Below are positions 1 through 64,000 of a stretch of 64,000 nucleotides of DNA, piece after piece (position 1 is the first letter of the stretch; every line of letters begins with the position of its first letter). The notes beneath the pieces were generated by a model. That model made no database searches. It saw only the letters and a list, made by a program, of their open reading frames with translations, and was not told where the DNA came from. Made by a program: the position numbers and the translations under genes. The DNA lies in IMG/VR virus record IMGVR_UViG_3300025450_000002, positions 1,738 through 65,737 of that record; one strand, written 5' to 3'. Source of the stretch: a virus (taxonomy: Duplodnaviria; Caudoviricetes).

Positions 1-341
1 GTTCCACGTACTGCTGAACCACCAACTGTGTAGTTAATAAATTCTGTCCATGTATGAGATGCCATTGTATCGGCAGCAGCAAATGTTGTTGAGTTACCGA
101 TCAAACCTAAGAATGGTCCAACAACGGTATATGCAGAGCCTCTTAATAATGTATCAAGCATTAACTGTTTACCAACAGCAACTACTAAGTTAGGAAACTT
201 TTCTTCCCACTTTAAGTTACCATCTACATCACGGCATTCAACATGGTAATGTCCATCTACCCCCATACCTTCCGGAATAGCTACATTTGCTTGTAATGTT
301 GCTACAGCGTTATCACCGCAGCTTGCTAATTCATTTTGCAT
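1..341 (-). CDS. Virion/tail structural protein, 3'-truncated by window edge (MQNELASCGDNAVATLQ...YHVECRDVDGNLKWEEKFPNLVV)
   Basis: Not in ORF track. Read manually: ATG at 341 preceded by GGAGAG, open to position 1; follows tail genes. Confidence 0.75.
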   Translation of the reverse strand, partial: MQNELASCGDNAVATLQANVAIPEGMGVDGHYHVECRDVDGNLKWEEKFPNLVVAVGKQLMLDTLLRGSAYTVVGPFLGLIGNSTTFAAADTMASHTWTEFINYTVGGSAVRG

Positions 342-349
342 AATCTCTC

Positions 350-814
350 CTAATCTGGACTGCTATAGTTAATACTACTTGTATTAGTTCCAATGGTTAA
401 TATCGCACTGTTGTATGCTGCTGTCGGAAACTGTACAGTAAAGCTCGTAGTACAAATTTTATCTGACCCAAAATTCAACACAAAACACGCTGCTCCTGTA
501 GTTGCATTGTATACCAACGCACCTCGTGCAGTAAAGCTTGCGGGACTCCAAACTGCATTATTAAATGATACATAAGTTACATTGTATTGTGAATTTTGTG
601 TTGGGTGTGTAGATATTGTTAAAGTCTGTCCACTAGCTGTATACCCTGTACCTACAACTTCATTTACGCTTGAGTAAGTAGTAGTCTGTTGCCCTAGATT
701 TGCATTAGCATTATATAAAGCAATTTTATACGTATAAGGTGTACCAACAGCAAAGTTCTCTAATCCACTTAGTAAGTTTTGTTGAAAGACAGTACAGGAC
801 GTTTGGGTAATCAT
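350..814 (-). CDS. Conserved tail-associated structural protein
   Basis: 154 aa with YKIALY...TARGALVYN...LNFGSDK pattern common in phage tail modules; overlaps upstream gene. Confidence 0.65.
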   Translation of the reverse strand: MITQTSCTVFQQNLLSGLENFAVGTPYTYKIALYNANANLGQQTTTYSSVNEVVGTGYTASGQTLTISTHPTQNSQYNVTYVSFNNAVWSPASFTARGALVYNATTGAACFVLNFGSDKICTTSFTVQFPTAAYNSAILTIGTNTSSINYSSPD

Positions 815-1779
815 ACGATAACATTACCTCTAAGATTAGTGTTAAGTTTAGTTTGTCCATCTCTGTAAGCATCGCCACGTTCAAGACCATTACCAAGACG
901 GATAGCTAATTGAAGAGCCTCTTTATATTTATCTTCATAATAAGTAACCATATCTTGTTCTTGTTTCATAAATAACATAGCTTCACGCATAGAACCGTAT
1001 AAAAGAACAGGATCAAAATTATCGCCAAGCCATGATGTACCAGTAGAATTATTTACCGCAGTTATAGGAATAGAAAAACCAACACCAGATGAACCTATAT
1101 AACCACTAGCTGCAGTTAATGTTTCGTTATTAGCGTAAAATTGTCCGCCATTAGTTAATGTAACTGAACTTACTTGTCCGCTACTATTAACAGTAATATT
1201 TGCAGTTGCGCTACTACCAGCTCCAACATTTGTACCTGAATAAACTAATGGTACTTCCACATAATTTCCTGGTGTATATGCGCTACCAGCTGTAATAGCT
1301 CCTAATGTAGAAATAATACCTTGCACGATTGAAGGTGGATAATAAAAATAATGTAATTCTGCGCTGTAAGCGGAATCTGGTGTAGGGCCAAGAATCAATG
1401 ACAATTCATTGATGTTTGAATATTGGCTACCAAATAAAGCATAATATTTTGGAGTTCCTGTTTGGCTTGGATCTGGATATAGCTGACGTATAAAGTTAAC
1501 GTCTTTGTTAAGCAGATAAGTATAAGGAACTGTGTAAATTGACCCTGTAGATTGATACAAGGCTAAAGAATATGTCGATATATAATCGTTTGGTAAAGAT
1601 AAATAAGGATTAGTTGCAGTTAAAGATCCAGTTACATTTTTGCGCAAAGACGGAAATTGAACAGAGTTATAAACTCTCTCTTCACACTGCTGAACAAACG
1701 TAGGAATATTAGCTACAAATAATGATTCCGTATTTTCAGAGTAGTCTTGTATTGCTTGATATAACTGGACGTAGTTCAT
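811..1779 (-). CDS. Head-tail adaptor / tail tubular-like protein with internal beta-rich insertion
   Basis: MNYxQLxxAIQDY N-terminus, ELHYFYYP...WLGDNFDxVLLYG core; position in late cluster. Confidence 0.6.
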   Translation of the reverse strand: MNYVQLYQAIQDYSENTESLFVANIPTFVQQCEERVYNSVQFPSLRKNVTGSLTATNPYLSLPNDYISTYSLALYQSTGSIYTVPYTYLLNKDVNFIRQLYPDPSQTGTPKYYALFGSQYSNINELSLILGPTPDSAYSAELHYFYYPPSIVQGIISTLGAITAGSAYTPGNYVEVPLVYSGTNVGAGSSATANITVNSSGQVSSVTLTNGGQFYANNETLTAASGYIGSSGVGFSIPITAVNNSTGTSWLGDNFDPVLLYGSMREAMLFMKQEQDMVTYYEDKYKEALQLAIRLGNGLERGDAYRDGQTKLNTNLRGNVIV

Positions 1780-1949
1780 TACTGCACTTTTTCTTCTGGC
1801 TGTGTTTCTTGTGCAGATGCAATTACTTTACTAGCAGCAGCTTGTGCTTGCAGTTTTTGTAAAACCATAAACGCACCGCTTTTAGTAGGTAATTCACCCA
1901 ATACATTACACACAAATTCAAATTCATTTTGTTCTAATTGAAAGTTCAT
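1779..1949 (-). CDS. Small hypothetical protein (56 aa, MNFQLEQNEFEFVCNVLGELP...)
   Basis: Below ORF-track cutoff; AAGAGG RBS; stop overlaps next ATG (TAATG). Confidence 0.7.
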   Translation of the reverse strand: MNFQLEQNEFEFVCNVLGELPTKSGAFMVLQKLQAQAAASKVIASAQETQPEEKVQ

Positions 1950-1969
1950 ATTTTCCTCTTTAGTTAAAA

Positions 1970-2272
1970 TTAAGCCATCGGGCCACGTGCCATACGCCCT
2001 TTGGTTGCTGCACCGGAACCACGGACTTCAATACCATCAGTCTTTGGTCCACGAGTCTTGTTACCGATAGATACAGTCATAGCAGGACCGCCAGGGACTA
2101 GTTCATCGGCTCTCATAGTATTTGGATCTTTCATATCATGTCCAGTAGCTTTACGTTCTGCAGCTACGCCAGTACCATTCTTTTCGTACTCTTCTGCTGG
2201 ACCATTATTCTTAGCACGCCCAGTATGCATAGGCGAACTATTTCTAGTAGTTGGTTTAATCTGAGTAGCCAT
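1970..2272 (-). CDS. Small basic late protein (C-terminal RGxGAATKG motif)
   Basis: 100 aa; coupled to upstream gene by TAATG. Confidence 0.7.
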   Translation of the reverse strand: MATQIKPTTRNSSPMHTGRAKNNGPAEEYEKNGTGVAAERKATGHDMKDPNTMRADELVPGGPAMTVSIGNKTRGPKTDGIEVRGSGAATKGRMARGPMA

Positions 2273-2460
2273 TATTTGCTCCCAGGTTTTTGGTTATGAG
2301 CACGAGCCAAATTACGACCTACTGCTTTCATTGCTTTGCCTGTCACGCCACCTTTAGCCATCTTTTTAACTTTACCGCCATGCTTAAGACCTTTTTCTTT
2401 TAGCATTTTGCTGATAAGTTTTTTATCTTGTGCTTCGTCATCATGTTTCATAGTTGCCAT
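2272..2460 (-). CDS. Small Lys-rich late protein with LKHGG and MAKGG motifs
   Basis: 62 aa; GGAG RBS. Confidence 0.7.
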   Translation of the reverse strand: MATMKHDDEAQDKKLISKMLKEKGLKHGGKVKKMAKGGVTGKAMKAVGRNLARAHNQKPGSK

Positions 2461-2470
2461 TTTAATACTC

Positions 2471-2899
2471 CTAAGTTGTCGATACAGTAACTGTACCTAT
2501 TGTAATCACTAAATTCAAGTCATTTGGAACAAAAGAATCAGCAAATCCTCTTGCCCCGCCAACTGGATTCCAACCCCACTGTGTCTGTCTACTACCATCA
2601 GACGGATAACCTGCATTATTAATATCGTTACTTGCTACAGGACTTACGTATAAACCTGTACTACCTGATGTGTAATATGATACATCTGGTCTTGGTTCAC
2701 GTACACCCTGCGGGTCAGAAACAGGATACAAACCTAACTGCAACTGTGGATGATCAGGATCCCAACAAGGTCTACATACTTTTATCTTAAAAGGTTTAGT
2801 CTTAAGCGTCTCAGTACGTAGTTCATGCAACTTAAATCTTTCACCACAACGGTCACACTCCGCAATCGAATGTTTACCAGAAGCAAACTTATTTGGCAT
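2471..2899 (-). CDS. Conserved CxxC...CxxC (zinc-ribbon) late protein
   Basis: ECDRCG and VCRPCWD motifs; tightly packed in operon. Confidence 0.7.
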   Translation of the reverse strand: MPNKFASGKHSIAECDRCGERFKLHELRTETLKTKPFKIKVCRPCWDPDHPQLQLGLYPVSDPQGVREPRPDVSYYTSGSTGLYVSPVASNDINNAGYPSDGSRQTQWGWNPVGGARGFADSFVPNDLNLVITIGTVTVSTT

Positions 2900-2902
2900 A
2901 GT

Positions 2903-3850
2903 TTACCTATAATAATTCATGTTGCGAGGCACAATACGCCAAGCAGCTTTTTCTCTATCCTCATCAGCTGCTAACGCAAACTGCTGTTCATATTCAGTTT
3001 TTAACATAGGAATACGATTAGGATCAATACCCATAAGTTTTAAAGAAATATAAAACGATAATCCTGCAACCATAACAGGAATCCAACGGAATGGAATATC
3101 TTGATTGATCACACCTGTACCTGCGTCTTGTAAACGTCTCATACGCCAGTAAACAAAATTATATTGAGTGCCAGGATTGCCAGTAGGCCAAATATTAACA
3201 TTAGGTAAATAGTTTACGTAAATACTAGCACCTGAATTATGTGATGTAGCAGTTGTATTATTCTGCCCACGGAAACAATTTAAAAGCTGATTAGCATTAC
3301 CAGTATTAGCTGTACCTATGTTTTGATAGAGTATAGTTTCTCCATCTATATTGATATAGCCTTGACTTCTTAAGTTGGCTGTACTAGCCACATATAAAGT
3401 CGTATCAGTTGCTCCAGCAGTTTGTGTTAATGTAGTTGTAGGAGTTGAATCTACGTTACCTGACTGCCTATCTACCCACACTTGGATAGGTCTCCCATAA
3501 GCATTTTTAGTAGGGATAGTAAGATATGTATCAGCAGATATACGAGTTATATTGATATCTACTTGGCTTTGTCCTGAACCTTGACGAATAACGTGATCAT
3601 ATAAATCAATCGTATCTACAGGGATTGGATAACTAATTTGTCCAGCATTAATGTTGATAGGTATCTGACCTTGCTCAACAGTCCAAAGATTAATACCACG
3701 ATTAGCCCATTCAATAGTTAATAAATTAACACTACGGGCAGCCGTTCTAAAATCATATCCAGAACGTGACTGTGACCCGCATCTTTCAAAAGCTTCCTCA
3801 ACGAGATCGCCCATATCAAGATTAAATGTGGATAACCCAGATGTACTCAT
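2903..3850 (-). CDS. Head completion / tail tubular protein A-like, with insertion domain
   Basis: LVEEAFERCG...EWANRGINLWT N-terminus typical of podovirus adaptor proteins. Confidence 0.6.
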   Translation of the reverse strand: MSTSGLSTFNLDMGDLVEEAFERCGSQSRSGYDFRTAARSVNLLTIEWANRGINLWTVEQGQIPININAGQISYPIPVDTIDLYDHVIRQGSGQSQVDINITRISADTYLTIPTKNAYGRPIQVWVDRQSGNVDSTPTTTLTQTAGATDTTLYVASTANLRSQGYINIDGETILYQNIGTANTGNANQLLNCFRGQNNTTATSHNSGASIYVNYLPNVNIWPTGNPGTQYNFVYWRMRRLQDAGTGVINQDIPFRWIPVMVAGLSFYISLKLMGIDPNRIPMLKTEYEQQFALAADEDREKAAWRIVPRNMNYYR

Positions 3851-3853
3851 GGA

Positions 3854-4147
3854 TTAACTCGCAGCTGGAGTTTCAACAGGTGCAGGTGTTTCTACTGGAG
3901 CTTCAACAACAGGTTCTGGTTCAGGTGCTGGAATTACTGGTGGAGGAGCAATAACTACAGGTGTAGGATCAGGTTGTGGAACAATAGAAGCCACAAAACT
4001 TTTAACAACTGGAGAATCTGAAAAACCAGAAACTACTTTATCACTACCTAAATAAGTAACAAAGTCATTTAATAAATTATGTTCTTCGCTCTCTATTGCG
4101 TGTCCAGTGCTTTTAATATGCATCATGACTCTTTCAAATAAATTCAT
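3854..4147 (-). CDS. Hypothetical protein with Pro/Glu-rich tail
   Basis: 97 aa; overlaps upstream stop. Confidence 0.6.
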   Translation of the reverse strand: MNLFERVMMHIKSTGHAIESEEHNLLNDFVTYLGSDKVVSGFSDSPVVKSFVASIVPQPDPTPVVIAPPPVIPAPEPEPVVEAPVETPAPVETPAAS

Positions 4148-4404
4148 TTTTTCCTCGCTGCTTTCATGTTATCAATTAAATTAGGATAAGGTCTACCAGC
4201 TGCTTTGGCTGCTGCTTTTGCCGAGGCTTTTTTAGCAGAACTTAAATGCTTTGGTTTACCTAAACTTTTTGGTCTAGGCTTATCCCAAACTTCACCGCCT
4301 TTTTTATACATCGTGACATCATCAGGGTTATCCTTACGGACAACCGTTTTAGCTTTAGGCATTTTGGATGGGCTAATATCTCCCATCCCACGAGACGCTC
4401 TCAC
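4144..4404 (-). CDS. Small basic late protein, two modules joined at MYKKGG
   Basis: 86 aa; GTG start overlaps upstream TGA. Confidence 0.7.
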   Translation of the reverse strand: MRASRGMGDISPSKMPKAKTVVRKDNPDDVTMYKKGGEVWDKPRPKSLGKPKHLSSAKKASAKAAAKAAGRPYPNLIDNMKAARKK

Positions 4405-4562
4405 TTTTTACCCTTAGTCATGCCACCACCGCACATAGCTTTTACATGCTCATGATGCATTTTGTGAGCTGGGTCTCCATAATGCTTAGACACTTTTTCT
4501 TGCTCATGCATATGACCAGCAGCGTGTTGTTTTACATGTTCCATATGATGTTTGTGTTCCAT
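4401..4562 (-). CDS. His-rich micro-protein (53 aa, MEHKHHMEHVKQHAAGHMHEQEKVSKHYGDPAHKMHHEHVKAMCGGGMTKGKK)
   Basis: Missed by ORF track; exactly fills the gap between flanking genes; AAGGA upstream. Confidence 0.75.
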   Translation of the reverse strand: MEHKHHMEHVKQHAAGHMHEQEKVSKHYGDPAHKMHHEHVKAMCGGGMTKGKK

Positions 4563-4564
4563 GA

Positions 4565-5017
4565 TTAACATTTTCCTTTCTTAGCCATTCCGCCTTTTTT
4601 CATTCCGGTTGTTGAACCAGCCATTTTAGGCATCATTGCACGTGTATGCCCACGTTCAGCAATACCATCTTTACTAGGAGCGCCTGTTCTAACTTTGCCC
4701 ATAGTCTCTTTTGCCATACCACCACTTGCCATTTTCTTCACAGTCTTTCCTCCTTTTTTCATGCCCATCCCTGCTGCTGGAGCTGCTGGAGCAGGTCCTG
4801 CACCCATAGATGCCGCTTTCTTCGCCATCATCATACGTCTTGCCATTGCTGGATTCATTGTTGCCATCACATCACCACCTTTCTTAAATTTTTTGCCTTT
4901 ATCGGCTTCACTAAAATCTTTACCCACGGATTGTGGGATACCTACCTTCTTAGCGAATGCCGGGGAGTGGGCAACCGCCTCCATCAAATTATGCTGAGAT
5001 TTACTTTTGCTCGGCAT
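4565..5017 (-). CDS. Met/Lys/Gly-rich basic late protein with four xxxGG motifs
   Basis: 150 aa; FKKGG, MKKGG (x2), MASGG. Confidence 0.75.
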   Translation of the reverse strand: MPSKSKSQHNLMEAVAHSPAFAKKVGIPQSVGKDFSEADKGKKFKKGGDVMATMNPAMARRMMMAKKAASMGAGPAPAAPAAGMGMKKGGKTVKKMASGGMAKETMGKVRTGAPSKDGIAERGHTRAMMPKMAGSTTGMKKGGMAKKGKC

Positions 5018-5256
5018 TACTTGTGTCCTTCGATGAATCTGTCGAGTTTTGCTTCGAGCCTATCAAAGCGGTTAATAATTTGGTCCATATCGCTGCGAAC
5101 TTCACTTTTAGTAATGTAATCACGAGCAATTTCCTCTCTTGTTTTATTTAATAATATACCTTGACGTTGTAATTCACTAGCTTTTTCTTTCAGTACAAAG
5201 CTTACAATCGCCCCTAGTACATAGGCTACCACAGTTAATATTTCATAGATAGTCAT
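5017..5256 (-). CDS. Small membrane-anchored coiled-coil protein
   Basis: N-terminal hydrophobic helix, then heptad region RFDRLEAKLDRF. Confidence 0.65.
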   Translation of the reverse strand: MTIYEILTVVAYVLGAIVSFVLKEKASELQRQGILLNKTREEIARDYITKSEVRSDMDQIINRFDRLEAKLDRFIEGHK

Positions 5257-5517
5257 TTAGCATTTCCACCTTTTAAGGCTTGCTGCTTTACGTGTTGGTT
5301 TGCCGTTCTCATCTTTCATTGGTCCAGGCATACCAGACATACGAGCACAGAATGATTTCTTACGAGGCCCACCTTCAGGTTGGGGAGCTTTTAAGTTTGA
5401 TCCCGTTTCCCTGTTATACTTTGCACGACCTTTAGCAGTAAGTCCAGCCCCTTTAGAAACCGGGAGTTTTTCGCCTCTTCCAACTGCGAGACTGGGTCCT
5501 TTCTTCTTAGTAGCCAC
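5257..5517 (-). CDS. Small basic protein, DUF6321-like
   Basis: GLTAKGRAKYNRETGSNLKAP...RKKSFCARMSGM...LKRWKC pattern. Confidence 0.65.
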   Translation of the reverse strand: MATKKKGPSLAVGRGEKLPVSKGAGLTAKGRAKYNRETGSNLKAPQPEGGPRKKSFCARMSGMPGPMKDENGKPTRKAASLKRWKC

Positions 5518-5518
5518 A

Positions 5519-6292
5519 TTACGATCCGTTAGAAATTAAGTAACCTTCTTGCGAAACTGTTAAAGCAGCAGTACCAGTGCTAACTTTTGCTTGCAATTGG
5601 ATATCTGTTTTTTCAGCAACAAGCCTTGGCATTACTCGTTGTGTATGATAGTTATTTGTAAATGGGGCAATGATAGTAACAGTTGGTACACCTGAACTAC
5701 TTGTTTGATAGTTTTGATATGTTGCAAATCCTGCTGGATTGGCATTTAAACTAGTATTGATGTCAATACGACTCAAATAATAAGTATATCCTGCTGGTAC
5801 GGTATAAATACCCATTAAAGTACGACCATTACCTGCTGCAATCTCTGCGTACAAAGTTGTATCTGATGTATCTTTTAAAGTAATGTTACCAGTAGGAGCA
5901 CCACTTGTTACTGACATACTATTGATACGGAAATAAGATTTCACTGTAGTTACAGCTGTTGTACCGTTCAACTTAATAGTTTCAGAAATTTGATTGTAAT
6001 TTGCATCCAAGCCGTTAATAGTGATTAACGCAGTTGCATCAGCACCAGTGTTAACAGAACTAACAAGATGCATCTGAATAGCAGATGATGGGAAAGTGTA
6101 AGTAGTATTGCCTTCCCATACAGGAACAAAAGATGTGCCTACCGATGCTTGGTAGCCATAGATATTTAAAACACTATGACCATAGATTTGACCACGAGCA
6201 ACTTGTAAATCAAACGGCTCATATTTCGCTTGACGAGTAATTGAGTTTACCGAATTATTGGTACTTGGTATTCCACTTGAGCTTTGTGCCAT
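5519..6292 (-). CDS. Beta-rich virion structural protein
   Basis: 257 aa, Thr/Ser-rich; TAGGAG RBS. Confidence 0.6.
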   Translation of the reverse strand: MAQSSSGIPSTNNSVNSITRQAKYEPFDLQVARGQIYGHSVLNIYGYQASVGTSFVPVWEGNTTYTFPSSAIQMHLVSSVNTGADATALITINGLDANYNQISETIKLNGTTAVTTVKSYFRINSMSVTSGAPTGNITLKDTSDTTLYAEIAAGNGRTLMGIYTVPAGYTYYLSRIDINTSLNANPAGFATYQNYQTSSSGVPTVTIIAPFTNNYHTQRVMPRLVAEKTDIQLQAKVSTGTAALTVSQEGYLISNGS

Positions 6293-6311
6293 ATTAATCT
6301 CCTAAGATTTT

Positions 6312-6334
6312 AAAAAGGGGCCCGAAGACCCCCC
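6312..6334 (-). terminator. Rho-independent terminator
   Basis: Minus strand GGGGTC-TTCG-GGCCCC followed by TTTTT. Confidence 0.8.
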
Positions 6335-6341
6335 GGATTAA

Positions 6342-7043
6342 TTAGTCAAAGTTACCATATGGGTAAGTTGTTGCATTACCAATGTTCATATCTTGCTGTG
6401 CATACTTTAACGTAATAGCAATTTGACCAGATGTAGGTGTAGTCAAGCTTGTATTAGTAATTTTTAATGTCACAACAACTTGGCTAAACCATGAAGGTTG
6501 TGTACCAGGCTGAATATTTTGAACATCTTGCAATGTACCATAAGCATAGTCTAACTGTGTACCAACAAATGTAGCTGTTCCACGAGTAGCTGAAGTAATA
6601 GCAGCCATAGTAGCGTATACACCTGTTGAAGTTGCAAAGTTGTTAGAAACATATGGTTGAATTGAGTTAGCAGTTACTGAACCGTCAGTTGGTAAAAGAC
6701 CAACGTCAACGATAACATCAGTAATGTTTGAACCTTGTGGGATTAAAAATACAGCACCACGATAAACAGTTCCTGAAGTATCCGCTGTAGGAGCAGAAGC
6801 TACTGTAGGACCAGAGTTACTATAAATACCACTTTGTGGTGTCCAGATAGTAGCTGCTTGGTTAGGAATATTATTTGATGTAACAAATACTCTAGATCCG
6901 CCACCGTAGTTAGCTTGACCTGTTGTTGTTATTGCAAAATCTAAAAACGCTTGTTGTGCTAACAAGACTGGACCAACGTCACGTTGTGGACCAAAACGAT
7001 TATCGCCCGATAAAATTGGGCCTTCAAATGTACTACGTCCCAT
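6342..7043 (-). CDS. Virion structural protein (start corrected to ATG 7043, MGRSTFEGPI)
   Basis: AAGGAG RBS precedes ATG at 7043; follows capsid gene. Confidence 0.7.
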   Translation of the reverse strand: MGRSTFEGPILSGDNRFGPQRDVGPVLLAQQAFLDFAITTTGQANYGGGSRVFVTSNNIPNQAATIWTPQSGIYSNSGPTVASAPTADTSGTVYRGAVFLIPQGSNITDVIVDVGLLPTDGSVTANSIQPYVSNNFATSTGVYATMAAITSATRGTATFVGTQLDYAYGTLQDVQNIQPGTQPSWFSQVVVTLKITNTSLTTPTSGQIAITLKYAQQDMNIGNATTYPYGNFD

Positions 7044-7049
7044 AATGGA

Positions 7050-7125
7050 CTCCTTATGCAAAAGTTACTATTCCAATCGTTGCATCGTCTGCTGGGGCAG
7101 TGGTGGAATAGTTAATCACCCAGTT
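7050..7125 (-). ncRNA. Structured leader RNA, probable Mu-gpT-DE motif
   Basis: Downstream of gpT-like capsid gene. CUAUUCCA/UGGAAUAG stem, CUGC-CCCA-GCAG hairpin, extra pairings CUGGG/CCCAG and AUGCAA/UUGCAU next to the SD; preceded by TTGCAT-N16-TATTAT. Family assigned from context, not a covariance search. Confidence 0.65.
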
Positions 7126-7160
7126 AATAAGATAATACTATAAATAAAAAATAATGCAAT

Positions 7161-7187
7161 AAAAAAGGGGGTTTTTTAAGCCCCCTT
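7161..7187 (-). terminator. Rho-independent terminator after major capsid gene
   Basis: AAGGGGG-loop-CCCCCTT followed by T-tract. Confidence 0.8.
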
Positions 7188-7193
7188 CACATC

Positions 7194-8096
7194 TTAGTAA
7201 GAACCGTAGATACCTAACGGATCTGATACACCGAATGAATAACGCTCACGAGACTTGTAACGTACGTTACCAGTATCGAAGTCACCGTCCATTGAGTTCT
7301 GTAAAGGAACACGAACAAAGTGCTTTAAGCCATTTGGAACATCAGTAGTTAAGAACCAAGCATTGGTTGCTGTCAAGAAGTGGTTAATTGTATAACCTTC
7401 TGGAATAGAACCATTGTTCTTAATTGCGTTGATATCGTTGTTGTTTGTACCAACACGTAGTTCTGTTTCTAACAAACGTGTAGCAACGAATTGCAATGCA
7501 GGTGGAACAACAAGCTTCTTAGGTCTAGCAGCGATCAAGAGTCCACGTTCATCAGTCCATGCAGCGATCTGAATAACAGCATTTTCCAATGCAGTTTCGT
7601 TCAAGTCAGCAGGAGTTGATGGAGTGTTAGCGTTAACGCCACCAGAAATCAAAGGATGCTGTGTAGAGAATAAAGGTTGTCCGTCACCGTATGTTACTTG
7701 GCCGTTGAAACCGTTGTTCAATACCGCAGCAGCTTTAACTTGCTTGGTATATGCCATAGCACGAGCTAAGCCCTTTGTATAACGTGCAGACAATGAGTCA
7801 TACAAGTTATCTTCGATTGCCTCTTCTGTTAAAGAGAAACCGAGAGCGATAGTCTCATGGTTATAGCGAGCTGTCCATGCTTCTTGTGCATTGTCATACG
7901 CGATGGCTTGGCCTTCGTTTTTGACTGGTGCAGCTGAGAAACCAGACAGTTTTGTTTCTTCTTCAAAAGAACGCTCAGAAGTCTCTGTTTCATAGATTTC
8001 TTTGTGTTCTTCACCATAGCGAGCGTACTCCAATCCAAACAAGGCGTTAAGACCGGGTAGGAGCTCTTTAAGTAGTTGTGCGCGAGAAATAGCCAT
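7194..8096 (-). CDS. Major capsid protein (Mu gpT-like, HK97 fold)
   Basis: MAISRAQLLKELLPGLNALFG...YKSRERYSFG; 300 aa; strong RBS; terminator after it. Confidence 0.9.
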   Translation of the reverse strand: MAISRAQLLKELLPGLNALFGLEYARYGEEHKEIYETETSERSFEEETKLSGFSAAPVKNEGQAIAYDNAQEAWTARYNHETIALGFSLTEEAIEDNLYDSLSARYTKGLARAMAYTKQVKAAAVLNNGFNGQVTYGDGQPLFSTQHPLISGGVNANTPSTPADLNETALENAVIQIAAWTDERGLLIAARPKKLVVPPALQFVATRLLETELRVGTNNNDINAIKNNGSIPEGYTINHFLTATNAWFLTTDVPNGLKHFVRVPLQNSMDGDFDTGNVRYKSRERYSFGVSDPLGIYGSY

Positions 8097-8111
8097 TTAA
8101 ATGCTCCTTAA

Positions 8112-8981
8112 TTAAACGCCAGTTGCATTGAAATAACTATGATAACCGAAGTTCCATGTTACTAATGCTTCTGGATAGCCAGTGAAAGAAAACTGCGCAG
8201 CTGTTGCTTGAGCAGTCGCTACTGCGTTGTTAATAGTAACAGACGTTCCTGAAACCGCTGTTACGTATGTATTTGATCCAGCAGTGATGCCAGGACCAGA
8301 AACAGCCATACCAGGGGTAATTGCGCTATTAGCAGCAGATAGAGTAATAGTTGTGCTTGAGCTTGTGGCGTTAGCAGCAACAGTTACAGCAGACTCTTTA
8401 ACTAACTGAACAATACGGAACGGTGCAGAACTAGTAAGCGGTGTTGATACAGTAGCAGATGCAGAAACTGCAATACCTGCTAAAGAATCACCAGTTGTGG
8501 TAGAACCAGTATTACCAGCAGCGTTACCAATGTAATAAGCATTAGATCCGACAAAAGCTGGGTTGATATACTGAATTGTAGTAGAACCACCAGTACCAGC
8601 TGGGTTAACAACAACCGCAGTTTGGAATACAGCTTGTGGATCGTCAACTACATAACCGATCGCATCAGGAGCGCTTGTAGAAGCATTCCAATATTGATAA
8701 CGGTTTTTACCATAGATTGGTCCGCCAGTTGTTGAGTACTCAGCACCAACGAAGATACCAATAGTACCTGCAACTGCAGATGAAGCGTTATATGCTAATG
8801 TTGAGGCAACTAAGTTACCGATATTTGCGCCAGTACCAATCTGAACAATGTCGCCATTGTACAAACTAGTGCTATAACCGTTAGTGATAGGGAACATGCG
8901 AGTAGAGCCCGCAAATACACGACCACCAATTAGGTTAACTGGCTTTAGTCCGTAAGGACTTGATACTGTAGGATAAGCCAT
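8112..8981 (-). CDS. Capsid-associated (decoration/cement-like) protein
   Basis: PYGLKPVNLIGG N-terminus; directly upstream of capsid gene. Confidence 0.6.
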   Translation of the reverse strand: MAYPTVSSPYGLKPVNLIGGRVFAGSTRMFPITNGYSTSLYNGDIVQIGTGANIGNLVASTLAYNASSAVAGTIGIFVGAEYSTTGGPIYGKNRYQYWNASTSAPDAIGYVVDDPQAVFQTAVVVNPAGTGGSTTIQYINPAFVGSNAYYIGNAAGNTGSTTTGDSLAGIAVSASATVSTPLTSSAPFRIVQLVKESAVTVAANATSSSTTITLSAANSAITPGMAVSGPGITAGSNTYVTAVSGTSVTINNAVATAQATAAQFSFTGYPEALVTWNFGYHSYFNATGV

Positions 8982-9001
8982 TTAAATCTCCTAAAAAATT
9001 G

Positions 9002-9454
9002 TTAAGAACCACCATTACCAAAAGTTACACTAGATTTTCTCTCCATAAAGATCGGCATTCTAGAATCACTTTGGCGCATCAAATTATTATCTACAGCATC
9101 CGCTTGAGCAGCCGTCTGACCTTGTTCATAAGCCATACGTTGTTCTACAATTTCCTCAGGGATTTTGCAGAGTAATAATCCGCCTATTTCGATATTGTCT
9201 TTATATTGACCTTCACGAGAGGCTAACAGTCTGTATTGCGGTTGTTCGTCTACATGCACCGGTTCCCAACCCTCACGAAATTTCGCAGAAATATTGCGGG
9301 GATCAGCAGCGTTTAACATTGATACACGAATCCAGCGATAGGCATAACCAGCCTGTTTATCAGGCTCAGGGAGAAGTTCAGGAGGCATCCACTGTTTAGG
9401 ACGCTCTTTTAATTCACGGTTTTCCATCTCACGTTGTAATCTATTTGTTGCCAT
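9002..9454 (-). CDS. Conserved head-cluster protein
   Basis: WxPPxLLPxP...YRWIR...REGWEPV pattern; lies between scaffold and capsid genes. Confidence 0.65.
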   Translation of the reverse strand: MATNRLQREMENRELKERPKQWMPPELLPEPDKQAGYAYRWIRVSMLNAADPRNISAKFREGWEPVHVDEQPQYRLLASREGQYKDNIEIGGLLLCKIPEEIVEQRMAYEQGQTAAQADAVDNNLMRQSDSRMPIFMERKSSVTFGNGGS

Positions 9455-9456
9455 TT

Positions 9457-10434
9457 TTAGGCCTCCAATTTAACAAATTCACGGGCATATTGCTCGGGGG
9501 TTAAGCCAAGCTTTTTTGCGATAGCTTGAGCTGATTTAGTAAGTACGATTCTTTTAGACGCGGTACTTCTTTTTGCTGGCGCTACTACCGTGCTTAGTTT
9601 TGACGTACGTTGAGGTTTTTCCTCATCGTTTTTTGCTGCTTCACCAAACTCATCCGGAAATCTGGTTTTCATTTCATTGTCAATACGCTTGTAGTATTCG
9701 TCTGTACCAACGAAACCCATTCCGTATTTGTTTTGCAATTCTTCATGGTATGTCTCAGCGTATACTTTCATCCGTTTTTTAGTCGGATCAACAAACCACT
9801 GATTCCGTGACACCCACTCAGCTAGTTTAGGGTCCATTTGGGGTTGAACTTGCTGAGGAATATATTGCTGTGATTGTATTTTTACATCATTTTGAGTATT
9901 TTGTACAGTATTTTTAAACTTTTTAGCTTTATCAAGTTTTAACTGTGCTTTAACCATGTTTTCTTGAGCTTTTAAGAGCCTATCAGAGTCTCCAGAATCA
10001 TAAGCATCCTTATAATCCTGTTTTGCCTTCTCTAACTCAGCTTTTGCAGCTGATTTATAGTTGGAATTTAACTCTTTTTCACCACTTCTTAGCATATTTT
10101 GTAGACGTTTATTCTCGTCTAAAATAGCCTGAGCAGCCTTTAAAGCCTCTTGTTGTTCACGTAAAGCAGCCTCTTTTGCTCTTCTTTCTTCATGCCAAGC
10201 CTTTTTGTATTGAGAAAACTTCTCTTTTACATTTTTAGAATACTCTTCGGACTCGTCTAAAGACTCAAGTTGATCTTTTACTTCTGCTTCCAAAGGTTTT
10301 CTATGACGGTCATCTTTAGGTGTATCGTCGACAATCTCAACTTCAACATCATCACCTTCTTCTAAAGATATGTCTAGTTTGTCCTCTGTAGCTTCGTTTT
10401 CTACTTCATCGGGGAATTTGTAAGCTTCTGCCAT
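9457..10434 (-). CDS. Scaffolding protein
   Basis: Acidic N-terminus, long coiled coil, C-terminal AIAKKLGLTPEQYA helix. Confidence 0.7.
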   Translation of the reverse strand: MAEAYKFPDEVENEATEDKLDISLEEGDDVEVEIVDDTPKDDRHRKPLEAEVKDQLESLDESEEYSKNVKEKFSQYKKAWHEERRAKEAALREQQEALKAAQAILDENKRLQNMLRSGEKELNSNYKSAAKAELEKAKQDYKDAYDSGDSDRLLKAQENMVKAQLKLDKAKKFKNTVQNTQNDVKIQSQQYIPQQVQPQMDPKLAEWVSRNQWFVDPTKKRMKVYAETYHEELQNKYGMGFVGTDEYYKRIDNEMKTRFPDEFGEAAKNDEEKPQRTSKLSTVVAPAKRSTASKRIVLTKSAQAIAKKLGLTPEQYAREFVKLEA

Positions 10435-10442
10435 ATAACCTC

Positions 10443-10856
10443 CTAAACAAACTTACGTGTGATACCGCGAGGGTCTTGTACGACTGCCTCAACAGAATCA
10501 TCATTAATAATGCGGAATTCTTTTCCATGTATAACTAGACGTGTGCCAGCGTTGGGTCTTATCAAAACAAAATCCCCTTCTTTACAATACGCTCCAGATG
10601 GAAAACGCTCAGGGTCTTTATAACAATCAGGCCCCATCTTAACAACAAATAACACTGTAGTTAGTAACTCATCGTGTCGTCTTGTTATGTCTGATTTAAG
10701 AATACCATTATCGAAAGCTTCTTCAGTTTCTGGGATCGCGCACAGAATGCGATATCCTTTCGGTTCTGGAAGTTGTCTAGCCTTTTCTTCGGCTTGCTGC
10801 ATTATTGCCCCTAAGTCTATTGCTCTACTTAAGTCTACATCCGTAAGATTACTCAT
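10443..10856 (-). CDS. groES: Co-chaperonin GroES (Cpn10)-like
   Basis: PxGYRIL...GI...VVKMGPD...KEGDFVL...GKEFRIINDDSVEAVV fits Cpn10. Confidence 0.8.
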   Translation of the reverse strand: MSNLTDVDLSRAIDLGAIMQQAEEKARQLPEPKGYRILCAIPETEEAFDNGILKSDITRRHDELLTTVLFVVKMGPDCYKDPERFPSGAYCKEGDFVLIRPNAGTRLVIHGKEFRIINDDSVEAVVQDPRGITRKFV

Positions 10857-11046
10857 CTGAGATCTCCAATTTTTGTTTAAGGTCTAACGCATAATTACGT
10901 GCGGTAAGTAGACCTTTAACTTCCCCGCATACTCTTCTATACTCTTCAAAAGTATCAATCCGTCCGTCTGCTAATGCCTCTTGAAGTTGTAAAACCTTTT
11001 CATCTAACTGACGTGCTAGATGATTTAATGCTGTATCAGCATCCAT
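10849..11046 (-). CDS. Small conserved protein downstream of portal
   Basis: 65 aa; EEYRRVCGEVKGL; coupled to portal stop. Confidence 0.7.
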   Translation of the reverse strand: MDADTALNHLARQLDEKVLQLQEALADGRIDTFEEYRRVCGEVKGLLTARNYALDLKQKLEISDE

Positions 11047-13607
11047 TATTTACTTTCCTTTTTGGGTTGTTTAGTTTGTGCTTCCGACTGCTTTGCTGCT
11101 AATTCTCTTTGTACATCCGTCTGCATTCTTGTTACTTCTTTCTGATGAGCATGCTGCTCACGAGTTTTACCTACATCAATAGCTAATCTTGCCCCATCAG
11201 TTTCCTGTTGGGTACGTTCTTTACTCTTAGCAAGTTGAGCTTGGATAGCCATCTTAGCTCCTTCAGTTTCTTGTTGAGCCGCAATTCTTTGCTGTTCAAT
11301 CTGAAGTTGCAACTGTTTAATCTGAAAGTCCTGCTGATCTTTCTGAGCTTTTCTTTGTTGCTCTTGCATCTTAATCTGAACTTCTTGTTGCTGAAGCTGG
11401 ATGATCGGATCTTGTGCTTGCTGCTGAGCTTGCTGTTGTTTAGCTGATTGCTGAGATTCTTGTAAGACTTGTTGAGCTGCTTGAGCCGCCATTCTGGAGA
11501 TCTGGACTTCCATTTCTGGAGACATACCTTTCTCTTCTTCATCCTCATTTTCTGGAGGAGGTGGTAAGGCAACACCCATCTTATCTTCTATCTGTTTGCG
11601 ATACTCCATACCTAAATGCTCAAACACGTGAGCAGCAACAGCCGCTTGAATTTGCTGAGCTAGTTGTGGATTTGACTGCAACAACATACCTATATGTGGA
11701 TCTTGCATCATAGATTGATGAGATGTTATATGAGCCTGATGATCTTGATAGAGGAAGGCTTTTACAGGTTTACCAGATAGTAAGTTTTGATTTTCAGTTA
11801 TTGGGTCACGAGGCTTCATATCCTCTGGTAACGGTACCAATTTCTGATAGTTTTTGATTCCCAACACATCCAACATCTGACGATGGAGTACAGGTAGATC
11901 ATAGAGCTGCGGTGCGGTCTGAGCGAGTTGTAGAGCTGCTTGATACTGTACAACCTTTTGCGCCATAGTTGCTGCGTTGGGATCGGAAACAGGAAGAACG
12001 TAGACCATATCGTAGTCTGACTTTTTAGCCATACGATCACCTTCTTCAGGCTCGTACTCATATTCTTCTGGAGTGTAATCTCTAATAATATCTTTAAGAA
12101 GTTGGAACTCTTGCTTCATTGCATAGTGTATACGTGACTGTATAGCACTCATTGTTTTTAGAGTTCTTTCTAAGATAGCTAATGTTGTTCCAACAGGAGC
12201 ATTAGCGCTCATGTCGGATGCTTGTAACTCAGTAGATCCAGCAAACTTTCTAGCTTCATCTATGATAGTTTGGAATAACTGATATAAAACTGTACTTGGT
12301 TCTTTGTAAGGCATCGGTAACATATTGTCTCGTAAAGACCCACTTGTTACGTCTGCATCTCGCCATTCTCCTGGGGCTATCGGTGTATCATCTCCTTTGA
12401 TTCGCATACCACGTGTCTTGAAACCACCGGGCAAGTTAGATAATGTGCCAGCGTCGACCAGTTGACGAATAAGGGAAGTGCCAGACTTGGCAAAAGCACC
12501 AATAAGATGAATAAGACCAAAAGCATAGAAGCCAAATCCTGGAATATATGGGTAATGTACAAAGTGATCTCTTTTGCGATGCGTTTCATCTTCTGGTCTC
12601 CAGTTGCGTCTAATAGCTAATATAGTATTAGTACCTTTCTCTATAGTAACCACGTATGGTAGACCTATACCTGTGTGTTCACCCTCATCATCTTCATGTT
12701 CAAACCCAGGAAGATCAAGCTCAACATGCATCTCTAATAACTTAAATCTGTCGTCTGTTGTAGCTCTAAACCCTAACTTCTCAGCAATCTTCTTCTCAAT
12801 CTCATCCATGACTTGTACAGGTTCACCAAGATCAACCTGTTTATAAAAGCCTTCATGCTGGAGTTTTAGTACATCATTTTCTGTCTTACGCATGACGTGT
12901 GTCACACGCTCTGCAGACTCAAGACTTGATGCCCCGTATGGAACTACGACATCTTCTGCTGGTACATATATAGATACTTGTCTTTGTAAAGACGGATCAA
13001 AATATACTTTCTTAAACGCATTACCGGCAAGTCCAAGTCCCCATAACATTCTTTCATGCTCAGGTCTAAACTCTTTCATCACATCCGTGATCTGATAGTT
13101 CATATCATCTTGTACTCGCTGAGCAGCAGCTTTCTTCTCAGGGGTTTCTTTGCCAATAATCTGTGTCTTAACTGGGCCAGCTGCAGGGAATGTTTCCATC
13201 ATTGTTTCTGCTTGGAATCTGACTACAGCTTCTGCTAGGAGTGGATGGTAAACCCCACAAGCCCCTTCCCACGGTTCGGCTCTCTCTTCAATTTTTAGGC
13301 CTAGAAGTTCTAAGCCATCCACATAAGTTTGTATCCAGTCTTTTCTAGCGGAGATATCGCTATCAAAATCCGCTGTTAATTCACTGGCTAATGACTGTAA
13401 TACCTGTTCATCTAATACTTCAGCCAAGTTCTGATCAAAGTCATCTGGCTCGTCATCTTTCTCCATTCTGATCAGCGGCTCACCGTCCATGCCAATCTCT
13501 ACTGCTTCTGGATCTTCAATGCTAATTTCTAAGGCGTGGTCGCCAGTATCATCTGCTAGTTGATCTATTCCCTGTGGGGCCTGATATAACGCCTTATCTA
13601 TTGCCAT
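11046..13607 (-). CDS. Portal protein with Gln-rich C-terminal coiled coil
   Basis: 853 aa directly after TerL; P22-like barrel tail. Confidence 0.85.
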   Translation of the reverse strand: MAIDKALYQAPQGIDQLADDTGDHALEISIEDPEAVEIGMDGEPLIRMEKDDEPDDFDQNLAEVLDEQVLQSLASELTADFDSDISARKDWIQTYVDGLELLGLKIEERAEPWEGACGVYHPLLAEAVVRFQAETMMETFPAAGPVKTQIIGKETPEKKAAAQRVQDDMNYQITDVMKEFRPEHERMLWGLGLAGNAFKKVYFDPSLQRQVSIYVPAEDVVVPYGASSLESAERVTHVMRKTENDVLKLQHEGFYKQVDLGEPVQVMDEIEKKIAEKLGFRATTDDRFKLLEMHVELDLPGFEHEDDEGEHTGIGLPYVVTIEKGTNTILAIRRNWRPEDETHRKRDHFVHYPYIPGFGFYAFGLIHLIGAFAKSGTSLIRQLVDAGTLSNLPGGFKTRGMRIKGDDTPIAPGEWRDADVTSGSLRDNMLPMPYKEPSTVLYQLFQTIIDEARKFAGSTELQASDMSANAPVGTTLAILERTLKTMSAIQSRIHYAMKQEFQLLKDIIRDYTPEEYEYEPEEGDRMAKKSDYDMVYVLPVSDPNAATMAQKVVQYQAALQLAQTAPQLYDLPVLHRQMLDVLGIKNYQKLVPLPEDMKPRDPITENQNLLSGKPVKAFLYQDHQAHITSHQSMMQDPHIGMLLQSNPQLAQQIQAAVAAHVFEHLGMEYRKQIEDKMGVALPPPPENEDEEEKGMSPEMEVQISRMAAQAAQQVLQESQQSAKQQQAQQQAQDPIIQLQQQEVQIKMQEQQRKAQKDQQDFQIKQLQLQIEQQRIAAQQETEGAKMAIQAQLAKSKERTQQETDGARLAIDVGKTREQHAHQKEVTRMQTDVQRELAAKQSEAQTKQPKKESK

Positions 13608-13616
13608 AATCTATCC

Positions 13617-15155
13617 TTAATAGTAAGCCACTTTTTTGCGGTATTTGTAAAGCAAATTATCTTCTGGTTCATCATTTGGTAGACGTATAAATCCACCCTG
13701 CCTAAATCTTAACAGAGCAAGGGTAGTTGAGTCTACTAAGTCATCATTTAAACCGCTTGGAAAGTCGTTACATTCTTCAATTACATCTTTAGCCCACCTG
13801 TGCGCAGGTGCCCAGACGATTCCTCCCGAGAACAGATCAGAGATAGCATTAACTCGAGCGATTTTGTCTTGACCTTTGCCAGGTGTAAACTCTTGCGCCG
13901 GAATACCCATACGCCTAAACTCTTGATATAGTGCCGCTCCATTGGACTTCTTTTCAACCATGAACGAATCTGGCTGCCATGTCTTATATTCTTCAATACA
14001 AAGCTTCTTGAGTTCCGGAAACTCCATGCGTCTTTTAATCGCATTGAGTAGTATGATGTTGTAATTCCCAACTTCTTCATTGAAGAAAACTCCCCACGTC
14101 GTAAGCGCATTGTAGTCCGAACGATTGTTTGATTCCTGCGCCGCATCGAGCGACATAATAATATACTCACATTGTGGCGGGTCATCTTCCTCCCATATAT
14201 TCCACCATTCCCGTTTGATCAGAGCACCTTCTTCTGACACAGGATTCTGCATGTATTGAGCATTCCAGTATCTAATGTCAAGTACGGCTTTCTTAGCCAG
14301 TAACTCCTCAACCGGCCAAAACTCAGGCCACAAACTTTCGCCGTCATCTTTAATAGCTGGAAACTGAATTACTTCCCACGGTTCAGCATCATCAATATCG
14401 TCCATCTGTTTAAGAATCTGCCCAGTTAGGTCAAGTTTTGACCATCTAGTCATAACAATAATAATAGCGCCACCAGGCATAAGACGTTGCAAAGGACCAG
14501 ATTGAAACCACTCCCAAGCGGGTAAAAATACTTCCGGTCTTCCTGTTTTAGCTTCTTGTTCTGAATGCGGATCATCAATAATAAATAGATCAGCTCCACG
14601 TCCAGCCAGAGCACCACCAACACCAATAGCAAAATATTCACCAAGAAAGTTAGTCCCCCATCGTGATGCCGACTTACTGTCAGCTTGCAATTCTACCTGC
14701 GGAAAAATGTTTTTATACGGATCTGAGCCAACGAGGTTCCTAACACGGCGACCAAAGTTAACAGCCAAATCCGCTGTGTGAGATGCCATAATAATCTTTT
14801 TCTGGGGGTACTTTCCAAGGAACCATGCGGGTGCCAAGTATGAAATGAGCTCAGACTTACCGTGTCGTGGAGCAATATTAACAATGACACGTTTTTTCTT
14901 ACCGTTAGCAATATCTTCAAAAATTTGAGCCAGTTTGAGATGATGTGGCCCGACCTTGTAGCCTGGGTATACGTGTTTAACAAAGTCCAAAAAGGATACT
15001 TTTCCTCGTTCTTGTGTGAGAAACTCATCATATTTCTCCAGTAAATCCTTCGCTTTTCGCTTAATTTCAGGCGGAGTTTTAGGGTTTTTTACCACTAAAC
15101 GTAGTTTAAATAGCTGCTCCTGGGTGAGTTTTAGCTCACTCATTTTTACTTTCAA
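13617..15155 (-). CDS. terL: Terminase large subunit
   Basis: Walker A APRHGKS, Walker B LFIIDDP, coupling motif MTRW, nuclease acidic residues (SLD...DDLVD). Confidence 0.95.
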   Translation of the reverse strand: MKVKMSELKLTQEQLFKLRLVVKNPKTPPEIKRKAKDLLEKYDEFLTQERGKVSFLDFVKHVYPGYKVGPHHLKLAQIFEDIANGKKKRVIVNIAPRHGKSELISYLAPAWFLGKYPQKKIIMASHTADLAVNFGRRVRNLVGSDPYKNIFPQVELQADSKSASRWGTNFLGEYFAIGVGGALAGRGADLFIIDDPHSEQEAKTGRPEVFLPAWEWFQSGPLQRLMPGGAIIIVMTRWSKLDLTGQILKQMDDIDDAEPWEVIQFPAIKDDGESLWPEFWPVEELLAKKAVLDIRYWNAQYMQNPVSEEGALIKREWWNIWEEDDPPQCEYIIMSLDAAQESNNRSDYNALTTWGVFFNEEVGNYNIILLNAIKRRMEFPELKKLCIEEYKTWQPDSFMVEKKSNGAALYQEFRRMGIPAQEFTPGKGQDKIARVNAISDLFSGGIVWAPAHRWAKDVIEECNDFPSGLNDDLVDSTTLALLRFRQGGFIRLPNDEPEDNLLYKYRKKVAYY

Positions 15156-15708
15156 CCTCGTCTATGATCTCTTTTGCTTCTACATCTATGTATTTGTCTT
15201 CTACTTGATCTAATAATTCCATTAATTCAGCTTCAACTTCTTCCATAGTTTGTATTTTTACTGTCACTTCACTGCGTTTCTTAAAAGCATCAATTCCATC
15301 TACTTCGCCTAATACTCTCAAAGCTGATACTTTAGTCTTAACATCTTTAGCTGCCTCAACTGAATGGACTAACTGATTAACTACATATGTTTTTAGCTCA
15401 GATAATTCATCAACTATCTGTACATTCATCTGTGCAACCATACCAGCCAGCATTGCAAGGGTTTCATTGGGGTATTTATTGAATTCTGGGCGGAATTTTG
15501 GGTCTTCAGCCATCTTTACAGCTAATTCTTTAGCATCTTGGACATCATTTTTACTAGGAAGTATAGGTTGACCAGTAAGATCTGCCATTAAAGCAACCAC
15601 ATTGGCACGCATATTGAGTTCTTCTTGGGGTGTTAGAGACGGAAAAGCTTCCTGCGCACTCTTTGGCAGTGTGATATTAGACTCAATTTCTGGGATATAC
15701 GCGTCCAT
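15136..15708 (-). CDS. terS: Terminase small subunit (putative; start set at ATG 15708)
   Basis: Helical ~190 aa protein directly upstream of and overlapping terL. Confidence 0.6.
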   Translation of the reverse strand: MDAYIPEIESNITLPKSAQEAFPSLTPQEELNMRANVVALMADLTGQPILPSKNDVQDAKELAVKMAEDPKFRPEFNKYPNETLAMLAGMVAQMNVQIVDELSELKTYVVNQLVHSVEAAKDVKTKVSALRVLGEVDGIDAFKKRSEVTVKIQTMEEVEAELMELLDQVEDKYIDVEAKEIIDEVESKNE

Positions 15709-15714
15709 AGCAAG

Positions 15715-15744
15715 AGTGTACAACTAATTTAAATTTAGTGTAAA
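15715..15744 (-). promoter_or_regulatory. sigma70-like promoter for terS (possibly leaderless mRNA)
   Basis: TTTACA-N18-TACACT; ATG lies 6 nt after the -10 hexamer; no SD. Confidence 0.5.
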
Positions 15745-15756
15745 GATTTTTTATAC

Positions 15757-15785
15757 AAAAAAGAGGGGGTAGCATTAACCCCCTA
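15757..15785 (-). terminator. Hairpin plus T-tract upstream of the terS promoter
   Basis: Minus strand AGGGGGT-TAATGCT-ACCCCCT-CTTTTTT. Confidence 0.55.
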
Positions 15786-15829
15786 AGCACATCTCACGGG
15801 AAAATCATATATAGTATACCCCCATTTTT

Positions 15830-16280
15830 AGAATTGTGGGACTCCTAAGGGGGTCTTTTCTATATTTCAAACACATATCTACCAGGTTAAAAAAGTCAGG
15901 GGGTGGGGTCAAAAATAATATGTAAAGTTATAAAACCTATCAATTTAGGTCGTGTGTTTGGCGTTTTTTATTGTTTGGAATCAATAAGTTATGATAGTTC
16001 GTTTTTTCAATTTGTCACTGTTTTTGGATTAAATAGGGGGTAATTTATACATGATTCAAATACCGTACTTAATGCCGATTTTGAGGTAACTTTTAGGTTA
16101 AGTTGTTGATTTATAAGGATATGATATGTAAAGTGTGACGGTTGTGTGTTTGAGGGAGAAACGCTAAGTGTTTTGGGAAAATGTAGAGTTATTTGTCTAT
16201 ATCTTGGGGTATGGGGGACGAGATGGAACCATTCATAGATTTGGGGGGGTGGGGGGTTAGGGTGACTTACCCCCAAAAAC
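15830..16280. other. Non-coding G-tract region at the late/early divergence; candidate packaging site or genome terminus
   Basis: Several G4-G7 runs on + strand; IHF consensus WATCAANNNNTTR at 15979-15991 (+) and 16099-16111 (-); next to terS. Confidence 0.5.
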
Positions 16281-16313
16281 TTGTTTTCATGGGTAAAAAA
16301 CAGGTATAAATAA
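16281..16313 (+). promoter_or_regulatory. Early sigma70-like promoter
   Basis: TTGTTT-N18-TATAAA; shares CAGGTATAWATAA with the 16963 promoter. Confidence 0.55.
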
Positions 16314-16352
16314 TACATGGCAGTATGTTCTGCTACTAACAAGGAGAAGTAT

Positions 16353-16517
16353 ATGTTATACACAGTATCAGTATTATGGGGTAATAAAGAAGTAAAGCAC
16401 ACAGCACGCAGTAAGTCTAAGGCTCTTACATGGTTACACAAGTATCCTAACGAAGACATATTCATCAAGGTTACTGATGTGTTCGGTAAGACAGTCGCTG
16501 TTAAATACAAACGCTAA
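16353..16517 (+). CDS. First early protein (54 aa; start corrected)
   Basis: AAGGAGAAGT at 16341 precedes ATG 16353. Confidence 0.7.
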   Translation: MLYTVSVLWGNKEVKHTARSKSKALTWLHKYPNEDIFIKVTDVFGKTVAVKYKR

Positions 16518-16557
16518 TCAACAGGGGGCGAAAGCCCCCATCACTAAGGAGAAGTAT

Positions 16558-16638
16558 ATGGACTATCTATTTCCATTCGTAGCATTCGCAGCATTCATTG
16601 CACTTTTATATCTATTATCAATCAACGAGGAGGAGTAA
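16558..16638 (+). CDS. Early membrane micro-peptide (MDYLFPFVAFAAFIALLYLLSINEEE)
   Basis: AAGGAGAAGT at 16546; single hydrophobic helix. Confidence 0.65.
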   Translation: MDYLFPFVAFAAFIALLYLLSINEEE

Positions 16639-16640
16639 TC

Positions 16641-16856
16641 ATGAGGTTAGTATATGAAACAAGTGGTAACGAAGTACAAGTAGGTGATAAAACATCAACA
16701 TTCAGAGATGAGTTAGTTGAGGTGAAGTATATTACTAAGCCACACAAACCAAGTAGCACAGGTCGTGTAGGTGTGCGGTTTCTAAATGAACAACACACAG
16801 TCGAGTTCTTTCCAGGCGTTATCAATGCCGAGTGGATAGAAAGAGAAGATCGGTAA
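16641..16856 (+). CDS. Early hypothetical protein
   Basis: 71 aa; AGGAGGAGT RBS. Confidence 0.75.
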   Translation: MRLVYETSGNEVQVGDKTSTFRDELVEVKYITKPHKPSSTGRVGVRFLNEQHTVEFFPGVINAEWIEREDR

Positions 16857-16962
16857 CACCAGACCGGCGCAAGCCGGTTTGATACCAGTTACCTATCCCC
16901 GAGCGTGTTAAGCGTGCGTGTGGTCAAGCGTGTTAAATAGAGTTCCACTTAGGCGTGGAAGT

Positions 16963-16995
16963 TTGCATATCAATCAATTTATCAGGTATATATAA
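16963..16995 (+). promoter_or_regulatory. Early sigma70-like promoter abutting a TTCCAC-N6-GTGGAA site
   Basis: TTGCAT-N18-TATATA. Confidence 0.55.
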
Positions 16996-17060
16996 CTTAC
17001 CTAAGCAATATCGTTTAGGTTTTAATCAACGCATTACTTATTTTATAAGGAGAAGTAAAC

Positions 17061-17705
17061 ATGGTTACTAAAACCAAAAACCCCGTATTATCCCTCAACG
17101 TTACATCTTTAAAAGATGGTGCTTATCAACAAGCCAAAGCAAACGATACAATCCGTGTAGTTGCTCGTTATGCTATCAATAACATTGTAGGCTTTCCTGA
17201 AGATATCCCTAAGGAATCTTTAGAGCAGTTGAATGAGGGTTATCTCTTAAGATGGAATGAAAATAATCCCCCTGTTACATACGCCGTTATCAATGACCAT
17301 TTTATTACATACGACGAAGCAATCCATAAGGACTGTGAAAAGCGTGTTATTGGTGCTGATTACATTATGTCATTCAGTGGTCAGGCTTTTGGTGCATTAA
17401 AAGAGTCTGAACCATACTTACATGAGTTGTTAGTTCCAATTCGTAAGAAAATTCAAACTTACTGCAGTAACAGGGTCAACGATTTAAAGCGTGTAGGTAA
17501 ACAGATAGTCAAAGAGTCAGACCCTGCTAGTAATACACGCTCATCAATTAAGAGTTTCAACGAAGTTGTCAAGGAAGTATTCGACGGCAAGAATGGTTTA
17601 GTTGCACGTTGCAAGACTGCTAAAAAGCAACGCAACGATACTGAAGCCGACGAAGTAAAATTAACTCAATCAATTAACGCTTTCATGAAAGTATGGAATA
17701 GTTAA
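17061..17705 (+). CDS. Monocistronic early protein, unknown function
   Basis: 214 aa; own promoter, AAGGAGAAGT RBS and terminator. Confidence 0.8.
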   Translation: MVTKTKNPVLSLNVTSLKDGAYQQAKANDTIRVVARYAINNIVGFPEDIPKESLEQLNEGYLLRWNENNPPVTYAVINDHFITYDEAIHKDCEKRVIGADYIMSFSGQAFGALKESEPYLHELLVPIRKKIQTYCSNRVNDLKRVGKQIVKESDPASNTRSSIKSFNEVVKEVFDGKNGLVARCKTAKKQRNDTEADEVKLTQSINAFMKVWNS

Positions 17706-17715
17706 TTATTTTTAG

Positions 17716-17748
17716 ACCTGATACACGCAAGTGTATCAGGTTTTTTTT
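17716..17748 (+). terminator. Rho-independent terminator
   Basis: ACCTGATACAC-GCAA-GTGTATCAGGT followed by T-tract. Confidence 0.85.
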
Positions 17749-17837
17749 CGTCCGTCAACTATGAAACCAGTTACATATTTGTGCGTGCGTGAGTGTGCAT
17801 CATTTAATTTTATTCTAAATGACAGGATTTACTTTGC

Positions 17838-18424
17838 TTTCCACGTGGACGTGGAAAAATTCCAAGTTTTTGACGTCGCCCTCATGTGTTCGACAAAAAA
17901 ATTCTAGAATTTTTATAACAACTTGGAATTTTTTTCGCTTGTAACTTATTGATTTAGTTAAACAATAAAAAAAATTCCAAAAATTCCAACTTTTTTTGGG
18001 AGTATGTCAGGTTAAAAGCAGTTTTTTTCATATCAAGAGAGTCTTGCATAGAGTGCATATTAGTAAATAAAAAAATCGCCTGCAAAGTCCCGTATACTTA
18101 AAAAAACATGGAATTTTTGGAATTTTTGGAATTTTTTATATATTATTATTATTATTATTATTATTTAATTAATAAATACAAGGACTTAGCGATTTTCACC
18201 AACAAAAAATCAAGCACTTACCTCAACCCCAAACTTGGAATTTTTCTTAGAATTTTCCATCAAACTTGGAATTTTTTACCCACCACCTCAAACTAACTAA
18301 ATAAACTAAAGGGGTATTGTTATATGTAAAGTTATGTTATACTTATAACAGATGGGAGAAGTAAATTAACTCACCATCTACTTAGCGTCGTATTTTTATT
18401 TAATCTTCCACGTCCACGTGGAAA
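17838..18424. other. Putative replication origin: iterons, IHF sites, AT-rich core, terminal 19-bp inverted repeat
   Basis: About 11 copies of TTGGAATTTT/AAAATTCCAA in both orientations; (TAT)8 at 18141-18164; IHF consensus at 17942 and 18208. Confidence 0.65.
18315..18356 (+). promoter_or_regulatory. Early promoter, near-duplicate of the one at 19814
   Basis: Extended -10 TG-T-TATACT; shared ATATGTAAAGTTAT..TATACTTATAACAG.TGGGA. Confidence 0.65.
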
Positions 18425-18440
18425 ACCTTAGGAGAATGTC

Positions 18441-18638
18441 ATGGATAACAACCAAACTGCATTGAACGCTGTATTAACTTATAGACTCAAGAACACACAG
18501 GCTATCATCGAGGAGATTTTTACCCCAATGCAACGTGCTGAACTGCAACAACGTATTGACTCACTTCGTGCTATCCAAGTTGAAGACGAATACATACAAC
18601 AGAATGTAGTTGACTACATGGTAACGACCTTTCGCTAA
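18441..18638 (+). CDS. Early hypothetical protein
   Basis: 65 aa; AGGAGAA RBS. Confidence 0.7.
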   Translation: MDNNQTALNAVLTYRLKNTQAIIEEIFTPMQRAELQQRIDSLRAIQVEDEYIQQNVVDYMVTTFR

Positions 18639-18717
18639 TTAGTTTTTCACTACATGGTGGAACGTAAAACTTCCACCTATTCCATTTCTATTTATCTATT
18701 TTTATTTAGGAGAAGTT

Positions 18718-18930
18718 ATGAGTGCAATCAAAAGACAATACATGAACTGGTGCGAGCAACACAATATAGAACCTGAAGATGACCTTGCATGGCTTCACAA
18801 AGCAGTCGAGCAACCACAATGGGTCAACGACTTTAACAACTGGCTAGACCAAATCACTTATAAGCATCCACTATCAGATGGAGAACTAAATGACATGAAC
18901 AACACGAACATGGAGAACGACAATGATTGA
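18718..18930 (+). CDS. Early hypothetical protein
   Basis: 70 aa; AGGAGAAGT RBS. Confidence 0.7.
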   Translation: MSAIKRQYMNWCEQHNIEPEDDLAWLHKAVEQPQWVNDFNNWLDQITYKHPLSDGELNDMNNTNMENDND

Positions 18931-19141
18931 TGAATCTTTTACACCACAGTGCAAGTTATGTGGTTCTATCTATGATAAGCGTCGCTTTGATATAGGATTC
19001 TTATTCTGCATGCCATGTGGTAACGACGTAGCCAAGCAAGTCAAACGCACAGTAGTGCCAATGCACAAATCAAACTACATGATGGTCACAAACCGAGATG
19101 ACTTAATCGGTATTAACAACAAGGGAGGACTTGTCAAATGA
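18923..19141 (+). CDS. Zinc-finger early protein (CxxC...CxxC, DksA/TraR-finger-like)
   Basis: CKLCG...R...G...CMPCG...PMHKSNY. Confidence 0.7.
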   Translation: MIDESFTPQCKLCGSIYDKRRFDIGFLFCMPCGNDVAKQVKRTVVPMHKSNYMMVTNRDDLIGINNKGGLVK

Positions 19142-19171
19142 TAACCAATGAACAGAAGAAAGGGGAGTGAA

Positions 19172-19627
19172 ATGGGATATAGGTCAGCAGTAGCATACAC
19201 GATCAGGTTTATACCTGATGAAAACGAGAAGCCTTTAGGCAAGGTGCGTGATTCATTTTATACATTCTTAGCCGAAGCGAAAGCCAAGACAGAAACACAG
19301 TTATGTTTCGACGAAGACCAAGCCATGAATGTCAAAGAGGAAAATGGCGAGGGGTTTTATGTTAATGAGCAAGAGATGAAGATTGACTTCCTTGCGTGGC
19401 ACGTCAAGTGGTATGACGGCTATCCTGATGTCGATTGTCATGAAGCGTTACTCTCATTAGCGCAAGAGTGGTGCGAAGATGAAGCGACAGGTAACCCATA
19501 TATCGGTGGTGCTTATGTAAGGATTGGCGAGGAAGTAGATGACAACGACGAGCGATGGTTTGGAACTGCCGAGAGCGACTGGTTATCTATCAGTAGAACT
19601 ATATGTAGAGATGGGAAAGAGATATGA
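19172..19627 (+). CDS. Early hypothetical protein (MGYRS...KWY...VRIGEE family; start corrected)
   Basis: GGGGAG RBS before ATG 19172. Confidence 0.7.
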   Translation: MGYRSAVAYTIRFIPDENEKPLGKVRDSFYTFLAEAKAKTETQLCFDEDQAMNVKEENGEGFYVNEQEMKIDFLAWHVKWYDGYPDVDCHEALLSLAQEWCEDEATGNPYIGGAYVRIGEEVDDNDERWFGTAESDWLSISRTICRDGKEI

Positions 19628-19803
19628 GAATAACAGTTGAAAGACGTAGCGTGTATGGCAACGAGATGATATACCCCAAGTGCGAGACTGCGAAACTATT
19701 GGCGAAACTAGCCAACCATGTGACGCTAACCAAGCATGATATATCAGTTATTAAACAATTAGGCTATGAAGTTGTATGCCTAGCAAACGAAATAACTTTA
19801 TAG
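19624..19803 (+). CDS. Small early protein (59 aa, MRITVERRSVYGNEMIYPKC...IKQLGY)
   Basis: Missed by ORF track; ATGA overlap with upstream stop. Confidence 0.7.
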   Translation: MRITVERRSVYGNEMIYPKCETAKLLAKLANHVTLTKHDISVIKQLGYEVVCLANEITL

Positions 19804-19813
19804 AATAAAAGAC

Positions 19814-19856
19814 TTGTATAATATGTAAAGTTATAGTATACTTATAACAGTTGGGA
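19814..19856 (+). promoter_or_regulatory. Early sigma70 promoter
   Basis: TTGTAT-N17-TATACT. Confidence 0.7.
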
Positions 19857-19867
19857 AAGGAATATTT

Positions 19868-19960
19868 ATGTTAGAAGATATCGTAGTGAAGTTAGTAATC
19901 GTAGGTGCTTTAATCTATTTAGCCTTCCACGTTATAGTGGATTTTCATTTAATCAATTAA
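19868..19960 (+). CDS. Membrane micro-peptide (30 aa, MLEDIVVKLVIVGALIYLAFHVIVDFHLIN)
   Basis: AAAGGA RBS; hydrophobic; directly after promoter. Confidence 0.55.
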   Translation: MLEDIVVKLVIVGALIYLAFHVIVDFHLIN

Positions 19961-19969
19961 GGAGAAGTT

Positions 19970-20896
19970 ATGGACAGTATTAGAACCAACCTAGAAATGC
20001 CTGAGCATTTAATCTCACTAGCGACAAGCGCAGTATTAGTAAGCGTCGATGTCAGCGTGTGGTCAGCAACGAAACAAGATAGGGGTATCAGTGATGAGGT
20101 TACTACATCAAAGAATGCAGACAAGTCGGCAGGTCGCTACGTTAAGAATCTATTGGCGAACCACCCGTCGCACAAAGCCATTGTGAATTATAGGCAGACT
20201 ATATATAACTGGCTTCAGCGTCGCACTTATAAGTGGAATCAGTCACAAGAATTACTACCATGCGTTGACCTACCCAAGTTTAAGCAAGAGTGGCATGAAC
20301 ATGAAACTGCGTTCCACGTCCTCGTGGATACGTTTAAGAACCAGTATGATTCTATCGTATCGGATATGGCTTTCAAACAAGGTGATATGTTTAACAGAAA
20401 TGATTATCCACCCAAAGAACAGATTACATCAAAGTTTAGTCTTAACTTGTATGTGAGCGAAGTGCCTGTTAATGACTTTAGATGCAATATTGCAAGGGAT
20501 ATCGCAGATGATCTTTTTAGTTCATTGTCCAAGCAATCCAAGTCAATTATAGAGAACATAGCGAACGAACAAGTCGAAAGGCTAATAGATGTGATGCAGA
20601 GTATCTCGCATTGTTGTGGTGTGGACGAGTTAGTTCCGAAAGATGGTGGTGAAATAAAAACCAAGCGTCGCAAGATATACGATACGACGATACAGAAAGC
20701 GTTAGAGATGTGTGAGAGTTACAAAGTATTTAATCTTAAGCATGATAACGAGCTAGAACTGGCACGTGCATCGCTAGAGAAAGTCTTACATGGTGTTACG
20801 GCAGAGGATATCCGAGATAGTGACGCTGTGCGTTCCAATGTCAAAGAGGGGGTTGATGGCATTTTGTCGAAGTTCGGTGCATTTAGTTGTGTATAG
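19970..20896 (+). CDS. Helical early protein (DUF3150-like) associated with the AAA/vWA pair
   Basis: VSVWSATKQD...KNLL...GDMFNRNDYP pattern; AAGGAGAAGT RBS. Confidence 0.6.
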   Translation: MDSIRTNLEMPEHLISLATSAVLVSVDVSVWSATKQDRGISDEVTTSKNADKSAGRYVKNLLANHPSHKAIVNYRQTIYNWLQRRTYKWNQSQELLPCVDLPKFKQEWHEHETAFHVLVDTFKNQYDSIVSDMAFKQGDMFNRNDYPPKEQITSKFSLNLYVSEVPVNDFRCNIARDIADDLFSSLSKQSKSIIENIANEQVERLIDVMQSISHCCGVDELVPKDGGEIKTKRRKIYDTTIQKALEMCESYKVFNLKHDNELELARASLEKVLHGVTAEDIRDSDAVRSNVKEGVDGILSKFGAFSCV

Positions 20897-20904
20897 GAGG
20901 TTTC

Positions 20905-21045
20905 ATGGATGAAGCATTAATGCAGTTTTATGAATGGAAAGAATGGGCAGTGCCATTCACACCCGAAGGGGAAAAGTTGTATGAAGCACAGAAGACAAGC
21001 TGGTTGGCTTGTTGGGAATTTTTAACTAATCAAAAGGAGAAGTAA
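20905..21045 (+). CDS. Small Trp-rich early protein (46 aa)
   Basis: AGGAGG RBS; fills gap; stop abuts next ATG. Confidence 0.65.
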   Translation: MDEALMQFYEWKEWAVPFTPEGEKLYEAQKTSWLACWEFLTNQKEK

Positions 21046-22119
21046 ATGAGTAAAATGAATTTTGTTCCAACAGTATCTATCAACGAGTTGCGTAAACTCA
21101 TTCCTGTAATAGCATCAGAATTGACAGTAGTCATAACTAGCGAACCTGGTTGTGGCAAGACAAGTCTATTAAAAATGATGGAAGAAGATCTTGGAGATGC
21201 TTACCAATATATCTACGTTGACTGTCCTGTAAAAGATATGTCAGACATAGGTATGACAATACCGAACCACACTACCAAGACCCTTGAGTATTATGTGTCT
21301 AGTCTATTCTGTTTAGATGACCCAAGACCTAAGGTTATTTGTCTAGACGAGTTCATGAAGTCACCCAAGTTATTGCAAGTTATCTTTACTCGCATGATGT
21401 TAGATAAAATGGTAGGCGATGTTCCACTACCACGTGGAAGCCTAATCTTTGCAACGAGTAACAATGCTTCCGATGGTGTAGGCGACTCAATGCTTGCTCA
21501 TGCTGGCAATCGTGTATGTAAGGTAGAGATGGCAAAGCCTGATACTAATACTTGGCTTCAATGGGCATCAGATAATAATATCTCTCGTGTTGTCAGAGCG
21601 TTCGTTGCGTTGTTCCCAAGAGTTCTCGCATCATATAGAGATGGCAACCAAGACGATAACCCATACATCTTCAAACCTAACATGAACACCTTGTCATTCT
21701 GTTCGCCTCGTTCCTTAGCGAAGTGCGACGTGATTGTAAAGAATAGAGATGTCTTAGGTGAGAATGCAACAATGGTCGCACTTGCAGGCACTATCGGTCA
21801 GAGTGCATCGGCAGATATGTCAGCGTTTCTATCGCTAGAGAAAACCTTAATAGATGTAAAAGATATTCTCAAAGCACCAGAGTTAGTAAAGATACCTGAC
21901 GAGATATCAGCGCAGTTAATGATTATGTTTCAGGCAGTAGATGTATTAGAGACGCAAGACGAGTTGACGAAGTTCATGTCATTCGTTAATAAGATTCCTA
22001 GTTCAGAAGTCCAAGCCGTATTCTTTACTATGATGATGCGTAATGCAAAGGCAATTAAGTTGGCTCGCAATAATGCACAGATTGCAGAGTGGGCTAAGAA
22101 CAACCATGAATTATTTTAA
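21046..22119 (+). CDS. MoxR-like AAA+ ATPase
   Basis: Walker A EPGCGKT, Walker B ICLDE, ATSN sensor 1, SPRS sensor 2. Confidence 0.85.
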   Translation: MSKMNFVPTVSINELRKLIPVIASELTVVITSEPGCGKTSLLKMMEEDLGDAYQYIYVDCPVKDMSDIGMTIPNHTTKTLEYYVSSLFCLDDPRPKVICLDEFMKSPKLLQVIFTRMMLDKMVGDVPLPRGSLIFATSNNASDGVGDSMLAHAGNRVCKVEMAKPDTNTWLQWASDNNISRVVRAFVALFPRVLASYRDGNQDDNPYIFKPNMNTLSFCSPRSLAKCDVIVKNRDVLGENATMVALAGTIGQSASADMSAFLSLEKTLIDVKDILKAPELVKIPDEISAQLMIMFQAVDVLETQDELTKFMSFVNKIPSSEVQAVFFTMMMRNAKAIKLARNNAQIAEWAKNNHELF

Positions 22120-22129
22120 GGAGAAGTAA

Positions 22130-22336
22130 ATGTTAAAGACATTAAATATAACAGACGAAGAGTTTACTAGATTAACAGACCAAGCAACAATAGATATGTA
22201 TGAAGAATACTTATCGGAATCAGAAGATAAAGTCACTAGCGATCTTCGTGAAGACACATTCATCAATGGGTTTCGATTAGGTATGAAATTCGTAGCCTTA
22301 TTAATTAAGAAACAGATAGAAGGAGAAAGTAAATGA
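22130..22336 (+). CDS. Early hypothetical protein
   Basis: 68 aa; AAGGAGAAGT RBS. Confidence 0.7.
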   Translation: MLKTLNITDEEFTRLTDQATIDMYEEYLSESEDKVTSDLREDTFINGFRLGMKFVALLIKKQIEGESK

Positions 22337-22527
22337 TTACGATAACACCAAGCGAGTTTATTTTAATAATATGGGGGATAGTTATGACTGTCTTATGGCA
22401 AAGAGCATTATACAAGTCAGAGGAGTTCAAACAGTTTACAGTTCGCAAGTTGCAAGAGATTGTGAAAGGCGAAGCGAAGATTGTAGACAATGGCGAATCA
22501 ATCCAAATAATTAGGATAAAGGACTAA
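22333..22527 (+). CDS. Small membrane protein
   Basis: N-terminal TM helix; AAGGAGAAAGT RBS. Confidence 0.65.
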   Translation: MITITPSEFILIIWGIVMTVLWQRALYKSEEFKQFTVRKLQEIVKGEAKIVDNGESIQIIRIKD

Positions 22528-22529
22528 TC

Positions 22530-23819
22530 ATGGAAATGAAAAACAAACAGGAAACAAGACTGAAGAAAGCACATATCGCATTGATGAAACACCCTGAGAC
22601 TGCGTTGTATTCAGGTGTGATGCTTATGGGTAAGAGCGAGATAGCGGACGAAGTATTTACTGCATATACAGATGGTGTGAACAAGAGATATTCTAAGCCA
22701 TTCGTTGAGAAAATACTTATCGAAGCGAAGTTGCGTGGCTTAGTCTTGCATGAGAATCTTCACGTTGCATTGAAACAGATTCCAAGAGGTAAGGATATGT
22801 TCAAGGAAGATAGACAGATTGCAAACATGGCAGCCGACTTTGTGGTCAACGACATAATAAAGAATATTACAGGAACAGTTGCGAATGGTCACGAGCCTAT
22901 CGTAGAGTTACCTGATGGTGCGTTGTATGACTCATTCTTTCATAATTGGTCGATGCGTGAAGTATATAACCACATACGCAAAGAGAATCCTCAGCGACAG
23001 AAACCTAGTGATAGCTCATGTGATGAGCCTACCAAAGGCGATGGAGATGAAGATAGTAGTCCACGTGGTAGTGGAACGATATATGCGAATGGCAAGCCTT
23101 ATGATATTGGGCATCAATTCGATGAACATGACTGGGAATCGTATGTCGAAGGACTCAGCGACGAGGAACGCAAGGAGTTGGGAGATAAGATTGACCGAGC
23201 CTTGCGTGAGGGTGGTATGCTTGCAGGTCGTATGGGTGGCAAGATGCCTAGACAGATTAGTGACTTGCTTGAACCGAGAGTAGATTGGCGAGAAGTCTTG
23301 CGTGAGTTTGTCGCTTCCACGATGAAAGGGAACGATGAATACACATGGCGCAAGATGAGTAAGCGTCACATGGCTAATGACATTTATCTACCAAGCATGG
23401 AGAACGAGACGATCGGTGAGGTTGTCGTTGCGATAGATACTTCAGGTTCAATCGGTGAGCGTGAGTTGACAGAGTTTGCAACGGAACTGGCATCAATCGT
23501 CGATCTTGTGTCGCCTGAAGCAGTTAGAGTTATATGGTGGGATTACGATGTTCATGGTGAGCAATACTTCAAGCCTGAACATTACAGAGATATTGCATCA
23601 TTACTAAAACCCTTAGGTGGTGGTGGCACTAGAGTCTCATCAGTCAACCATTACATCAATGAGAAGAAGATTAACGCAGAGTGTGTCATCGTGTTTACCG
23701 ATGGTTATGTAGAAAGTGACATCGAGTGGACAATCTCTTCCCCTACCCTGTGGATGGTAACTCAGAACAAAGCACTTGAAGTCCCATCAGGTAAGAAAGT
23801 CGTAGTTAACAATGATTGA
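22530..23819 (+). CDS. DUF2201-type metallopeptidase plus vWA domain protein
   Basis: TAYTDG, HENLH (HExxH), MIDAS DTSGS, GGGGT, VFTDG. Confidence 0.85.
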   Translation: MEMKNKQETRLKKAHIALMKHPETALYSGVMLMGKSEIADEVFTAYTDGVNKRYSKPFVEKILIEAKLRGLVLHENLHVALKQIPRGKDMFKEDRQIANMAADFVVNDIIKNITGTVANGHEPIVELPDGALYDSFFHNWSMREVYNHIRKENPQRQKPSDSSCDEPTKGDGDEDSSPRGSGTIYANGKPYDIGHQFDEHDWESYVEGLSDEERKELGDKIDRALREGGMLAGRMGGKMPRQISDLLEPRVDWREVLREFVASTMKGNDEYTWRKMSKRHMANDIYLPSMENETIGEVVVAIDTSGSIGERELTEFATELASIVDLVSPEAVRVIWWDYDVHGEQYFKPEHYRDIASLLKPLGGGGTRVSSVNHYINEKKINAECVIVFTDGYVESDIEWTISSPTLWMVTQNKALEVPSGKKVVVNND

Positions 23820-24120
23820 AGTATTCACCAATTACGTAAGAGCAAACGCTCGAGTTAATTATGTTAATGGAGAGATAGCGTATTCACGTGATTGGCAAAC
23901 CCAATTTATAAGGATATGTATGCCTGATGGAAAAGAACAATGGTATAGCACCAATGCGAATGACCCTAGATTTGCAAACGATATAACAGAGTTGTTAAAA
24001 GAAACGCATGGGGATAGAGCATATTTCTATGCGTTGGAAAGAGTAGTTAGTGAGAGTAGTAGTAAGGAAGAAGTAAAACTATGGAAAGCAGTATTAACTT
24101 TATTAGACAAGGAGAAGTAA
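23812..24120 (+). CDS. Early hypothetical protein
   Basis: 102 aa, in operon. Confidence 0.6.
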   Translation: MIEVFTNYVRANARVNYVNGEIAYSRDWQTQFIRICMPDGKEQWYSTNANDPRFANDITELLKETHGDRAYFYALERVVSESSSKEEVKLWKAVLTLLDKEK

Positions 24121-25164
24121 ATGGATAGCACATTGAATTGGAATAGACTTACAAACATAACTAAAACTGTGAAACCCTTTCGTGGAACAACCAATAGGTT
24201 TCCTATCGCTAATAGATCTCATAATACAAAGTGTTTTTATGTAGAAGAGTTAGATGGCGAAACTGTATACCGAGTGACGTATGGCTATCATTACAAAGAA
24301 ATCTTCCATACTAAAGAAGAATGGGAGAAAGACCCAAATAAAATCTCTTGTAGAGACTGGGAAGAAGATGAGAGCAAGAAGTATGTTACCTACACTACTA
24401 TACCTAGAGACTTAGGCATCGTGCGTTCTGACAACACGTTTCAGTTTACTGCCAAATACTACGGACAAGGTGACAATACTATGCTTAGTGGTTGGGGGCA
24501 AGGTTGGTTCTTTAGTAGTTCACGTCATGGTGGAATGGTATATATGAACGCATACAGAGGTGATGATAGAAGTATCTTTCATCCGATATTCGAAGGTATG
24601 CGAATCAACATGAATACTATGATGCCCCATGAATCTTCTAACTATCAAGTGTTAGGTAGACGTGTATCACGTATTGATGCCAAGAAGTTTTTAACTAGAT
24701 ACGAAACATTCTACAAAGTAAATGAGGTTATGTTCAAAACGATTGATTGGAAGACATTGATGGATACGGCAGTCGACGTAGTAAGTTCATTGGTAGATGA
24801 AAGTGAGTTACAAAACTATTACATCAGTAGCACATCAAACGAGAAAATAATAACGTGGGCAGACGATAACATTGACGTAGCACCACTTGACTCAGCCCTA
24901 GCATTTGCAGTTGGGCATGACATAGGTAATATGTATCGACGAATGAGAGCGCACGCTATTGACTCAAACAGTAATCAATTCCGTTGGATGGATTCAGAGC
25001 CAATGAATCTCTACGCAAATCTCAAGCGTAAGTTGAATCATGAACTATACAAGCGTCACCATGGAGTAATGAAAGACGTTACGTTCCCGATGGGCAAACC
25101 ATATCCAGCAAGTAACTGGGGGATACGAGTTATGGTTGATGGTAAAGAAGTAAAACAATACTAA
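24121..25164 (+). CDS. Early hypothetical protein
   Basis: 347 aa; AAGGAGAAGT RBS. Confidence 0.8.
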   Translation: MDSTLNWNRLTNITKTVKPFRGTTNRFPIANRSHNTKCFYVEELDGETVYRVTYGYHYKEIFHTKEEWEKDPNKISCRDWEEDESKKYVTYTTIPRDLGIVRSDNTFQFTAKYYGQGDNTMLSGWGQGWFFSSSRHGGMVYMNAYRGDDRSIFHPIFEGMRINMNTMMPHESSNYQVLGRRVSRIDAKKFLTRYETFYKVNEVMFKTIDWKTLMDTAVDVVSSLVDESELQNYYISSTSNEKIITWADDNIDVAPLDSALAFAVGHDIGNMYRRMRAHAIDSNSNQFRWMDSEPMNLYANLKRKLNHELYKRHHGVMKDVTFPMGKPYPASNWGIRVMVDGKEVKQY

Positions 25165-25172
25165 GGAGAATC

Positions 25173-25490
25173 ATGGTTGAAATAGAAAAAGTAGAGATGC
25201 CCTACAAGGAATACGTTATTTCGGACAAGGTAGACGAGAGCCTAGCATATCTTTCTAACTATACTGCTCGACGTGTTAGGTATAAGTTTCCTAATGGATA
25301 CGGCGCTAGTGTTGTTATGGGTAATTTGTTTTATTCCGATGAGGGGACAGGTTTATATGAATTATGTCCCATGAAAGATAATGCGTTGTGGTATGACGCA
25401 GTAGACCCTAGCAACAATGATGTGTATGGGTATCTCAATGATGAAGAGTTATATATTTTATTAACGAAAATTTTAACGAAGGAGAAGTGA
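25173..25490 (+). CDS. Conserved phage protein (YKFPNGYGASVV family)
   Basis: Characteristic FPNGYGASV...GLYEL...DVxGYL pattern. Confidence 0.75.
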   Translation: MVEIEKVEMPYKEYVISDKVDESLAYLSNYTARRVRYKFPNGYGASVVMGNLFYSDEGTGLYELCPMKDNALWYDAVDPSNNDVYGYLNDEELYILLTKILTKEK

Positions 25491-25491
25491 A

Positions 25492-26427
25492 ATGAAATAC
25501 GCAATAGAAGGAATTACAAAGCAAGCAACAATAGACTATATCGAGAGTTCACCAGTAAAGAAACTCATATATGAATTGAATTACAAGTATGGCTTAAAAG
25601 CGTTGACTGTAATAGCAGTCGAAAAACGAGGGGAAAATGTCCGTCACGAGGTTGTGTTAACCGACCCTATGGGTGGGTTTGCCGTAGGTAGAGTATGGAC
25701 AACAGTAGACAATAAAGACATCGTGTATCACTATCGTTCGCCTTACGCTTCAAAGGATAGAGGTAGGACTAGTGAGGATAGAGAAACTTATTATGGTAAG
25801 AAATTATCATCTTTGATGAGTGTGCTAAAAACTAACGAAGTAATACCTACTAAAGATAGTCCACAACTATTAACTATTCATAATCGTATTTTCGCCAATG
25901 CTAATTACTCTTTACAAGAAACACACGGTAAACACAGAAAAGATGTAGAGTTAACTTTAGATGAACAACATTCTTTATTGAGATACGCACTAGGTGAAAC
26001 TACTACTCTATTTGATGAAAATAAATGTAAAAAAATACTTGACAAATATAATACGTTAGATAAAATAAAACAAGAATCAGACGAAGATGTAGATAGGTTC
26101 TTCAACAAAGGTTTCTATGCAGTTGGTGTAGATATGTTTAATCATTTAATAGTGGGGAAAGTTGTGAAAAATAAATCTAGTTACGAAATAGTAGAATCAT
26201 TCGAGAGGGTGATGGACTTCAGTAAGCATGAACATCTACAAGCAATCATGACTATGCAAAAAGTTTATCATGAGCAACAAGGTAAATACACTAAGTTCTA
26301 CGGAAATTACATTCCACTATACAGTGGATACCTAAAAGACCTAGACATCATTCAGATGAATAATCGTGAGCCACACATTCATGACTTAGCTTGGACTCTT
26401 ATCCCATGCACAGCACTTTCCGTATGA
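25492..26427 (+). CDS. Early hypothetical protein
   Basis: 311 aa; AAGGAGAAGTG RBS. Confidence 0.8.
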   Translation: MKYAIEGITKQATIDYIESSPVKKLIYELNYKYGLKALTVIAVEKRGENVRHEVVLTDPMGGFAVGRVWTTVDNKDIVYHYRSPYASKDRGRTSEDRETYYGKKLSSLMSVLKTNEVIPTKDSPQLLTIHNRIFANANYSLQETHGKHRKDVELTLDEQHSLLRYALGETTTLFDENKCKKILDKYNTLDKIKQESDEDVDRFFNKGFYAVGVDMFNHLIVGKVVKNKSSYEIVESFERVMDFSKHEHLQAIMTMQKVYHEQQGKYTKFYGNYIPLYSGYLKDLDIIQMNNREPHIHDLAWTLIPCTALSV

Positions 26428-26777
26428 AGATAGAAATGCTTAGCCCAATAGCACATCAATATACACATGGGCTATATCGTGTGCCGTTACATAAAGACGG
26501 AAATCATTACACACTATTTGTAGCCGATGGGTATAAGAGAGACTTTGACGAGAACACTTTACCTGATGAGATCAAAACTAAGATAGCCATGATACTTGCG
26601 AGAGATAAACAAATCGCACATGACCATGAGTTAACACACTTAGGATTGATGGCATCTGTAAAAGATGATGCGTTAATAGACGTGGGGTGGCAAAGGAGTG
26701 AAAGTTGGTTCATCATCGTGTTACCCATAGCATCGTTAATGAAACTAAGAGGAGAGAATAATGGCGCAGACACCTGA
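26424..26777 (+). CDS. Hypothetical protein (start set at ATGA overlap)
   Basis: Open frame coupled to upstream stop. Confidence 0.65.
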   Translation: MKIEMLSPIAHQYTHGLYRVPLHKDGNHYTLFVADGYKRDFDENTLPDEIKTKIAMILARDKQIAHDHELTHLGLMASVKDDALIDVGWQRSESWFIIVLPIASLMKLRGENNGADT

Positions 26778-27069
26778 AGCAAAAGTTAAAAAGAAAGTAA
26801 AACAGTATCTTACCACTAGAGGTATTTATTTTACTATGCCGTTCACTGCTGGTTTTGGGGCGAACGGAGTGCCTGACATACTTGTGTGTTATCAAGGAAA
26901 GTTTATAGCGATAGAGTGCAAGGCTAATGGCAACAAGCCAACAGCATTACAAGGAGAACACATGAAGAGAATTCAACGTGGGGGTGGAACGGCAGTTGTC
27001 GTTGATGAAAGGAATGTCGACACAATGCTAGAGGGATTATTTGATGATACAGATGATGGGAGATGCTAG
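26761..27069 (+). CDS. VRR-NUC family nuclease
   Basis: TPEAKVK...GVPDI...IECKA...PTALQ...GG. Confidence 0.85.
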   Translation: MAQTPEAKVKKKVKQYLTTRGIYFTMPFTAGFGANGVPDILVCYQGKFIAIECKANGNKPTALQGEHMKRIQRGGGTAVVVDERNVDTMLEGLFDDTDDGRC

Positions 27070-27084
27070 ATAACTGGCTTCAAT

Positions 27085-27306
27085 ATGACCGACCAAGATA
27101 AAGAATATTTAAGAGATTTGTTTGCGTGCTTCGCCATGAATGCGATAGTAAGTCGAGGTATAAGAGAAGAGATAGTAGATAGTGTTGCAGAAAACTCTTA
27201 TATGATGGCAGACGCTATGATGGAAGCCCGCAACAAAAAAGAACCCAAGATGGGTATAACCGCAGTAAACCAACCTAAGAGGAGAAGTAGAAATGAAAGT
27301 AAGTAA
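27085..27306 (+). CDS. Conserved small phage protein (RDxFAxxAM...YxxADAM family)
   Basis: Recognisable motif; 73 aa. Confidence 0.7.
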   Translation: MTDQDKEYLRDLFACFAMNAIVSRGIREEIVDSVAENSYMMADAMMEARNKKEPKMGITAVNQPKRRSRNESK

Positions 27307-27748
27307 AATCCAAGCAGTAAAAAACTTGATGGACAAAAACCCTAGCATGACCGCATCTGAGATATCCAAGAAGTTAGGAATTAAGATTGGCTATGTCTAC
27401 ACAATGATGTCTAAGATAAGAAAACCAAAATTTGATATTAAAAAGATAGAAGCCGTTTTACAGGAAGAAGCATCACCCCCAGTAAGCGTCGAACAGGTAA
27501 AAGATTTTGTATATAGCATTTCACTAGGACGTGGAACAGTAGATAACGTCAATCATCCATCCCATTACAAGACAGGTGGCATTGAAACAATCGACTTCAT
27601 TGAAGCGAAGCAGTTGGGATACCATCTCGGTAACGTCGTCAAATATATTACTAGAGCAGACCACAAGGGTAACAAGTTGGAAGACTTGATGAAAGCCCAA
27701 TGGTATTTGAGCCGTGCGATAGAGAACGAGGAGAAGAATAATGGATGA
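27293..27748 (+). CDS. HTH plus DUF3310 (T7 gp1.7-like nucleotide kinase) protein
   Basis: N-terminal ASEISKKLG HTH; VNHPSHY...ETIDFI...GNVVKY...EDLxKAxWYL. Confidence 0.8.
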   Translation: MKVSKIQAVKNLMDKNPSMTASEISKKLGIKIGYVYTMMSKIRKPKFDIKKIEAVLQEEASPPVSVEQVKDFVYSISLGRGTVDNVNHPSHYKTGGIETIDFIEAKQLGYHLGNVVKYITRADHKGNKLEDLMKAQWYLSRAIENEEKNNG

Positions 27749-28127
27749 AGGATTTGTAATATTACTACTGGCAGGTATCCTTGTTGTAACTAGTGGTATT
27801 GGTGGATGTATGTATGGGATGCCTAAATACAATGTCTATCATCAACAGATGGAAGGCGAAGCCGAATTAGCGAAAGCAAACTTTAGCAAACAAACTGCTA
27901 TACAAGAAGCCCACGCTAAGATGGAATCCGCTAAGTTGCTTGCAGACGCAGAAGTGATCAGGGCTGAAGGAGTTGCAAAAGCTAATAAGATCATTGGCGA
28001 TAGCTTGAACAACAACGAAGCGTATTTGCGATATCTGTATATCAATAATCTTGAACACACGCAGAATCAGATTATCTATGTGCCGACTGAAGCGAATCTA
28101 CCTATTTTAGAAGCAAAGCGTAAGTAA
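27741..28127 (+). CDS. Membrane protein with SPFH/band-7-like coiled coil
   Basis: N-terminal TM helix; AEVIRAEGVAKANKII...YVPTEANLPI. Confidence 0.65.
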   Translation: MDEGFVILLLAGILVVTSGIGGCMYGMPKYNVYHQQMEGEAELAKANFSKQTAIQEAHAKMESAKLLADAEVIRAEGVAKANKIIGDSLNNNEAYLRYLYINNLEHTQNQIIYVPTEANLPILEAKRK

Positions 28128-28133
28128 TTTTTT

Positions 28134-28167
28134 GGGGGGTAAGGTTCATGCCTTGCTCCCCTTTTTT
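28134..28167 (+). terminator. Rho-independent terminator
   Basis: GGGGGTAAGG-TTCATG-CCTTGCTCCC followed by T-tract. Confidence 0.75.
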
Positions 28168-28203
28168 GTAACTATACACCACGTTATTTAAGGAAACTAA
28201 TTT

Positions 28204-28458
28204 ATGTCAACAAGCTCTTTCCCAAGTCCACCACCATTGAGTATATCTTTACCAAATTTAAATATACCATTACCACAAGCACCACCCGAGTATTTACCAA
28301 ATGAAATAGCTGAATATTTAAAGAGTATGGGTTGGGAGATGAACATGAACGGTTCACAATACTTTTTTAGATCGTTGAATGGTCGCCCAGCAGGTTATTA
28401 CAGTTGGAGTGAAGCAGTAACGTATTGCCTAATTAAACCATTTTTAAAGGAGGAGTAA
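28204..28458 (+). CDS. Hypothetical protein
   Basis: 84 aa; AAGGA RBS. Confidence 0.65.
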   Translation: MSTSSFPSPPPLSISLPNLNIPLPQAPPEYLPNEIAEYLKSMGWEMNMNGSQYFFRSLNGRPAGYYSWSEAVTYCLIKPFLKEE

Positions 28459-28459
28459 G

Positions 28460-28810
28460 ATGAGTGAAGAAAAACAAATTGATATTAGCAACGGAGTGAA
28501 CATCGTGTTGGCAAGAATGGACACGCACCCTGAGGAGTTTTGGGGCGAGTGCGAGAAGTGGCGCTTCATCTATAAAGAATATTTTAGAGATGCCATGACA
28601 GAAGTGCAGAAGGGACAGATCTTCGAGAAAATCAAACAGATTCGCATGGAAGAATTTAACCACATGGTATTTGCTACGCTGACCGAAGAGGAAGAAAAAG
28701 AAGAGGAAGAGGACGGTTGGACACCATCCACAGGAATATTTGGAAGTGCGCCAATGAAACGTGAAGGCAGTTCGGTTAACTACCATACTAAGTGGAAGGC
28801 AAAGAAATGA
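28460..28810 (+). CDS. RMxTHPxEF family paralog 1
   Basis: GVNIVLARMDTHPEEF. Confidence 0.75.
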   Translation: MSEEKQIDISNGVNIVLARMDTHPEEFWGECEKWRFIYKEYFRDAMTEVQKGQIFEKIKQIRMEEFNHMVFATLTEEEEKEEEEDGWTPSTGIFGSAPMKREGSSVNYHTKWKAKK

Positions 28811-29160
28811 ACGGTGGAGTAGAAATATTATTAGCGAGGATGGATACGCACCCTGAGGAGTTCTTTCAAGACAGTAGGTGGCGCAATCTTATTATGGACT
28901 TTGTTAGGGACTTACCTAAAGAGGATGTTCAAGCATTAGAAAATAAACTGAAAGAGTGTCGTCAGAAAGAATTTACAGGGATAGTCTTAGAGCGCTTGGT
29001 CAATGAAGAGAAGGAAGATAAAAGACTTATGAGAAATTATAGTAATCCGATGATGTTTCATGGCTTTACGCAATTAGATGCTGATGAAGAGGATATGAAG
29101 GAAGACGGACTGAGCGATGCACAGATTGCAGTAATTAAAAAGATGAAAGGTGAGAAATGA
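28807..29160 (+). CDS. RMxTHPxEF family paralog 2 (start corrected)
   Basis: MNGGVEILLARMDTHPEEF; ATGA overlap. Confidence 0.75.
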   Translation: MNGGVEILLARMDTHPEEFFQDSRWRNLIMDFVRDLPKEDVQALENKLKECRQKEFTGIVLERLVNEEKEDKRLMRNYSNPMMFHGFTQLDADEEDMKEDGLSDAQIAVIKKMKGEK

Positions 29161-29555
29161 CAGCAAATGAATTAATAGATAAGTTAGAAAGTGTAAGTAT
29201 TAGATTGCTGGGTAAAGAAACTGAGCAAGCAGGTAGAGCTATTATTCTTTACAGAGAATCAGCGATTATGCTACTCCAACAAGCCCAAAAAATAGAAGCG
29301 TTGAAAAAAGAACTAGCACTACAAAGACTATCTGATTTTAGTCAAGAGATTGAGGATAGGGAATCTGCTATATACGCAACTGGCTATTGGAAAGGCATTG
29401 AGTATAAAAAAATGCGTGAATTAAGTGATGCAACAATACGAGAACTGTCAGTTGCTTTTATGTTGGTATTACGCAGAACTCCTGAAGATGAACTTTTTGA
29501 AAATGTATATGAATATTCAAAATTACTATTAAAGAAAGCGAGTAGTGAGAAATGA
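29157..29555 (+). CDS. Hypothetical protein
   Basis: 132 aa; ATGA overlaps at both ends. Confidence 0.7.
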   Translation: MTANELIDKLESVSIRLLGKETEQAGRAIILYRESAIMLLQQAQKIEALKKELALQRLSDFSQEIEDRESAIYATGYWKGIEYKKMRELSDATIRELSVAFMLVLRRTPEDELFENVYEYSKLLLKKASSEK

Positions 29556-29698
29556 CACCTAGAGAAGAACTTGTTTACAAATTACGCAGTGAAGGAATGA
29601 TATACAGATTAATAGGTGAACAGCTTGGGGTTACAGGTGTAAGAGCGAATCAAATTTACAAAAAATGCCTAAGAAAAAATGCTAAGAAAGGCGAGTGA
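29552..29698 (+). CDS. Mini sigma70 region-4-like HTH protein (48 aa)
   Basis: Missed by ORF track; MTPREELVYKLRSEGMIYRLIGEQLGVTGVRANQIYKKCLRK. Confidence 0.7.
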   Translation: MTPREELVYKLRSEGMIYRLIGEQLGVTGVRANQIYKKCLRKNAKKGE

Positions 29699-29701
29699 GA
29701 A

Positions 29702-29803
29702 ATGAGTACGTTTTTTGAGTGGTACATTGAAATTTTATGGTTAAGTATGTTTTTAGTTGGTTTTGCTATTGGTGTTGCTTTAAAGATAGGGAAAAAGAAA
29801 TGA
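29702..29803 (+). CDS. Membrane micro-peptide (33 aa)
   Basis: MSTFFEWYIEILWLSMFLVGFAIGVALKIGKKK; stop overlaps next ATG. Confidence 0.6.
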   Translation: MSTFFEWYIEILWLSMFLVGFAIGVALKIGKKK

Positions 29804-30204
29804 ACGCAGGAATTGAAATAATACTAGAGCGTATGAAGACACACCCTGATGAGTTTGTGATAGGATCACCGATCACTTATGATAGTAAATGGGGAAGTTT
29901 TCTTAGAGAGATAATGGACGCTGAATACTTTGATGAAACAGAAAAAGATGCAGTCCGTATCGCTGTTCGTGAAGCAAACCGAGAGGGTTTTACTGGTCGT
30001 GTGATGCAACATTTAGCAGGAGAGGGCGAAGCGAGTGACATGGGAAAGTTCCAATCCCACACGTTTACCACGCAACCAATAAACCCCTATTATGGTCAGG
30101 GGCTGATCAGTCAGTTACAAGCTGGGCAAATAGGCTTAGCCTCGGCACAACAACAGTCGGCGCAACAATCTTCCCTAAGTAAGACGAAGGCAAAACTTAA
30201 ATGA
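29800..30204 (+). CDS. RMxTHPxEF family paralog 3 (start corrected)
   Basis: MNAGIEIILERMKTHPDEF. Confidence 0.75.
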   Translation: MNAGIEIILERMKTHPDEFVIGSPITYDSKWGSFLREIMDAEYFDETEKDAVRIAVREANREGFTGRVMQHLAGEGEASDMGKFQSHTFTTQPINPYYGQGLISQLQAGQIGLASAQQQSAQQSSLSKTKAKLK

Positions 30205-32093
30205 ATCTAATAACATTAGATTTTGAGACGATGTATAGTCAAGACTACTCGCTAACGAAACTCACTACTGAGGAATACATTAGAGACAAACGCTTCGAGG
30301 TGATAGGTGTCGGAGTTAAACTAAACGATGGTGTTACTGAGTGGTTTAGTGGTTCGCATCTTGAGGTCGCTAAATACCTTTCCACCCTGCCGTGGAACGA
30401 TAGTGCCTTACTCTGTCATAACACAATGTTTGATGGTGCGATTCTTAAGTGGCGCTTTCAATTAAGTCCTAAGTTATATCTTGATACTTTGTGTATGGGT
30501 AGGGCTATACATGGCGTAGATGTAGGCGGATCATTAGCCTACCTTGCTGAAAAATATAATTTAGGGAAGAAGGGACATGAGGTAGTTGAGGCTAAAGGTA
30601 AAAATATAACTGGTTTCACAAATAGCGAACTTGCCCAATACGGCGAGTATTGTAAAAATGATGTGGAGTTAACTTTCAAACTTTTCCAAGTATTGTCTAG
30701 TGCGTTTCCTGCCGATGAGATAAACCTGATCGACATGACTTTACGTATGTTTATTCAACCTGTATTACGAGTTGATTATGATTTATTGCAAGAACGATTG
30801 GAAGAACTGAAGCATGAGAAGTTACAGTTATTAGGGACGCTCAAAGAGAAACTAAGTTGTGAAAACGAAGAAGCTGTGCGTAAACGCTTGGCAAGTAATA
30901 AGCAGTTTGCAGGTTTGCTCAAAGAGTTTAATATCCCAGTGCCATTAAAAATAAGTCCTACTACTGGTAAAGAAACATTTGCATTAGCCAAGAACGATAC
31001 AGGCTTTATTGAGTTAGTAGAACATGAAGACCCGTTCGTACAACAACTCGCTGCGGTGCGTTTGGGAACGAAATCAACAATTGAGGAGAGTAGAATTGAA
31101 CGGTTTATCGACGTTGGGGCTAGGAACAAGGGTATGCTACCAATCCCCCTTAAATATTATGGCGCACATACAGGTAGGTGGGCGGGTTCGGACAAGGTCA
31201 ACTTCCAAAACTTACCGAGTAGAGACAAGAAGAAAAAGGCTCTTAAAAATGCCGTTATCGCTCCTGACGGGTATGTCGTTATCAACTGTGATTCGTCGCA
31301 AATTGAAGCTAGAGTCCTTGCGTGGTTATCAGGTCAGGAAGGGCTGGTCAATTCGTTTGCCAATGGGAACGATGTTTACTCCGAGTTTGCGTCGAAAATA
31401 TATGAAAGACCAATCAGTAAAAAAGACCCTATTGAAAGGTTTGTGGGCAAGACGTGCATACTCGGGCTGGGATATGGGACTGGTGCGTTAAAGTTACAAC
31501 ACACATTAAAGACACAACCCCCTGGAGCTGACCTTACGGAAGATGTGTGTGATGATATTGTTAAGCTATACAGATCTGAGAATGATCAGATTGTGAAGCT
31601 GTGGAAGGAAGGCGACAAAGCATTAAAGGCTATGAATAATTGGACTAAAGATAAAAAGCCTTTCTACTATGGCAAGCATAGATGTGTTGAAGTGCATAGC
31701 GATGGTATACGCTTGCCGAACGGACTCTATATCCGTTACCCTGAACTCCAGCTTAACACTGATGAACTTATTAGCGGATACCAATATAAGTCACGCAAAG
31801 GGCCCGTTAGTTTGTGGGGCGGATCAGTTGTGGAAAACGTAGTGCAAGCACTTGCAAGAATTATTGTAGGTGAACAGATGTTAAAACTAACTGAGCGTTA
31901 TCGCCCAGTGCTTACTGTACACGACGCAGCGGTGTGTGTCGTGCCTGAAGATGATGTAGATGAGGCTTGTGCATGGATCGTCGAGGTCATGTCAACAGCA
32001 CCAGACTGGGCTAAAGGACTACCCGTCGCTTGTGAGGCTCAATATGGATATAACTATGGGGAAATGAAAGAATGGAAACCGAAGAAAGAATAA
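30201..32093 (+). CDS. DNA polymerase family A with 3'-5' exonuclease
   Basis: ExoI LDFET, HNxxFD, TGRW...NFQNLP, motif A DSSQIEAR, motif B RFVGKxxxLGxGYG, motif C VHD. Confidence 0.92.
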   Translation: MNLITLDFETMYSQDYSLTKLTTEEYIRDKRFEVIGVGVKLNDGVTEWFSGSHLEVAKYLSTLPWNDSALLCHNTMFDGAILKWRFQLSPKLYLDTLCMGRAIHGVDVGGSLAYLAEKYNLGKKGHEVVEAKGKNITGFTNSELAQYGEYCKNDVELTFKLFQVLSSAFPADEINLIDMTLRMFIQPVLRVDYDLLQERLEELKHEKLQLLGTLKEKLSCENEEAVRKRLASNKQFAGLLKEFNIPVPLKISPTTGKETFALAKNDTGFIELVEHEDPFVQQLAAVRLGTKSTIEESRIERFIDVGARNKGMLPIPLKYYGAHTGRWAGSDKVNFQNLPSRDKKKKALKNAVIAPDGYVVINCDSSQIEARVLAWLSGQEGLVNSFANGNDVYSEFASKIYERPISKKDPIERFVGKTCILGLGYGTGALKLQHTLKTQPPGADLTEDVCDDIVKLYRSENDQIVKLWKEGDKALKAMNNWTKDKKPFYYGKHRCVEVHSDGIRLPNGLYIRYPELQLNTDELISGYQYKSRKGPVSLWGGSVVENVVQALARIIVGEQMLKLTERYRPVLTVHDAAVCVVPEDDVDEACAWIVEVMSTAPDWAKGLPVACEAQYGYNYGEMKEWKPKKE

Positions 32094-32368
32094 AAGCACT
32101 TGAAGAACAAGTTAAAGATTTAGAACGAGGATTAAAGCATCTCTTGATAGCACATAGAGGGTTTACAGATTCTATTGTTACCGCCGAAGAACGTAACGAG
32201 ATTGAGTATTCTAAACTTAGAGTTGAACGCCAAGCCATGAGTTTAGTAAATCAAAGAATGATCGAACGTAAATATTCAGAGTATGCTGGTGAAATAGAAA
32301 GAATAAAAGATCACATGCGAATTATGGAGCAAGACAACCCATTCCTAAAAGGAAATTATGGAAATTAA
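32072..32368 (+). CDS. Hypothetical coiled-coil protein
   Basis: 98 aa, in operon. Confidence 0.6.
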   Translation: METEERIKALEEQVKDLERGLKHLLIAHRGFTDSIVTAEERNEIEYSKLRVERQAMSLVNQRMIERKYSEYAGEIERIKDHMRIMEQDNPFLKGNYGN

Positions 32369-32540
32369 AATACCCGTATTCACAGCTATCCGTTACATGG
32401 TCTACGAACTTGATAGTCCGCTAAGAGGATTTGCAACCAAGAAAGAGGCTGATGAGTTTGCTTCTAAAGATTCTGATTTAAGAGTTAAATTTATACCCCA
32501 AAAGTATAAAACTTATGAAGTAGAGGAAGCACCGTTTTGA
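32358..32540 (+). CDS. Hypothetical protein
   Basis: 60 aa; AAGGA RBS. Confidence 0.6.
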   Translation: MEIKIPVFTAIRYMVYELDSPLRGFATKKEADEFASKDSDLRVKFIPQKYKTYEVEEAPF

Positions 32541-32680
32541 AAACTAAACGAATCGGATGGATGTCTTCAGGCGCACTATATACCAAGAGCGTAAAATTTT
32601 TTTGGTTTAGTAGACGCAAGCGTGACGGATATGACATACCGATATATACTGATGAAAAACTTTTTAAGAAAGGTAAGAAA

Positions 32681-32980
32681 ATGGCTAAGAAGAAACTGGA
32701 AGTAGCAGTGCCAGCTATCAAAGAGAAGTCTGGTAAAGTTGTCAAAGCGCCGAGCAAGGCATGGTCGCATGATGAGTTGATTGCTAAAGAGGGCAAAAAA
32801 GCTAAAGGCGCTAAACACGAGTTTGCATTAACTGATGGAGAAGTAGTTAATCGCAAGAAGGCTGCGAAGGTAGCAGAGAAAGCAGGTGAAGTTCCCAAGT
32901 CAGTAGGTAAGAAACTTCATAGCCATGACTTACGCAAGGCGGCCCGCATTAAAAAGATCAAAGAGAGTAGCATAAAATGA
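32681..32980 (+). CDS. Lys-rich hypothetical protein (start likely 32681)
   Basis: AAGG RBS before ATG 32681; FxxTDGxxVNRxxAxxxA...LHSHDL. Confidence 0.6.
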   Translation: MAKKKLEVAVPAIKEKSGKVVKAPSKAWSHDELIAKEGKKAKGAKHEFALTDGEVVNRKKAAKVAEKAGEVPKSVGKKLHSHDLRKAARIKKIKESSIK

Positions 32981-33162
32981 GTAAAGAACGCATGTCTTTA
33001 GAAGAAATACTTGGTCGGCAAAACAACATGACACAGCATGAGGTTGCTGAAGCACTAGGAATATCTAGATCGCAAGTCGATACTTTAGAGAAACTTGCGT
33101 TGCGAAAATTAAGGCATTATTTAAAGCAAAAAAACTATACCAAAGAAGACTTTTTAGTGTAA
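32977..33162 (+). CDS. Mini sigma70 region-4-like HTH protein
   Basis: MTQHEVAEALGISRSQVDTLEKLALRKLR. Confidence 0.8.
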   Translation: MSKERMSLEEILGRQNNMTQHEVAEALGISRSQVDTLEKLALRKLRHYLKQKNYTKEDFLV

Positions 33163-33171
33163 TATGTATAG

Positions 33172-33825
33172 ATGAACTTTACATGGTCATTCTCCTCTCT
33201 TAAAGACTATATTAACTGTCCTAAGCAGTATCAGGAAGTTAAGGTTCTTAAACGCTACGTCAAATATCCGACGGAGCAGATGCGTTATGGTACGGAAGTG
33301 CATAAGGCTTGCGAGGACTACGTTGCTAGAGATATACCGCTTGCGAAGAACTATCAGAGGTTTCAGAGTACACTCGATTCACTACGGGCTATTCCGGGTG
33401 TAAAGTATCCTGAGCATCAGATGGCACTCTCATCAGCGAAAGAACCATGTGCGTATGGTAAAGGTTATTGGGTACGAGGGATTGTAGACTTGCTAATCGT
33501 GGATGGTAATGAGGCTTTTATCATTGACTATAAAACAGGCAGTGCAAAATACCCTGACGTAAAACAATTAACTTTGATGGCTTTAATGACGTTCGCTCAC
33601 TTCCCTGAAGTTAACAATATAAAGGCTGGTCTATTGTTTGTCATGCACGATGCTTTCGTTACTGAAGTTTATAGACGTGAGAACATAGATAAGATGTGGG
33701 AAACTTTTGAATCCCACCTTGAAAGATTACAGCTTTCATACGAAAATGATGTTTGGCAAGCTAATCCAACACCTCTTTGCCCGTGGTGTCCAGTTAAGAC
33801 TTGCGAATTCCATAAGGAGAGATGA
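33172..33825 (+). CDS. PD-(D/E)XK Cas4/RecB-like exonuclease
   Basis: WSFSSL...CP, GTEVH, RGIVD...IDYKTG, CPWCxxxxC. Confidence 0.85.
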   Translation: MNFTWSFSSLKDYINCPKQYQEVKVLKRYVKYPTEQMRYGTEVHKACEDYVARDIPLAKNYQRFQSTLDSLRAIPGVKYPEHQMALSSAKEPCAYGKGYWVRGIVDLLIVDGNEAFIIDYKTGSAKYPDVKQLTLMALMTFAHFPEVNNIKAGLLFVMHDAFVTEVYRRENIDKMWETFESHLERLQLSYENDVWQANPTPLCPWCPVKTCEFHKER

Positions 33826-34169
33826 TGCCATACGTTAACAAACCTAGACCATACGCAAAAGAATATCAACAAGAGAAATCACGTGGTGAACATGAACGAC
33901 GCATGGAGCGTCAACGTGCTAGACGTGCGATTGATAAAAAGTTTGCAGACAAGAACAAGAACGGCAAAGCCGATATCCGTGAGGGCAAAGACGTAGCACA
34001 CGTCAAAGCGCTCGATAAAGGTGGATCAAATAAAGCTGGTGTGTTTATTGAGAGCGCACATGGCAATCGTTCTTTTAAGAGAGATTCAAAAGGTAATCTG
34101 ATTTCCGAGAAGTCTAAGAAAGAAAAAGGCGGAGAGAAGAAATTAAGTAAGGTAGTAAAAGTTAAATAG
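33822..34169 (+). CDS. HNH-like small basic protein
   Basis: DVAHVKALDKGGSN...NRS. Confidence 0.7.
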   Translation: MMPYVNKPRPYAKEYQQEKSRGEHERRMERQRARRAIDKKFADKNKNGKADIREGKDVAHVKALDKGGSNKAGVFIESAHGNRSFKRDSKGNLISEKSKKEKGGEKKLSKVVKVK

Positions 34170-34310
34170 TTTGTTACGTCGGACGTCGTAAGGCATGAGT
34201 GGACTAAAACCATGTCAGTTGAGCGGTGAACTGAAGACTAGTGTAACCCCATTAGCACTTCTCCTTGCACGACAGGCTCAACCGATTAACTCCCGTAAGG
34301 AGTTGTTAAA
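34170..34310 (+). ncRNA. Putative structured sRNA presenting an anti-Shine-Dalgarno loop complementary to early-gene RBSs
   Basis: Stems GGCAUG/CAUGUC, GUUGAGC/GCUCAAC, GUGUAA/UUGCAC, AACUCC/GGAGUU; ACUUCUCCUU (34257-34266) is the reverse complement of AAGGAGAAGU. Confidence 0.6.
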
Positions 34311-34328
34311 TTTAGTTAAGGGACAGTC

Positions 34329-35891
34329 GTGGAAATAGTACAAAATCAAGCGGTAAAAGTTGTTATACAGTCAGATAATGTTGGGTTAATAACTAATCAT
34401 ATAGAAAAAAGCGAAATACTGACAGACAACGGGAATCATGCTGAAGTGTTAGTGTATTGGGGTATTGAAGAAATGCAACACCTAACAAAAGTCCTTCAGG
34501 AAAAAGTTCCATCACCGATAGAAAAGGATTACATCTGGCCCGGAATGTATACACCATTCCATCATCAAAAAGTTACAGCATCATTCCTCTCCTTACATCA
34601 ACGCGCTTTCTGTTTCAATGAAGCTGGTACAGGTAAAACATCTTCAGTCATTTGGGCTATCGACTATCTAATGTCTCAAGGTTTAGTTAAGCGTGTGCTG
34701 GTTATCTGTCCTTTATCAATTATGTATTCAGCATGGCAGGCAGACATTTTTAAAACTGCTATGCACCGCACCGTTGCAGTCGCTTATGGAGATGCAAGCA
34801 AACGCAAGAAAGTTATCAATGGGGCTTATGAGTTTGTAATCATTAACTATGATGGTGTAAATATTGTCCGTGAAGATGTTGCTAAAGCAGGCTTTGACCT
34901 GATCGTAGTTGATGAAGCTAATGCCTACAAGACTGTTACCACAAAGCGCTGGAAGACGTTGGCAAAGCTAATCACCCCTAGTACACGCTTATGGATGTTA
35001 ACAGGTACGCCTGCATCTCAGTCACCAGTAGATGCCTTCGGTCTAGCAAAGCTCGTCTCGCCCGCTAATGTGCCGAAGTATCTTACGGCATGGAGAGATA
35101 AAGTAATGTACCAAGTTACTAAATTTAAATACGTACCTAGACCTACTGCACGGCATGATGTCTACAATGCTTTGCAACCAGCAATAAGATTTGAGAAAGC
35201 GCAGTGTCTCGATTTACCACCAGTCATGTATCAGACACGTGAAGTACCACTTAGCGTTCAAGTAACTAAATACTATAACAATATAAAAAACCAAATGCTT
35301 ATAGAAGCCGCAGGAGAAAAAGTTAGCGCTGTCAATGCGGCGGCGAAGCTAACAAAGCTATTACAGATTTCGGGAGGGGCTGTCTATACGGACACCCATG
35401 ATATTGTGGAGTTTGATGTATCACCACGATTAAATGCCCTAACGGAGGTGCTTGATGAGACAGAACATAAAGTTATTATATTTGTTCCGTATGGTCACAC
35501 CATTGATTTAGTTTCTAAACATTTACAAGGAGAAGGAGTTACAAATGAAATTATTAGAGGAAGCGTAAGCGCAAGAGAACGATCTGAAATCATTAACCGT
35601 TTTCAGACAACAGATTTTCCACGGGTTTTAATCATTCAACCACAATCAGCATCACATGGTGTTACTTTAACCGCTGCCAATACTGTAGTCTTTTGGTCGC
35701 CGGTCATGAGTGTGGAAACATATTTACAATGTATTGCTCGTATTGATCGTGTAGGTCAAGTGAATAACATGACTGTAGTTCATTTACAAGGCTCAGAGGT
35801 CGAACGAAAGATGTATGCGATGCTACAAGGCAAGGTAGATAACCATGAGAAGTTGGTTGATTTATACAAGGAAGAGTTAGGAATAAAATGA
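34329..35891 (+). CDS. SNF2-family helicase
   Basis: NEAGTGKT, VVDEA, LTGTP, QxxARIDRxGQ. Confidence 0.9.
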   Translation: MEIVQNQAVKVVIQSDNVGLITNHIEKSEILTDNGNHAEVLVYWGIEEMQHLTKVLQEKVPSPIEKDYIWPGMYTPFHHQKVTASFLSLHQRAFCFNEAGTGKTSSVIWAIDYLMSQGLVKRVLVICPLSIMYSAWQADIFKTAMHRTVAVAYGDASKRKKVINGAYEFVIINYDGVNIVREDVAKAGFDLIVVDEANAYKTVTTKRWKTLAKLITPSTRLWMLTGTPASQSPVDAFGLAKLVSPANVPKYLTAWRDKVMYQVTKFKYVPRPTARHDVYNALQPAIRFEKAQCLDLPPVMYQTREVPLSVQVTKYYNNIKNQMLIEAAGEKVSAVNAAAKLTKLLQISGGAVYTDTHDIVEFDVSPRLNALTEVLDETEHKVIIFVPYGHTIDLVSKHLQGEGVTNEIIRGSVSARERSEIINRFQTTDFPRVLIIQPQSASHGVTLTAANTVVFWSPVMSVETYLQCIARIDRVGQVNNMTVVHLQGSEVERKMYAMLQGKVDNHEKLVDLYKEELGIK

Positions 35892-36280
35892 GCGATATAA
35901 ATTTAGATGAATTAGTAAAAATTTACTTGACAATAAGAAGTGAACGTGAAAAACTAGAGCTTCAAGACAGAGAACTGAAAAACGATTTAGATATGATAGC
36001 TCAACAAATGTTAATCAAGTGCAACGAGGCTAATGCCACAAGCATTAAAACCAACGAAGGCACTGTAGTTAAGAAGTTAAGCGAAAGATTTACTTTGTCT
36101 GATAGAAGTAGTTTTGATGCATTTGTCCGTGAGCATGATGCCATTGAGTTGTATGAGGCACGTATTCATCAGGGCAATTTTAAAGAATTTATTTCTGAAA
36201 GAGGGGACGAAGGTTTACCTCCAGGAGTGAATGTTATGAGAGAGTTTACAATCGTAGTTCGTAAACCAAGCTCAGATTAG
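35888..36280 (+). CDS. Conserved replication-module protein
   Basis: Coiled-coil N-terminus; LPPGV C-terminus; between helicase and SSB-like gene. Confidence 0.65.
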   Translation: MSDINLDELVKIYLTIRSEREKLELQDRELKNDLDMIAQQMLIKCNEANATSIKTNEGTVVKKLSERFTLSDRSSFDAFVREHDAIELYEARIHQGNFKEFISERGDEGLPPGVNVMREFTIVVRKPSSD

Positions 36281-36306
36281 TTTAATTAAGTTAAAAGGAG
36301 TTTTAA

Positions 36307-37152
36307 ATGAGTAATGAATTATTAGATTTAAGCGCATTGGGAGCATTGACAGTTGCAGGAGAACTTGATGAAGATACATTAGCCGTTGCTGGTGGTAAGC
36401 GTGATGGTAACAAACGTATCTCTATTAAAGGTGGAGTCTTCCGCAAGTATGCAGGTGGTAAAGAGATCGGTGCTATTGAAGACCGACACATGAATGTTAT
36501 CTTTGTAAAGATGGCACATAAAGCTTCACGGATGTTTTACGATAAAGGTTATAAAGAAGGTGAAAAGGTTAGCCCAGCTTGCTGGTCATCTGATTCAGAA
36601 GCACCTGATGCAGATGTAAAAAACCCAATCGCAAGTAGTTGTTTAAATTGTCCTAACAGTGCTAAAGGTTCTAGCGATAATGGTACAAGCGCAAAATGCA
36701 GACTATCATGGAGAACCGCTGTTGTTCTACCGAACGATCCAGCAGGCGACGTTATGCAATTAGTTTTGCCAGCAACTTCTTCATTTGGTAAAGAAGATAA
36801 TGGAAGATGGCCGTTCAGACCATACATTCAACACTTAGCGTCGCACAACGTATCAGCGGGCCGTGTTGTTACTAAGATGGCATTCGATACAAAATCTCCT
36901 ACACCAAAGGTATTGTTCTCACCAGTAGGTGCTGTACCTGAAGATGATTTGGATATAATCGCTCGTCAGTCTAAGAGTGTAGAAGCTGAGAAAGCTATCA
37001 AGTTAAACGTGTATCAGATGGATGCACCTGAAGTAGCTACTTCACCCGAAGTGGATGAAACACCAGAGCCAGTCAAACGTGAGTCAAAAGCTCCTGTCGG
37101 TGAGAAGGCTTCTGATATTTCAGACACTATTAAAAAATGGTCTAAGAAATAA
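36307..37152 (+). CDS. Putative ssDNA-binding/annealing protein
   Basis: RISIKGGVF, PACWSxD, CxxCP...C, acidic tail; replication context. Confidence 0.55.
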   Translation: MSNELLDLSALGALTVAGELDEDTLAVAGGKRDGNKRISIKGGVFRKYAGGKEIGAIEDRHMNVIFVKMAHKASRMFYDKGYKEGEKVSPACWSSDSEAPDADVKNPIASSCLNCPNSAKGSSDNGTSAKCRLSWRTAVVLPNDPAGDVMQLVLPATSSFGKEDNGRWPFRPYIQHLASHNVSAGRVVTKMAFDTKSPTPKVLFSPVGAVPEDDLDIIARQSKSVEAEKAIKLNVYQMDAPEVATSPEVDETPEPVKRESKAPVGEKASDISDTIKKWSKK

Positions 37153-37160
37153 GGATAGAA

Positions 37161-37475
37161 ATGCCACGGACATATAGCAAAGAATTTATTAAAGAGTTAG
37201 GAACACTGAAACCTTTTGACACGACAGGTATTCAGTTAGCAAAGGCGTGCATAAGGGCAAACATCCCAGCGCTGTACGTCGCTAATGCCTTAGAAGTTAC
37301 TCGTATGACAGTTCATAGTTGGTTTCGTGGCAATCCTATTCGTGATAAGAAACGCCGATTAGTAGCCGTATTTACTGAGTTGGTTGAGGAAGATTTAGAT
37401 AACGGAGTATTACCCGCTAAAAGCACTGCTCATGCAAAGAAGTATATAGAGGATATGGTCGGAAGACAAATTTAA
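37161..37475 (+). CDS. HTH (XRE/Cro-like) DNA-binding protein
   Basis: VANALEVTRMTVHSWFRG. Confidence 0.75.
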   Translation: MPRTYSKEFIKELGTLKPFDTTGIQLAKACIRANIPALYVANALEVTRMTVHSWFRGNPIRDKKRRLVAVFTELVEEDLDNGVLPAKSTAHAKKYIEDMVGRQI

Positions 37476-37488
37476 TTAGGAGAGATAT

Positions 37489-37755
37489 ATGCTTACGGAA
37501 AAACAGATTCAGTTATTAAAATCGGCAGCAAGACCAAGATACATACACGGTAAAGAAAACCCAATGTTTGGTAGGGAGAATAAATTTTTAGATGAAGTTA
37601 TAGCCCAAATTAAAGAAGAGAACCCTCAGAGTTTTTTAACTCCATCTGAGTTAAGTAAGAGAGTTTTCTTTCATAAACCTAAAGATGCCCTTAACGCAAA
37701 ACATCAGGTGAGTTACGCTAGTTATGTTACCCCGTATCTAGGTGACCGTATTTAA
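37489..37755 (+). CDS. Hypothetical protein
   Basis: 88 aa; AGGAG RBS. Confidence 0.65.
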   Translation: MLTEKQIQLLKSAARPRYIHGKENPMFGRENKFLDEVIAQIKEENPQSFLTPSELSKRVFFHKPKDALNAKHQVSYASYVTPYLGDRI

Positions 37756-37785
37756 ATAACGGGGTCATGCCCCACCCAATAACCC

Positions 37786-37807
37786 AAGCGGAGCAATCCG
37801 CTTTTTT
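37786..37807 (+). terminator. Terminator/attenuator hairpin upstream of primase-helicase
   Basis: AAGCGGA-GCAA-TCCGCTT-TTTT. Confidence 0.6.
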
Positions 37808-37820
37808 AGACTCTGCGCAT

Positions 37821-40673
37821 ATGTTAAAACAATTTTACGAGAAAGCATTGCCATCACAAGGAGTTTATTGCACTTGCGGTATAGACCCAGCAACAGGTAA
37901 AACAACAAGCCGATTTGCAGAAACACTTGATGATTTATATACGAATATTGAAATACTAAAGAAGAAAGAAATTAATGTATATGTAACACCAGCATCATAC
38001 GAAGGATGGAGTAGGAAGGCTGATAACTGTGCATTTGTTAGAACATTCTTTTTAGATATTGATACTCACGGAAAAAACTCTTATGGTTCTAAAGAAGAAA
38101 CAATAGAAGCATTAAACCACTTAATAGAAGTTACAGGTTTACCTGACCCAGTTTATATCGACTCGGGTGGTGGCATTCATGCATACTGGATTATGGATAG
38201 GGACATACCCTATGAAGAATGGAAACCTCTCGCTGAGAAGTTTAAAGAAGTATGCCAAAAGCACATCAACCTAGACCGCAGTGTAACGGCTGATGGCGCA
38301 AGGCTGATGAGATGTCCTGATACATTAAACTACAGATACGATCCACCACGCATGGCTGTTGTGACAAGCGACGCTATACACGTGTATGACCTTGATGAGT
38401 TTAAAGATTTTTTAGCGACACAAGATGTAGAGGTCCAGGGCCTAGCAAACGATGTGTTGGCAAAAGTCAAGAAGGGTTTAGACGAAGATACCCTAGCCAT
38501 GAAGAAGATGGATAACTTTGAATGGGACTTTGAGAAGTTAGCTGATCGCTCAGTGGCTGGCGATGGATGTAACCAAGTAAAGTATTGGTTAGAGAACTTA
38601 GAATCATTAGGTTACGAAGATTGGTTCTCCAGTATGAACATCGCATACTTCTGCAAAGACGGCGATAAATGGATACATGAACTATCTAAACCTCATCCTG
38701 AATACACATATGAAAATGTTGAAAAGAAACGTCTTGAATATGAAAAGCTAGGCAAGCCACAAACCTGCCAGCATTTAGAAAACCAGAACCCAGAACGGTG
38801 TAAAGGATGCAAACATTATGGAAAAATTAACACGCCGATCGTACTCGGCAAAACACTTAGAAAAGCAACAGAAGAAACTCCCATCGAAATTAATACGGCG
38901 CAATCAGTTCGGGAGACACCGAGTACCGAAACGATTCCAGTCTTCCCAGACTTCTTAAAACCTTTTTTCCGTGGTGAGAATGGTGGTGTATATCAAGAGT
39001 TACCGCCCACAAAAAGTAAGAAGGGTATTGAGTATCACCAACCTATAGAAATATTACCACAAGTATTATATCCAACACGTAGACTTTATAGTCCGCTTGA
39101 TGGCGAATGTTTATCAATGGTTTTAGTTCTACCTAACGATGGTAAAAAAGAATTCTTATTACCACTAAAAGCTGTTACTAGTTTAGAAGAATTAAAACGC
39201 ACATTATCATTTAATCAAGTAGTTCATTCACCAAAGGTGGCTACTAATATTCAAGAATACATTATTAGATGGGGTCAATATATGATTTTAATAAGCAAAG
39301 CCCAACAGATGCGTATGCAGTTTGGTTGGTCAGAAAGTCGCACTAGTGATAATTGGGATGATAGGACTTTTGTTTTTGGTAAGAATGAAGTTATATCAAC
39401 TACTGAAATTATAGAGTCGCCTGTATCACCATACATAAAACAATTAGCCGAGCATTTTAAACCAGTCGGTACTTTTGAAAAGTGGAAACAAAGCGCTCTC
39501 GAACTTAAAAGACCTGGGCTTGAACTACATGCTTTGATGTGTCTATCAGGATTCGGTTCACCACTTATGGAATTCATTAATCAAGGTGGCTTTACGATCG
39601 GTTTGTATGGTGGGTCTGGTAATGGTAAAACAGGTGCTATGTATGCAGCAATTAGTACGTTCGGCAATCCTAAAGCATTGAGCCTTTTTGATACTACAGA
39701 TAATGCTATGACTCAGCGTTTTGTGACTTTACGTAGTTTAGTGTTTGGGATGGATGAAGTAACTAATAAAGATCCAGCAGTTGTATCTCAACTTATTCAT
39801 AAGATATCGCAGGGTACAGCTAGAATCAGGATGCAAGCTTCAAGTAATGCTGAAAGAGAACATTCACTAGGCGCATCTTTGATTGGTATTCTTACTACTA
39901 ACGACTCTCTTGAAGGCAAACTTGAGAAGCATAGATCAACTCCGCATGGTGAACGTGCTAGATATGCAGAGCTTTACATAGAGCAACCAGATATTCTTAA
40001 AGGTCCTGAAGGTGATGCATTAGGAAGAAAGATATTTGATCCTTTTAGATTTAATTATGGTCATGCAGGCCCTATGTTTATCAAAGAACTATTCAAGTTT
40101 AGTACCAATCAGATTATGGATAAGCTGGAAAAATGGGGTGAGCGTTACACAAATGATACGCAGAATGATGCATCTTATCGTTACTATAAAAACTTTATAA
40201 TGTGTACGTTTACTGCCGCTGAGATTGTAGTTGATTCAGGCATCCTTGATTATGATATAGAACATATTTATAAGAAGACGATTGATACATTAAATTATAT
40301 GAAACAAAACGTATCTAAAATTAATGTCACAGACTATTCAGCTATACTTACGGACTTTATTTATGAAAACATGGGTAACATCTTACGTATTAGAGATGGT
40401 AAAGTTGTTGATGAACCCCGTGGTAGGTTAGTTGCAAGGGTATCAACCGATGAGCCTACACGTATATCTAAAGAAGTGTTTAAAGATTATTTGAACAAAC
40501 GCAATTTATCTACTAGGGAATTTGAAAAGGTAATGAAAGAGCAGGGCATACTTATTAAGGTGGATAGAAAGCATTTGGAAACTGGGTGGAAACCAACTAC
40601 CAACTCTCAGGCATCTTATGTGTACATTATTAAAAATGATTTTCTAGATGATAAACCCGAATCAAATAATTGA
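37821..40673 (+). CDS. Primase-helicase (AEP/RepB-like primase, Cys cluster, DUF927-like ATPase)
   Basis: FLDID, DSGGGIHAYW, RxPxTxN; TC...CxGC; Walker A GGSGNGKT, MDE. Confidence 0.85.
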   Translation: MLKQFYEKALPSQGVYCTCGIDPATGKTTSRFAETLDDLYTNIEILKKKEINVYVTPASYEGWSRKADNCAFVRTFFLDIDTHGKNSYGSKEETIEALNHLIEVTGLPDPVYIDSGGGIHAYWIMDRDIPYEEWKPLAEKFKEVCQKHINLDRSVTADGARLMRCPDTLNYRYDPPRMAVVTSDAIHVYDLDEFKDFLATQDVEVQGLANDVLAKVKKGLDEDTLAMKKMDNFEWDFEKLADRSVAGDGCNQVKYWLENLESLGYEDWFSSMNIAYFCKDGDKWIHELSKPHPEYTYENVEKKRLEYEKLGKPQTCQHLENQNPERCKGCKHYGKINTPIVLGKTLRKATEETPIEINTAQSVRETPSTETIPVFPDFLKPFFRGENGGVYQELPPTKSKKGIEYHQPIEILPQVLYPTRRLYSPLDGECLSMVLVLPNDGKKEFLLPLKAVTSLEELKRTLSFNQVVHSPKVATNIQEYIIRWGQYMILISKAQQMRMQFGWSESRTSDNWDDRTFVFGKNEVISTTEIIESPVSPYIKQLAEHFKPVGTFEKWKQSALELKRPGLELHALMCLSGFGSPLMEFINQGGFTIGLYGGSGNGKTGAMYAAISTFGNPKALSLFDTTDNAMTQRFVTLRSLVFGMDEVTNKDPAVVSQLIHKISQGTARIRMQASSNAEREHSLGASLIGILTTNDSLEGKLEKHRSTPHGERARYAELYIEQPDILKGPEGDALGRKIFDPFRFNYGHAGPMFIKELFKFSTNQIMDKLEKWGERYTNDTQNDASYRYYKNFIMCTFTAAEIVVDSGILDYDIEHIYKKTIDTLNYMKQNVSKINVTDYSAILTDFIYENMGNILRIRDGKVVDEPRGRLVARVSTDEPTRISKEVFKDYLNKRNLSTREFEKVMKEQGILIKVDRKHLETGWKPTTNSQASYVYIIKNDFLDDKPESNN

Positions 40674-40857
40674 ACCTGAATGGTTATTGCCGTTTGAAGG
40701 CATGGGGATTGGGGATAGTTTCTTTATTCCTACCCTGCGCCCAGCGGAACTAATTTATTCCATTGACTGCGGCGCAAAGCGTGCTGGTGTTAGAGTGAAG
40801 TCATATGTTGCAGAAAAGGAAGGCTACATAGGCGTACGTTGTTGGCGTACTGCTTAG
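40648..40857 (+). CDS. Small conserved DNA-binding-like protein at end of replication operon
   Basis: PFxxMxxGDSFFIP...GVRCWR. Confidence 0.7.
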   Translation: MINPNQIIEPEWLLPFEGMGIGDSFFIPTLRPAELIYSIDCGAKRAGVRVKSYVAEKEGYIGVRCWRTA

Positions 40858-43800
40858 CGTGGTCTTTCCATACCATAAGCTTCAAACATATTCATCATCT
40901 GATACTTAACTAAGTTTTGTTGGTATTGATTAATCTTTAACAACTCGCTTTTCATAGCTGGATCATAAGATTGATTCTCTCTGATCTTGTTTGCATCTGA
41001 CCTTAACTTATTTAAATTCTGATTGATAGCTTTGTTATAGTAATTAACGACTAGTTCATCCATCGGTCTTTCAGCTCTAAATCTAGCCATCTGATATGGG
41101 TCAGTCTTAAACTCATTGATAACACGTTGTTTTTCTTTTATCTCAGTTTCCATTTTAGCGAATTGACGGCTATCAACACTAGACTTAGAACCAAAGAATG
41201 AACCAAATAACGGCACATCATTTTTAACATTAAATTCTTTTTTGCCATCGGCTAATTGAGACATGCCATATGCTAGTTCTCCAATACGTGTAACACCATC
41301 AGCATAGCTGTTAGCGAAGAAGTATAAAGAATTAGGACTTATATCAAGTTCACCTAAACTTTCATTAGCCATCCACACCGCTAAGTCTTTCCATACTTGT
41401 GGTACTTTATCTCCACCAACATAAGCATCGCCCATCTTACGATTTGAGTCATTATAAATACTTTGACCAAGACCATTCTTATTCATAACAAACTCAACTA
41501 ATGGACGAACAGTGCTTGGCATCATTGAGTCAACAGCAAATGCTAGTGGGTCTTCTACAGCATTCATACGTGATACTGGAATAGGTACAAATGAATCTAA
41601 AGAGATACCTAAGAATATATTAGACAACGCACTCTTTAGTGACTGGGATCCAGAAAGTACTGAAGCAAACTGTGCGCCAGCCGCAGCGAACGCACCGAGT
41701 CCAAAGCCCCAAGGAATCTGTATAGGTGTTCTATCTTCACTTAACCAGCGTGGTAAATGGAAACGAGCAAATCTAGTCCACTGATCCATGTTGTCGTTTA
41801 GTACATCATTACGACCCATATCATCGTCGTCTGCCGCAAGTGCTGCCATAGCGTATGCTGTCATACCCATACCTATTAATACACCTACCATTTTTTGCGC
41901 GTTTCTTTTTTTAACCATGTAATTACGTTTAAAAGTTTCTTGTGCTTCTGTATTTTCAGCTAGTCCAGATACAGTACCGATTGCATCTTTTAATGCGCTA
42001 TCCACACTTCTAAATGCTGGAGCAACTGCTTCTATAGCACGCACAGCGCCAGTAGCAGATGGGCGGAAGAACATATAGAACGCACCCATAGCTTTACCCC
42101 ATTCACCGACCTGTTCAAAGTTTGCAAGGTTTTTAGCGAAAGCGGCAGCACGTGTTTTAGCAGCCTCTTCAGTCATATTTTGAGTCATGTAATTACTTTT
42201 CATTAACCCATATGCTGCGGCACGGCTAGACAATTCAAACATATTGTTATATATGTCCATAAACTTATCTAGTTGTTCTTTGCTTTTTACTATTCTTGAC
42301 TTACCTAATTCTTTATCTAATGAATCCCAGTTAGACTTTAAGCTAATGCCTTCTAGATATGAAGTCTGTCCACCTTCTCTTATGAACTCAAGCATATTTT
42401 TAATTAGTGGATCTTTATCAGCGTACGCTTCCAACTCTTTGAATCTACCTTTTTCTATCATGTAAGAAACTTTTGCTGCTTTACTTAAACCACCTTTAGC
42501 TACTTGTGCGCTAATCTGTCCTATGAGTTTGGCGGATGCAACTGGACCAAGTTCAGCACCAATAGCCCAAGCGTTAGTTAAAGTATCACGTACATAGTTT
42601 AATGGTGCAAAGTTGTAGTTATAACGGGTATGTAATTGACCAAAGAAACTAGTAATATTATTAGCCCAATCAGTTAGAGTACTTGTTTGCTGATAGGTAC
42701 GACGTAAACTATCTAGCATAGCCTTATCATTAATTTCTAAAACATATATGCCACCATTATCATCGTAATGAAGAATAGTTTTTTCTTTAGGTATTTTATT
42801 TAATCTATCAGTATCACGTTCATTAAATGCTATATAGTCTTTTACCACACCAGCAATTACACCTTGTCCGTTAGGATTGTATTTACCTTTTGCTAAAAGA
42901 TTTTTAATTGATAGGGTTAATCCTTTACGACCTGCACGGGTAGATGCACGTATAGCCTCAGACATGGTTTGTAAAACTGGATTATCTGAAACAGTAAAAC
43001 GACCATCAAACCCATATTCTTTATCTTGCAAGTCTTTACCTAGACGTTTACTATTGCCAACATCTAAGTCTTCATCTACCTGACTGTGTTCATTAAATTT
43101 GCTTTTACCTCTAAACGGCGCATAGTTATCGTAGTTATAAAAGTTAACTCTATTGTCTACATAATCAGACCAATAGTCAGCTTCTTTATTAAGCATTTTT
43201 GTTACGTCATTTAATTCTTTTAAGTTAGCAAGAATGCTATCTAGTATTGGTTTTAAGTTAGCATTCTCTTGATATGCTTTTATACGTGAAGCAAGAATAT
43301 TTCTATCCACACCAAGTACGTTGTATCTTTCATGATTGATATTTAATAAGTCTTTATTACCTTGCTGCCCTTTAGATAATAAGCTACTAAATTCAGATGC
43401 ATACCTAGATGCAATGGTATCTAATTCTTTACGTAAAGCTGTTGCTTGATCTTTAGTTAAGCGTTTAGTGTCAAGTAATTTTACTATTTGGTTACGTCTT
43501 TCAGCTGGGCTTAGTGTATTGTTATTTAAAACTTTTTTATCACTAAGTGGTACAGTTAAAATATATTTAACCATGCGGCGCTCACCTTCGTGCAAGGCTT
43601 CTAGCAATTTATGGACTGTACTTAAAGCACCATCAGTATCAGAATTCATAGCCTTAGCCAACTTTGCAATACCTTTTTCTAGGCGTTCACGTGGCGCAGC
43701 AACATATCTACTAAATAAATTTTTAGCTCTAGTATTAGAAAGGGTTATAAATGTCCAAGGAGTATTTATCTTGTCATCATTTTCCCAGTTAACCATCTCT

Positions 43801-46800
43801 GCAAGTTCCATATTGTTTTGCAAAGCTTTAGCGTTATAACTTCTGTTTTGAAATAATGTAGCCATTTTTCTTCTACCAGGATCAGTAGTAAAGAATTTAG
43901 TTATGCTGCTAATCTTTTTTGGTTTTTGTTTAGCTGGTACTGAATAAGGATCATTTTCTTCAGTGGTAAATAAATCGCCTTCTTTACCATGAAGTTTTTC
44001 TTCTGTCTTAAGTTTGGTAACTTTTGGTTTACCAGCAGCGCCTTGTTTAGCGGCAGCTAGAGGAGCAACTTCAATGCCAGCTTCTGGTGCTTCAAGAATG
44101 TCGCCTAGTATTTCTGATACTTCTAATAATAGATTACCTTCATAACCTGGCTGCATGCTATAAAACATTTTTCCAGGTTTATATTTTTGTTTAGCTTCTT
44201 TAACTGGTGTTTCAACACCGAACTTCATTTCTCCTACATCTGTTGTAGTAATACCTTCTTCATCAGTTTCTTCATAAAGACCTTCTTTATCCATAGGAGT
44301 TAAACTCTTAGATATTGCTTCAAATAATTCTGGTCTTAATTGAGTCTTTGTAGGTCCAGCGTTAACTAAACTATACAATTTAGCGAATGCTTGAGTTATG
44401 TTATCCCATACATTTTTTACTATGCCAACAGTATATTTAGCAAGAAGGCGTACTTGTGTATTAGCAAGTTCATTTTGAAATTTACTATCAGTCATAGCAT
44501 AAGTTACAAACTCGTAAAGATTTTCAAATGCATTACGATACTTGCCGCCAAGCTTCTTTTTAGAAAAATCAAAAATCTTTTGTAAGTGTTCTAATGCTTC
44601 ACGCTGATTCTGAGATAAAGAACTAGGGTCAGTCAAAAATTTATTAATTAATTTAACAGTACCGGCGTGAGTAATTTCATGAAGTACAGTCGATTCATCA
44701 AATCCATTTTTAGTAAAATAAAATGTATCAGTCTTAGGATCATATTCAGCTAATTTGCCTTCACGTTCTAATCGCTGGATAATTTCATTATTTGTGTCTG
44801 TAACTACTTTAGAATTAAAAGTAATTTCGCTTAGCGCTCTCGCTAAAAATCTATTAACAAATTTGGTAAGTTTAGATTGGCGTTCTATTAAACTTCTAAC
44901 AGCCGCTTTACCTTCATCAAGCTCGCCTCTTTCTAAAGTTATATTTTTACCTTCAGCACTATTTATTAAACCTAATAAAGCACCATTAATATTGCTATTT
45001 TCTAATGCAGTGCGTACTTCATTAGATACTTGTTTACCTTTACCTTGAGCAGATTCTTCAGTAGCTTTTTCTTTAGCAATACGTTCTTGTGCAGCAGCAT
45101 GTGTAGCTTCACTAGTTTGACGCGTTTTTAATTGTTCAATACCAGCACGAGTTACACCGCGTATTCCTTTACCTTCTTTTTCTAGTTGTTCAGCAACTGC
45201 AGTAAATCCGGCATTTTGTTCTGCGACTGTATTATTTTTAACTGAACCCATGTAGGCATTTTTAGCTTCAGAAGATAACCCACCCCATGCAGGTAGGTCT
45301 ATACCTAATTCACGTTGATACGCTTTACGGCTATCTTCATAACCGTTAATAACTTTTTGTTGTCCAGTAGATACAGCGCCTTCACCTGTATCACTTTTTT
45401 GTTCTATATAATTAGCTAATGCTTTAGCTGCGTTATCAAAAGCACTAGCCGCTGGGATAACTGTAGGAGCTTGTTGCCTATATTCTTTTTTAATTGCTTC
45501 TAATTCTTCTTTAGATTTTATGTCTGCTAATGATTTACCTTGCGCTGCAAGATATTGTTCAATGCCTTGTCCAGTTTCACCAGTTTTTAATTCACTTAAA
45601 TATTTATCTTTTTCATCAGCTGTCAAGTCTTCCCATGCTGGTATTTGCACGCCTTTTTCAGTTAAAGCTTGGCGCGATAATTCATACTCGTCTCTTAACT
45701 CAGCATCAGTTTTAGTTTGAGGAATAGTTTTACCAGCTATTTCTTGTAAGTCAGCTTGACGTTGTGCTTCTATAGCAGCTTTTTCTTGTTGATCTTTTTC
45801 AAATGCCGTTTGCAGTTGAGCAGTTTGTTGCTGAGAAGTTTGTTGTATAGCAGCTTGTCGCTGCGCTATCTGTTCTGGTGTAGGCGGTATTTGTACAGCG
45901 CTTTGTTGATCTAATGGATTGAGCTGTGTCGTTTCTCCAGCTCCAGGCTGGACTTCAGTAATATTAGGTCCGCCCAGTCCTCCCTGCTGATCTCCTTTAA
46001 CTGTGGTGGGGTTGTTATTTGTCTCCACTCCGCTAGATATTGTAGTGCTAGTTCTATCTGTTCCAGTGTCAGTTGTTCCAACATCTTTACCTCCTAATTT
46101 TGCTAGATGATCTTTAATCATTTGTACGCCATTAGCATTTGTAGTGCCAATAGGTATAGTTAATCCTAACGCTTTTGCTATTTTTCTATATTCAGATTGT
46201 TTAATTTTTTCGCCACCATCTATACCAGCAATATACTGATTAGCTGCTTCTATAGCATCTTGGGGGGTTACTTGTGTTACTGAATCCGGTATTAAATTTT
46301 CATCTTCTTTTTTAGCAATGTTCTGAACAACAGAAGCGGACTCAGCTAATGCTTCACCTTTTTCATCTGTAGAGGCATTTAACATTGCAGCTTCTTCAGG
46401 TGTTAGCGTATCTACTTTCTTTTCAATATTTTTATCTAAGCCAGTAAACGAGTCTTTGCCGCTAGCTTCATTACCAGGCGATGTTTCATGAGCACTATTC
46501 ATAAAGGTACGTACACCACCCATACCACCAGGTACTATAGACATAGCAAAAGACGCACCAGCAGTATTGATGTAATCTTTTAAAGCTTCTGCATCTGTTA
46601 AAGATAGACTAGCGCCATAGCGCTCTGCCATAGTTTGGATTTCTTCTGGTAATAATTCTTTAGCGCCAGTAGTTCCGATCGCTTTTGCTACGTCGTAGAA
46701 TAGTTTTCCAGTTGACTCTTGGCTTAAACCTTTTAAGTTAAGTCCTTTAGCACCTTGTAATAAAAACTTCTCAGCAGCAAAGTCAGCTATTGAGTGTATA

Positions 46801-47600
46801 GCAGCTGCTGGTAATACTCTACCTAAATCTAAATCTTCAGCTGTTTTACCTTGTCTTTCTAATTCACCTAAGGCTCTGTTTGTAGTTTCGCCAGCGCCAT
46901 GCATAATAGCTTGTCCACCAAGACCTGCTTGTACGCCCATAGTTTTAAGAGTAGATTTTGCTTCTTTTTTAATTAATTCTTCAGCTTTATCTTTAGCGCC
47001 TTCTTTAATTAATGCTTCGGCTTGCTCTTTGATTCCTTTTTTAATTAATGTTTTAGCAAGCATACCTTCTAAAGCGCCAGGTACTGCGCCAACACCCATT
47101 CCAGTTACTGCACCTACACCAGCACCAATACCAGTAAACGCAGCAGTCTCAGCTAAATTACCTAGGCCAGAACCAATTTGATATGGAAGCCAATCAGTTA
47201 ATACAGAACCAATACCTTTGTTCCAAGCTTCAGTAAGTTCATCCGATGGTTTAACTCTTTGTTGAGCTTCAGCTTCGTGCATTCCTTGCACACCGCTTTC
47301 CATCATTTCTTTATTACCTAAAGTCTTTCCAGCTAATACTTTTGCAGCATTATATGTGCTTTTAATTCCGGGTAACGTGTTTGAAATACCACGCATAAAA
47401 TCACTAGATGTATCATCTTCTGATAGTACTTGCGGACCAGTAGGTGCAGATTTTACTTGCTGTGGAGTATGCCCAATTTTTTTACTAAAGTCTTCAAAAG
47501 GTATATCAGAATAATGTTTTTCATGTAACCCTTTAACTAGGTCGTTATCTGACATATCATCATATTGAGGATACTGTTGTCTAAACTCTTGTAAGTTCAT
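40854..47600 (-). CDS. Large internal virion/ejection (polyvalent) protein with zincin motif and LPD38-like C-terminus
   Basis: 2248 aa; TVLHEITH...EFV; IQIPWGFGLG region; last gene of ejection cluster. Confidence 0.75.
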   Translation of the reverse strand: MNLQEFRQQYPQYDDMSDNDLVKGLHEKHYSDIPFEDFSKKIGHTPQQVKSAPTGPQVLSEDDTSSDFMRGISNTLPGIKSTYNAAKVLAGKTLGNKEMMESGVQGMHEAEAQQRVKPSDELTEAWNKGIGSVLTDWLPYQIGSGLGNLAETAAFTGIGAGVGAVTGMGVGAVPGALEGMLAKTLIKKGIKEQAEALIKEGAKDKAEELIKKEAKSTLKTMGVQAGLGGQAIMHGAGETTNRALGELERQGKTAEDLDLGRVLPAAAIHSIADFAAEKFLLQGAKGLNLKGLSQESTGKLFYDVAKAIGTTGAKELLPEEIQTMAERYGASLSLTDAEALKDYINTAGASFAMSIVPGGMGGVRTFMNSAHETSPGNEASGKDSFTGLDKNIEKKVDTLTPEEAAMLNASTDEKGEALAESASVVQNIAKKEDENLIPDSVTQVTPQDAIEAANQYIAGIDGGEKIKQSEYRKIAKALGLTIPIGTTNANGVQMIKDHLAKLGGKDVGTTDTGTDRTSTTISSGVETNNNPTTVKGDQQGGLGGPNITEVQPGAGETTQLNPLDQQSAVQIPPTPEQIAQRQAAIQQTSQQQTAQLQTAFEKDQQEKAAIEAQRQADLQEIAGKTIPQTKTDAELRDEYELSRQALTEKGVQIPAWEDLTADEKDKYLSELKTGETGQGIEQYLAAQGKSLADIKSKEELEAIKKEYRQQAPTVIPAASAFDNAAKALANYIEQKSDTGEGAVSTGQQKVINGYEDSRKAYQRELGIDLPAWGGLSSEAKNAYMGSVKNNTVAEQNAGFTAVAEQLEKEGKGIRGVTRAGIEQLKTRQTSEATHAAAQERIAKEKATEESAQGKGKQVSNEVRTALENSNINGALLGLINSAEGKNITLERGELDEGKAAVRSLIERQSKLTKFVNRFLARALSEITFNSKVVTDTNNEIIQRLEREGKLAEYDPKTDTFYFTKNGFDESTVLHEITHAGTVKLINKFLTDPSSLSQNQREALEHLQKIFDFSKKKLGGKYRNAFENLYEFVTYAMTDSKFQNELANTQVRLLAKYTVGIVKNVWDNITQAFAKLYSLVNAGPTKTQLRPELFEAISKSLTPMDKEGLYEETDEEGITTTDVGEMKFGVETPVKEAKQKYKPGKMFYSMQPGYEGNLLLEVSEILGDILEAPEAGIEVAPLAAAKQGAAGKPKVTKLKTEEKLHGKEGDLFTTEENDPYSVPAKQKPKKISSITKFFTTDPGRRKMATLFQNRSYNAKALQNNMELAEMVNWENDDKINTPWTFITLSNTRAKNLFSRYVAAPRERLEKGIAKLAKAMNSDTDGALSTVHKLLEALHEGERRMVKYILTVPLSDKKVLNNNTLSPAERRNQIVKLLDTKRLTKDQATALRKELDTIASRYASEFSSLLSKGQQGNKDLLNINHERYNVLGVDRNILASRIKAYQENANLKPILDSILANLKELNDVTKMLNKEADYWSDYVDNRVNFYNYDNYAPFRGKSKFNEHSQVDEDLDVGNSKRLGKDLQDKEYGFDGRFTVSDNPVLQTMSEAIRASTRAGRKGLTLSIKNLLAKGKYNPNGQGVIAGVVKDYIAFNERDTDRLNKIPKEKTILHYDDNGGIYVLEINDKAMLDSLRRTYQQTSTLTDWANNITSFFGQLHTRYNYNFAPLNYVRDTLTNAWAIGAELGPVASAKLIGQISAQVAKGGLSKAAKVSYMIEKGRFKELEAYADKDPLIKNMLEFIREGGQTSYLEGISLKSNWDSLDKELGKSRIVKSKEQLDKFMDIYNNMFELSSRAAAYGLMKSNYMTQNMTEEAAKTRAAAFAKNLANFEQVGEWGKAMGAFYMFFRPSATGAVRAIEAVAPAFRSVDSALKDAIGTVSGLAENTEAQETFKRNYMVKKRNAQKMVGVLIGMGMTAYAMAALAADDDDMGRNDVLNDNMDQWTRFARFHLPRWLSEDRTPIQIPWGFGLGAFAAAGAQFASVLSGSQSLKSALSNIFLGISLDSFVPIPVSRMNAVEDPLAFAVDSMMPSTVRPLVEFVMNKNGLGQSIYNDSNRKMGDAYVGGDKVPQVWKDLAVWMANESLGELDISPNSLYFFANSYADGVTRIGELAYGMSQLADGKKEFNVKNDVPLFGSFFGSKSSVDSRQFAKMETEIKEKQRVINEFKTDPYQMARFRAERPMDELVVNYYNKAINQNLNKLRSDANKIRENQSYDPAMKSELLKINQYQQNLVKYQMMNMFEAYGMERPR

Positions 47601-47603
47601 GAC

Positions 47604-50393
47604 TTATTTCTTTCTTAAACCTAGTGGGTCATCTGTATTTGTTTTACCGCTTCTTTCTAAAATTTTATTCTCAATATCTGCCTTACTAGATCTAACATCT
47701 TTTTCAAGTTCTTTAATTCTATTTCTAGCCACAGTTTGCTGATCTTTCATTTGTTTAGTTGCATTAGCAGGAAGAGCCATATTAGCCATATCATATATAT
47801 CTTTATTATCTTTTTGTATTCTTTCTAATTGCCCATTAATTACATTAACTTGATCACGTAATTTTGCGTCTTCTCTTGCTTCTCTTGTAAGTCTATTACT
47901 TTCAGCATGTTGTGCGGTACTAGCCGTACTAGCCTGATAATCTCTATCAGCTTTATATATGGCAGCTTTATATTGCATTTTATGCCCAGCGTCTTGTGCT
48001 TGTATTTCACTTGATTTTAATATGTGATCAACAGCTTTTGACGTATGTTTATCAGCTATATCCCATTTCTGTAAAGCTTCAGCGCGTTTAGCTTTATTTA
48101 CTTCAGCCTTAGCATCATCAATAGCGTTTAAAGCTTGGTTACGTCTTTCATCATTACTAATAATTTGCGGAATAGCATGTTGAATACCAGCTAATGTAGC
48201 TTGTATTAATGAACCAGGAGTCGAACCAATTTTTGCCCACATACTTGCGTAAACTAATTTTTGGTTTTTATCATACATTTTTGTTTCACGTTCTAGACGT
48301 TTATCTAATTTAGCAAGACGTTCAGCGCTATCGTCAGGACCTAAATATGATTGTAATTTAGCCATGTATGCGTCATGTATAGCATTTTTTTCTGCTTCTG
48401 TAGGTACTTTTAAATACCCTTCTATCTCAGGATTATTACCATTTTTAACAGTTTCGTTTGATACTTTTTCAGCAACAACTGCAGGAATATTAACTTTAGG
48501 TTTTTGTGATGCGTTAGTAATAGCGCCAGGTGCAGTAGTCGGTTGAACTGGTGGTTGAGCTGGTGGTTGTTGAGCTGGTGGAGGAGCCTGAACTGAAGGT
48601 TGTTGAGTTGTAGGAGCAGATGCTACATTAGCACTTCCTTGCCAATCTTGAGTTGAAGGCTGAACTGAAGTAATACCTAAACGTGCAGCGGCGGCTGTAC
48701 CCGGCGTTGGAGCTTGAGGTGTAGTTCTACCAGCTCTAATATCAGCTGTTGTTAAGCCACTACTTTGAGATGCATTTTGGTCATTACTAAATCTTGATGT
48801 AGGTGTACCCATTGCTGCAAACCTACTAGAATTTACAGGTGTAGCTAAAGAAGAGTTTTGTGCCTTTTGCATATTAGCTGCATCAATATATGCTTGTCTT
48901 ACTGCAGTTGGGTCTTCTTTTATTGCCTCACCATCATTGCCATCAGAAAACGCAATAATCCCACCGCCAGCATATTGTGCACCAGCGCGTGCTTGAAGGA
49001 TCTGTTTAATTTGATTTTTAATAGTTGGGCTTTGTGTAACGCTCATTTCTTTTTGCAAAGCGTCAGTAGGCATATCTTCTAAATCTGATTGTGTACCGCC
49101 TATCACGCCACCAACTGCATAACCTTTAATACCTTTTTTAAACTCAGAAGGTAGACCACCTCTTGCTCCAGCTAATGATCCAGCAACGCCAGCAACACCA
49201 ACAGCTTGATTCAACGCACTAGGCGCAGCTTGATATTGCTGAGTAGTAGCAGCTTGCATAGGTAAACCATGCAACATATTAGACATAGTACCCAACTGCA
49301 TAAGCGGATACTGCTGTGCAGTGGCGTAGTTCTGGATACCTTGATTAATAATCTGCTGAGCATTAGCTTGTTGTGCTGCACCTTGTGCTGCTTGTTGATT
49401 AATAATGTTTTGTTGAGCACCAAGTTGTTGTCCACCAATACCAGCAAGAGTAGCACCCGCCTGACCAGCCTGACCATATCCAGCTTGTTGAGCTCCAACA
49501 CCTTGTAATCCAGTTTGCGCACCTTGTATACCTAACTGACCAGCTTGCCCAGCGCCTTGTAAACCCATGCCATAACCTTGTAATGCTTGTGCATTACCTG
49601 ATAAAGCAGCTTGATTAGCAGCATTCATTTGTTGTTGGGCTTGGCCATATGCGGTGTTATAAGCATTACCGATTAACTGATTATTAGCCAGCATTTGATT
49701 CTGTTGATTTAAACCAGCCATTAATGCTTCACGTGTTCCGCCAAACGCACCAACTTTAGTAGCGTTAGCTTGTTCTTGTTGGCCCATCATGCCATACTGC
49801 TGATTAGATAATTGCAGTGCTGGGTTTAAAGCATTTTGAATGTATGGATTCATGTATGCGCCAACAGCATTAGGATTTGTAGACATCTGACCTAATGAAG
49901 CACCTATGTTTGCTCCCTGCTGCCCAGCCATTGCTCCTAATCCGCCATAAGCGTTTGACATACCAGCAGCTTGTTGACCTGCCATATTACCCATGCCACC
50001 ATACATACCAGCTTGACCTGTTGTACCTAAAGCACCTAAACCAGATGCAGTTGCTAAATTAGTAGCAGCGCCATATTGACCAGGCATTTGTAAGTTGGCA
50101 GCGGAAGATTGAGCTTGTTGTTGAAGTGGTGAAAATCCAGCTACTGCTTGTGAAGCGTTGTTATATGCAGTTTGATCCATACCAGAGTAAGGCTGGTACT
50201 GATTGAAGCCAGTTACGTTACCACTTGCATCTGTTTGAAATATTTGCGCCTGTGTGGCGTTCATCATATTCTGGACGTACGGCTGTGCGTACTGAGGTAT
50301 ATTCGTTTGATATACGTTTGTACCAGTTGGTTGCGATGCAGCGGTTCCACCGCTAGGATTAAATATGTTTCCTAAAAAACTTAAGTCTGCCAT
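47604..50393 (-). CDS. Internal virion/ejection protein
   Basis: Gly/Gln/Ala-rich N-half (GAFGGTR), helical C-half. Confidence 0.7.
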   Translation of the reverse strand: MADLSFLGNIFNPSGGTAASQPTGTNVYQTNIPQYAQPYVQNMMNATQAQIFQTDASGNVTGFNQYQPYSGMDQTAYNNASQAVAGFSPLQQQAQSSAANLQMPGQYGAATNLATASGLGALGTTGQAGMYGGMGNMAGQQAAGMSNAYGGLGAMAGQQGANIGASLGQMSTNPNAVGAYMNPYIQNALNPALQLSNQQYGMMGQQEQANATKVGAFGGTREALMAGLNQQNQMLANNQLIGNAYNTAYGQAQQQMNAANQAALSGNAQALQGYGMGLQGAGQAGQLGIQGAQTGLQGVGAQQAGYGQAGQAGATLAGIGGQQLGAQQNIINQQAAQGAAQQANAQQIINQGIQNYATAQQYPLMQLGTMSNMLHGLPMQAATTQQYQAAPSALNQAVGVAGVAGSLAGARGGLPSEFKKGIKGYAVGGVIGGTQSDLEDMPTDALQKEMSVTQSPTIKNQIKQILQARAGAQYAGGGIIAFSDGNDGEAIKEDPTAVRQAYIDAANMQKAQNSSLATPVNSSRFAAMGTPTSRFSNDQNASQSSGLTTADIRAGRTTPQAPTPGTAAAARLGITSVQPSTQDWQGSANVASAPTTQQPSVQAPPPAQQPPAQPPVQPTTAPGAITNASQKPKVNIPAVVAEKVSNETVKNGNNPEIEGYLKVPTEAEKNAIHDAYMAKLQSYLGPDDSAERLAKLDKRLERETKMYDKNQKLVYASMWAKIGSTPGSLIQATLAGIQHAIPQIISNDERRNQALNAIDDAKAEVNKAKRAEALQKWDIADKHTSKAVDHILKSSEIQAQDAGHKMQYKAAIYKADRDYQASTASTAQHAESNRLTREAREDAKLRDQVNVINGQLERIQKDNKDIYDMANMALPANATKQMKDQQTVARNRIKELEKDVRSSKADIENKILERSGKTNTDDPLGLRKK

Positions 50394-50410
50394 TTATATT
50401 CCCCTAATAA

Positions 50411-51880
50411 TTATGAAGGTATAAATTTATCGGTCTTAAGTTGAGGCGCTTGTTTCTTTCTGCCTGTCTTAGCCATTCTAACTTTATCCATCATACCGTG
50501 TAACTTTTCTGCACCTGCTTCAGTTGAGCCATTACCTAAATGACTTACTACATCTGCTGGCACTACAAACTCTCCATCAGCTAATCTAGCTGGTTGTCTT
50601 TCACCAATTGTTGCAGGAATATCATCGCTCATGCCATCACCAGGACCTCTAAGCAAACGAGGATTACCACCATGTGCATAACCACCTAAACTGTATCCCA
50701 TGATTCCGCCACTAGCAGCATTTTGTGTTTGTTGAGCTTGTTGAGCTTGTTGAACCATGTAAGGGTCTGTATTAATTGTTCCGTAAGGCGCAGTTTGTTG
50801 ATTTAGTCCAATACCTGCACTAGTAGGCATACCTGATCTAGCATATGCTTGCGCTAGTTGATATTTAGTTTTATCTAGAGGCGATAAGTTTTTAGTATTA
50901 GGGTCAGTATCAACAACAATTCCTACATCTTTTACCCAACTTGGATCTTCTGTATTAACATGTTGTGGGGCTAACATACTTTCATATTGTTGTATATCTT
51001 CATATACAGTTTTACCTTTACTAAAACTAGCAATACCACCTGAAGCATATCCTGTAGGTTGATAAGGGTTTTGTACATAGTTAGGGTATGGTGGGGTAAC
51101 TCCAGGTTTAACCGGACCTGTTACTGGTTGTGGTCTATTAGGTTGGAATGTAGAAGGATCTAATTTAAAATAACCTGTATCCATATTAGAGGGAGTAGCA
51201 CCAGCTGGTAAACTTACTGCTGGTTGTTTACCTAAACCTAAAGCACTAGCCGCAGTATAAAGTCCCAACCCCGTTAATATTTTATTTCTGTTCATCCAAG
51301 CTCCGGCGGCTTCCATACCATTTGCAAGCGAACTACCACCAGCAGCTCCAGTAGCTCCAGCACCACCTAAAAGACTTGACCCAGCAGTTGCTGTTCCGCC
51401 GCCATATGCTGTACCACCTAATTGAGCTGAAGTATCAGTAATAGCCCCAGAACCTAATCCATTTAATGAAGCTCCACCTAAATTAGAACCAGTATATCCA
51501 GCACCTAAAGAAGAAGTACCAGGAGTAAATGTAGTTGGAGCAGGACCAGCGCCTACAGCACCAGCAACAGTATTACCAGGTCCAGTAACACCAGTAGTGC
51601 CAGGAATAGCATTATTACCCCCTAAAGTAGCTCCACTTCCAGGAAGATTAAATAACGCATCAGTAGCGTCACTACCAAATCCTAAAGCACCAGCTCCGTA
51701 AGCAAAGCCGCCACCTAATAAACCACCCATCAACATATCTTGACCGACATTACCGCCAGTCGCAGCACCGTATAGTCCACCAGCACCAGCACCTAAAAGT
51801 GCACCACCTCCAATAGCAGCTGCAGTTCCTTCAAGACCGACAGCTGAACCTACCGCAACAGCTATATCAACGACTGCCAT
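50411..51880 (-). CDS. Gly-rich internal virion/ejection protein
   Basis: Glycine-zipper N-terminus; C-terminal GPGDGMSDDIPA...LADGEFVVPA domain. Confidence 0.7.
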   Translation of the reverse strand: MAVVDIAVAVGSAVGLEGTAAAIGGGALLGAGAGGLYGAATGGNVGQDMLMGGLLGGGFAYGAGALGFGSDATDALFNLPGSGATLGGNNAIPGTTGVTGPGNTVAGAVGAGPAPTTFTPGTSSLGAGYTGSNLGGASLNGLGSGAITDTSAQLGGTAYGGGTATAGSSLLGGAGATGAAGGSSLANGMEAAGAWMNRNKILTGLGLYTAASALGLGKQPAVSLPAGATPSNMDTGYFKLDPSTFQPNRPQPVTGPVKPGVTPPYPNYVQNPYQPTGYASGGIASFSKGKTVYEDIQQYESMLAPQHVNTEDPSWVKDVGIVVDTDPNTKNLSPLDKTKYQLAQAYARSGMPTSAGIGLNQQTAPYGTINTDPYMVQQAQQAQQTQNAASGGIMGYSLGGYAHGGNPRLLRGPGDGMSDDIPATIGERQPARLADGEFVVPADVVSHLGNGSTEAGAEKLHGMMDKVRMAKTGRKKQAPQLKTDKFIPS

Positions 51881-51881
51881 A

Positions 51882-52268
51882 TTAGTTTCCTTCCAATGCT
51901 AGAGTATCTATAAACATATGTTCTAACTTTTCAATATCAGTTTCTTCAGTAGCAAATATGTTTTGAAATACAACTGTTTCTAATATATACGCTACTTTCC
52001 TACCAGGTTTTGCTACAAATGTAGCTGGAGCTACGAGCTCTGCAACTTCACCATCTTCATTCTTTACTCTCATACGCCCTTGAAGCATGACGCATAGATG
52101 TTCTGTTTTGTGTGGTTTACCAATAACTATTGCACCAGCAGGCATGGTTACTTCTCTTACATATAACCCGGGCCCAAAGTAATGTTTAGTTTTACAATCT
52201 AATTGTGGTAATGCTCTAAGTTCAGGTAACACTACATCTAACTTAGTACGTTGAGTAGATAATATCAT
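51882..52268 (-). CDS. Cupin-like protein
   Basis: HYFGPGLYVREVTMPAG...GKPHKTEH. Confidence 0.65.
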   Translation of the reverse strand: MILSTQRTKLDVVLPELRALPQLDCKTKHYFGPGLYVREVTMPAGAIVIGKPHKTEHLCVMLQGRMRVKNEDGEVAELVAPATFVAKPGRKVAYILETVVFQNIFATEETDIEKLEHMFIDTLALEGN

Positions 52269-52571
52269 TTAAACCGCCGTTCCGCTACTATTTACCCATT
52301 TAGATCCACTCCACCATATTGGATAACCAAGCGTTTGATCAAAATAAAATCTACCTATTTGTAAAGCTACTTTTGGTCTTTGAGCTGTAGTCCCTGTACT
52401 AGGTGTTTGAGTAGCTTGAGCAAAGTTATTTAATTGATTAAAGTAAAGCCTTAATGCATTAAAAATATGGTTTTCAAAATCAGAACTATAACTTTGTGGC
52501 GGCACTGGTAAATTTGGTGGTGTAGGAACAAGTGGAGTTCCGTTATAGGTATCAAAATTTGAATTAGCCAT
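52269..52571 (-). CDS. Small tail protein
   Basis: LRLYFNQL helix; GTTAQRP...YFDxTLGxPIWW. Confidence 0.6.
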   Translation of the reverse strand: MANSNFDTYNGTPLVPTPPNLPVPPQSYSSDFENHIFNALRLYFNQLNNFAQATQTPSTGTTAQRPKVALQIGRFYFDQTLGYPIWWSGSKWVNSSGTAV

Positions 52572-54730
52572 TATCTTCTTCCATCTGACTTAAGGTCAAT
52601 TCTTGGACTACCAAGCTGCCATGTAGTGCCCACTGTATTTGACTCAATCCTAAATGACATCTGACGACCTCTTAGTCTTGTATAGACTTGACCATCAAAC
52701 TGCTGAATTGTATATACCTGATTAGTTTTGCTATAAGGTTGTGGGCTACCATATAAAGTATTTGATCCACCATAAGAAGGTACTAATGGATTAGCGGCTA
52801 CGCCATAAGGTGCGCCTGAGTTTTGTCTTGGTACAACTGTCATATTTACGGATGGATAGCCATTGACAGAGCCGTTAAAGTTTACGTCTGGAAGAATACG
52901 CCATACAAACCCAAAGTTTTGTCCGTCACCAATATCAAAGTCAGAAGACTGTATATAAGCATCAATAGGTAAAGTAGTTCCTGTAGCAACATCATCTACG
53001 CCGTTTTCATGGAAAAGCAATCTACTGTTATAGTCTGCAGCAATCGGATAATTAAATATGCCAGAATCTAACCAAGCTGTACGAGCCATAGTGCCGTAAT
53101 ACCATACGTTATCTAAATAGTTAAAAATTACATATCTATCTACTGTTTGTCCGCCACCACTTACGCTACAGTAAAACCACCATACTTCACTATAAGCTTC
53201 ATTAGCACCAGCAAAAATCTGGTAAGACTGATCTTGATTAATATCATCAAAGATGTATTGTCTTAGTGAACAAGGTAAAGTTTGCACTGTACCAGAATAA
53301 AAATAAAATTTCTCTTTACCCATCCAGTAAGTTATATTATTTACTGTGATCATTGAGTTTGGAGACATAACAGATATGTTATCCATTAATAGCTGGAAAC
53401 CCCAAACATAAGGTGCGCCGATATATTGCATTGAATAAAGCGCTGAATCAGTCCAAACTAAAATCTCTTGGCGAGTCGAACGCGCCGCCATAATGTAAGA
53501 GCCATTAGTTAAAGTAAATTCACCAGCCTGATTAGTTAGTATTGGTATCCACTGATACTGGTTAGCTTGATCAGACCAACGCACAAGCATAGGATTAAAC
53601 GTAGTGTTAGGCGTACCAGGACTATATGGGTTAGCACCAAAGGCAATAACGAATTGTTGTATAGATGAAGTAATTACCTGCAAGGTTTCGATCGGTACGT
53701 ACGCACCTGCGTACGAGAAATTATATGTGCTTGAACTAGGTAAAGTAGTTGTTGTACCAGCAGGATAAAGAGGTACAGTAGTAGACCCTGTGACGTACGA
53801 CGGCGCTACGTAAGTACCAGCTGGAATGCCAATACCAGTAATGTACATGTTAGGATAAATATTTGGAGCGTTAGTTGCTGTTACTGTAATACTTGACGCA
53901 CCAGAACCGAATGTAGAAGCATCGACTACAGCCGTAGTTGTATTAGCCAAAGCGGATAAATACTGAGCCCTAACAGATACGCCGTTAGCATCTTGCCAAT
54001 AAAAGATAGGACCGCCACGTGGTGCAATAACTAGGTCTTGTCCAAAGTTATCATTCGACCATAAACGCAAAGATTGAGTTACGCCTGAAGTATATCCACT
54101 ACCCCAACCACCTCGACCAAAAGGACCAACACCCCATCCAGTACCAGGTACATACGTATTTAATCCTGTAGGATATTCATAATAGATGCTAGTGATTGCG
54201 CCTGAAGTTGTAGAGGATGTTGCAGCAGTTGCAGCCGTGAATGTAAAAGTTGTAGCGCTAGGTACGCTAGTTACTACGTATTCTACCTGTTGTCCAGCCG
54301 TAGCTAAAGTAATACCACCTACTGTAATTGCAGTTGATGGATTATAGAAATAAAAGTAATCACCTACGTTTGGGTTATAAGATGTATCTGTGATTGTTAC
54401 AGTCTTTGAAGTATTAACAGTAGTAGCTGTACCTGTAGTCGTAGTTTGTACTACTGGCGTTATGTCATTGTAAAAACCACCGCCTTGAATATAATACTTA
54501 AGGTTAGTACCAACACCAATATAGTTATTGCCGTTAAGATCAATCCAGTTCCATAATGACCTTGCAATACCTAAAAACTGATATGAAGATTGCTGAACCC
54601 AGCCGCCTATCTTTTCAGGAAACCCGAAACGGAACCTTATCTTATTGCCATCAAACCATCCGCCTTCATTAGAGTAAGTAGTAACCTCTCTAGTAAGTCC
54701 TGGACGAAATTGTAGCTTCTGTAAAGGCAT
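52571..54730 (-). CDS. Tail nozzle / tubular protein B-like (P22 gp10-like)
   Basis: 719 aa; beta-propeller-like (VRWSDQ); precedes ejection genes. Confidence 0.7.
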   Translation of the reverse strand: MPLQKLQFRPGLTREVTTYSNEGGWFDGNKIRFRFGFPEKIGGWVQQSSYQFLGIARSLWNWIDLNGNNYIGVGTNLKYYIQGGGFYNDITPVVQTTTTGTATTVNTSKTVTITDTSYNPNVGDYFYFYNPSTAITVGGITLATAGQQVEYVVTSVPSATTFTFTAATAATSSTTSGAITSIYYEYPTGLNTYVPGTGWGVGPFGRGGWGSGYTSGVTQSLRLWSNDNFGQDLVIAPRGGPIFYWQDANGVSVRAQYLSALANTTTAVVDASTFGSGASSITVTATNAPNIYPNMYITGIGIPAGTYVAPSYVTGSTTVPLYPAGTTTTLPSSSTYNFSYAGAYVPIETLQVITSSIQQFVIAFGANPYSPGTPNTTFNPMLVRWSDQANQYQWIPILTNQAGEFTLTNGSYIMAARSTRQEILVWTDSALYSMQYIGAPYVWGFQLLMDNISVMSPNSMITVNNITYWMGKEKFYFYSGTVQTLPCSLRQYIFDDINQDQSYQIFAGANEAYSEVWWFYCSVSGGGQTVDRYVIFNYLDNVWYYGTMARTAWLDSGIFNYPIAADYNSRLLFHENGVDDVATGTTLPIDAYIQSSDFDIGDGQNFGFVWRILPDVNFNGSVNGYPSVNMTVVPRQNSGAPYGVAANPLVPSYGGSNTLYGSPQPYSKTNQVYTIQQFDGQVYTRLRGRQMSFRIESNTVGTTWQLGSPRIDLKSDGRR

Positions 54731-54735
54731 GGGGT

Positions 54736-55251
54736 TTACCCTAACATTGATTCAGATAATGTTTTTACTTCAGCAACTCTATTAAGCCAACCTTTTCCAA
54801 AAGTAGGGAATGTACTTAGTGATTTATAAAAAGCTTCTTTTAACTGACTAAACTTTTCAATTAACTCTTTAGGGTCAGCCTTTTGAATAAACGATAAGCT
54901 CGTGGGTCCCAGCACGCCATCCGCAGCAACTCCAGCTGCCTCTTGTATGAGTTTGGCAGCTCTGCCCACGCCCATGTTAACAGCACTATCAAATACGGCA
55001 TAGTCGACACCAGCAGGAAGGTCATCACCATGAATCTTATCCCAATAATTTTGCTTATATAAATTATACACGTCTTCATCAGGGATTACCCTAAGTTCAT
55101 CTTTAGTAATGTGTGGGTTTCTTTTCCATTCACGATAAACGGCTAAGGTAATTCCTTTCATAGTAGCCCCACCTGGATCGGCAGGATTATCACTCCAAAG
55201 TCCTTCGCTCTTTAATACGTGGGCTAACGCAGCTTCATAATTATTTTTCAT
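54736..55251 (-). CDS. Endolysin, glycoside hydrolase family 108
   Basis: SEGxxSDxPxDPGGxTxxGIT; FDxAVNxG; FGKGWLNR. Confidence 0.9.
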   Translation of the reverse strand: MKNNYEAALAHVLKSEGLWSDNPADPGGATMKGITLAVYREWKRNPHITKDELRVIPDEDVYNLYKQNYWDKIHGDDLPAGVDYAVFDSAVNMGVGRAAKLIQEAAGVAADGVLGPTSLSFIQKADPKELIEKFSQLKEAFYKSLSTFPTFGKGWLNRVAEVKTLSESMLG

Positions 55252-55453
55252 CGTCGTTTCCTATTTTGATACCAGTAATAAGCCCTATGAATCCACCAAT
55301 CACAGTTTGGAAAGCCGGACCAATAATATCGAATACTTTTGTATCATCTACAGCAGGATCAATAATGGCATAAATAAACATTAGAATAAATGCGCCAACT
55401 ACGCCAACTAAAGCATAAGTAGCAATTAATAAAATGTGTTCTTTATGGTTCAT
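55241..55453 (-). CDS. Two-TM membrane protein (lysis cluster)
   Basis: Two hydrophobic helices. Confidence 0.65.
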   Translation of the reverse strand: MNHKEHILLIATYALVGVVGAFILMFIYAIIDPAVDDTKVFDIIGPAFQTVIGGFIGLITGIKIGNDDEK

Positions 55454-55857
55454 TTTGATGCAACTCCTTGTACTTTTTCAAATGTTCTTAATCCACCCAT
55501 ACCAAGCATACCCATCATTAACTGCCAAAGATTATCGTCAAGTCCAGGCAGGGGTGGGGCAGCGATACCAAAAGCAGGTAAAATTCCTGTCGCTAATGGC
55601 TTTAATAAATATTGATAGAACAATGCCAACGCGCATACCCAACCAATTGCTGGTCTCCAGCCCGATACAAATATTGAAGCACTTTGAGCCTCCTGCTTAT
55701 TAATGTCTGTCTGAGCAGTCATGGTAGCTAAATCACCAGACTGTTGTAGCTTTAAAAGTTCTAGTTTAGCATTAGCGGCTTGAGCGGGATCAGGAAAAAT
55801 TCTAGTGATTAGAGTATTACCTAAGTCTAATGCTGCTGAGATTGGATCTAGTGCCAT
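55450..55857 (-). CDS. Holin, GTA 3TM family
   Basis: INxxEA...FVSGWRPAIGW...GMLGMGGLRTFEK. Confidence 0.8.
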   Translation of the reverse strand: MALDPISAALDLGNTLITRIFPDPAQAANAKLELLKLQQSGDLATMTAQTDINKQEAQSASIFVSGWRPAIGWVCALALFYQYLLKPLATGILPAFGIAAPPLPGLDDNLWQLMMGMLGMGGLRTFEKVQGVASK

Positions 55858-55858
55858 A

Positions 55859-55936
55859 TCAACCCTTTAACAATATAATTAACATCATACAAATTAATGC
55901 GAACATTGTCCACCACTTAAACAAATCATCATCCAC
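55859..55936 (-). CDS. Hydrophobic micro-peptide (25 aa, GTG start)
   Basis: MDDDLFKWWTMFALICMMLIILLKG; AAGGA RBS; fills gap. Confidence 0.5.
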   Translation of the reverse strand: MDDDLFKWWTMFALICMMLIILLKG

Positions 55937-56105
55937 GGACTATATCCTTCTTGGTTCGGACTAATACCTTATGTCCTTTATCAAATTTTGGTCTTGGTAC
56001 CCGTATTTTTTCTAGTTCTTTAATCTCAAAATGCAAATAAATTACATAAGACCAAATAACTAATTCAACTAAAAATACCGCAAACCAATACTTAACCCAG
56101 CTCAT
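55929..56105 (-). CDS. Small membrane-anchored protein (58 aa)
   Basis: MSWVKYWFAVFLVELVIWSYVIYL...; ATGA overlap with upstream stop. Confidence 0.6.
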   Translation of the reverse strand: MSWVKYWFAVFLVELVIWSYVIYLHFEIKELEKIRVPRPKFDKGHKVLVRTKKDIVRG

Positions 56106-56554
56106 ACAAGATTAAAGTAATACAGCAAACAGGTAATAATAAAGGCAGCAAACCAGCAATAAAACTGTACCCTCCTTACATCCTCTAATTTATGCCCATA
56201 ATACTTTTTACTTTCTTGATGTTCTTTTTCAACTACCGCTTTTAACTCTAAGACCTTAGCCCATTCTTTTGCACCATACTTGGCTTTAAACTCTCGCTCG
56301 GCTTGATTTTCTGCTTCAATAATTGCACTTTGATTCTGATACTCTTGGATTGCCCGATATATCATCGAGTTCTCCATCGCCTCTTCGTGTATCTTGTGCT
56401 TTTTTCTTGCTTCTAATTCTTGTAAAGCAACTTCCGTGCCATCACGCTGGATGTTTTCAATGCTTTTGGTAAGTTTTTTACCTGCCTCTCTACTTTGTTC
56501 AAGGCTATTTGCTAAAGACTTTGCACCCTCGGCAATCGGATTGATGTCTGGCAT
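56102..56554 (-). CDS. Coiled-coil protein with C-terminal TM helix
   Basis: 150 aa. Confidence 0.65.
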   Translation of the reverse strand: MPDINPIAEGAKSLANSLEQSREAGKKLTKSIENIQRDGTEVALQELEARKKHKIHEEAMENSMIYRAIQEYQNQSAIIEAENQAEREFKAKYGAKEWAKVLELKAVVEKEHQESKKYYGHKLEDVRRVQFYCWFAAFIITCLLYYFNLV

Positions 56555-56562
56555 TCACTTAC

Positions 56563-56814
56563 TTATTGTCCTAACAATGCTTTTACTTCACTTTCTGATA
56601 AACCAAGTGCTGTTAATTTAGCAAGTGCGGAGGCTTTAGCATCTTTAGAGGCTTGTTCTTCTTGTACTTCTTGTGTTTCTAATTCTGCTAGTTTTGCTTG
56701 TGCTTGTGACATATCATATTGCACTGGATTACCATCTTTGTCGTAAGCATCTTCACCGTTAATAGTAATAATGCTTGAGTTTAATGCTCGAATTGCGTCA
56801 TGTAAATGTGCCAT
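56563..56814 (-). CDS. Tail-fibre-associated small protein (start corrected)
   Basis: C-terminal KASALAKLTALGLSESEV; follows fibre genes. Confidence 0.6.
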   Translation of the reverse strand: MAHLHDAIRALNSSIITINGEDAYDKDGNPVQYDMSQAQAKLAELETQEVQEEQASKDAKASALAKLTALGLSESEVKALLGQ

Positions 56815-56815
56815 A

Positions 56816-57241
56816 TTATGATCCTGAAATTTCCATAAGAATAAATGAACAAGTTTGGTTGTTGTAGGGTACATATATAGTGGAACCCGAACCTAAAACT
56901 TGAACTGTATATGTTAGTGCGCTTGTTGTTGCTGGCGAATCAAGATATACCGGTGTTTCATAAACAATAGTATTGCCAGCTGAGTTATATATTGTGTAGG
57001 TACTTTGAGTATAAACAGCACTTCCATTTCTAACAATTTGAAAACTTCCACCACCAGCCGCAGCGTAATATACAGAAAAACTAGGCATTACTAAAATTTT
57101 ACTTGTTGTTGAAAACGGAGTAATTGAAGCAGTAATATTTGTGTTTACAAATGTTGTTGATGATGTTGAAAGTGTAGTAGAGCTAGTTGACTGAACAACT
57201 TGTAATACTGTTTGTCCACTGCCGTATAAAGATACTGACAT
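56816..57241 (-). CDS. Tail-fibre tip/adhesin-like protein
   Basis: VLQVVQ...ITPxxxxSKILV...YLDSPATTSALTY...LMEI. Confidence 0.65.
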   Translation of the reverse strand: MSVSLYGSGQTVLQVVQSTSSTTLSTSSTTFVNTNITASITPFSTTSKILVMPSFSVYYAAAGGGSFQIVRNGSAVYTQSTYTIYNSAGNTIVYETPVYLDSPATTSALTYTVQVLGSGSTIYVPYNNQTCSFILMEISGS

Positions 57242-57251
57242 AGCCTACTCC

Positions 57252-57677
57252 TTAAGCGTTAGCCGTAATTGCAGATTGAACAGGGGTAATAGCGTCTAAT
57301 AACTGTTGAGTTGTTGTAGCAGAAGAAATAGCAGTACGAGCAGTTGTAAGTAATGCCAACCAATCTGCGTCTGATAACTTGTTTTCTATACCAATACCCG
57401 CATTTGTTGTGCGGTGTGTTACTTCTGCCTTCGCCATACCATTTAACATAGTGTTAGCAAATGTTTTAGCCTTATCAAGATTAACAGTTACAGTTGAACC
57501 TGACATTTCCCAAGCATCAAAGAACTTAGCATCGGAACCTTGTGGGAGTGTGTCAGAATCAACAATGATTGAACCTGCTGGAGTATCTTTTGTTTTAACT
57601 GCATCAATAGGTAACTCGCCTGTAGGAACGGTAACTGAAACTCCACCGTTGTCGTTTGTGTAAATAATTACTTGCAT
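57252..57677 (-). CDS. Tail fibre assembly chaperone-like protein
   Basis: IIYxNxxGGVSV...KDxP...FFDAW. Confidence 0.6.
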   Translation of the reverse strand: MQVIIYTNDNGGVSVTVPTGELPIDAVKTKDTPAGSIIVDSDTLPQGSDAKFFDAWEMSGSTVTVNLDKAKTFANTMLNGMAKAEVTHRTTNAGIGIENKLSDADWLALLTTARTAISSATTTQQLLDAITPVQSAITANA

Positions 57678-57696
57678 TTAAATCTCCTTTAAAAAA

Positions 57697-58062
57697 TTAA
57701 TTGCTAAAAATTGTAACACTTCCTCTATCCACATTAGTTGCAACAATAGAAGTATTAATATAAGCTACTTGAACTTGTGATGCGGTGGGAGTAAACGTAT
57801 TATTGTCTAATGTACCAACATATGATGAATTATCAGCACCACTTATTTGTGTAACATAATTAGCAGTAGGCATTGCAGTTGTAAAACTAATTAAATATCT
57901 TCCTGAGCTTGGATTGGTGATGCTTGAAACATTATAAGAAGAAAGAACGCTAGTTCCATTATGCACAATCCATGCTTTAGCACAGCCACTTATTACGTTG
58001 GTAGTTGAGGTGCTTGCACCAGCACCGTTTTGAATTGTATCTGAGACGATTGTTCCTGCCAT
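57697..58062 (-). CDS. Tail-fibre tip/adhesin-like protein, paralog B
   Basis: MAGTI...AKAW...NVSSIT...Y.I.FTTAMPxANY. Confidence 0.65.
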   Translation of the reverse strand: MAGTIVSDTIQNGAGASTSTTNVISGCAKAWIVHNGTSVLSSYNVSSITNPSSGRYLISFTTAMPTANYVTQISGADNSSYVGTLDNNTFTPTASQVQVAYINTSIVATNVDRGSVTIFSN

Positions 58063-58075
58063 GATTTATCCTTTA

Positions 58076-58468
58076 TTAAGCGTGTATTGCAACGTAGTAT
58101 TCTGCTGGATCGTAAAAATTATTTGTATATGAAACATAAGCAACACTTAATTGAGTAGTACTTTTTAATCCTGAAGCGCCAACAGTTCCACTACCATATA
58201 TTTGTGCAAAGACTGCTCCATTCGCTGAACCATACATAGGGCAAGCCACAACTGGAGCGTAGTTAGCATTGGGCATTGCTGTTGAGAAATTAACAGTATA
58301 ATTTCCTGTGCTATTACGAGTTACAGAACTAACATTAAAAGTTGAAACAGTTGCTCCTGTTGTCCCATTAAAATATACCCAAGCCTTTGCAATACCACTC
58401 ATTCCATTATTAGTAGATAGTGGTCCTGAACTTGCGTTTAATGTATCAATTACTAATGTACCTGCCAT
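58076..58468 (-). CDS. Tail-fibre tip/adhesin-like protein, paralog A
   Basis: MAGTL...AKAWVYF...NVSSVT...FSTAMPNANY. Confidence 0.65.
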   Translation of the reverse strand: MAGTLVIDTLNASSGPLSTNNGMSGIAKAWVYFNGTTGATVSTFNVSSVTRNSTGNYTVNFSTAMPNANYAPVVACPMYGSANGAVFAQIYGSGTVGASGLKSTTQLSVAYVSYTNNFYDPAEYYVAIHA

Positions 58469-58477
58469 AATTTTTCC

Positions 58478-60322
58478 TTAGTTAATTACCCAACGTGAAC
58501 CGTCTGGGATGGTTACTATTACACCGTCTGCTACTGTTATAGGTCCTGCTGATTCACCATTATTACCTGATGTCATTGTATAGTTACTTGTGATGGTTTG
58601 TCCATTTTCATAGACACATCCATTAGCTAATGGAGTTGCTCCAGTAATCCAAGAAAAAGCTGAGCCGTTATAGTATAAAACTGTATTAGCTGACGGAGCA
58701 GCAATAAACCCTGTAGCATTTACTCCTGTTTGGTAAGGTATTTGTTTAGCTGCACCACCAGCTATATTTATTGAATAAGTAGCGTTTGTTGCATTTGTTG
58801 AGTTAGTAGCTGATCCTGCTGTTGTAGCAAAACTTACACTCTGTGAACCGATATTTGAAGATGTAATAAATGATCCACCAGATTGTGGGTTTGTTGCAGT
58901 TGTAGCATTTCCTGTAGTATTTTGGTTTAGTGTAGCAATATATGCGGGTTGGATTACTGAACCCTGCCAAGTACCAGTACTAATTGTTCCAAGAGTGGTT
59001 ATATTTGTTGAACCAGCAAGTGGTGAAGCACCAATAGTATTATAAGAAATAGTTACGTTTGCACTGTTGTTAAATGCTGTTCCTGAAGAAGCTCCTGAAC
59101 CACTACTATTAAAAGTTGCCGAATATGTTGTGCTTGAACTACCAGCAGCCGCCCAAGAAAAAGATGATCCATTCCAAGACAAATAAGTAACACCTGTAGT
59201 CGGTGCAGTAATAAATGATGTTGTTCCAGCGGTTGTTTGGTAAGGTATTTGATTAGATGAACCACTAGCTAAATTAGTTGATGTTGTAGCAGTTGTTGCA
59301 CTTCCTACAGATAAGGTTGATTGAGCTACATATTGTGGAGCACTTGCCCCAGCAGTAAGAACGTAGTTAGTTGTACCTAAACCTAATGTAGAAGTTGAGC
59401 CTGAACCTGTTTGATAGACAATAGAACCTGCAGCTCCGCCAGCAATATTAGTTGCCGTTGTTGCAGTAGTAGCGGTTGTTGCACTACCTACAGATAAGGT
59501 TGATTGGGCTACATATTGAGGTGCAGAAGCACCTGCTGTAAGAACATAATTAGTTGTACCTAAAGCTAAAAACCCTGTCGTATTAGCGCCTGTTTGGTAA
59601 GCTATTTGTCCTGCTGAACCGTTATTTAAGTTAGTTGCTTGTAATGAATTACCTACACTTAAAGTACCTTGAGAAACATATTGCGGTGCAGTAGATCCAG
59701 CAGTAAGAACATAACTAGATGTACCTAAAGCTAAAAATGAAGTATTACCAGAAGAGGTTTGATATGGTATATATCCAGTATTACCATTAGCTATATTAGT
59801 TGCTGTCGTAGCACTTGTAGCAGTTGCTGCATTTCCACCAATAGATAAACCTGCTGCTGTTCCAGTAAGTCCAGTTCCAGCGCCGCTAAATATACTTGCG
59901 GTAAATGTTCCAGATGTTGAATTAGAAGCTGGATAAAAATTTGTACCATCACAATAAACAATCATTGCAGATGCTGTAGATGTATACGGTATAGATACGG
60001 TAGCACCTGTGGTTGCGCCAATGGTAATGGCTACATTGGTTCTATTAATAACTACATAAAGTTTAGTAACTAGCGGAGCAACAATCTGATTAAATGATCC
60101 AGGAGAACCATTAGCAATGATAACCATCTTACGAGCTTCATCACTAGCATAATTAATATTGCTTAATGTATAGTTATTTGATCCGTTAAAAGTAATGCTT
60201 GATACACCAGCAATTGAATCGTCAATTAACTGCATGTTTGTATTTACAGAAGTACCCCAAGTACCTGACTGATCCCCAGTGTTTATTTCTTGTAGTAATA
60301 GACTAGTTGTAGGTGTAGACAT
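58478..60322 (-). CDS. Tail fibre protein with internal repeats
   Basis: GDQSGTWG anchor; repeated YQT...LGTTNYVLTAGASAPQYV units. Confidence 0.8.
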   Translation of the reverse strand: MSTPTTSLLLQEINTGDQSGTWGTSVNTNMQLIDDSIAGVSSITFNGSNNYTLSNINYASDEARKMVIIANGSPGSFNQIVAPLVTKLYVVINRTNVAITIGATTGATVSIPYTSTASAMIVYCDGTNFYPASNSTSGTFTASIFSGAGTGLTGTAAGLSIGGNAATATSATTATNIANGNTGYIPYQTSSGNTSFLALGTSSYVLTAGSTAPQYVSQGTLSVGNSLQATNLNNGSAGQIAYQTGANTTGFLALGTTNYVLTAGASAPQYVAQSTLSVGSATTATTATTATNIAGGAAGSIVYQTGSGSTSTLGLGTTNYVLTAGASAPQYVAQSTLSVGSATTATTSTNLASGSSNQIPYQTTAGTTSFITAPTTGVTYLSWNGSSFSWAAAGSSSTTYSATFNSSGSGASSGTAFNNSANVTISYNTIGASPLAGSTNITTLGTISTGTWQGSVIQPAYIATLNQNTTGNATTATNPQSGGSFITSSNIGSQSVSFATTAGSATNSTNATNATYSINIAGGAAKQIPYQTGVNATGFIAAPSANTVLYYNGSAFSWITGATPLANGCVYENGQTITSNYTMTSGNNGESAGPITVADGVIVTIPDGSRWVIN

Positions 60323-60330
60323 ACAAATCC

Positions 60331-61470
60331 TTATTGAGAATCATTAATCAAAGTCCATGCTGTTGATTGCGTATTGTTAATATTATCCCATGTTACTGTA
60401 CTACTATTATTAATAGCATTCCATGTTACTGTCTGATCATCATTAATTTTAACCCATCCTGTAACAATGTAAAGAGCTAATAAGTTAATATTTTCGGCAA
60501 TGTTTTCAAGAAAATTAGATTGTTGAGTACTAAAATCCGTTAAAGTTACATTTTCAGAAATAGTATCTAAAAACTGGGCAGTTATAGACTGTACAGAAGC
60601 AACCGCTGAATTCTCAATAATAGATAGTAAATATATAGAAACTATTGTTTCTACGTCTGCCATAGTCACAGCTTCAGCGATACTTGTAGAGTATTGAGCT
60701 GAGATTGACGAGCTATCGTTTACACCTATATTTTCAGTATCGGACACAGCAAAAGCAGCTTTTATTGTTTCAGCATCTGCTAAATTACTATTTTCACTAA
60801 TTGAATTCAAGAAAGTAGACTGCTGAGTACTAGAATCAGCTACAGTAATATTCTCGGTATCTGATACAGCAAACCCAGCTCCAATAGATTCGGTTTCAGC
60901 AGATGTAATTGGTTCAGTTCTAGTTTGCAAGAAAGTAGATTGTTGAGTGCTGGAATCGTCTGGATTAATGTTTTCAGTATCGCTAACCGCAAACTGAGCA
61001 GTAATTGAATCTGTTTCTGCCAAAGTAATGTTTTCAGTATCTGTAAAGTTAAAACTAGAGGCTTGACTATTAGAGTCAGCAATATTGACGTTCTCTGTAT
61101 CAGATTCTAAAGCCGCAAAGTATTGAGCACTAAAATCAGCCATAGTTACAGCTTCTGTGTCGCTTACTGCAAACTGCGCAGCAATACTAGGCGTATCTAA
61201 TTGCGTTAAGTTTTCTGAGATAGACTCTAAGAATGCAGATATTTGAGTGCTTGAATCCGCTATACCAGTGTTTTCAGTAACACTTCCATACAAGTTTTGT
61301 TGTTCTGCATCACCATTGTTCATGGTAATGTTATCGGTAAAACTAAACAAAAAAGCATCTAACTGCGTACTAGAATCGGCTAATCCTGAGTTTTCAGTAA
61401 TGGAAAACGTATATAGGGTTGTACCTAAGCCAGCGTAGGGTGCTTGCGCAAAGGTTGATATACCAAACAT
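60331..61470 (-). CDS. Acidic 20-aa-repeat virion protein
   Basis: [12 protein letters not shown]-terminus; about 16 repeats of SxxENxxxAD. Confidence 0.7.
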   Translation of the reverse strand: MFGISTFAQAPYAGLGTTLYTFSITENSGLADSSTQLDAFLFSFTDNITMNNGDAEQQNLYGSVTENTGIADSSTQISAFLESISENLTQLDTPSIAAQFAVSDTEAVTMADFSAQYFAALESDTENVNIADSNSQASSFNFTDTENITLAETDSITAQFAVSDTENINPDDSSTQQSTFLQTRTEPITSAETESIGAGFAVSDTENITVADSSTQQSTFLNSISENSNLADAETIKAAFAVSDTENIGVNDSSSISAQYSTSIAEAVTMADVETIVSIYLLSIIENSAVASVQSITAQFLDTISENVTLTDFSTQQSNFLENIAENINLLALYIVTGWVKINDDQTVTWNAINNSSTVTWDNINNTQSTAWTLINDSQ

Positions 61471-62015
61471 TATCTAAACCTCGGACCATTAACCCACATA
61501 GTTGCGCTATATCTTACGCCAGATTCAATGGGGATAACTCTATGTTCTAAGAATGATGGAAATGCGATAATAGAACCTTTTTCTAAAGGCGCTGTATAGT
61601 CTTGATATAACTTAAGTTGAAACTGCCCACCAGTAAATTCGCTTGGATCATTCATTAAACAAACTACTGTTATCTTTCTATCTATTGGTCTGCCAGATAA
61701 AGGAAACGTATCTACGTGCCAATGGTAATGTTGTTTTGGCCCATATTCTGCATATTGAACAGCTTCATGTCCTTTAGCATCAAAATCCCAGCCGCATTCT
61801 TTATTGGCAATCATGGCAAAGTTATACATCTTTAGACCAAACCAATTATCATCTTCAGCAAATGCAACTGTTGTATCTCTACCAACAACATCTAAGCTTT
61901 CCCCATCCGGACCCATTGTGGCTTTCTTAGTTTCAATCGCTTTAAATTCTTGGTTAGCCTTATTAATCTCTTCTTCAGGTACTCGTCCAAGATACCAAAT
62001 AGGGAGATGACTCAT
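61470..62015 (-). CDS. 2OG-Fe(II) oxygenase (prolyl-4-hydroxylase-like)
   Basis: YxWHVD...RKIT...FxGG...[19 protein letters not shown]. Confidence 0.9.
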
Positions 62016-64000
62016 ACAATAACCGCCCTATAACCTGTAGCCACAGTTAAGGTAACGCCCGTGTTAATTGTCAAAGGTCCAGCTGCCATAGCGTTATAAC
62101 CTGTAATAGTTAAGTTAGACGATAAAGTATTTGCATTTTGGAAGAATGGTCCAGTAGAAGGTAATTGGTTTGGTCCAGCAGGTCCAGTTGGTCCTGTCGG
62201 CCCAGTTGGTCCAGTAGGTCCTGGGCTTCCAGTTGGTCCAGTTGGTCCGGGGCTACCTGTAGATCCAGTTGGTCCTGTGGGTCCTGTACTACCTGTCGGT
62301 CCAGCAGGAATACCAAAGTTAAATACAGCTGCACTAGATGTGCCTGAATTTGAAACTGTTGCTGGTGAACCAGCAGTAAGTGTACTTGTTGTACCTACAG
62401 AAATTGTAGCAGCAGTTCCGGGGCTTCCTGTTGGACCTGTTGGTCCGGGACTTCCAGTTGGTCCAGTTGGTCCGGGGCTACCTGTAGGTCCTGTTGGTCC
62501 GGTAGGACCAGTAGAAGATGCCCAAGCAAAAGTACTACCTGTCCACTGTAAATATGTACTTGCTACAGTAGGCGCAACAATAAATGATGATGCACTTGAG
62601 CCAGTATTGTATTGAATCTGATTGGCTGCGCCACCTGATTGGTTAGTTGCAGTTGTTGCTGTAGTAGCAGTGGCAGCGTTACCTCCAATAGACAAGCTTG
62701 ATGCTGTGCCTGTTAGACCTGTACCTGCGCCTGAGAATGAACCTGTTACGTTAAATACACCTGCATTTGTTAAAGTTGCTCTAGTGGTCATTGTTCCACT
62801 AGCAGAGCCATTTTCAGAACCAAAATACATGATTCCTGAACCATATACAATAGCACCATGAGAACCTGTACCCGAACCAATAACAATACCGGGCGCACTA
62901 AATCCTGATGTTGAGTCTGTTACTTGACCACCACCAAAACCTGCTACTGAAGATGGAGAAATAGCCGTTCCTTGTCCTGCCAAAACATATTGACTAAAGT
63001 TTCCTGTTGTTGCGCTAACAGAACCACCTGAAAGGTTTGTAGCAGTTGTAGCAGTTGTTGCTGTTCCACTTAAACTAGCAGTAATAGTACCTGCACTAAA
63101 ATTACCAGAACCGTCCCTAGCAACAATAGTTGATGCTGTGTTTGCGCTAGTGGCATTGGATGTTACTGTAAATGTTTGTGCAGAACTTCCGTTAAATGTT
63201 GCAGAACCCGATAAACCTGTACCCGAAGTTGCTAATGTTAAAGCGTTTGCTACCGATCCAGCAGAGCCTGTTGTGTTTTGGTTAAGCGTAGGAATATCAG
63301 CGGCTACGATTGCTCTGAATGTAGGAGCACCTGCCGCACCATTAGGAGCCGCCAAGAAATAGTTTGCTGTCTTAGATGCATACGGATTCTGTGTATCGCC
63401 ATAACCTGATGCAAGACTGATTGCAGGTGTATTACCACCTGAAGATACAACAGGAGAAGTGCCTGTAACAGATGTAACTGTACCGCCACTCGATGGGCTT
63501 GTGTTTGTAATAGTTATACCGCCAGCTGAGTTAGTAACAGATATCCCTGTACCAGCAGTTAAGGTTGTTCTAGTAAATCCTGTTCCATTCCCAATATCTA
63601 AAGCGCCGTTAGCTGGAGTTGTTGTTAATCCGGTTCCACCATTTGCTACTGCTAATGTACCTGTTGCTTGGTTTACAGGAACTGAAGTAGCGTTGGTTAA
63701 AACTATAGCACTAGGTGTGCCTAAGTTTGGAGTAGTTAATGTAGGTGATGTACTTAATACTACAGAGCCTGAGCCTGTTGTTGAATAAGATGTGCCCCAT
63801 GCACTACCTGTAGAGTTAGGTATACCTGCACCGGGATAAACCATAGGTGATGAGTTAGTAATCGTAACAGCGCCTGTGGCTCCTGATACAGAAATACCTG
63901 TGCCTGCAACGGCTGAAGTAACACCCGTGTTATTAATGGTTAATGTTCCTGAACCTGTAGTTGTGCTAATGCCCGTACCTGTACCTAATGAGGCTACAGT
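62012..64000 (-). CDS. Long tail fibre with collagen-like (G-P-T) segments, 5'-truncated
   Basis: Frame stays open from 63844 to window end; two GPT/GSP tracts near the C-terminus. Confidence 0.8.

Follow-up and report, generated by a model that had tools for sequence, protein, structure and literature searches.

Tagged gene starts in the non-structural block

The window, a stretch of 64,000 nt, covers the greater part of the complete 65.7-kb genome of an uncultured freshwater phage. Ten genes in its plus-strand non-structural block begin immediately downstream of a short motif, which is present either as the 10-mer AAGGAGAAGT or as the 9-mer AGGAGAAGT. The first two 10-mers, at 16341..16350 and 16546..16555, each lie 2 nt before an ATG (16353 and 16558) and head a 54-aa ORF and a 26-aa micro-ORF, the latter with a hairpin, GGGGGCGAAAGCCCCC, just upstream of its tag. 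Next are a tag at 17047..17056, which is 4 nt before ATG 17061 (214 aa), and a 9-mer at 18708..18716, which is 1 nt before ATG 18718 (70 aa). The tag at 19959..19968 is 1 nt before ATG 19970 (308 aa), and the one at 21034..21043 is 2 nt before ATG 21046, the start of a 357-aa ATPase (phrog_1297). Those at 22118..22127 and 24109..24118 are both 2 nt before their ATGs (22130, 68 aa; 24121, 347 aa), and that at 25479..25488 is 3 nt before ATG 25492 (311 aa). The last is a 9-mer at 27280..27288, 4 nt before ATG 27293, which begins a 151-aa DUF3310 protein. All ten plus-strand sites between 16.3 and 27.3 kb are therefore 1-4 nt upstream of an ATG, as the first-pass annotation had described.

The tagged block is bounded by terminators. 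A terminator-like hairpin with a T-run at 17714..17743 closes the first tagged operon, and a strong terminator-like hairpin of 12 pairs followed by TTTTTT at 28134..28161 adjoins the last gene of the block (27741-28127).

The motif is far more frequent than expected. Counting both strands, the window contains nine exact copies of AAGGAGAAGT against 0.13 expected, a number reached in none of 100 shuffles, and 12 copies of AGGAGAAGT against 0.28 expected, nine of which are the AAGGAGAAGT sites. Eight of the 10-mers are the plus-strand sites given above, and the ninth, at 34257-34266, is the sole reverse copy. The three additional 9-mers are those at 18708 and 27280 and one at 63452, also on the plus strand, which falls within a minus-strand coding region away from any start. 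The copies at 34257 and 63452 had not been listed among the sites previously.

Near variants of the tag also precede ATGs, at coordinates that differ by small offsets from those first reported. GAGGAGGAGT (16627), AAGGAGAAAG (22320), AAGGAGAATC (25163) and GAGGAGAAGA (27728) have two mismatches each, AAGGAGGAGT (28447) has one, and TAGGAGAATG (18429) is a weaker match with three. The variants are on the plus strand and span 16627..28456; together with the ten exact 9-mers, all six fall in the plus-strand block at 16.3-28.5 kb.

Gene classes were counted on hand-curated gene starts. The 9-mer heads 10 of the 24 genes between 16.3 and 28.1 kb, the opening 12 kb of the non-structural block, which runs rightward, none of the 20 genes between 28.2 and 40.9 kb, and none of the 45 minus-strand late genes (10/24 versus 0/65; Fisher p 3.9e-7). 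An equal frequency before middle and late genes, which would have spoken against an early-gene label, was not seen. As had been proposed, the later and late genes use AGGAG followed by bases other than AAGT. Among all sites in which AGGAG is followed by an ATG, the AAGT extension is found at 10 of 34 on the plus strand and 1 of 20 on the minus strand, the latter being the copy at 34257.

Conservation of the tag in related phages

Of 80 related loci, 14 have three or more plus-strand 9-mers and none on the minus strand. Among 17 homologues of gene 25492, 11 retain the exact 10-mer, even though N-terminal identity is down to 37-47% and the flanks differ. The tag of gene 28460 has been gained or lost between proteins that are 97-98% identical. 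Tagged genes 22130, 16558 and 18718 have at most one homologue among the 80 related loci, and at tagged junctions the neighbouring genes differ between close relatives. In relatives without the tag, the same genes start from AAGGAGT.. or weaker sites. Selection keeps the tag before about ten genes, or about sixteen with the variants, of the presumably early first 12 kb.

A structured RNA with the tag complement upstream of the helicase gene

The reverse copy at 34257-34266 is not at a gene start. It sits in a 160-nt intergenic region, upstream of a helicase gene that starts at GTG 34329, and read on the plus strand it is an anti-tag, ACUUCUCCUU, complementary to the tag at every position. The region can be folded into a series of conserved plus-strand elements. 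Hairpin A (34185..34204) has a covarying stem of 3-5 bp around the conserved loop GUAAGGCAUGAGUG. The core (34208..34286) consists of an anchor, AACCAUGUCA, and three helices: P1 (34214-34224 with 34276-34286), P2 (34226-34228 with 34268-34270) and an inner hairpin, P3, in which GAAG (34233-34236) pairs with CUUC (34258-34261). Downstream of the core and upstream of the helicase start is hairpin P4 (34288..34304), AACUCC-CGUAA-GGAGUU, whose CGUAA loop is invariant.

Covariation supports this structure. In 21 sequences the 19 pairs are 94% paired, and 13 of them show compensatory double changes; this level was reached in 0 of 500 shuffles, and slid controls were at most 42% paired. The RNA is present once per complete genome, each time upstream of the helicase gene. 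It has no match in Rfam, and the fold stability of the 181-nt intergenic region is not unusual (z -0.19). A promoter and terminator scan found none convincing that would delimit a small RNA, and the element may therefore be no more than a 5' leader.

In the loop is an anti-SD-like UCUCCUU, which in this lineage is extended to the full complement. CUCC occurs in 30 of 38 distinct loops, compared with 8.4 in shuffled loops. The 5' part of the anti-tag, CUUC, is the strand paired in P3, so access to it would need strand displacement; the 3' UCCUU is mostly unpaired. In four of the six AAGT-clade folds that have UCCUU its unpaired probability is 0.85-1.0, and in the folds of the window and of L129 it is 0.43-0.87. 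One further loop, that of L093, has UCCGG in its place.

Pairing of tagged sites with the loop and with 16S rRNA

Tagged sites are predicted to pair with a 13-nt segment of the 34.2-kb loop at about -14 kcal/mol, compared with about -8 kcal/mol for the canonical 16S tail, whose sequence was taken from loci matched by the positive-control pattern described below. The AAGT extension adds nothing to the latter value, which agrees with the initial observation that it is not needed for 16S pairing. With the loop, -12 kcal/mol or lower is reached at 13 of the 24 early sites, at one of the 20 middle sites and at none of the 45 late ones (Mann-Whitney p 6e-6); the other 11 of the 24 genes in the tagged block are without strong loop complementarity.

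Co-variation of tag and loop

For each genome, matches of at least 9 nt between its own loop and its own ribosome sites were compared with those after shuffling of the flanks. Ten matches were found in G000 (null 0.25) and nine in G001, while G003 had four (p 0.004) and G014 three (p 0.002). At a threshold of 10 nt, G004 had two (p 0.016). On the late strand, matches of at least 9 nt were absent from 13 of 15 genomes, with one in G004 and three in G008. G014 and G004 have loop/site matches of 10-12 nt of their own.

The tag and the loop change together. AAGT is found with ACUU, and AAGC is found with GCUU in a sister lineage; two further lineages have extended tag/loop matches of their own. 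In the sister lineage (G021), with loop GCUUCUCCUU, the 24 sites include four with AAGC and three with AAGT, and the G of the loop can pair with both C and U. The ACUU-loop genomes G000 and G001 have no AAGC, and in G024, also with an ACUU loop, AAGC is not among the top extensions. The strongly tagged genomes are all from one clade, so the tag/loop match is based on few independent events: AAGT, AAGC, G003, G014 and G004.

By the same flank-shuffle test, 10 of 13 independent lineages with the RNA have no significant private extension. The CUCC loop must therefore serve some tag-independent purpose as well. For example, it may pair in cis with the SD-like AAGGGG of P4 or with the ribosome site of the helicase gene.

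Interpretation of the tag

We interpret AAGGAGAAGT as a start-associated tag that combines an SD core, AAGGAG, with a private 4-nt extension, and whose partner is the loop of the helicase-leader RNA; we place the probability of this reading at about 0.5. Judged from sequence, the loop of this conserved structured RNA is the most likely partner of the tag, and all tagged genes may be under the control of one phage RNA. The first-pass annotation had predicted the tagged genes to be targets of the 34.2 kb RNA. Exact complementarity, the position of the loop in a covarying structure and the co-variation of tag and loop are in favour of that prediction, and the 10 lineages that keep the RNA without a private tag are against it. 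The statements made there about the sequence itself all held, and its interpretation is upheld in part.

The strongest competing explanation, which we nevertheless consider unlikely, is that the tag is merely an efficient ribosome-binding cassette, a strong SD with a favourable purine-rich spacer, which selection and copying at gene junctions have carried to many highly expressed early genes. The loop would then be a cis-acting anti-SD mimic and its match to the extension a by-product. The distance from the SD to the ATG is within the optimal range in tagged genes, and pairing with the canonical tail is somewhat stronger at their sites than at those of other genes (mean -7.6 for early and -6.1 kcal/mol for late genes, p 0.017). 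The retention of the RNA in lineages without a private tag fits as well, as does the need for the loop ACUUC in its own P3 helix. However, an optimal spacer would account neither for one exact 4-mer whose distance to the ATG varies nor for the use of other exact 4-mers in sister lineages, and the joint AAGC/GCUU change and the long matches in G014 and G004 would not be expected. In untagged relatives, AAGGAGT.. or weaker sites suffice for translation of these genes.

Less likely still is that the tag is the RNA site of a phage or host protein, an endoribonuclease like RegB/S1 or a translational repressor like RegA, that inactivates early messages. T4 RegB with S1 recognizes an 11-nt single-stranded site, 5' GGA followed by A-rich sequence, in the ribosome sites of early mRNAs (PMC1702504). 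GGAGAAGUAAA has this form, the sites in the window have GGAGAAGU followed by A-rich spacers, and most early proteins here are without known function. Both systems place an extended signature in early-gene ribosome sites, which in T4, as described there, marks that class for shut-off. The T4 reader is a protein nuclease, whereas here a complementary RNA loop exists. Searches of 47 plus-strand ORFs against PHROGs and of 44 ORFs against Pfam identified no RegB or other RNase family, and a protein reader would leave the mirror copy in the RNA loop and its co-variation unexplained.

It is improbable that the tag works as DNA, either as an asymmetric operator resembling the stoperators of cluster A or as microhomology for exchange of gene cassettes between phages. 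The location of tags at junctions whose neighbours vary, their turnover between nearly identical proteins and the rarity of homologues of genes 22130, 16558 and 18718 would suit such a role. Translation is indicated instead by the SD core, the constant orientation and the short distance of 1-4 nt to the ATG, the reverse copy is in an RNA loop with covarying stems, and the tolerance of the G021 loop G for both C and U is an RNA-type rule. Finally, pairing of the extension with an unusual 3' end of the 16S rRNA of the host in this freshwater metagenome, raised at the outset as a possible refutation, is largely refuted, as no 16S-like end with the tag complement ACTTCTCCTT was found in a genome collection of 185,579 species (at least 120 matches to the canonical 16S end, the positive control), none of the 45 late genes of the same phage uses the extension, and sister phages have AAGC or no extension. 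The reader of the extension is not 16S rRNA.

Comparison with known systems

The start-associated sequences (SAS) of cluster K mycobacteriophages are asymmetric repeats around AGGAG (Pope et al. 2011, PMC3203893). Their function is still given as unknown in papers from 2024-2025. The likeness to SAS pointed out in the first-pass annotation extends to every positional feature compared. As far as the published description goes, both are short and asymmetric, contain AGGAG and have conserved positions unable to pair with 16S rRNA; both occur in about 10-19 copies, with about 11-19 for SAS, in the non-structural part only, a few nucleotides ahead of a mostly ATG start codon, in a single orientation with one reverse copy away from gene starts, and the gene families to which they are linked differ between related phages. 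The reverse copy is within the loop of an RNA hairpin in both systems. In the cluster K phage Anaya there are 16 forward SAS and one reverse SAS; the latter forms the 10-nt loop of a hairpin within a non-coding gap of 385 nt (fold z -4.3). Hairpin and loop are kept in five of six diverged phages examined.

The tag is an analogue of SAS and not a member of that family. It is 9-10 nt long, compared with 13 for SAS, and the cluster K consensus GGGATAGGAGCCC has five matches with up to three mismatches in the window, compared with 5.9 expected, none at a tagged start. About half of the SAS are described as having ESAS, 17-bp imperfect inverted repeats, upstream (PMC3203893). No such inverted repeats accompany the ten sites, whose 30-nt upstream flanks share no sequence, and no ESAS-like repeat family is present between 15.7 and 19.0 kb. 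The hosts and the phage families are unrelated.

The proposed pairing also resembles that of the Firmicutes RNAs RsaE and RNAIII, whose C-rich or UCCC loops are reported to pair with target SDs and block formation of the initiation complex (PMC2790875). These RNAs, as described, and the leader RNA have in common a structured fold with a conserved pyrimidine-rich motif that is left unpaired and is complementary to the SD of several targets; for the leader RNA the targets would be the 13 early sites with strong loop complementarity. Unlike them, the RNA here is phage-encoded, lies in a 5' leader position without proven ends of its own, and has putative targets whose private extension would give 10-11 bp.

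Proposed mechanism and significance

The sequences show the motif, where it lies and that it is under selection, as well as the structure of the RNA and its complementarity to and co-variation with the tag; that the RNA is transcribed, that it pairs with tagged messages in vivo, and in which direction it acts are inferred. When the replication genes are transcribed, the single-stranded UCCUU of the leader RNA would dock on AAGGA within the tagged ribosome sites. From there the duplex would grow through ACUUC, pushing out the inner GAAG(U) strand of the RNA. The resulting duplex of 10-11 bp, predicted to be about 6 kcal/mol stronger than that formed by the ribosome, would cover the ribosome site, and the tagged class would therefore be shut off together. 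Instead of shutting the class off, the RNA might activate it, or the tagged mRNAs might control translation of the helicase. A mechanism in which each ribosome site takes up its own regulator molecule makes high demands on stoichiometry.

We suggest tentatively, at somewhat less than even odds, that control by tag and anti-tag is a general and so far undescribed phage strategy, in which a private ribosome-site extension labels a non-structural class and is read by the mirror hairpin loop of a single phage RNA through toehold-type pairing, which would switch the class as one. The SAS of cluster K would work in the same way, through the conserved hairpin with the anti-SAS loop near the right genome end. 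SAS have been known since 2011. Here a phage family unrelated to cluster K shows the phenomenon together with a concrete candidate for its reader, a structured RNA with covarying pairs and a loop that is the mirror of the tag and varies in step with it, and the same architecture is present in phage Anaya. The open question of SAS function thereby becomes experimentally approachable. The tag is also useful for annotation of gene starts, and predicts, for example, the 26-aa ORF at 16558. If true, the proposed mechanism would extend the known forms of temporal gene control by a translational switch that is encoded by the phage and acts on a whole gene class.

Occurrence of the tag

The tag consists of a Shine-Dalgarno (SD) core, AAGGAG, and an AAGT extension, and it stands at gene starts either as a 10-mer, AAGGAGAAGT, or as its 9-mer, AGGAGAAGT. 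The window contains nine exact copies of AAGGAGAAGT where 0.13 are expected, and at least nine were seen in 0 of 100 shuffles; AGGAGAAGT has 12 copies where 0.28 are expected. Ten plus-strand copies lie within 16341-27288, every one of them 1-4 nt 5' of an ATG, which is the arrangement that the first-pass annotation had reported for the early genes. One further plus-strand copy of AGGAGAAGT, at 63452, is within a minus-strand gene, and the single minus-strand copy is at 34257-34266. Variant tags are also found 5' of ATGs, five with one or two mismatches and one with three, so the near variants listed earlier are likewise borne out. The 30-nt flanks upstream of the ten tag sites have nothing in common, and the unit is therefore the 9-10-mer itself.

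Genes were assigned by position to early (16.3-28.1 kb, plus strand), middle (28.2-40.9 kb, plus strand) and late (minus strand) classes. With starts curated by hand from ORF calls, the SD sequence being a partial criterion, the 9-mer is present at 10 of the 24 genes before the terminator at 28134, at 0 of the 20 later plus-strand genes and at 0 of the 45 late genes (Fisher p 3.9e-7). An equal frequency before middle and late genes, which had been named as evidence against an early tag, was thus not found. From the tag at 16546 a micro-ORF of 26 aa (16558-16638) is predicted, which in ordinary ORF lists would be absorbed into a longer 53-aa frame from 16477; a GC hairpin (16524-16539) is immediately 5' of this tag.

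Genomic setting

The window comprises 64,000 of the 65,737 bases of an IMG/VR virus record that is complete, with direct terminal repeats. The DNA runs that contain it are freshwater and lake metagenomes; 20 runs are listed for 26.5-36.4 kb, all freshwater or lake DNA and none RNA. No close isolate was found. The nearest large terminases, about 48-50% identical, belong to phages DSL-LC04 and 023Pt_psg01 and to Pelagibacter phages HTVC027P and HTVC023P, and the DNA polymerase is ~36% identical to that of Pseudomonas phage KPP25. The tagged block had no megablast match among 50,697 phage records, and a tRNA scan of the window found none.

Genes for the terminase, portal, capsid, tail fibers, lysis proteins and a 2248-aa virion protein are on the minus strand (1-15723 and 40854-64000). 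The 2248-aa protein (40854-47600) has no PHROG match, and its only domain is LPD38, near the C-terminus. The non-structural block (16.3-40.9 kb, plus strand) carries small genes without known function, an ATPase/DUF2201 pair and a DUF3310 protein, with the DNA polymerase, a PD-(D/E)XK exonuclease, the helicase (34329) and the primase downstream of the DUF3310 gene. Two terminator-like hairpins with T-runs are on the plus strand at 17714-17743 and 28134-28161, the latter directly 3' of gene 27741-28127. The 48-aa and 61-aa products of 29552-29698 and 32977-33162 match only Sigma-70 region 4 / HTH; these are possible phage transcription factors for a middle or late switch.

The ~700 nt from the first terminator to gene 18441 (17744-18440) are mostly non-coding and hold about 10 copies of AAAAATTCCAA / TTGGAATTTTT, closely packed and oriented both ways. 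The palindromic TTCCACGTGGACGTGGAA occurs at 17838, at 18406 and, diverged, at 16943. The 9-mers TTGGAATTT and AAATTCCAA, related to these repeats, are the commonest words in three related loci (L013, L016 and L018). The stretch resembles an array of iterons or operators and may serve as an origin or as an early control region.

Conservation and turnover of the tag

Among 80 related loci centered on the ATPase gene, 14 have AGGAGAAGT in at least three plus-strand copies. In those 14 there are no minus-strand copies, AGGAGAAGT ranks first or second among 9-mers, and a start codon always comes next. Homologs of gene 25492 have the exact 10-mer in 11 of 17 cases, despite N-terminal identity down to 37-47% and differing flanks. 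Among the 40 listed of the 77 homologs of the ATPase gene, the 10-mer is found at six and AAGGAGAAGC at five, and the others have AAGGAGT.. or no SD sequence. Gene 28460 is preceded by AAGGAGGAGT in the window and by the exact tag in a 98%-identical homolog, and by neither in one that is 97% identical. From these homolog comparisons, the tag is maintained by selection where it occurs, its turnover is fast and it has no tie to particular gene families.

Pairing with 16S rRNA

The tag could simply match the 16S rRNA of the host, and its AAGGAG core does pair with the canonical tail, which was taken from real 16S ends in genome-collection loci. Tagged sites reach about -8 kcal/mol with this tail, compared with about -14 for a 13-nt loop segment around 34257-34266, in agreement with the suggestion that the extension is superfluous for 16S pairing. 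Energies of -12 kcal/mol or lower with the 13-nt loop segment are found at 13 of 24 early, 1 of 20 middle and 0 of 45 late sites (p 6e-6). A pattern search of a 185,579-species genome collection for a 16S end carrying ACTTCTCCTT gave no match, and substituting the canonical end, as a control, gave at least 120. This result speaks strongly, if not absolutely, against an unusual host 16S 3' end, since many metagenome-assembled genomes are without 16S genes.

The putative helicase-leader RNA

The minus-strand copy of the tag lies in the 160-nt gap 5' of the helicase gene, which is conserved among relatives. The element at 34185-34304 consists of hairpin A, a variable G/C hairpin, P1-P3, whose loop has CUCC, and P4, whose CGUAA loop is invariant. 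An anchored search of 161 sources (160 loci and the window) recovered it in 39, with 38 distinct loops, and each complete genome examined has one copy. It was not detected in G016 (81% complete), and it is absent 5' of some more distant helicases, for example those of L164 and L167; the helicase itself has more than 600 hits. The 70.7-kb G010, the record of L108, has the identical element twice, at 3697 and 67574, near both ends, consistent with long terminal redundancy or an assembly concatemer.

A hand-written structure of P1, P2 and P4 (19 pairs) is 94.0% paired in a 21-sequence alignment, and 13 pairs have changes on both sides. None of 500 shuffles matched any of the pairing measures, slid controls gave 27-42%, and RNAalifold independently recovered the same P1 and P4. 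The 181-nt intergenic region folded whole has a z of -0.19, and the RNA is therefore not flagged by stability alone. No Rfam family was found for the window or for five relatives; the sole Rfam match at E up to 10, a snoRNA on the opposite strand (34050-34118), was dismissed as chance. Hairpin A, 3' of the upstream stop codon, has the conserved loop GUAAGGCAUGAGUG; its motif occurs only once in the window and was for that reason rejected as a repeated phage promoter.

CTCC is present in the loop between the P2 strands in 30 of the 38 distinct variants, compared with 8.4 in composition-preserving shuffles (maximum 18, 1000 shuffles), and TCTCC in 24 of 38 compared with 2.6. The loop of G005 has CCTCCTT, like the 16S tail. 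The window's own loop motif, ACUUCUCCUU, is exactly complementary to the tag. Folds were predicted for seven members of the AAGT clade, the close relatives that share the tag and the ACUU loop. In these folds ACUUC is base-paired to a GAAG(U) further 5', forming the inner hairpin P3. Four members leave UCCUU unpaired with a probability of 0.85-1.0; for the window and L129 the probability is 0.43-0.87, and L093 has UCCGG in its place. As modeled, the paired ACUUC and unpaired UCCUU form a toehold geometry.

Probable co-variation of tag and loop

In 15 genomes the CTCC of the loop was fixed, the remainder was shuffled 500 times, and GGAG-start sites on the strand of the element that match the complement of the loop over at least 9 nt were counted. 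G000 has 10 sites (null 0.25) and G001, of the same clade, has nine. G003 has four (p 0.004; AGGAGAGAG vs CUCUCUCC), G014 has three, all of them 10-12 nt matches (p 0.002), and G004 has two of at least 10 nt (p 0.016). G005 and G010 are borderline, and G002, G006, G007, G008, G009, G013, G015 and G017 have no significant loop/site match in this flank-shuffle test. Counting G000/G001 and G009/G010 once each, p is 0.004 or less in 3 of 13 lineages. Late-strand matches of at least 9 nt are lacking in 13 of the 15 genomes; G004 has one and G008 three.

The sharpest case of apparent joint change is G021, sister to the clade of the window. Its 24 AGGAG..ATG sites include four with AGGAGAAGC and three with AGGAGAAGT, and its loop is GCUUCUCCUU, in which the altered base is a G that pairs with C and U alike. 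The AAGC extension has zero occurrences in G000 and G001, which have the ACUU loop, and is missing from the top extensions of G024, which also has it. An earlier matrix of own versus other loops gave a weak difference (0.088 vs 0.036), because the helicase-centered loci used include little of the early block. The link between tag and loop is probable but not proven, since there are few such events and some share a common descent.

Comparison with cluster K mycobacteriophages

The start-associated sequence (SAS) of cluster K mycobacteriophages is described as a 13-bp asymmetric repeat with 11-19 copies confined to the non-structural half of the genome, 3-7 bp 5' of mostly ATG starts, attached to different gene families and including positions unable to pair with 16S rRNA (PMC3203893). 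Its function was left open in 2011 as "either RNA or protein" (PMC3203893), and papers of 2024 and 2025 still term it unknown. SAS positions have been tabulated for 188 phages (PMC12699233), a list that may include the reverse sites. Phage Anaya has 16 forward SAS copies and one reverse copy (at most two mismatches). The reverse copy, in the 385-nt gp96-gp97 gap 3' of a terminator, is the 10-nt loop CCUCCUAUCC of a GCGCGG/CCGCGC hairpin atop a longer stem (fold z -4.29). This hairpin (59839-59914 of Anaya, 12840-12915 of locus L354) is in a gap that is unannotated in Anaya; some other records have a hypothetical protein annotated over the region. Conservation of the region extends to 138 Mycobacterium phage records, and hairpin and loop are retained, with three compensatory pairs, in five of six aligned diverged cluster K sequences, Keshu being the one that deviates.

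The resemblance to SAS proposed in the first-pass annotation thus holds for anatomy, down to a mirror copy placed in a hairpin loop. It does not extend to family membership, which was rejected because the K consensus is absent from the window and ESAS-type repeats are absent from its tag sites. In the literature searched, no RNA partner has been proposed for SAS-like tags and no phage anti-SD RNA was found by title or abstract among the papers listed; a search for SAS with a complementary RNA in phage returned only the 2011 paper.

Possible mechanism

The helicase-leader RNA would be produced together with the replication genes. Its UCCUU would dock on the AAGGA of tagged sites, pairing would then zip through ACUUC, and the duplex would occlude these sites and shut off the whole class. 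The closest system in principle is that of the Staphylococcus RNAs with UCCC loops, whose binding to SD sequences blocks initiation (PMC2790875). Also close in principle is the RegB/S1 system of T4, in which GGA and an A-rich 3' sequence mark the early ribosome sites (PMC1702504); in the window no RegB-like protein was identified by PHROGs among 47 plus-strand ORFs or by Pfam among 44 ORFs. The reverse logic, in which tagged mRNAs would open P3 and thus tune translation of the helicase, is equally compatible with the sequences. Apart from the proposed shut-off of tagged genes, the CUCC loop must, judging from its retention in most lineages without private tags, have an additional role that is independent of the tag.

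Follow-up and report, generated by a model that had tools for sequence, protein, structure and literature searches.

A lineage-variable palindrome array confined to a phage early arm: candidate operators for a phage-encoded protein

The palindrome array and its gene context

The window, i.e., the whole 64,000-nt stretch of DNA analysed here, belongs to a genome of 65.7 kb; the source of the array is an uncultured freshwater phage. In its early arm, the gene of the first early protein (17061) is followed by the 19970 gene and by genes for an AAA ATPase, a DUF2201 metallopeptidase/VWA protein, an Hjc-like protein, a nucleotide-kinase-like protein and a DNA polymerase, and the palindrome TTCCAC-N6-GTGGAA recurs between and inside these genes (Table 1). 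Scanning the window returned five perfect sites, against a mean of 0.00 in 100 shuffles, and seven with one mismatch; the shuffle mean for sites with at most one mismatch was 0.14, and no shuffle exceeded 1. The 12 sites all fall within 16943–30397, and the remaining ~50.5 kb of the window as well as the 1,737 genomic bases beyond it contain zero sites at this threshold. The same five perfect and seven imperfect sites had been listed in an earlier note, which saw none in the other ~50 kb; these counts are borne out, and scanning the genome for a uniform spread revealed confinement instead. Its two weaker sites (20221, 24518) exist as well, as two of the four two-mismatch sites in the span (the others at 23315 and 23738); of the six such sites in total, two lie outside (10399, 34937). 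Twelve points placed at random on a circle of 65.6 kb would fall in one 13.5-kb arc with a probability of about 3 × 10^−7, calculated by n·f^(n−1) as 12 × (0.205)^11. When all inverted repeats with 6+6 arms and spacers of 0–12 were enumerated, TTCCAC-N6-GTGGAA was the sole one present at more than three copies in the genome.

Table 1. Palindrome sites of the early arm and genes of the two proteins considered as binders
Feature	Position	Strand	Context
Perfect site, TTCCACTTAGGCGTGGAA	16943..16960	.	Intergenic, 100 nt 5' of 17061 gene; TAAATAGAG upstream, then TTGCAT-N18-TATATA downstream
First early protein gene, 214 aa, candidate binder	17061..17705	+	Array sites on both sides
Perfect site, 8-bp arms, TTCCACGT GG ACGTGGAA	17839..17856	.	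Intergenic
Perfect site, 8-bp arms	18406..18423	.	17 nt 5' of ATG 18441
One-mismatch site	18645..18662	.	Intergenic, 55 nt 5' of ATG 18718; TAATTAGTT upstream
One-mismatch site	19925..19942	.	27 nt 5' of ATG of 19970 gene
Weak site, 2 mismatches	20221..20238	.	Within 19970 gene
One-mismatch site	20312..20329	.	Within 19970 gene
Perfect site	21422..21439	.	Within AAA ATPase gene, codons V-P-L-P-R-G-S
One-mismatch site	23059..23076	.	Gly/Asp-rich linker of DUF2201 metallopeptidase/VWA gene
Weak site, 2 mismatches	24518..24535	.	Within 24121 gene
One-mismatch site	26312..26329	.	Close to 3' end of 25492 gene
One-mismatch site (TTCAAC...)	26972..26989	.	Within Hjc-like gene 26761-27069
One-mismatch site	27519..27536	.	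Within nucleotide-kinase-like gene 27293-27748; TATATAGCA upstream
Perfect site, last in array	30380..30397	.	180 nt into DNA polymerase gene
Gene of 104-aa protein with HTH-like stretch	37161..37475	+	Conserved across palindrome types

Seven of the 12 sites (20312, 21422, 23059, 26312, 26972, 27519, 30380) lie inside + strand ORFs of at least 60 aa, and by the same ORF threshold the first five sites of the array are intergenic. The figure of eight coding sites given in the earlier note is reached if a possible 30-codon ORF (19868–19960) around the 19925 site is counted. More than in-gene sites is involved, however, as that note had overlooked both the promoters adjoining the first sites and the position of many relatives' sites directly 5' of ribosome-binding sites. 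Among 34 sites located less than 260 nt 5' of a 17061-family gene, 11 are followed after 1–7 nt by a −35/−10 pair, compared with 8/590 other sites and 18/2000 random places. The place of the 16943 site adjoins a sigma-70-like promoter in relatives; the window's own copy, like its first sites generally, did not pass the promoter filter. Across 602 distinct site contexts, 137 are found at most 40 nt 5' of an ORF start (mode 20–29 nt) and 395 within ORFs. In the window, the 18406 site is separated by 6 nt from the AGGAG of ATG 18441, and the 17839 site sits 3' of a terminator-like hairpin (17714–17743).

Palindrome types and site architecture

Relatives in IMG/VR number 287. From 103 loci in all, 67 were non-redundant and 64 of these could be typed, revealing at least 10 palindrome types, all with the same 18-bp geometry. 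Own-type sites amounted to 183 for type A, 77 for G, 23 for D, 18 for B, 7 for C, 6 for H, 5 for F, 4 for E, 3 for I and 1 for J. Each genome carries one palindrome type, as off-diagonal counts were near 0 in the typed set, the exceptions being pairs of types set apart by a single base in each half-site. The variation is illustrated by L045 (type A) and L049 (type D), whose DNA is 84–90% identical and in which all five shared site places differ. Confinement to ~10 kb of the early arm recurs in four larger relative records, with 10/10 sites within 14307–24355 (G001), 7/7 within 29820–40156 (G002), and 10/11 (G003) and 8/9 (G004) in one arm.

Site places are conserved to a varying extent. That of the 19925 site is occupied in relatives of every type, and the counterpart of the 20312 site lies roughly between +333 and +360 within the 19970 gene. 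Some in-gene sites occur at orthologous codons, where the palindrome is rewritten upon type change: the place of the 23059 site is orthologous in other types, and at the codons around 21422, types A, B and D have their own palindrome, G has a partial one and C, E, I and J lack one of own type, while type E and two type-A loci carry a D-like word there. The 26972 site has the same sequence in L012. Because relatives have a different palindrome in the same places, the sites most likely serve for the docking of a phage DNA-binding protein that evolves fast and controls the early genes.

The core consists of two lineage-variable half-sites of 6–8 bp, embedded in AT-rich flanks (TAAnTAgcg) that are common to all types and had escaped the earlier note. 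In 44 non-redundant sites, the upstream flank has T at −9 in 30, A at −8 in 39, T at −5 in 34 and A at −4 in 35; a mirrored downstream arm is visible in the per-locus consensus. The full site would accordingly measure about 36 bp, with the 18-bp core between TAAnTAgcg and cgnTAnnTA. Spacers with an initial A or a final T, absent according to the note, are indeed missing from 12/12 sites, and in the 44 sites an initial A occurs once and a final T twice; the rule reflects a seventh half-site position. Compensatory pairing was lacking in 250 sites, both in the flanks (2.90/9 within the same site versus 3.32 across sites) and in the three inner pairs (1.02 versus 1.30). Core and flanks are probably read as sequence, as structural covariation is lacking. 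Mismatches are nonetheless asymmetric, by strand (G.T 146 versus A.C 104, p 0.009) and by arm (left 219 versus right 123), which would also fit an RNA-level role and counts against an operator reading.

Candidate binding proteins

The likeliest candidate for the binder is the 17061 protein, one of those listed in the earlier note; a hexamer that shifts with palindrome type, together with a host-type promoter of its gene that often adjoins a site, makes it the best candidate. Its family is represented in 16/16 sources that reach upstream, often by two paralogs, and its region is the one where DNA similarity is lost between genomes that are otherwise 75–87% identical. Residues 133–138 (TYCSNR) lie in a predicted long helix (118–153), and this hexamer is hypervariable across the 150 representatives listed and changes with palindrome type: xYCSNR in types A and G, FCSNR in E, YASN[NK] in H, YISDK/YVSDT in B, YISTK in C, YCQGA/FMSGC in D, YRDGR in I and YRTEK in J. 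A CAC half-site set against Arg at the sixth hexamer position gave a contingency of 57/12/2/1.

The earlier note had proposed to look for lineage-specific palindromes that co-vary with a candidate protein. Such palindromes are present; their co-variation with the 17061 protein is suggestive, not significant. The link is confounded by descent: the family tree has only ~5 changes and one independent pair on well-supported branches, making significance impossible, and it shows no grouping by palindrome type. Type-linked columns turned up in many families in crude column screens, and no single column of the 17061 family splits type A from type G. Type H retains CAC and lacks the Arg, and paralogs within one genome differ in the hexamer. 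In addition, the 17061 protein yielded no recognisable DNA-binding domain, no HTH hit and no fold match.

The 37161 protein, named in the earlier note as another possible binder, finds no support as half-site reader: its sequence hardly differs between the records of type A, B, C and D, and with such conservation across types it is not expected to recognise half-sites that vary. At most, it may read the common flanks.

Possible roles of the array

We favor, with a probability of about 0.5, the view that the palindromes are double-stranded DNA operators for a symmetric, sequence-specific phage-encoded protein; on the best reading, this protein has switched specificity repeatedly among the relatives. 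This retains the earlier note's proposals of a dimeric binding protein and of stoperator-like action on the early arm, but neither 37161 as reader of the half-sites nor the parS likeness. The role is probably autoregulation combined with stoperator-like shut-off of early transcription. Host RNA polymerase would initiate at sigma-70-type early promoters, whereupon the binder builds up and occupies the site adjoining the −35 of its own promoter (autoregulation); it would also fill sites within genes and directly 5' of ribosome-binding sites across the first 10–13 kb, limiting or shutting off early transcription by road-block in the manner of stoperators. Binding would be symmetric, as a dimer or higher form, and the 17061 protein may read the half-site through the hypervariable hexamer on its long basic helix. 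If so, a change of specificity would render co-infecting relatives insensitive to each other's protein. Against operators, it would be unusual for a lytic phage to place road-blocks within its essential genes, and the ATPase site tracks type only partially.

Several phage systems invite comparison. In the temperate Streptomyces phage phiC31, CIRs of the 17-bp class are bound by repressor gene products and lie 5' of many early genes, in intergenic positions; the array resembles them in having an inverted repeat 5' of early genes and one proposed phage binder, and we know of no report of many CIR specificities among close relatives. Cluster A mycobacteriophages (L5, Bxb1, TipsytheTRex repressor) have operators/stoperators in which one short site recurs 20–30 times through transcription units, at promoters and between or inside genes, is bound by a single phage protein that blocks transcription at the initiation as well as the elongation step, and varies together with the repressor by sub-lineage, creating distinct immune specificities (PMC9283540, PMC6550527). 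The repeated site, its placement and its variation by lineage are shared with our array. Cluster A sites, however, are 13-bp, asymmetric, in one orientation and spread over the whole genome of temperate phages, with a monomeric binder composed of an HTH plus a ‘stoperator’ domain (PMC9283540, PMC6550527), whereas here an 18-bp palindrome core with common flanks is limited to 10–13 kb of early arm, the candidate binder has neither HTH hit nor fold match, and a search for lysogeny genes found none; profile checks of this phage likewise found no integrase or resolvase. Cluster O mycobacteriophages carry a 17-bp dyad (TGTTCGG-N3-CCGAACA; invariant 7-bp arm, free centre) in more than 30 copies per genome, some between ORFs and others inside them near ORF ends (PMC4351075). 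Palindromy, the free centre and the inter- and intra-ORF copies are common to both; the Cluster O repeat is spread over the whole genome and does not vary among the five phages described (PMC4351075), unlike the early-arm array with its at least 10 palindromes among relatives. Finally, the SPbeta repeated element (SPBRE) is bound genome-wide by MrpR, a master repressor of unexpected, tyrosine-recombinase-like fold that maintains lysogeny (PMC10516654); a repeated phage element and one proposed phage repressor are the parallels, and no such fold or lifestyle was seen here.

Every site lies in the + strand transcription unit, and eight of the 12 window sites fold (z ≤ −2.5) into small hairpins of −6.9 to −12.3 kcal/mol. 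Together with the stronger upstream flank in the window, the + strand preference for G.U-compatible mismatches and the contexts close to ORF starts, this is what would be expected of an early-transcript hairpin to which a phage RNA-binding protein or nuclease, specific for the lineage, binds. The hairpin would act in transcript processing or stability, or in controlling translation of the gene whose ribosome-binding site comes next. We consider such an RNA-level element unlikely. The stem sequence, rather than the loop, is conserved within a genome, and A-form RNA stems are poor targets for sequence read-out; compensatory covariation is absent in flanks and inner pairs, most contexts lie in ORFs, the conserved 26972 site does not fold as a hairpin (−1.4 kcal/mol), and the first sites, being 5' of early promoters, may go untranscribed. 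The G.T excess could be explained by strand composition skew. Rfam gave zero family matches, and no RNA runs containing this stretch were found.

That the sites are phage-specific promoters is improbable. In such promoters, the common TAATTAG would be −10-like, and the palindrome, as the first transcribed stretch or as specificity region, would be read by a sigma-like factor of the phage or by a phage RNA polymerase that went unrecognised. Precedents are the T4 late, T7-type and N4 hairpin promoters. The fixed gap of 2–3 nt from AT-rich element to core on the coding strand and the many sites directly 5' of genes are in line with it, as is a giant virion-side protein of 2248 aa at the late-arm end, a layout resembling that of N4. 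A promoter, however, has no need of a symmetric element with a mirrored downstream flank; some sites stop 6 nt short of the Shine-Dalgarno, a strong terminator (28134–28161) has no site after it, and canonical sigma-70 promoters adjoin the first sites. RNA polymerase was not detected: PHROG was blank for the 2248-aa and 929-aa proteins, the Pfam search yielded LPD38 only, and PF00940 was unmatched, though its control was silent too.

We likewise give little credence to a non-regulatory role, in which a DNA-handling protein would load or be anchored at the sites, be it a partition- or condensin-like clamp, a protector of the arm from host nucleases or an aid to genome entry; the coating, anchoring, protecting or pulling-in protein of the earlier note belongs to this class. 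Many dispersed copies, in genes too, within one contiguous domain recall parS clusters, N15 centromere sites and the 12 palindromic O_B operators on plasmid RK2, where one palindrome dispersed near and far from promoters serves the dimeric protein KorB in silencing genes. A ParB N-terminal domain is found in both KorB and ParB; here, that domain is not encoded in any of six frames (control genomes were positive in 11/14), no ParA-like hit appeared among the ORFs scanned, and the half-sites are 6 bp apart and vary by lineage, which speaks against the likeness to parS drawn in the earlier note. Sites beside promoters and ribosome-binding sites point to gene control instead.

Recombination or structure elements (cruciforms for an Hjc-like resolvase, PeSL-like seams of cassette shuffling, or replication starts beside easily melted DNA) are very improbable, as in-gene sites at orthologous codons of conserved genes are not cassette seams, a structure-only role leaves one sequence per genome unexplained, arms of 6–8 bp are short for cruciforms and covariation is absent, against which stand AT-rich flanks that favour extrusion of the adjoining inverted repeat, an Hjc-like gene in the arm (21.3 bits versus a cut-off of 21.1) and a mosaic early region 5' of the 19970 gene between relatives.

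Early-arm palindromes and their surroundings

Five perfect copies of the 18-bp palindrome TTCCAC-N6-GTGGAA, two half-sites around a free centre, lie in the window (see the table of coordinates), and no perfect copy arose in 100 dinucleotide-preserving shuffles. With up to one mismatch, 12 sites were obtained, all confined to a single span, whereas shuffles averaged 0.14 and never exceeded 1; exactly two mismatches were found at six further places, four within the span and two outside. The 1,737 genome bases lying beyond the window held no site with two or fewer mismatches, and enumeration of all 6+6 inverted repeats with spacers of 0–12 revealed no second palindrome family in the genome. The array of five perfect and seven one-mismatch sites described in the earlier note is borne out, with shuffles close to zero: it is real, strongly non-random, and clearly maintained by selection. 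The note had also assigned eight of the 12 sites to coding sequence; sites do lie in coding sequence, and by the ORF list the count is seven in plus-strand ORFs of at least 60 aa, the first five sites of the array being intergenic.

The window corresponds to bases 1738–65737 of a single 65,737-bp contig from a tailed phage of freshwater metagenomes, for which no RNA run covering the stretch is listed. The contig ends share a 127-base overlap, so that the genome is complete and either circular or terminally redundant. Terminase, portal, a major-head-like protein and other virion proteins are encoded on the minus strand. Small early genes lie on the plus-strand arm (~16.3–40.7 kb), together with genes for an AAA ATPase and its DUF2201/VWA partner, a kinase-like protein, DNA polymerase, exonuclease, helicase and primase-helicase. 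TerL is ~50% identical to that of Phage DSL-LC04, phage 023Pt_psg01 and the pelagiphages HTVC027P and HTVC023P; DSL-LC04 was set aside as a comparison genome, as its gene order differs despite this TerL likeness. Megablast of window positions 16000–31000 against GenBank phages gave no match and hence no close DNA relative, and the accessible portions of published accounts of pelagiphage (SAR11-infecting phage) relatives hold nothing relevant on promoters, palindromes or transcription.

Several other elements accompany the array. A strong terminator-like hairpin, with 12 pairs followed by T6, closes the block containing 11 of the 12 sites, and site 30380 alone lies past it. Sites 17839 and 18406 flank an AT-rich stretch without convincing genes, in which ~11 TTGGAATTTTT / AAAAATTCCAA iterons occur in both orientations together with a (TAT)8 run; the iteron includes TTCCA, i.e., five of the six half-site bases, and the stretch may be an origin or a half-site store. 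A ~30-bp repeat, ATATGTAAAGTTAT..TATACTTATAACAG, with a -10-like TATACT, stands 60–85 nt upstream of sites 18406 and 19925, has partial copies elsewhere, and may be a host-type early promoter. The sRNA carries no palindrome copy.

Window coordinates of the palindromes and of the features discussed
Feature	Position	Strand
Perfect palindromes (starts)	16943, 17839, 18406, 21422, 30380	
Span of all sites with at most one mismatch	16943-30397	
Two-mismatch places outside the span	10399, 34937	
17061 gene (first early protein, 214 aa)	17061-17705	+
AT-rich iteron stretch	17857-18300	
~30-bp repeat, full copies	18321-18351, 19821-19850	
~30-bp repeat, partial copies	near 15918, 16124	
72-aa zinc-ribbon protein	18923-19141	+
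19970 gene (308-aa protein)	19970-20896	+
102-aa Hjc-like protein	26761-27069	+
Terminator-like hairpin	28134-28161	+
61-aa Sigma70_r4/HTH protein	32977-33162	+
sRNA	34170-34310	
37161 protein with HTH-like stretch (104 aa)	37161-37475	+
2248-aa protein	40854-47600	-

Site architecture, lineage-specific types and placement

In the two best sites of the window the arms reach 8 bp, TTCCACGT-NN-ACGTGGAA. Position 7 and its mirror prefer G or T, which accounts for the rule in the earlier note that the spacer never starts with A or ends with T. Upstream of the core, at a distance of 2–3 bases, stands TAAnTAG; among 44 non-redundant sites of the window and close relatives, A occupies -8 in 39/44, T -9 in 30/44, T -5 in 34/44 and A -4 in 35/44. 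In many relatives the downstream flank mirrors the upstream one (cgnTAnnTAa), making the whole element a palindrome of ~36 bp; in the window the downstream arm is weaker. The TAAnTAgcg flank is common to all palindrome types. The flanks may serve the same protein as an additional contact, be bound by another, conserved protein, or help the DNA to bend or melt.

Scanning IMG/VR for the 8-bp-arm form yielded 18 loci, 12 of them syntenic relatives with TerL 68–93% identical; 11 of these 12 carry 2–10 sites (two each in L008, L004 and L015). L002, L003, L007, L010, L014 and L016, which have a single site apiece and do not resemble the window at the protein level, were dropped as chance matches. 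The conserved 308-aa protein encoded by the 19970 gene, used as query, retrieved 32 loci. Twelve of these lack TTCCAC sites, and the corresponding places bear different palindromes built to the same geometry: TTCCGTC-N4-GACGGAA, ATCTGTCA-N2-TGACAGAT, ACCCAGC-N4-GCTGGGT, TCTCAC-N6-GTGAGA and GTCCAT-N6-ATGGA. A profile search found 287 relatives in IMG/VR, and the 80 retained added the types TCCCAC, TTTCAC, GTCAC(A) and TCTTG; no palindrome could be called in L128 (4.6 kb), L170 and L171, and P0102 had no relative in IMG/VR. The 308-aa query protein is 64–79% identical across the 80 retained of these 287 relatives, far more conserved than its neighbours and without Pfam or PHROG match; its gene sits before the pair of AAA ATPase and DUF2201 metallopeptidase/VWA protein.

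The type matrix comprises 64 typed of 67 non-redundant loci (103 in total), the untyped L076, L077 and L099 being left out. Own words numbered 183 (type A), 77 (G), 18 (B), 7 (C), 23 (D), 4 (E), 5 (F), 6 (H), 3 (I) and 1 (J), and words of other types were nearly absent from each group, except for types one base apart per half-site. The search for lineage-specific palindromes in relatives, proposed in the earlier note, was therefore positive, each typed group among these 64 loci having its own word. Confinement to the early arm recurs in four larger relative records, with 10/10 sites within 10 kb (G001), 7/7 in a complete genome (G002), 10/11 (G003) and 8/9 (G004).

Although L045 (type A) and L049 (type D) share 84–90% DNA identity, each has its own word at each of five shared site places. 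Three of these are within conserved genes: one separates the Cys pairs of the 72-aa zinc-ribbon protein, one falls in the VWA protein's linker, and one coincides with the xPLPxGS codons of the ATPase. At the ATPase place, the own word fits in types A, B and D and partially in G, the site is absent in types C, I and J, and a D-like word is found in type E and two type-A loci; the site here tracks the type, but partially. The zinc-ribbon protein, with two CxxC pairs and a C-terminal VPMHKSNY...NNKGG, is conserved in all relatives, and in many homologues the palindrome of the respective genome fills the six codons that separate the Cys pairs; the window's gene has no site between its Cys pairs. 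Site 26972 of the window lies in the gene for a 102-aa protein that scores 21.3 bits, with a cut-off of 21.1, against Pfam Hjc (archaeal Holliday-junction resolvase).

In relatives, 395 of 602 distinct site contexts fall in plus-strand ORFs and 137 lie at most 40 nt before an ORF start, with a mode of 20–29 nt; window site 18406 ends 6 nt ahead of the AGGAG of the next gene. At the arm head of L038, L039, L040, L042 and L043, a canonical host-type promoter, TTGAC(A/T)-N17-TA(T/A)TAT, comes 2–3 bases after the core. Over all loci, such a promoter follows within 1–7 nt at 11 of 34 sites that lie <260 nt upstream of 17061-family genes, compared with 8 of 590 other sites and 18 of 2000 random places. 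In the window itself no copy passes the promoter filter, site 16943 being followed by a weaker TTGCAT-N18-TATATA. A protein bound on site and flank would cover the -35 element, in the layout of classic autoregulation.

DNA word or RNA structure

In 250 sites, complementarity over nine flank pairs averaged 2.90 within the same site and 3.32 between flanks of different sites of the same type, with corresponding values of 1.02 and 1.30 for three inner pairs; the compensatory pairing expected of an extended hairpin is thus not in excess in either. Moreover, the arm sequence is fixed within each genome (type matrix), unlike in a structure-only element. That each genome keeps a single sequence, and that covariation is absent, suggests that a protein reads the sites as double-stranded DNA. 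We put the probability that they are protein-binding DNA sites of a phage-encoded factor at about three in four.

That the palindromes act at the RNA level is improbable. Mismatches are strand-asymmetric, with G.T outnumbering A.C (146 vs 104, p 0.009), and fall on the left arm 219 times versus 123 on the right, as an RNA role would also produce, although this asymmetry may stem from the strong composition skew of the arm. When folded as RNA, the window sites give small hairpins of -1.4 to -12.3 kcal/mol; however, the lack of compensation, the conserved site 26972 that has no fold, and the absence of any Rfam family match speak against such a role. A structured RNA or RNase III-type processing hairpin was rejected on the same grounds of pairs without compensatory change and an arm sequence fixed per genome.

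Hairpin promoters of the N4 type, used by the virion RNA polymerase, have a 5–7-bp stem and a 3-nt loop upstream of early starts, and in N4-like phages the virion RNA polymerase gene stands at the end of the late arm. The free centres (loops) of the window sites measure 2–6 nt and are unconserved. The late arm of the window ends with a 2248-aa protein whose residues 1936–2123 give its sole match (1.2e-15), to LPD38, a 'large polyvalent protein' domain, with none in PHROG; no RNA polymerase was detected in it with PHROG or Pfam. A PF00940 search also gave no match, but its control was silent.

KorB/O_B, ParB/parS, N15 and the phiC31 CIRs are analogues, parS being a 16-bp palindrome with abutting half-sites. 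The resemblance to parS half-sites drawn in the earlier note was not supported, and membership in the ParB/parS (KorB/O_B) group was rejected: the half-sites here are 4–6 free bases apart and lineage-variable, and ParB_N (PF02195) gave no match in six frames of the 65.7-kb genome (control: 11/14 genomes). DnaA boxes (TTWTNCACA) had rightly been discounted, as the site is an 18-bp palindrome and its half-site differs from one related phage to another.

The candidate binder and known operator systems

A reader of the half-site must differ between close relatives. In genomes that are otherwise 75–87% identical in DNA, the stretch losing all DNA likeness is that of the 17061 homologues. The family is present in 16/16 sources reaching far enough upstream, often as two paralogs with a site before each; its members are stand-alone proteins of ~200–230 aa, and 338 cluster representatives were found among 1.84 billion proteins. 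The 17061 protein matched nothing in Pfam or PHROG and no PDB sequence in a profile search, and its confident AlphaFold model (pLDDT 83) had no clear fold match in PDB or BFVD (Foldseek best E 0.55; wide VIA search best Z 6.4); a distant kinship to repressors with HTH and stoperator domains may exist all the same. A reading as relaxase was rejected, as the Atlas lead is weak (score 0.90, 124/256 features, relaxase-labelled clusters) and no HUH-type motif is kept in the alignment.

The model contains a 36-residue, Arg/Lys-rich helix (residues 118–153) with the hexamer TYCSNR (residues 133–138) at its middle, and among 104 ORFs this hexamer varies with palindrome type.

Hexamer of 17061-family proteins by palindrome type
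Palindrome type	Hexamer residues
A and G	xY(C/K)SNR
E	FCSNR
F	YCSN(R/K)
H	YASN(N/K)
B	YISDK/YVSDT
C	YISTK
D	YCQGA/FMSGC/YRSGC
I	YRDGR
J	YRTEK

Among 150 of the 338 representatives, the Tyr is nearly fixed and positions 3, 5 and 6 take many residues. Such variation is typical of a specificity-determining patch. The earlier note had envisaged palindromes that co-vary with a candidate protein; the hexamer changes with type, but the link is confounded by descent: the two-by-two table reads 57/12/2/1, and ~5 changes on the tree include one independent pair on well-supported branches, too few for any test to reach significance. A crude column screen of 29 gene families found type-linked columns in many of them, because descent alone gives such columns, and did not single out the 17061 family; no alignment column divides type A from type G. 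Overall, the chance that the 17061 protein is the binder would be about one in two, judging from these sequence patterns.

The 37161 HTH protein, also considered in the earlier note, must be discarded as reader of the variable half-sites, since nearly the same protein recurs in type-A, -B, -C and -D records. It has an HTH-like stretch, …YVANALEVTRMTVHSWFRG…, and is 57–59% identical to its homologues in relatives of four types, which are nearly identical among themselves; at most, it might read the shared AT-rich flanks. The 25492 family was rejected as near-identical in type-A L045 and type-D L050. The 61-aa protein has a clear HTH (Sigma70_r4 1.9e-9, HTH_3 7.7e-7) and is present in L012; it was rejected as reader with no match in type-A L008 and none in five relatives' records, a search that ran without a positive control.

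The nearest described system, going by the available portions of the two accounts, is the operator/stoperator network of Cluster A mycobacteriophages, where copies of one site recur along transcription units, both at promoters and inside genes or between them, and both initiation and elongation are controlled (PMC9283540, PMC6550527). Dispersed repeated sites are likewise found here, 12 in the window (five intergenic, seven in ORFs), and in relatives some adjoin promoters. As far as these accounts go, the Cluster A site is asymmetric, 13 bp long, bound by a monomer and kept in one orientation relative to transcription (PMC9283540), whereas the core here is an 18-bp palindrome in every type and only flank strength is uneven; the Cluster A repressor has an N-terminal HTH and a stoperator domain (PMC9283540, PMC6550527), whereas our candidate binder has no recognisable domain. 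Site motif and repressor of Cluster A diverge together among relatives (PMC9283540, PMC6550527); here the palindrome type changes and the candidate hexamer with it, with one independent pair on well-supported branches. Cluster A phages are temperate and their repressor confers lysogenic immunity (PMC9283540, PMC6550527), whereas no lysogeny module was found here, six-frame searches of the 65.7-kb genome detecting neither Phage_integrase (control 14/14 genomes) nor Resolvase domains (control 12/14). Restriction of the array to one arm is a further difference. Among other repeats, as partially accessible accounts describe them, Cluster O mycobacteriophages carry a 17-bp dyad repeat in more than 30 copies whose function is not known (PMC4351075), and SPbeta has the SPBRE/MrpR pair of repeated element and protein (PMC10516654). 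The present array would belong to the phage operator/stoperator kind, with a candidate binder that lacks a fold match and unusually rich natural specificities.

Established are a confined and conserved palindrome array, its lineage-specific cores and shared flanks, and its position at early promoters, before ribosome-binding sites and in genes. We propose that a dimer of the first early protein (17061) would bind the palindromes and repress its own promoter, and that upon accumulation it would damp or stop transcription across the first 10–13 kb; its specificity might diversify because it acts in trans on co-infecting relatives. For this full operator/stoperator mechanism we see the odds as evenly balanced.

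A more far-reaching view, which we hold as tentative and rather doubtful, is that the 17061 family might be a new DNA-binding class without known fold, in which a six-residue 'reprogrammable' cassette on a long helix reads the half-site and, with ~10–17 operators, forms a private early-gene switch of lytic freshwater phages. Diversifying selection would then re-code protein and sites, even in essential genes, the likely cause being that the protein shuts the early genes of a co-infecting same-type relative, i.e., immunity without lysogeny. If so, a residue-to-base code could be readable from hundreds of natural pairs. Should the operator/stoperator reading hold, a large group of abundant uncultured freshwater phages (the 287 relatives in IMG/VR) would run its early programme via a private operator array, its specificity re-invented at least 10 times and its binding sites embedded in codons of conserved genes and altered each time the specificity changed. 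The array would then provide a natural series of protein–site pairs for studying DNA read-out by a protein without known fold, a sequence-only marker sorting phages into 'immunity-like' types, and a test case for lytic-phage competition via trans-acting early-gene repressors. For annotation, the caution would follow that strong palindromes within phage genes can be functional DNA sites.

In some relatives, a second repeat family of GTTCT-N-AGAAC or GTTCTA...TAGAAC palindromes occupies the non-coding stretch after the 17061 homologue (L038, 6460–6550; in L005, L013 and L015 just past the second site).

What the first reader, a model, noticed from the sequence alone, without database searches (positions are those of the whole stretch)
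34170..34310. Candidate phage sRNA that silences early genes through a shared extended Shine-Dalgarno tag
Seen: the 160-nt gap between the HNH-like and SNF2 genes folds into hairpin GGCAUG(34192)/CAUGUC, an outer stem GUUGAGC(34218-24)/GCUCAAC(34276-82), an inner stem GUGUAA(34241-46)/UUGCAC(34265-70) and a 3' hairpin AACUCC/GGAGUU. The inner stem displays an 18-nt C/U-rich loop, CCCCAUUAGCACUUCUCC. Positions 34250-34267 are the reverse complement of CAAGGAGAAGTGCTAATG, i.e. SD + spacer + ATG. The (A)AGGAGAAGT core of that sequence precedes ten early-gene starts but no replication or late gene start. On the minus strand the site opens only a 4-codon ORF (MGLH), so it is not itself a gene start. 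Established: loop-presented C-rich anti-SD seeds are how trans-acting sRNAs such as S. aureus RNAIII block translation. Inference: an RNA co-expressed with the replication operon shuts off the whole early regulon post-transcriptionally.
Basis: partly seen in the sequence, partly recalled or inferred. Interest (0 to 1): 0.92.

Follow-up and report, generated by a model that had tools for sequence, protein, structure and literature searches.

The report
Phage RNA mirroring early ribosome-site tags
This phage and over a hundred uncultured relatives carry a conserved folded RNA whose open loop is the mirror image of a private tag on the ribosome-binding sites of the phage's own early genes, and loop and tag change together between phages, so the RNA very probably pairs with those sites to control early protein synthesis, though no experiment has tested this.

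Summary
The gap before the SNF2 helicase gene (window 34181-34306, + strand) holds one copy of a structured RNA with no Rfam match. I modelled it (R1). It occurs in 50 of 80 SNF2 loci of relatives, and a fixed 21-nt pattern taken from its last hairpin is in at least 120 IMG/VR contigs.

It has a pseudoknotted core (P0/P1), a long stem P3 with a variable pyrimidine-rich top, and a hairpin P4. Base pairs co-vary strongly.

In the window the P3 top is antisense to AGGAGAAGU. This tag precedes 10 starts, all in one + strand arm (16.3-28.1 kb) that ends at a strong terminator.

Across 17 phages the P3 top matches each phage's own ribosome-site flavour (z about 7, 0 of 50,000 permutations; composition controls are flat). 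At least ten different loop/tag pairs exist. A second set of 23 contigs repeats the result (z 3.5-3.9).

The loop does not co-vary with the SNF2 ribosome site. In one relative the RNA lies elsewhere and has its own terminator.

Not shown: that a transcript exists, which way it regulates, or when the genes are expressed. This scan noted similar anti-ribosome-site phage RNAs on other DNA before.

The parts
34181..34306 (+). Whole conserved RNA element (model R1 match, the only copy in the window)
   Evidence: cmsearch 79.7 bits, E 1.3e-19; no Rfam family
34185..34204 (+). P0 pseudoknot helix: GUC 34185-34187 pairs with GAC 34202-34204. It is only 3 bp here and 5-6 bp in relatives. It encloses the P1 5' strand and the invariant AGUG (34198-34201).
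   Evidence: Helix 1: all 6 pairs have changes on both sides, 71% of cells paired
34192..34216 (+). P1: GGCAUG 34192-34197 with CAUGUC 34211-34216, extended by G34199-C34210 and U34200-A34209. Invariant AAC at 34208-34210.
   Evidence: variants GGUGUG/CGCAUC, GGUACG/CGUACC, GACGCA/UGCGUC. Seed sequences were picked by a perfect P1, so its 100% pairing is by construction.
34218..34282 (+). P3: outer helix 34218-34224 / 34276-34282, inner helix GUG 34226-34228 / CAC 34268-34270, variable top
   Evidence: All 7 outer pairs change on both sides, 96% of cells paired
34256..34267 (+). Anti-tag seed CACUUCUCCUUG in the P3 top (core 34257-34265)
   Evidence: mean unpaired probability 0.53 in the window
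34288..34314 (+). P4 hairpin (AACUCC, CGUAA loop, GGAGUU) with a weak U-rich tail; terminator-like
   Evidence: A T-rich tail follows P4 in 26 of 90 distinct elements.
16342..27288 (+). Span of the ten AGGAGAAGU tags, starting at 16342, 16547, 17048, 18708, 19960, 21035, 22119, 24110, 25480 and 27280, each 1-4 nt before an ATG
28134..28161 (+). Strong intrinsic terminator (12-bp stem, T6) that closes the tagged arm just after its last tagged gene (27741-28127)
33822..34169 (+). Upstream gene: 115-aa very basic protein with an HNH-like motif. No Pfam or PHROG match. Also present in relatives that lack the RNA.
34329..35891 (+). SNF2-family helicase gene (GTG start), first gene after the RNA
   Evidence: Pfam SNF2-rel_dom, Helicase_C, ResIII

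Best explanation
The gap encodes a conserved, pseudoknotted RNA read from the + strand. It is made either as the 5' leader of the SNF2/replication operon or as a small RNA ended at P4.

Its constant scaffold (P0/P1 core, P3 stem, P4 hairpin) displays a variable pyrimidine-rich P3 top. This top base-pairs with a phage-private tag that overlaps the Shine-Dalgarno sequence of a set of genes in the preceding + strand arm (10-12 genes in this phage).

Pairing covers the ribosome-binding site, so the most likely effect is to block translation of that gene class once the replication operon is transcribed, possibly also destabilising the mRNAs.

Shown: the conserved structure, its strand, and co-variation of loop and tag. 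Inferred: that pairing happens in vivo, that it represses, and that the tagged arm is the early class.
For: (1) Structure. 43 sequences give 90.9% paired cells against 72.5% in shuffles, and a covariation score of 0.592 against 0.247 (0 of 500 shuffles reach it). Slid registers score at most 0.139. G-U pairs are frequent (30 of 43 at one P1 pair), which fits the + strand RNA only.

(2) Distribution. 53 model hits, one per genome, in 50 of 80 SNF2 loci. The fixed 21-nt pattern taken from the P4 hairpin is in at least 120 IMG/VR contigs, and 78 model hits fall in the 80 loci fetched.

(3) Window. The tag occurs 10 times; its reverse complement occurs once on the + strand, in the loop. At least 8 nt of complementarity at 12 of 20 starts in the tagged arm, 0 of 17 in the replication arm and 0 of 39 in the - arms. 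Mean duplex energy is -16.7 kcal/mol against -10.9.

(4) Co-variation. Different loop/tag pairs are listed: ACUUCUCCUU/AAGGAGAAGU; GACUUCUCCGG/CCGGAGAAGUC; UUGCUCCUUU/AAAGGAGCAA; UGCUUUCCUG/CAGGAAAGCA; UUGAUCUCCAU/AUGGAGAUCAA; ACAGCCUCCA/UGGAGGCUGU; UCGUUUUCUCCGG/CCGGAGAAAACGA; CUCCUAU/AUAGGAG; and others. Permutation test: z 7.1-7.4, 0 of 50,000; the three controls are near z 0. Replicate set: z 3.5-3.9.

(5) Blind checks. The commonest ribosome-site 8-mer, chosen without reference to the loop, has its only + strand reverse complement in the loop in 5 of 16 genomes. In G019 I had counted no element. The model then found one 4.7 kb upstream of SNF2, and its loop matches the top 8-mer computed earlier: ATAGGAG 7 times, CTCCTAT once.

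(6) Orthologues. 26 of 51 against 2 of 97, Fisher p 9e-13.

(7) Accessibility. The seed is more open than the rest of P3 in 13 of 16 genomes (mean unpaired probability 0.64 against 0.47).

(8) Promoters. 9 of 44 loci have a strict TTGAC-N16-18-TAnnnT match upstream. In 6 of them its -10 box ends 11-17 nt before P1, which would start the transcript at the element.
Against: - No transcript has been seen.
- No consensus promoter lies directly upstream in the window or in 35 of 44 loci.
- P4 looks like a terminator in only 26 of 90 elements, so a free small RNA is not assured.
- The window's own fold is not better than shuffles, and part of the seed is paired in its minimum-energy fold.
- 4 of 17 genomes (G006, G008, G011, G012), and 11 of the 23 contigs in the replicate set, show no match of 8 nt or more in the sequence held.
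- In some phages the commonest ribosome-site word is not the one matched, and only 1-2 genes are (G005, G015).
- Relatives without the RNA also have recurrent ribosome-site words, 3-4 copies each.
- Gene starts were called crudely: the first start with an SD-like word in each ORF of at least 45 aa.
- The role of the highly conserved core is unexplained.
Confidence: 0.65

Rival explanations
1. A purely cis-acting 5' leader of the SNF2/replication operon, such as a riboswitch-like, protein-binding or thermosensing element. Its CU-rich top would sequester the operon's own Shine-Dalgarno sequence, and the match to other genes' sites would be incidental.
For: In most loci it sits between the preceding gene (or a promoter) and the SNF2 ribosome site. 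Relatives without it have a promoter 49-75 nt before SNF2. The conserved unpaired nucleotides in the core look like a binding pocket.
Against: The loop does not co-vary with the 70 nt downstream of the element: own mean longest match 5.25 nt against 5.21 +/- 0.10 for shuffled pairings, 88 elements. In G019 the element lies 4.7 kb from SNF2, behind a different gene, with P4 followed by a U-run. This model does not explain the co-variation with distant ribosome sites. The leader could still sense something in addition.
Confidence: 0.12
2. The RNA pairs with the tagged sites but acts positively or by another route. It might protect the mRNAs, guide a nuclease or other protein held by the conserved core, or organise the long transcript in cis.
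For: The same pairing evidence as the main reading. The core is conserved far beyond what a plain antisense hairpin needs (invariant AGUG and AAC, pseudoknot).
Against: Pairing over the Shine-Dalgarno sequence normally blocks initiation (established for c4; passages of PMC12197685). No partner gene is strictly linked: the neighbouring 115-aa gene is also present where the RNA is absent.
Confidence: 0.15
3. The site is a - strand gene start (a mini-ORF or ribosome trap), or a DNA-level element such as an origin or packaging site.
For: In the window the - strand reads SD, 8 nt, ATG, then a 4-codon ORF. 12 of 88 P3 tops have an SD-like word plus a start on the - strand, against 4.0 +/- 2.0 in shuffles.
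Against: 76 of 88 have no such start. Helices keep G-U pairs, which would be A-C mismatches on the other strand. Where promoters are present they face the + direction.
Confidence: 0.03
4. Chance or base composition: CU-rich loops will always match purine-rich ribosome sites.
For: All loops carry CUCC-like words (59 of 88 have CTCC) and all sites carry GGAG, so 4-6 nt matches are universal.
Against: Own-genome excess has z about 7. The complement-only control has the same composition as the antisense string and is flat, z -0.2 to 0.3. The 9-mer count is 12 against 0.28 expected.
Confidence: 0.02

Closest known systems
c4 antisense RNA of phages P1/P7 (Rfam C4 family), and the CI RNA of satellite phage P4
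   Same: A phage-encoded, structured RNA made from the same strand as its targets. Complementary stretches sit in loops, and pairing at a ribosome-binding site blocks translation. Loop and target differ between related phages. (c4: passages of the review PMC12197685. P4 CI: recalled, no call.)
   Different: No sequence or structure match to any Rfam family, C4 included. The targets are many genes marked by a shared tag, not one operon leader. The fold differs (pseudoknot core, P3, P4). The carriers have no visible lysogeny context in the parts I read. The RNase P processing known for c4 is not known here.
Start-associated sequences (SAS) of Cluster K mycobacteriophages
   Same: A short asymmetric tag containing the AGGAG core, a few nt before start codons. 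It is confined to non-structural genes and lies in one orientation, plus a single copy in the opposite orientation not at a gene start. Its function is unknown and the authors left open an RNA or protein binder (PMC3203893, passages). It was still called unverified in 2025 (PMC12699233, passages).
   Different: The tag sequence and the phages are different. No RNA partner has been described for SAS. I did not examine the SAS phages.
C-rich-loop small RNAs of bacteria (S. aureus RNAIII/RsaE, Bacillus RoxS, alphaproteobacterial CcsR/cuckoo RNAs)
   Same: Pyrimidine-rich loops pair with Shine-Dalgarno regions of several mRNAs. (Recalled; the CcsR comparison came as a lead from earlier scan notes.)
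   Different: Those are host RNAs with fixed seeds against ordinary SD sequences. Here the seed extends beyond the SD into a phage-private word and changes from phage to phage. No Rfam match.
T4 RegB/RegA shut-off of early mRNAs
   Same: Early-gene expression is ended after transcription through features of the ribosome-binding region. (Recalled; of the review PMC3014915 I saw only the listing and abstract.)
   Different: Those are proteins (a nuclease and a repressor); here the candidate effector is an RNA.

Membership tests
Rfam C4 antisense RNA (P1/P7 c4) or any other Rfam family | Score at or above the family's covariance-model threshold | tested here: not met
   0 matches at gathering score in the window; 0 matches at E <= 1 in 8 relatives' loci
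Base-pairing regulatory RNA that occludes ribosome-binding sites (a kind, not a family) | Seed complementary to target ribosome sites, kept through evolution by changes on both partners | tested here: met
Base-pairing regulatory RNA that occludes ribosome-binding sites | Seed presented in a single-stranded region | tested here: met
   Mean unpaired probability 0.64 against 0.47 for the rest of P3; higher in 13 of 16 genomes; 0.53 in the window
Base-pairing regulatory RNA that occludes ribosome-binding sites | A discrete transcript with its own start and end | tested here: inconclusive
   9 of 44 loci have a strict promoter match upstream, 6 of them placed to start the transcript at the element. 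T-rich tail after P4 in 26 of 90. Neither is clear in the window. No RNA run was listed.
Base-pairing regulatory RNA that occludes ribosome-binding sites | Represses translation of the targets | not testable with these tools
   Needs reporters, toeprinting or phage mutants
Start-associated sequences (SAS-like tags) | Asymmetric tag with the SD core, a few nt before starts, limited to one gene class, one orientation plus a lone reverse copy | tested here: met
   definition from PMC3203893
Start-associated sequences (SAS-like tags) | The Cluster K consensus GGGATAGGAGCCC | tested here: not met
   The window's tag is (A)AGGAGAAGT; only AGGAG is shared
Cis-acting leader that sequesters its own gene's SD | Anti-SD stretch co-varies with the downstream ribosome site, and the element is always adjacent to that gene | tested here: not met
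   Own 5.25 nt against shuffled 5.21 +/- 0.10; G019 element lies 4.7 kb from SNF2

The most novel reading that the evidence does not exclude
The constant pseudoknot scaffold with an exchangeable loop works like a guide RNA. The core recruits a host or phage factor (a ribosomal subunit, a nuclease or a chaperone) to every mRNA that carries the phage's private start tag, giving a programmable switch that retires a whole temporal gene class. The same logic, a private ribosome-site tag plus one reverse copy inside an RNA, would then be a general phage strategy. It could explain the start-associated sequences of mycobacteriophages, unexplained since 2011.
Probability: 0.2. Interest if true: 0.9.

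Novelty: new variant of a known kind. Interest (0 to 1): 0.8.

Why it matters
Temporal control in lytic phages is usually explained by promoters, sigma factors and proteins. Here one RNA, placed at the head of the replication operon, could retire a whole class of earlier genes by recognising a short private word built into their ribosome-binding sites.

This gives a testable function to start-associated tags, which have been reported in phages without an explanation. It adds a widespread structured RNA family with an unexplained conserved core. It also suggests a compact orthogonal tag/anti-tag pair for engineering gene classes in bacteria.

My four full-text searches, and the passages I read in four papers found by them, turned up no description of such a system.

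Tried and rejected
- Single-sequence folding on both strands gave no signal (z -0.14 and -0.22).
- tRNA/tmRNA scan: none.
- Rfam: none.
- DNA search of GenBank phages with the window region and with a relative's element: no match.
- The nearest named phages by SNF2 protein (Rollin, RHph_TM3_14A, Xp15, Effie; 36-40% identity) have no gap before SNF2 and no model hit in their whole records. That search had no positive control in the same call.
- Relatives G016, G017 and G018 lack the element in their whole records.
- RNA evidence: no RNA holder was listed.
- Cis sequestration of the SNF2 ribosome site: rejected.
- - strand mini-ORF: not conserved.
- The + strand 47-aa ORF 34195-34338 starts at an ATG inside P1. 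That ATG is absent in 26 of 44 relatives, so it is not a gene.
- The neighbouring 115-aa basic protein as an obligate partner: unlikely. The gene is present where the RNA is absent, and the RNA sits elsewhere in G019. I did not run complex prediction, structure prediction or the large protein searches, because no claim here rests on them.
- My first element finder with an extra filter was wrong and found nothing real; it was replaced.
- The 'sense' control on the longer 3' part of the element gave a weak own-genome excess (p 0.0017). It vanished when only the P3 interior was used.
- Rows dropped: L046, L048, L053, L062 and L027 were left out of the model seed because they lack a standard P4. 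L034 was dropped from alignment A1 because its hit was identical to L031's. In the replicate set I dropped elements already held and contigs with under 4 kb upstream (36 new elements, 23 used).

Full report
WHAT IS THERE. The window is almost a whole phage genome: 65,737 bases, of which the window is 1738-65737. Genes run leftward at 1-16.5 kb, rightward at 17-40.9 kb and leftward again to the end.

The finding lies in the 159-nt gap between a 115-aa basic protein gene (33822-34169) and an SNF2-family helicase gene (34329-35891). On its own the gap does not fold better than shuffled copies, on either strand (z -0.14 and -0.22). It holds no tRNA and matches no Rfam family.

The motif AGGAGAAGT occurs 12 times against 0.28 expected:
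- ten copies on the + strand between 16342 and 27288, each 1-4 nt before an ATG;
- one on the - strand at 34257-34265, inside the gap;
- one at 63452, not at a start.

The flanks of the ten copies differ, so only the 9-10 nt word is shared.

A CONSERVED RNA. A search with the SNF2 protein returned 80 IMG/VR loci at 57-81% identity, and more exist. Many carry a recognisable element in the same gap.

An alignment of 43 sequences gives this architecture:
- a short helix P0 whose loop holds GUWAGG, the 5' strand of P1 and an invariant AGUG;
- a variable hairpin P2, absent in the window;
- WAAC and the 3' strand of P1, so P0 and P1 form a pseudoknot;
- a long stem P3;
- a hairpin P4 with a GUAA-type loop.

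Counted on that alignment, 90.9% of cells pair against 72.5% in shuffles. The covariation score is 0.592 against 0.247 (0 of 500 shuffles reach it), and slid registers give at most 0.139. P3 and P4 change on both sides at every pair, and P0 at all six pairs with 71% paired. I had picked these sequences by a perfect P1, so P1's 100% pairing is by construction; the other helices were not selected for. G-U pairs are common, which fits the + strand only.

A covariance model R1 finds one copy in the window (34181-34306, 79.7 bits). It gives 53 hits in the first set, in 50 of the 80 SNF2 loci. Eight relatives gave no Rfam hit at E <= 1. 78 model hits fall in the 80 loci fetched, five of them P4 alone. 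Together this is 90 distinct elements.

THE LOOP FOLLOWS EACH PHAGE'S OWN RIBOSOME SITES. I fetched 10-20 kb upstream of SNF2 for 19 relatives. Starts were called crudely but uniformly: the first start with an SD-like word in each ORF of at least 45 aa.

The top of P3 turned out to be antisense to a word that recurs at that phage's own starts, and the word differs between phages:
- window: ACUUCUCCUU with AAGGAGAAGU;
- G001: GACUUCUCCGG with CCGGAGAAGUC;
- G005: UUGCUCCUUU with AAAGGAGCAA;
- G007: UGCUUUCCUG with CAGGAAAGCA;
- a relative of G007 (L165) has one more U in the loop and one more A in the site;
- G010: UUGAUCUCCAU with AUGGAGAUCAA;
- G014: ACAGCCUCCA with UGGAGGCUGU;
- G015: a 13-nt match to one gene;
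- G013, G009, G004, G003 and G020: 7-9 nt matches.

Using only the P3 interior and 17 genomes, the own-genome excess over permuted pairings is z 7.1-7.4, reached by 0 of 50,000 permutations. The sense, reversed and complement-only versions of the loops give z between -0.5 and 0.4. The complement-only version has the same base composition as the antisense string. The own genome ranks first for 7-8 of 17 loops.

Two checks did not use the loop in their design:
- The commonest ribosome-site 8-mer of each genome has its only + strand reverse complement in the loop in 5 of 16 genomes.
- I had counted G019 as lacking the element. The model then found one 4.7 kb upstream of SNF2. Its loop, GCUCCUAU, matches the top 8-mer computed earlier. 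ATAGGAG occurs seven times in the 27.5 kb held, always before a start, and CTCCTAT occurs once, in the loop.

A second, non-overlapping set of 23 contigs repeats the excess: z 3.5-3.9, reached by 21 and 5 of 50,000 permutations, with controls flat. This set has only 4-13 kb upstream and many near-identical seeds.

Orthologues of the window's tagged genes keep at least 7 nt of complementarity to their own phage's loop in 26 of 51 cases. For orthologues of the replication-arm genes the figure is 2 of 97 (Fisher p 9e-13). So the same genes stay tagged while tag and loop change.

The seed is more open than the rest of P3 in 13 of 16 genomes (mean unpaired probability 0.64 against 0.47).

WHICH GENES. 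In the window, at least 8 nt of complementarity is found at 12 of 20 predicted starts in the + arm 16.3-28.2 kb. It is found at 0 of 17 starts in the + arm beyond and at 0 of 39 in the two - arms. Mean predicted duplex energy is -16.7 kcal/mol against -10.9.

The tagged arm holds mostly unnamed genes plus an ATPase, an HNH endonuclease, a nucleotide kinase and a protease. It ends at a strong terminator at 28134-28161. DNA polymerase, nuclease, SNF2 and a DUF927 primase-helicase follow. That the tagged arm is 'early' is inferred from this layout.

HOW THE RNA IS MADE.
- Nine of 44 loci have a strict TTGAC-N16-18-TAnnnT match upstream. In six of them its -10 box ends 11-17 nt before P1, which would start the transcript at P0.
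- Relatives without the element have such a promoter 49-75 nt before SNF2. The element therefore sits at the head of the replication operon.
- The window has no such promoter, and P4 is only weakly terminator-like.
- A T-rich tail follows P4 in 26 of 90 elements. In G019 it is a clear terminator.

The RNA may thus be a leader, a processed piece or a terminated small RNA, depending on the phage. No RNA run was listed for this phage.

RIVALS.
- A leader that hides its own SD: the loop does not follow the 70 nt downstream (5.25 nt against 5.21 +/- 0.10), and G019 separates the element from SNF2.
- A - strand mini-gene: only 12 of 88 tops have an SD-like word plus a start on that strand.
- Composition: excluded by the controls.
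- A positive or protein-guiding role cannot be excluded. The core is conserved far beyond the needs of a plain antisense hairpin, and its role is unexplained.

WHAT IS KNOWN. The nearest described system is the c4 RNA of P1/P7, whose loops pair around a ribosome-binding site (passages of PMC12197685). The P4 CI RNA is similar (recalled).

The tags resemble the start-associated sequences of Cluster K mycobacteriophages. Those are confined to non-structural genes and lie in one orientation, plus a single reverse copy not at a start. Their function is unknown, and the authors left open an RNA or protein binder (passages of PMC3203893). They were still unverified in 2025 (PMC12699233).

Four searches found no paper describing a phage RNA that targets a tagged gene class.

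Earlier notes of this scan report similar anti-ribosome-site RNAs in other phage genomes. They are unchecked AI notes. I used them only as leads, to the start-associated sequences and to c4.

LIMITS. Everything rests on sequence comparison.
- Four of the 17 genomes (G006, G008, G011, G012) and 11 of the 23 replicate contigs show no match of 8 nt or more in the DNA I held.
- In some phages only one or two genes match.
- Recurrent ribosome-site words also occur in phages without the RNA.
- Gene starts were not curated.
- The host is unknown.

Noticed in passing
window 28134-28161 (+): A strong intrinsic terminator (12-bp stem, 7 G-C pairs, T6) lies just after the last tagged gene (27741-28127). 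It separates the tagged arm from the replication genes. Another strong one follows the first tagged gene at 17714-17743.
   Followed up: partly
L103, L123, L130, L132, L155: The 21-nt P4 pattern (CCGAYTNNCCCCCGTAAGGGG) occurs in these contigs without the rest of the element; the model matches positions 117-137 only. The hairpin may be a module used elsewhere.
   Followed up: no
L111:3349-3782 (-): Two P4 patterns about 300 nt apart, with two model hits (96.4 and 20.5 bits) in one 6.3-kb contig. This may be a tandem or degenerate second copy.
   Followed up: no
L027 and L101 (record G020, 70,742 bases): The same element and the same neighbouring genes appear at both ends of the contig, with identical scores. 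The record seems to repeat itself (a concatemer or terminal redundancy), so G020 rows are partly duplicated in my counts.
   Followed up: partly
window 33822-34169 (+): The 115-aa very basic protein with an HNH-like motif and a lysine-rich tail has no Pfam or PHROG match. It is conserved next to SNF2 in most relatives, with or without the RNA.
   Followed up: partly
window 63452-63460 (+): The twelfth AGGAGAAGT copy lies on the + strand opposite a long - strand ORF (62012-63844) and is not followed by a start codon; probably chance.
   Followed up: no
Cluster K mycobacteriophages (literature): The 2011 paper notes that four phages each have a single start-associated sequence in the opposite orientation, not at a gene start. 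This has the same geometry as the loop here, so an RNA there is worth looking for.
   Followed up: no
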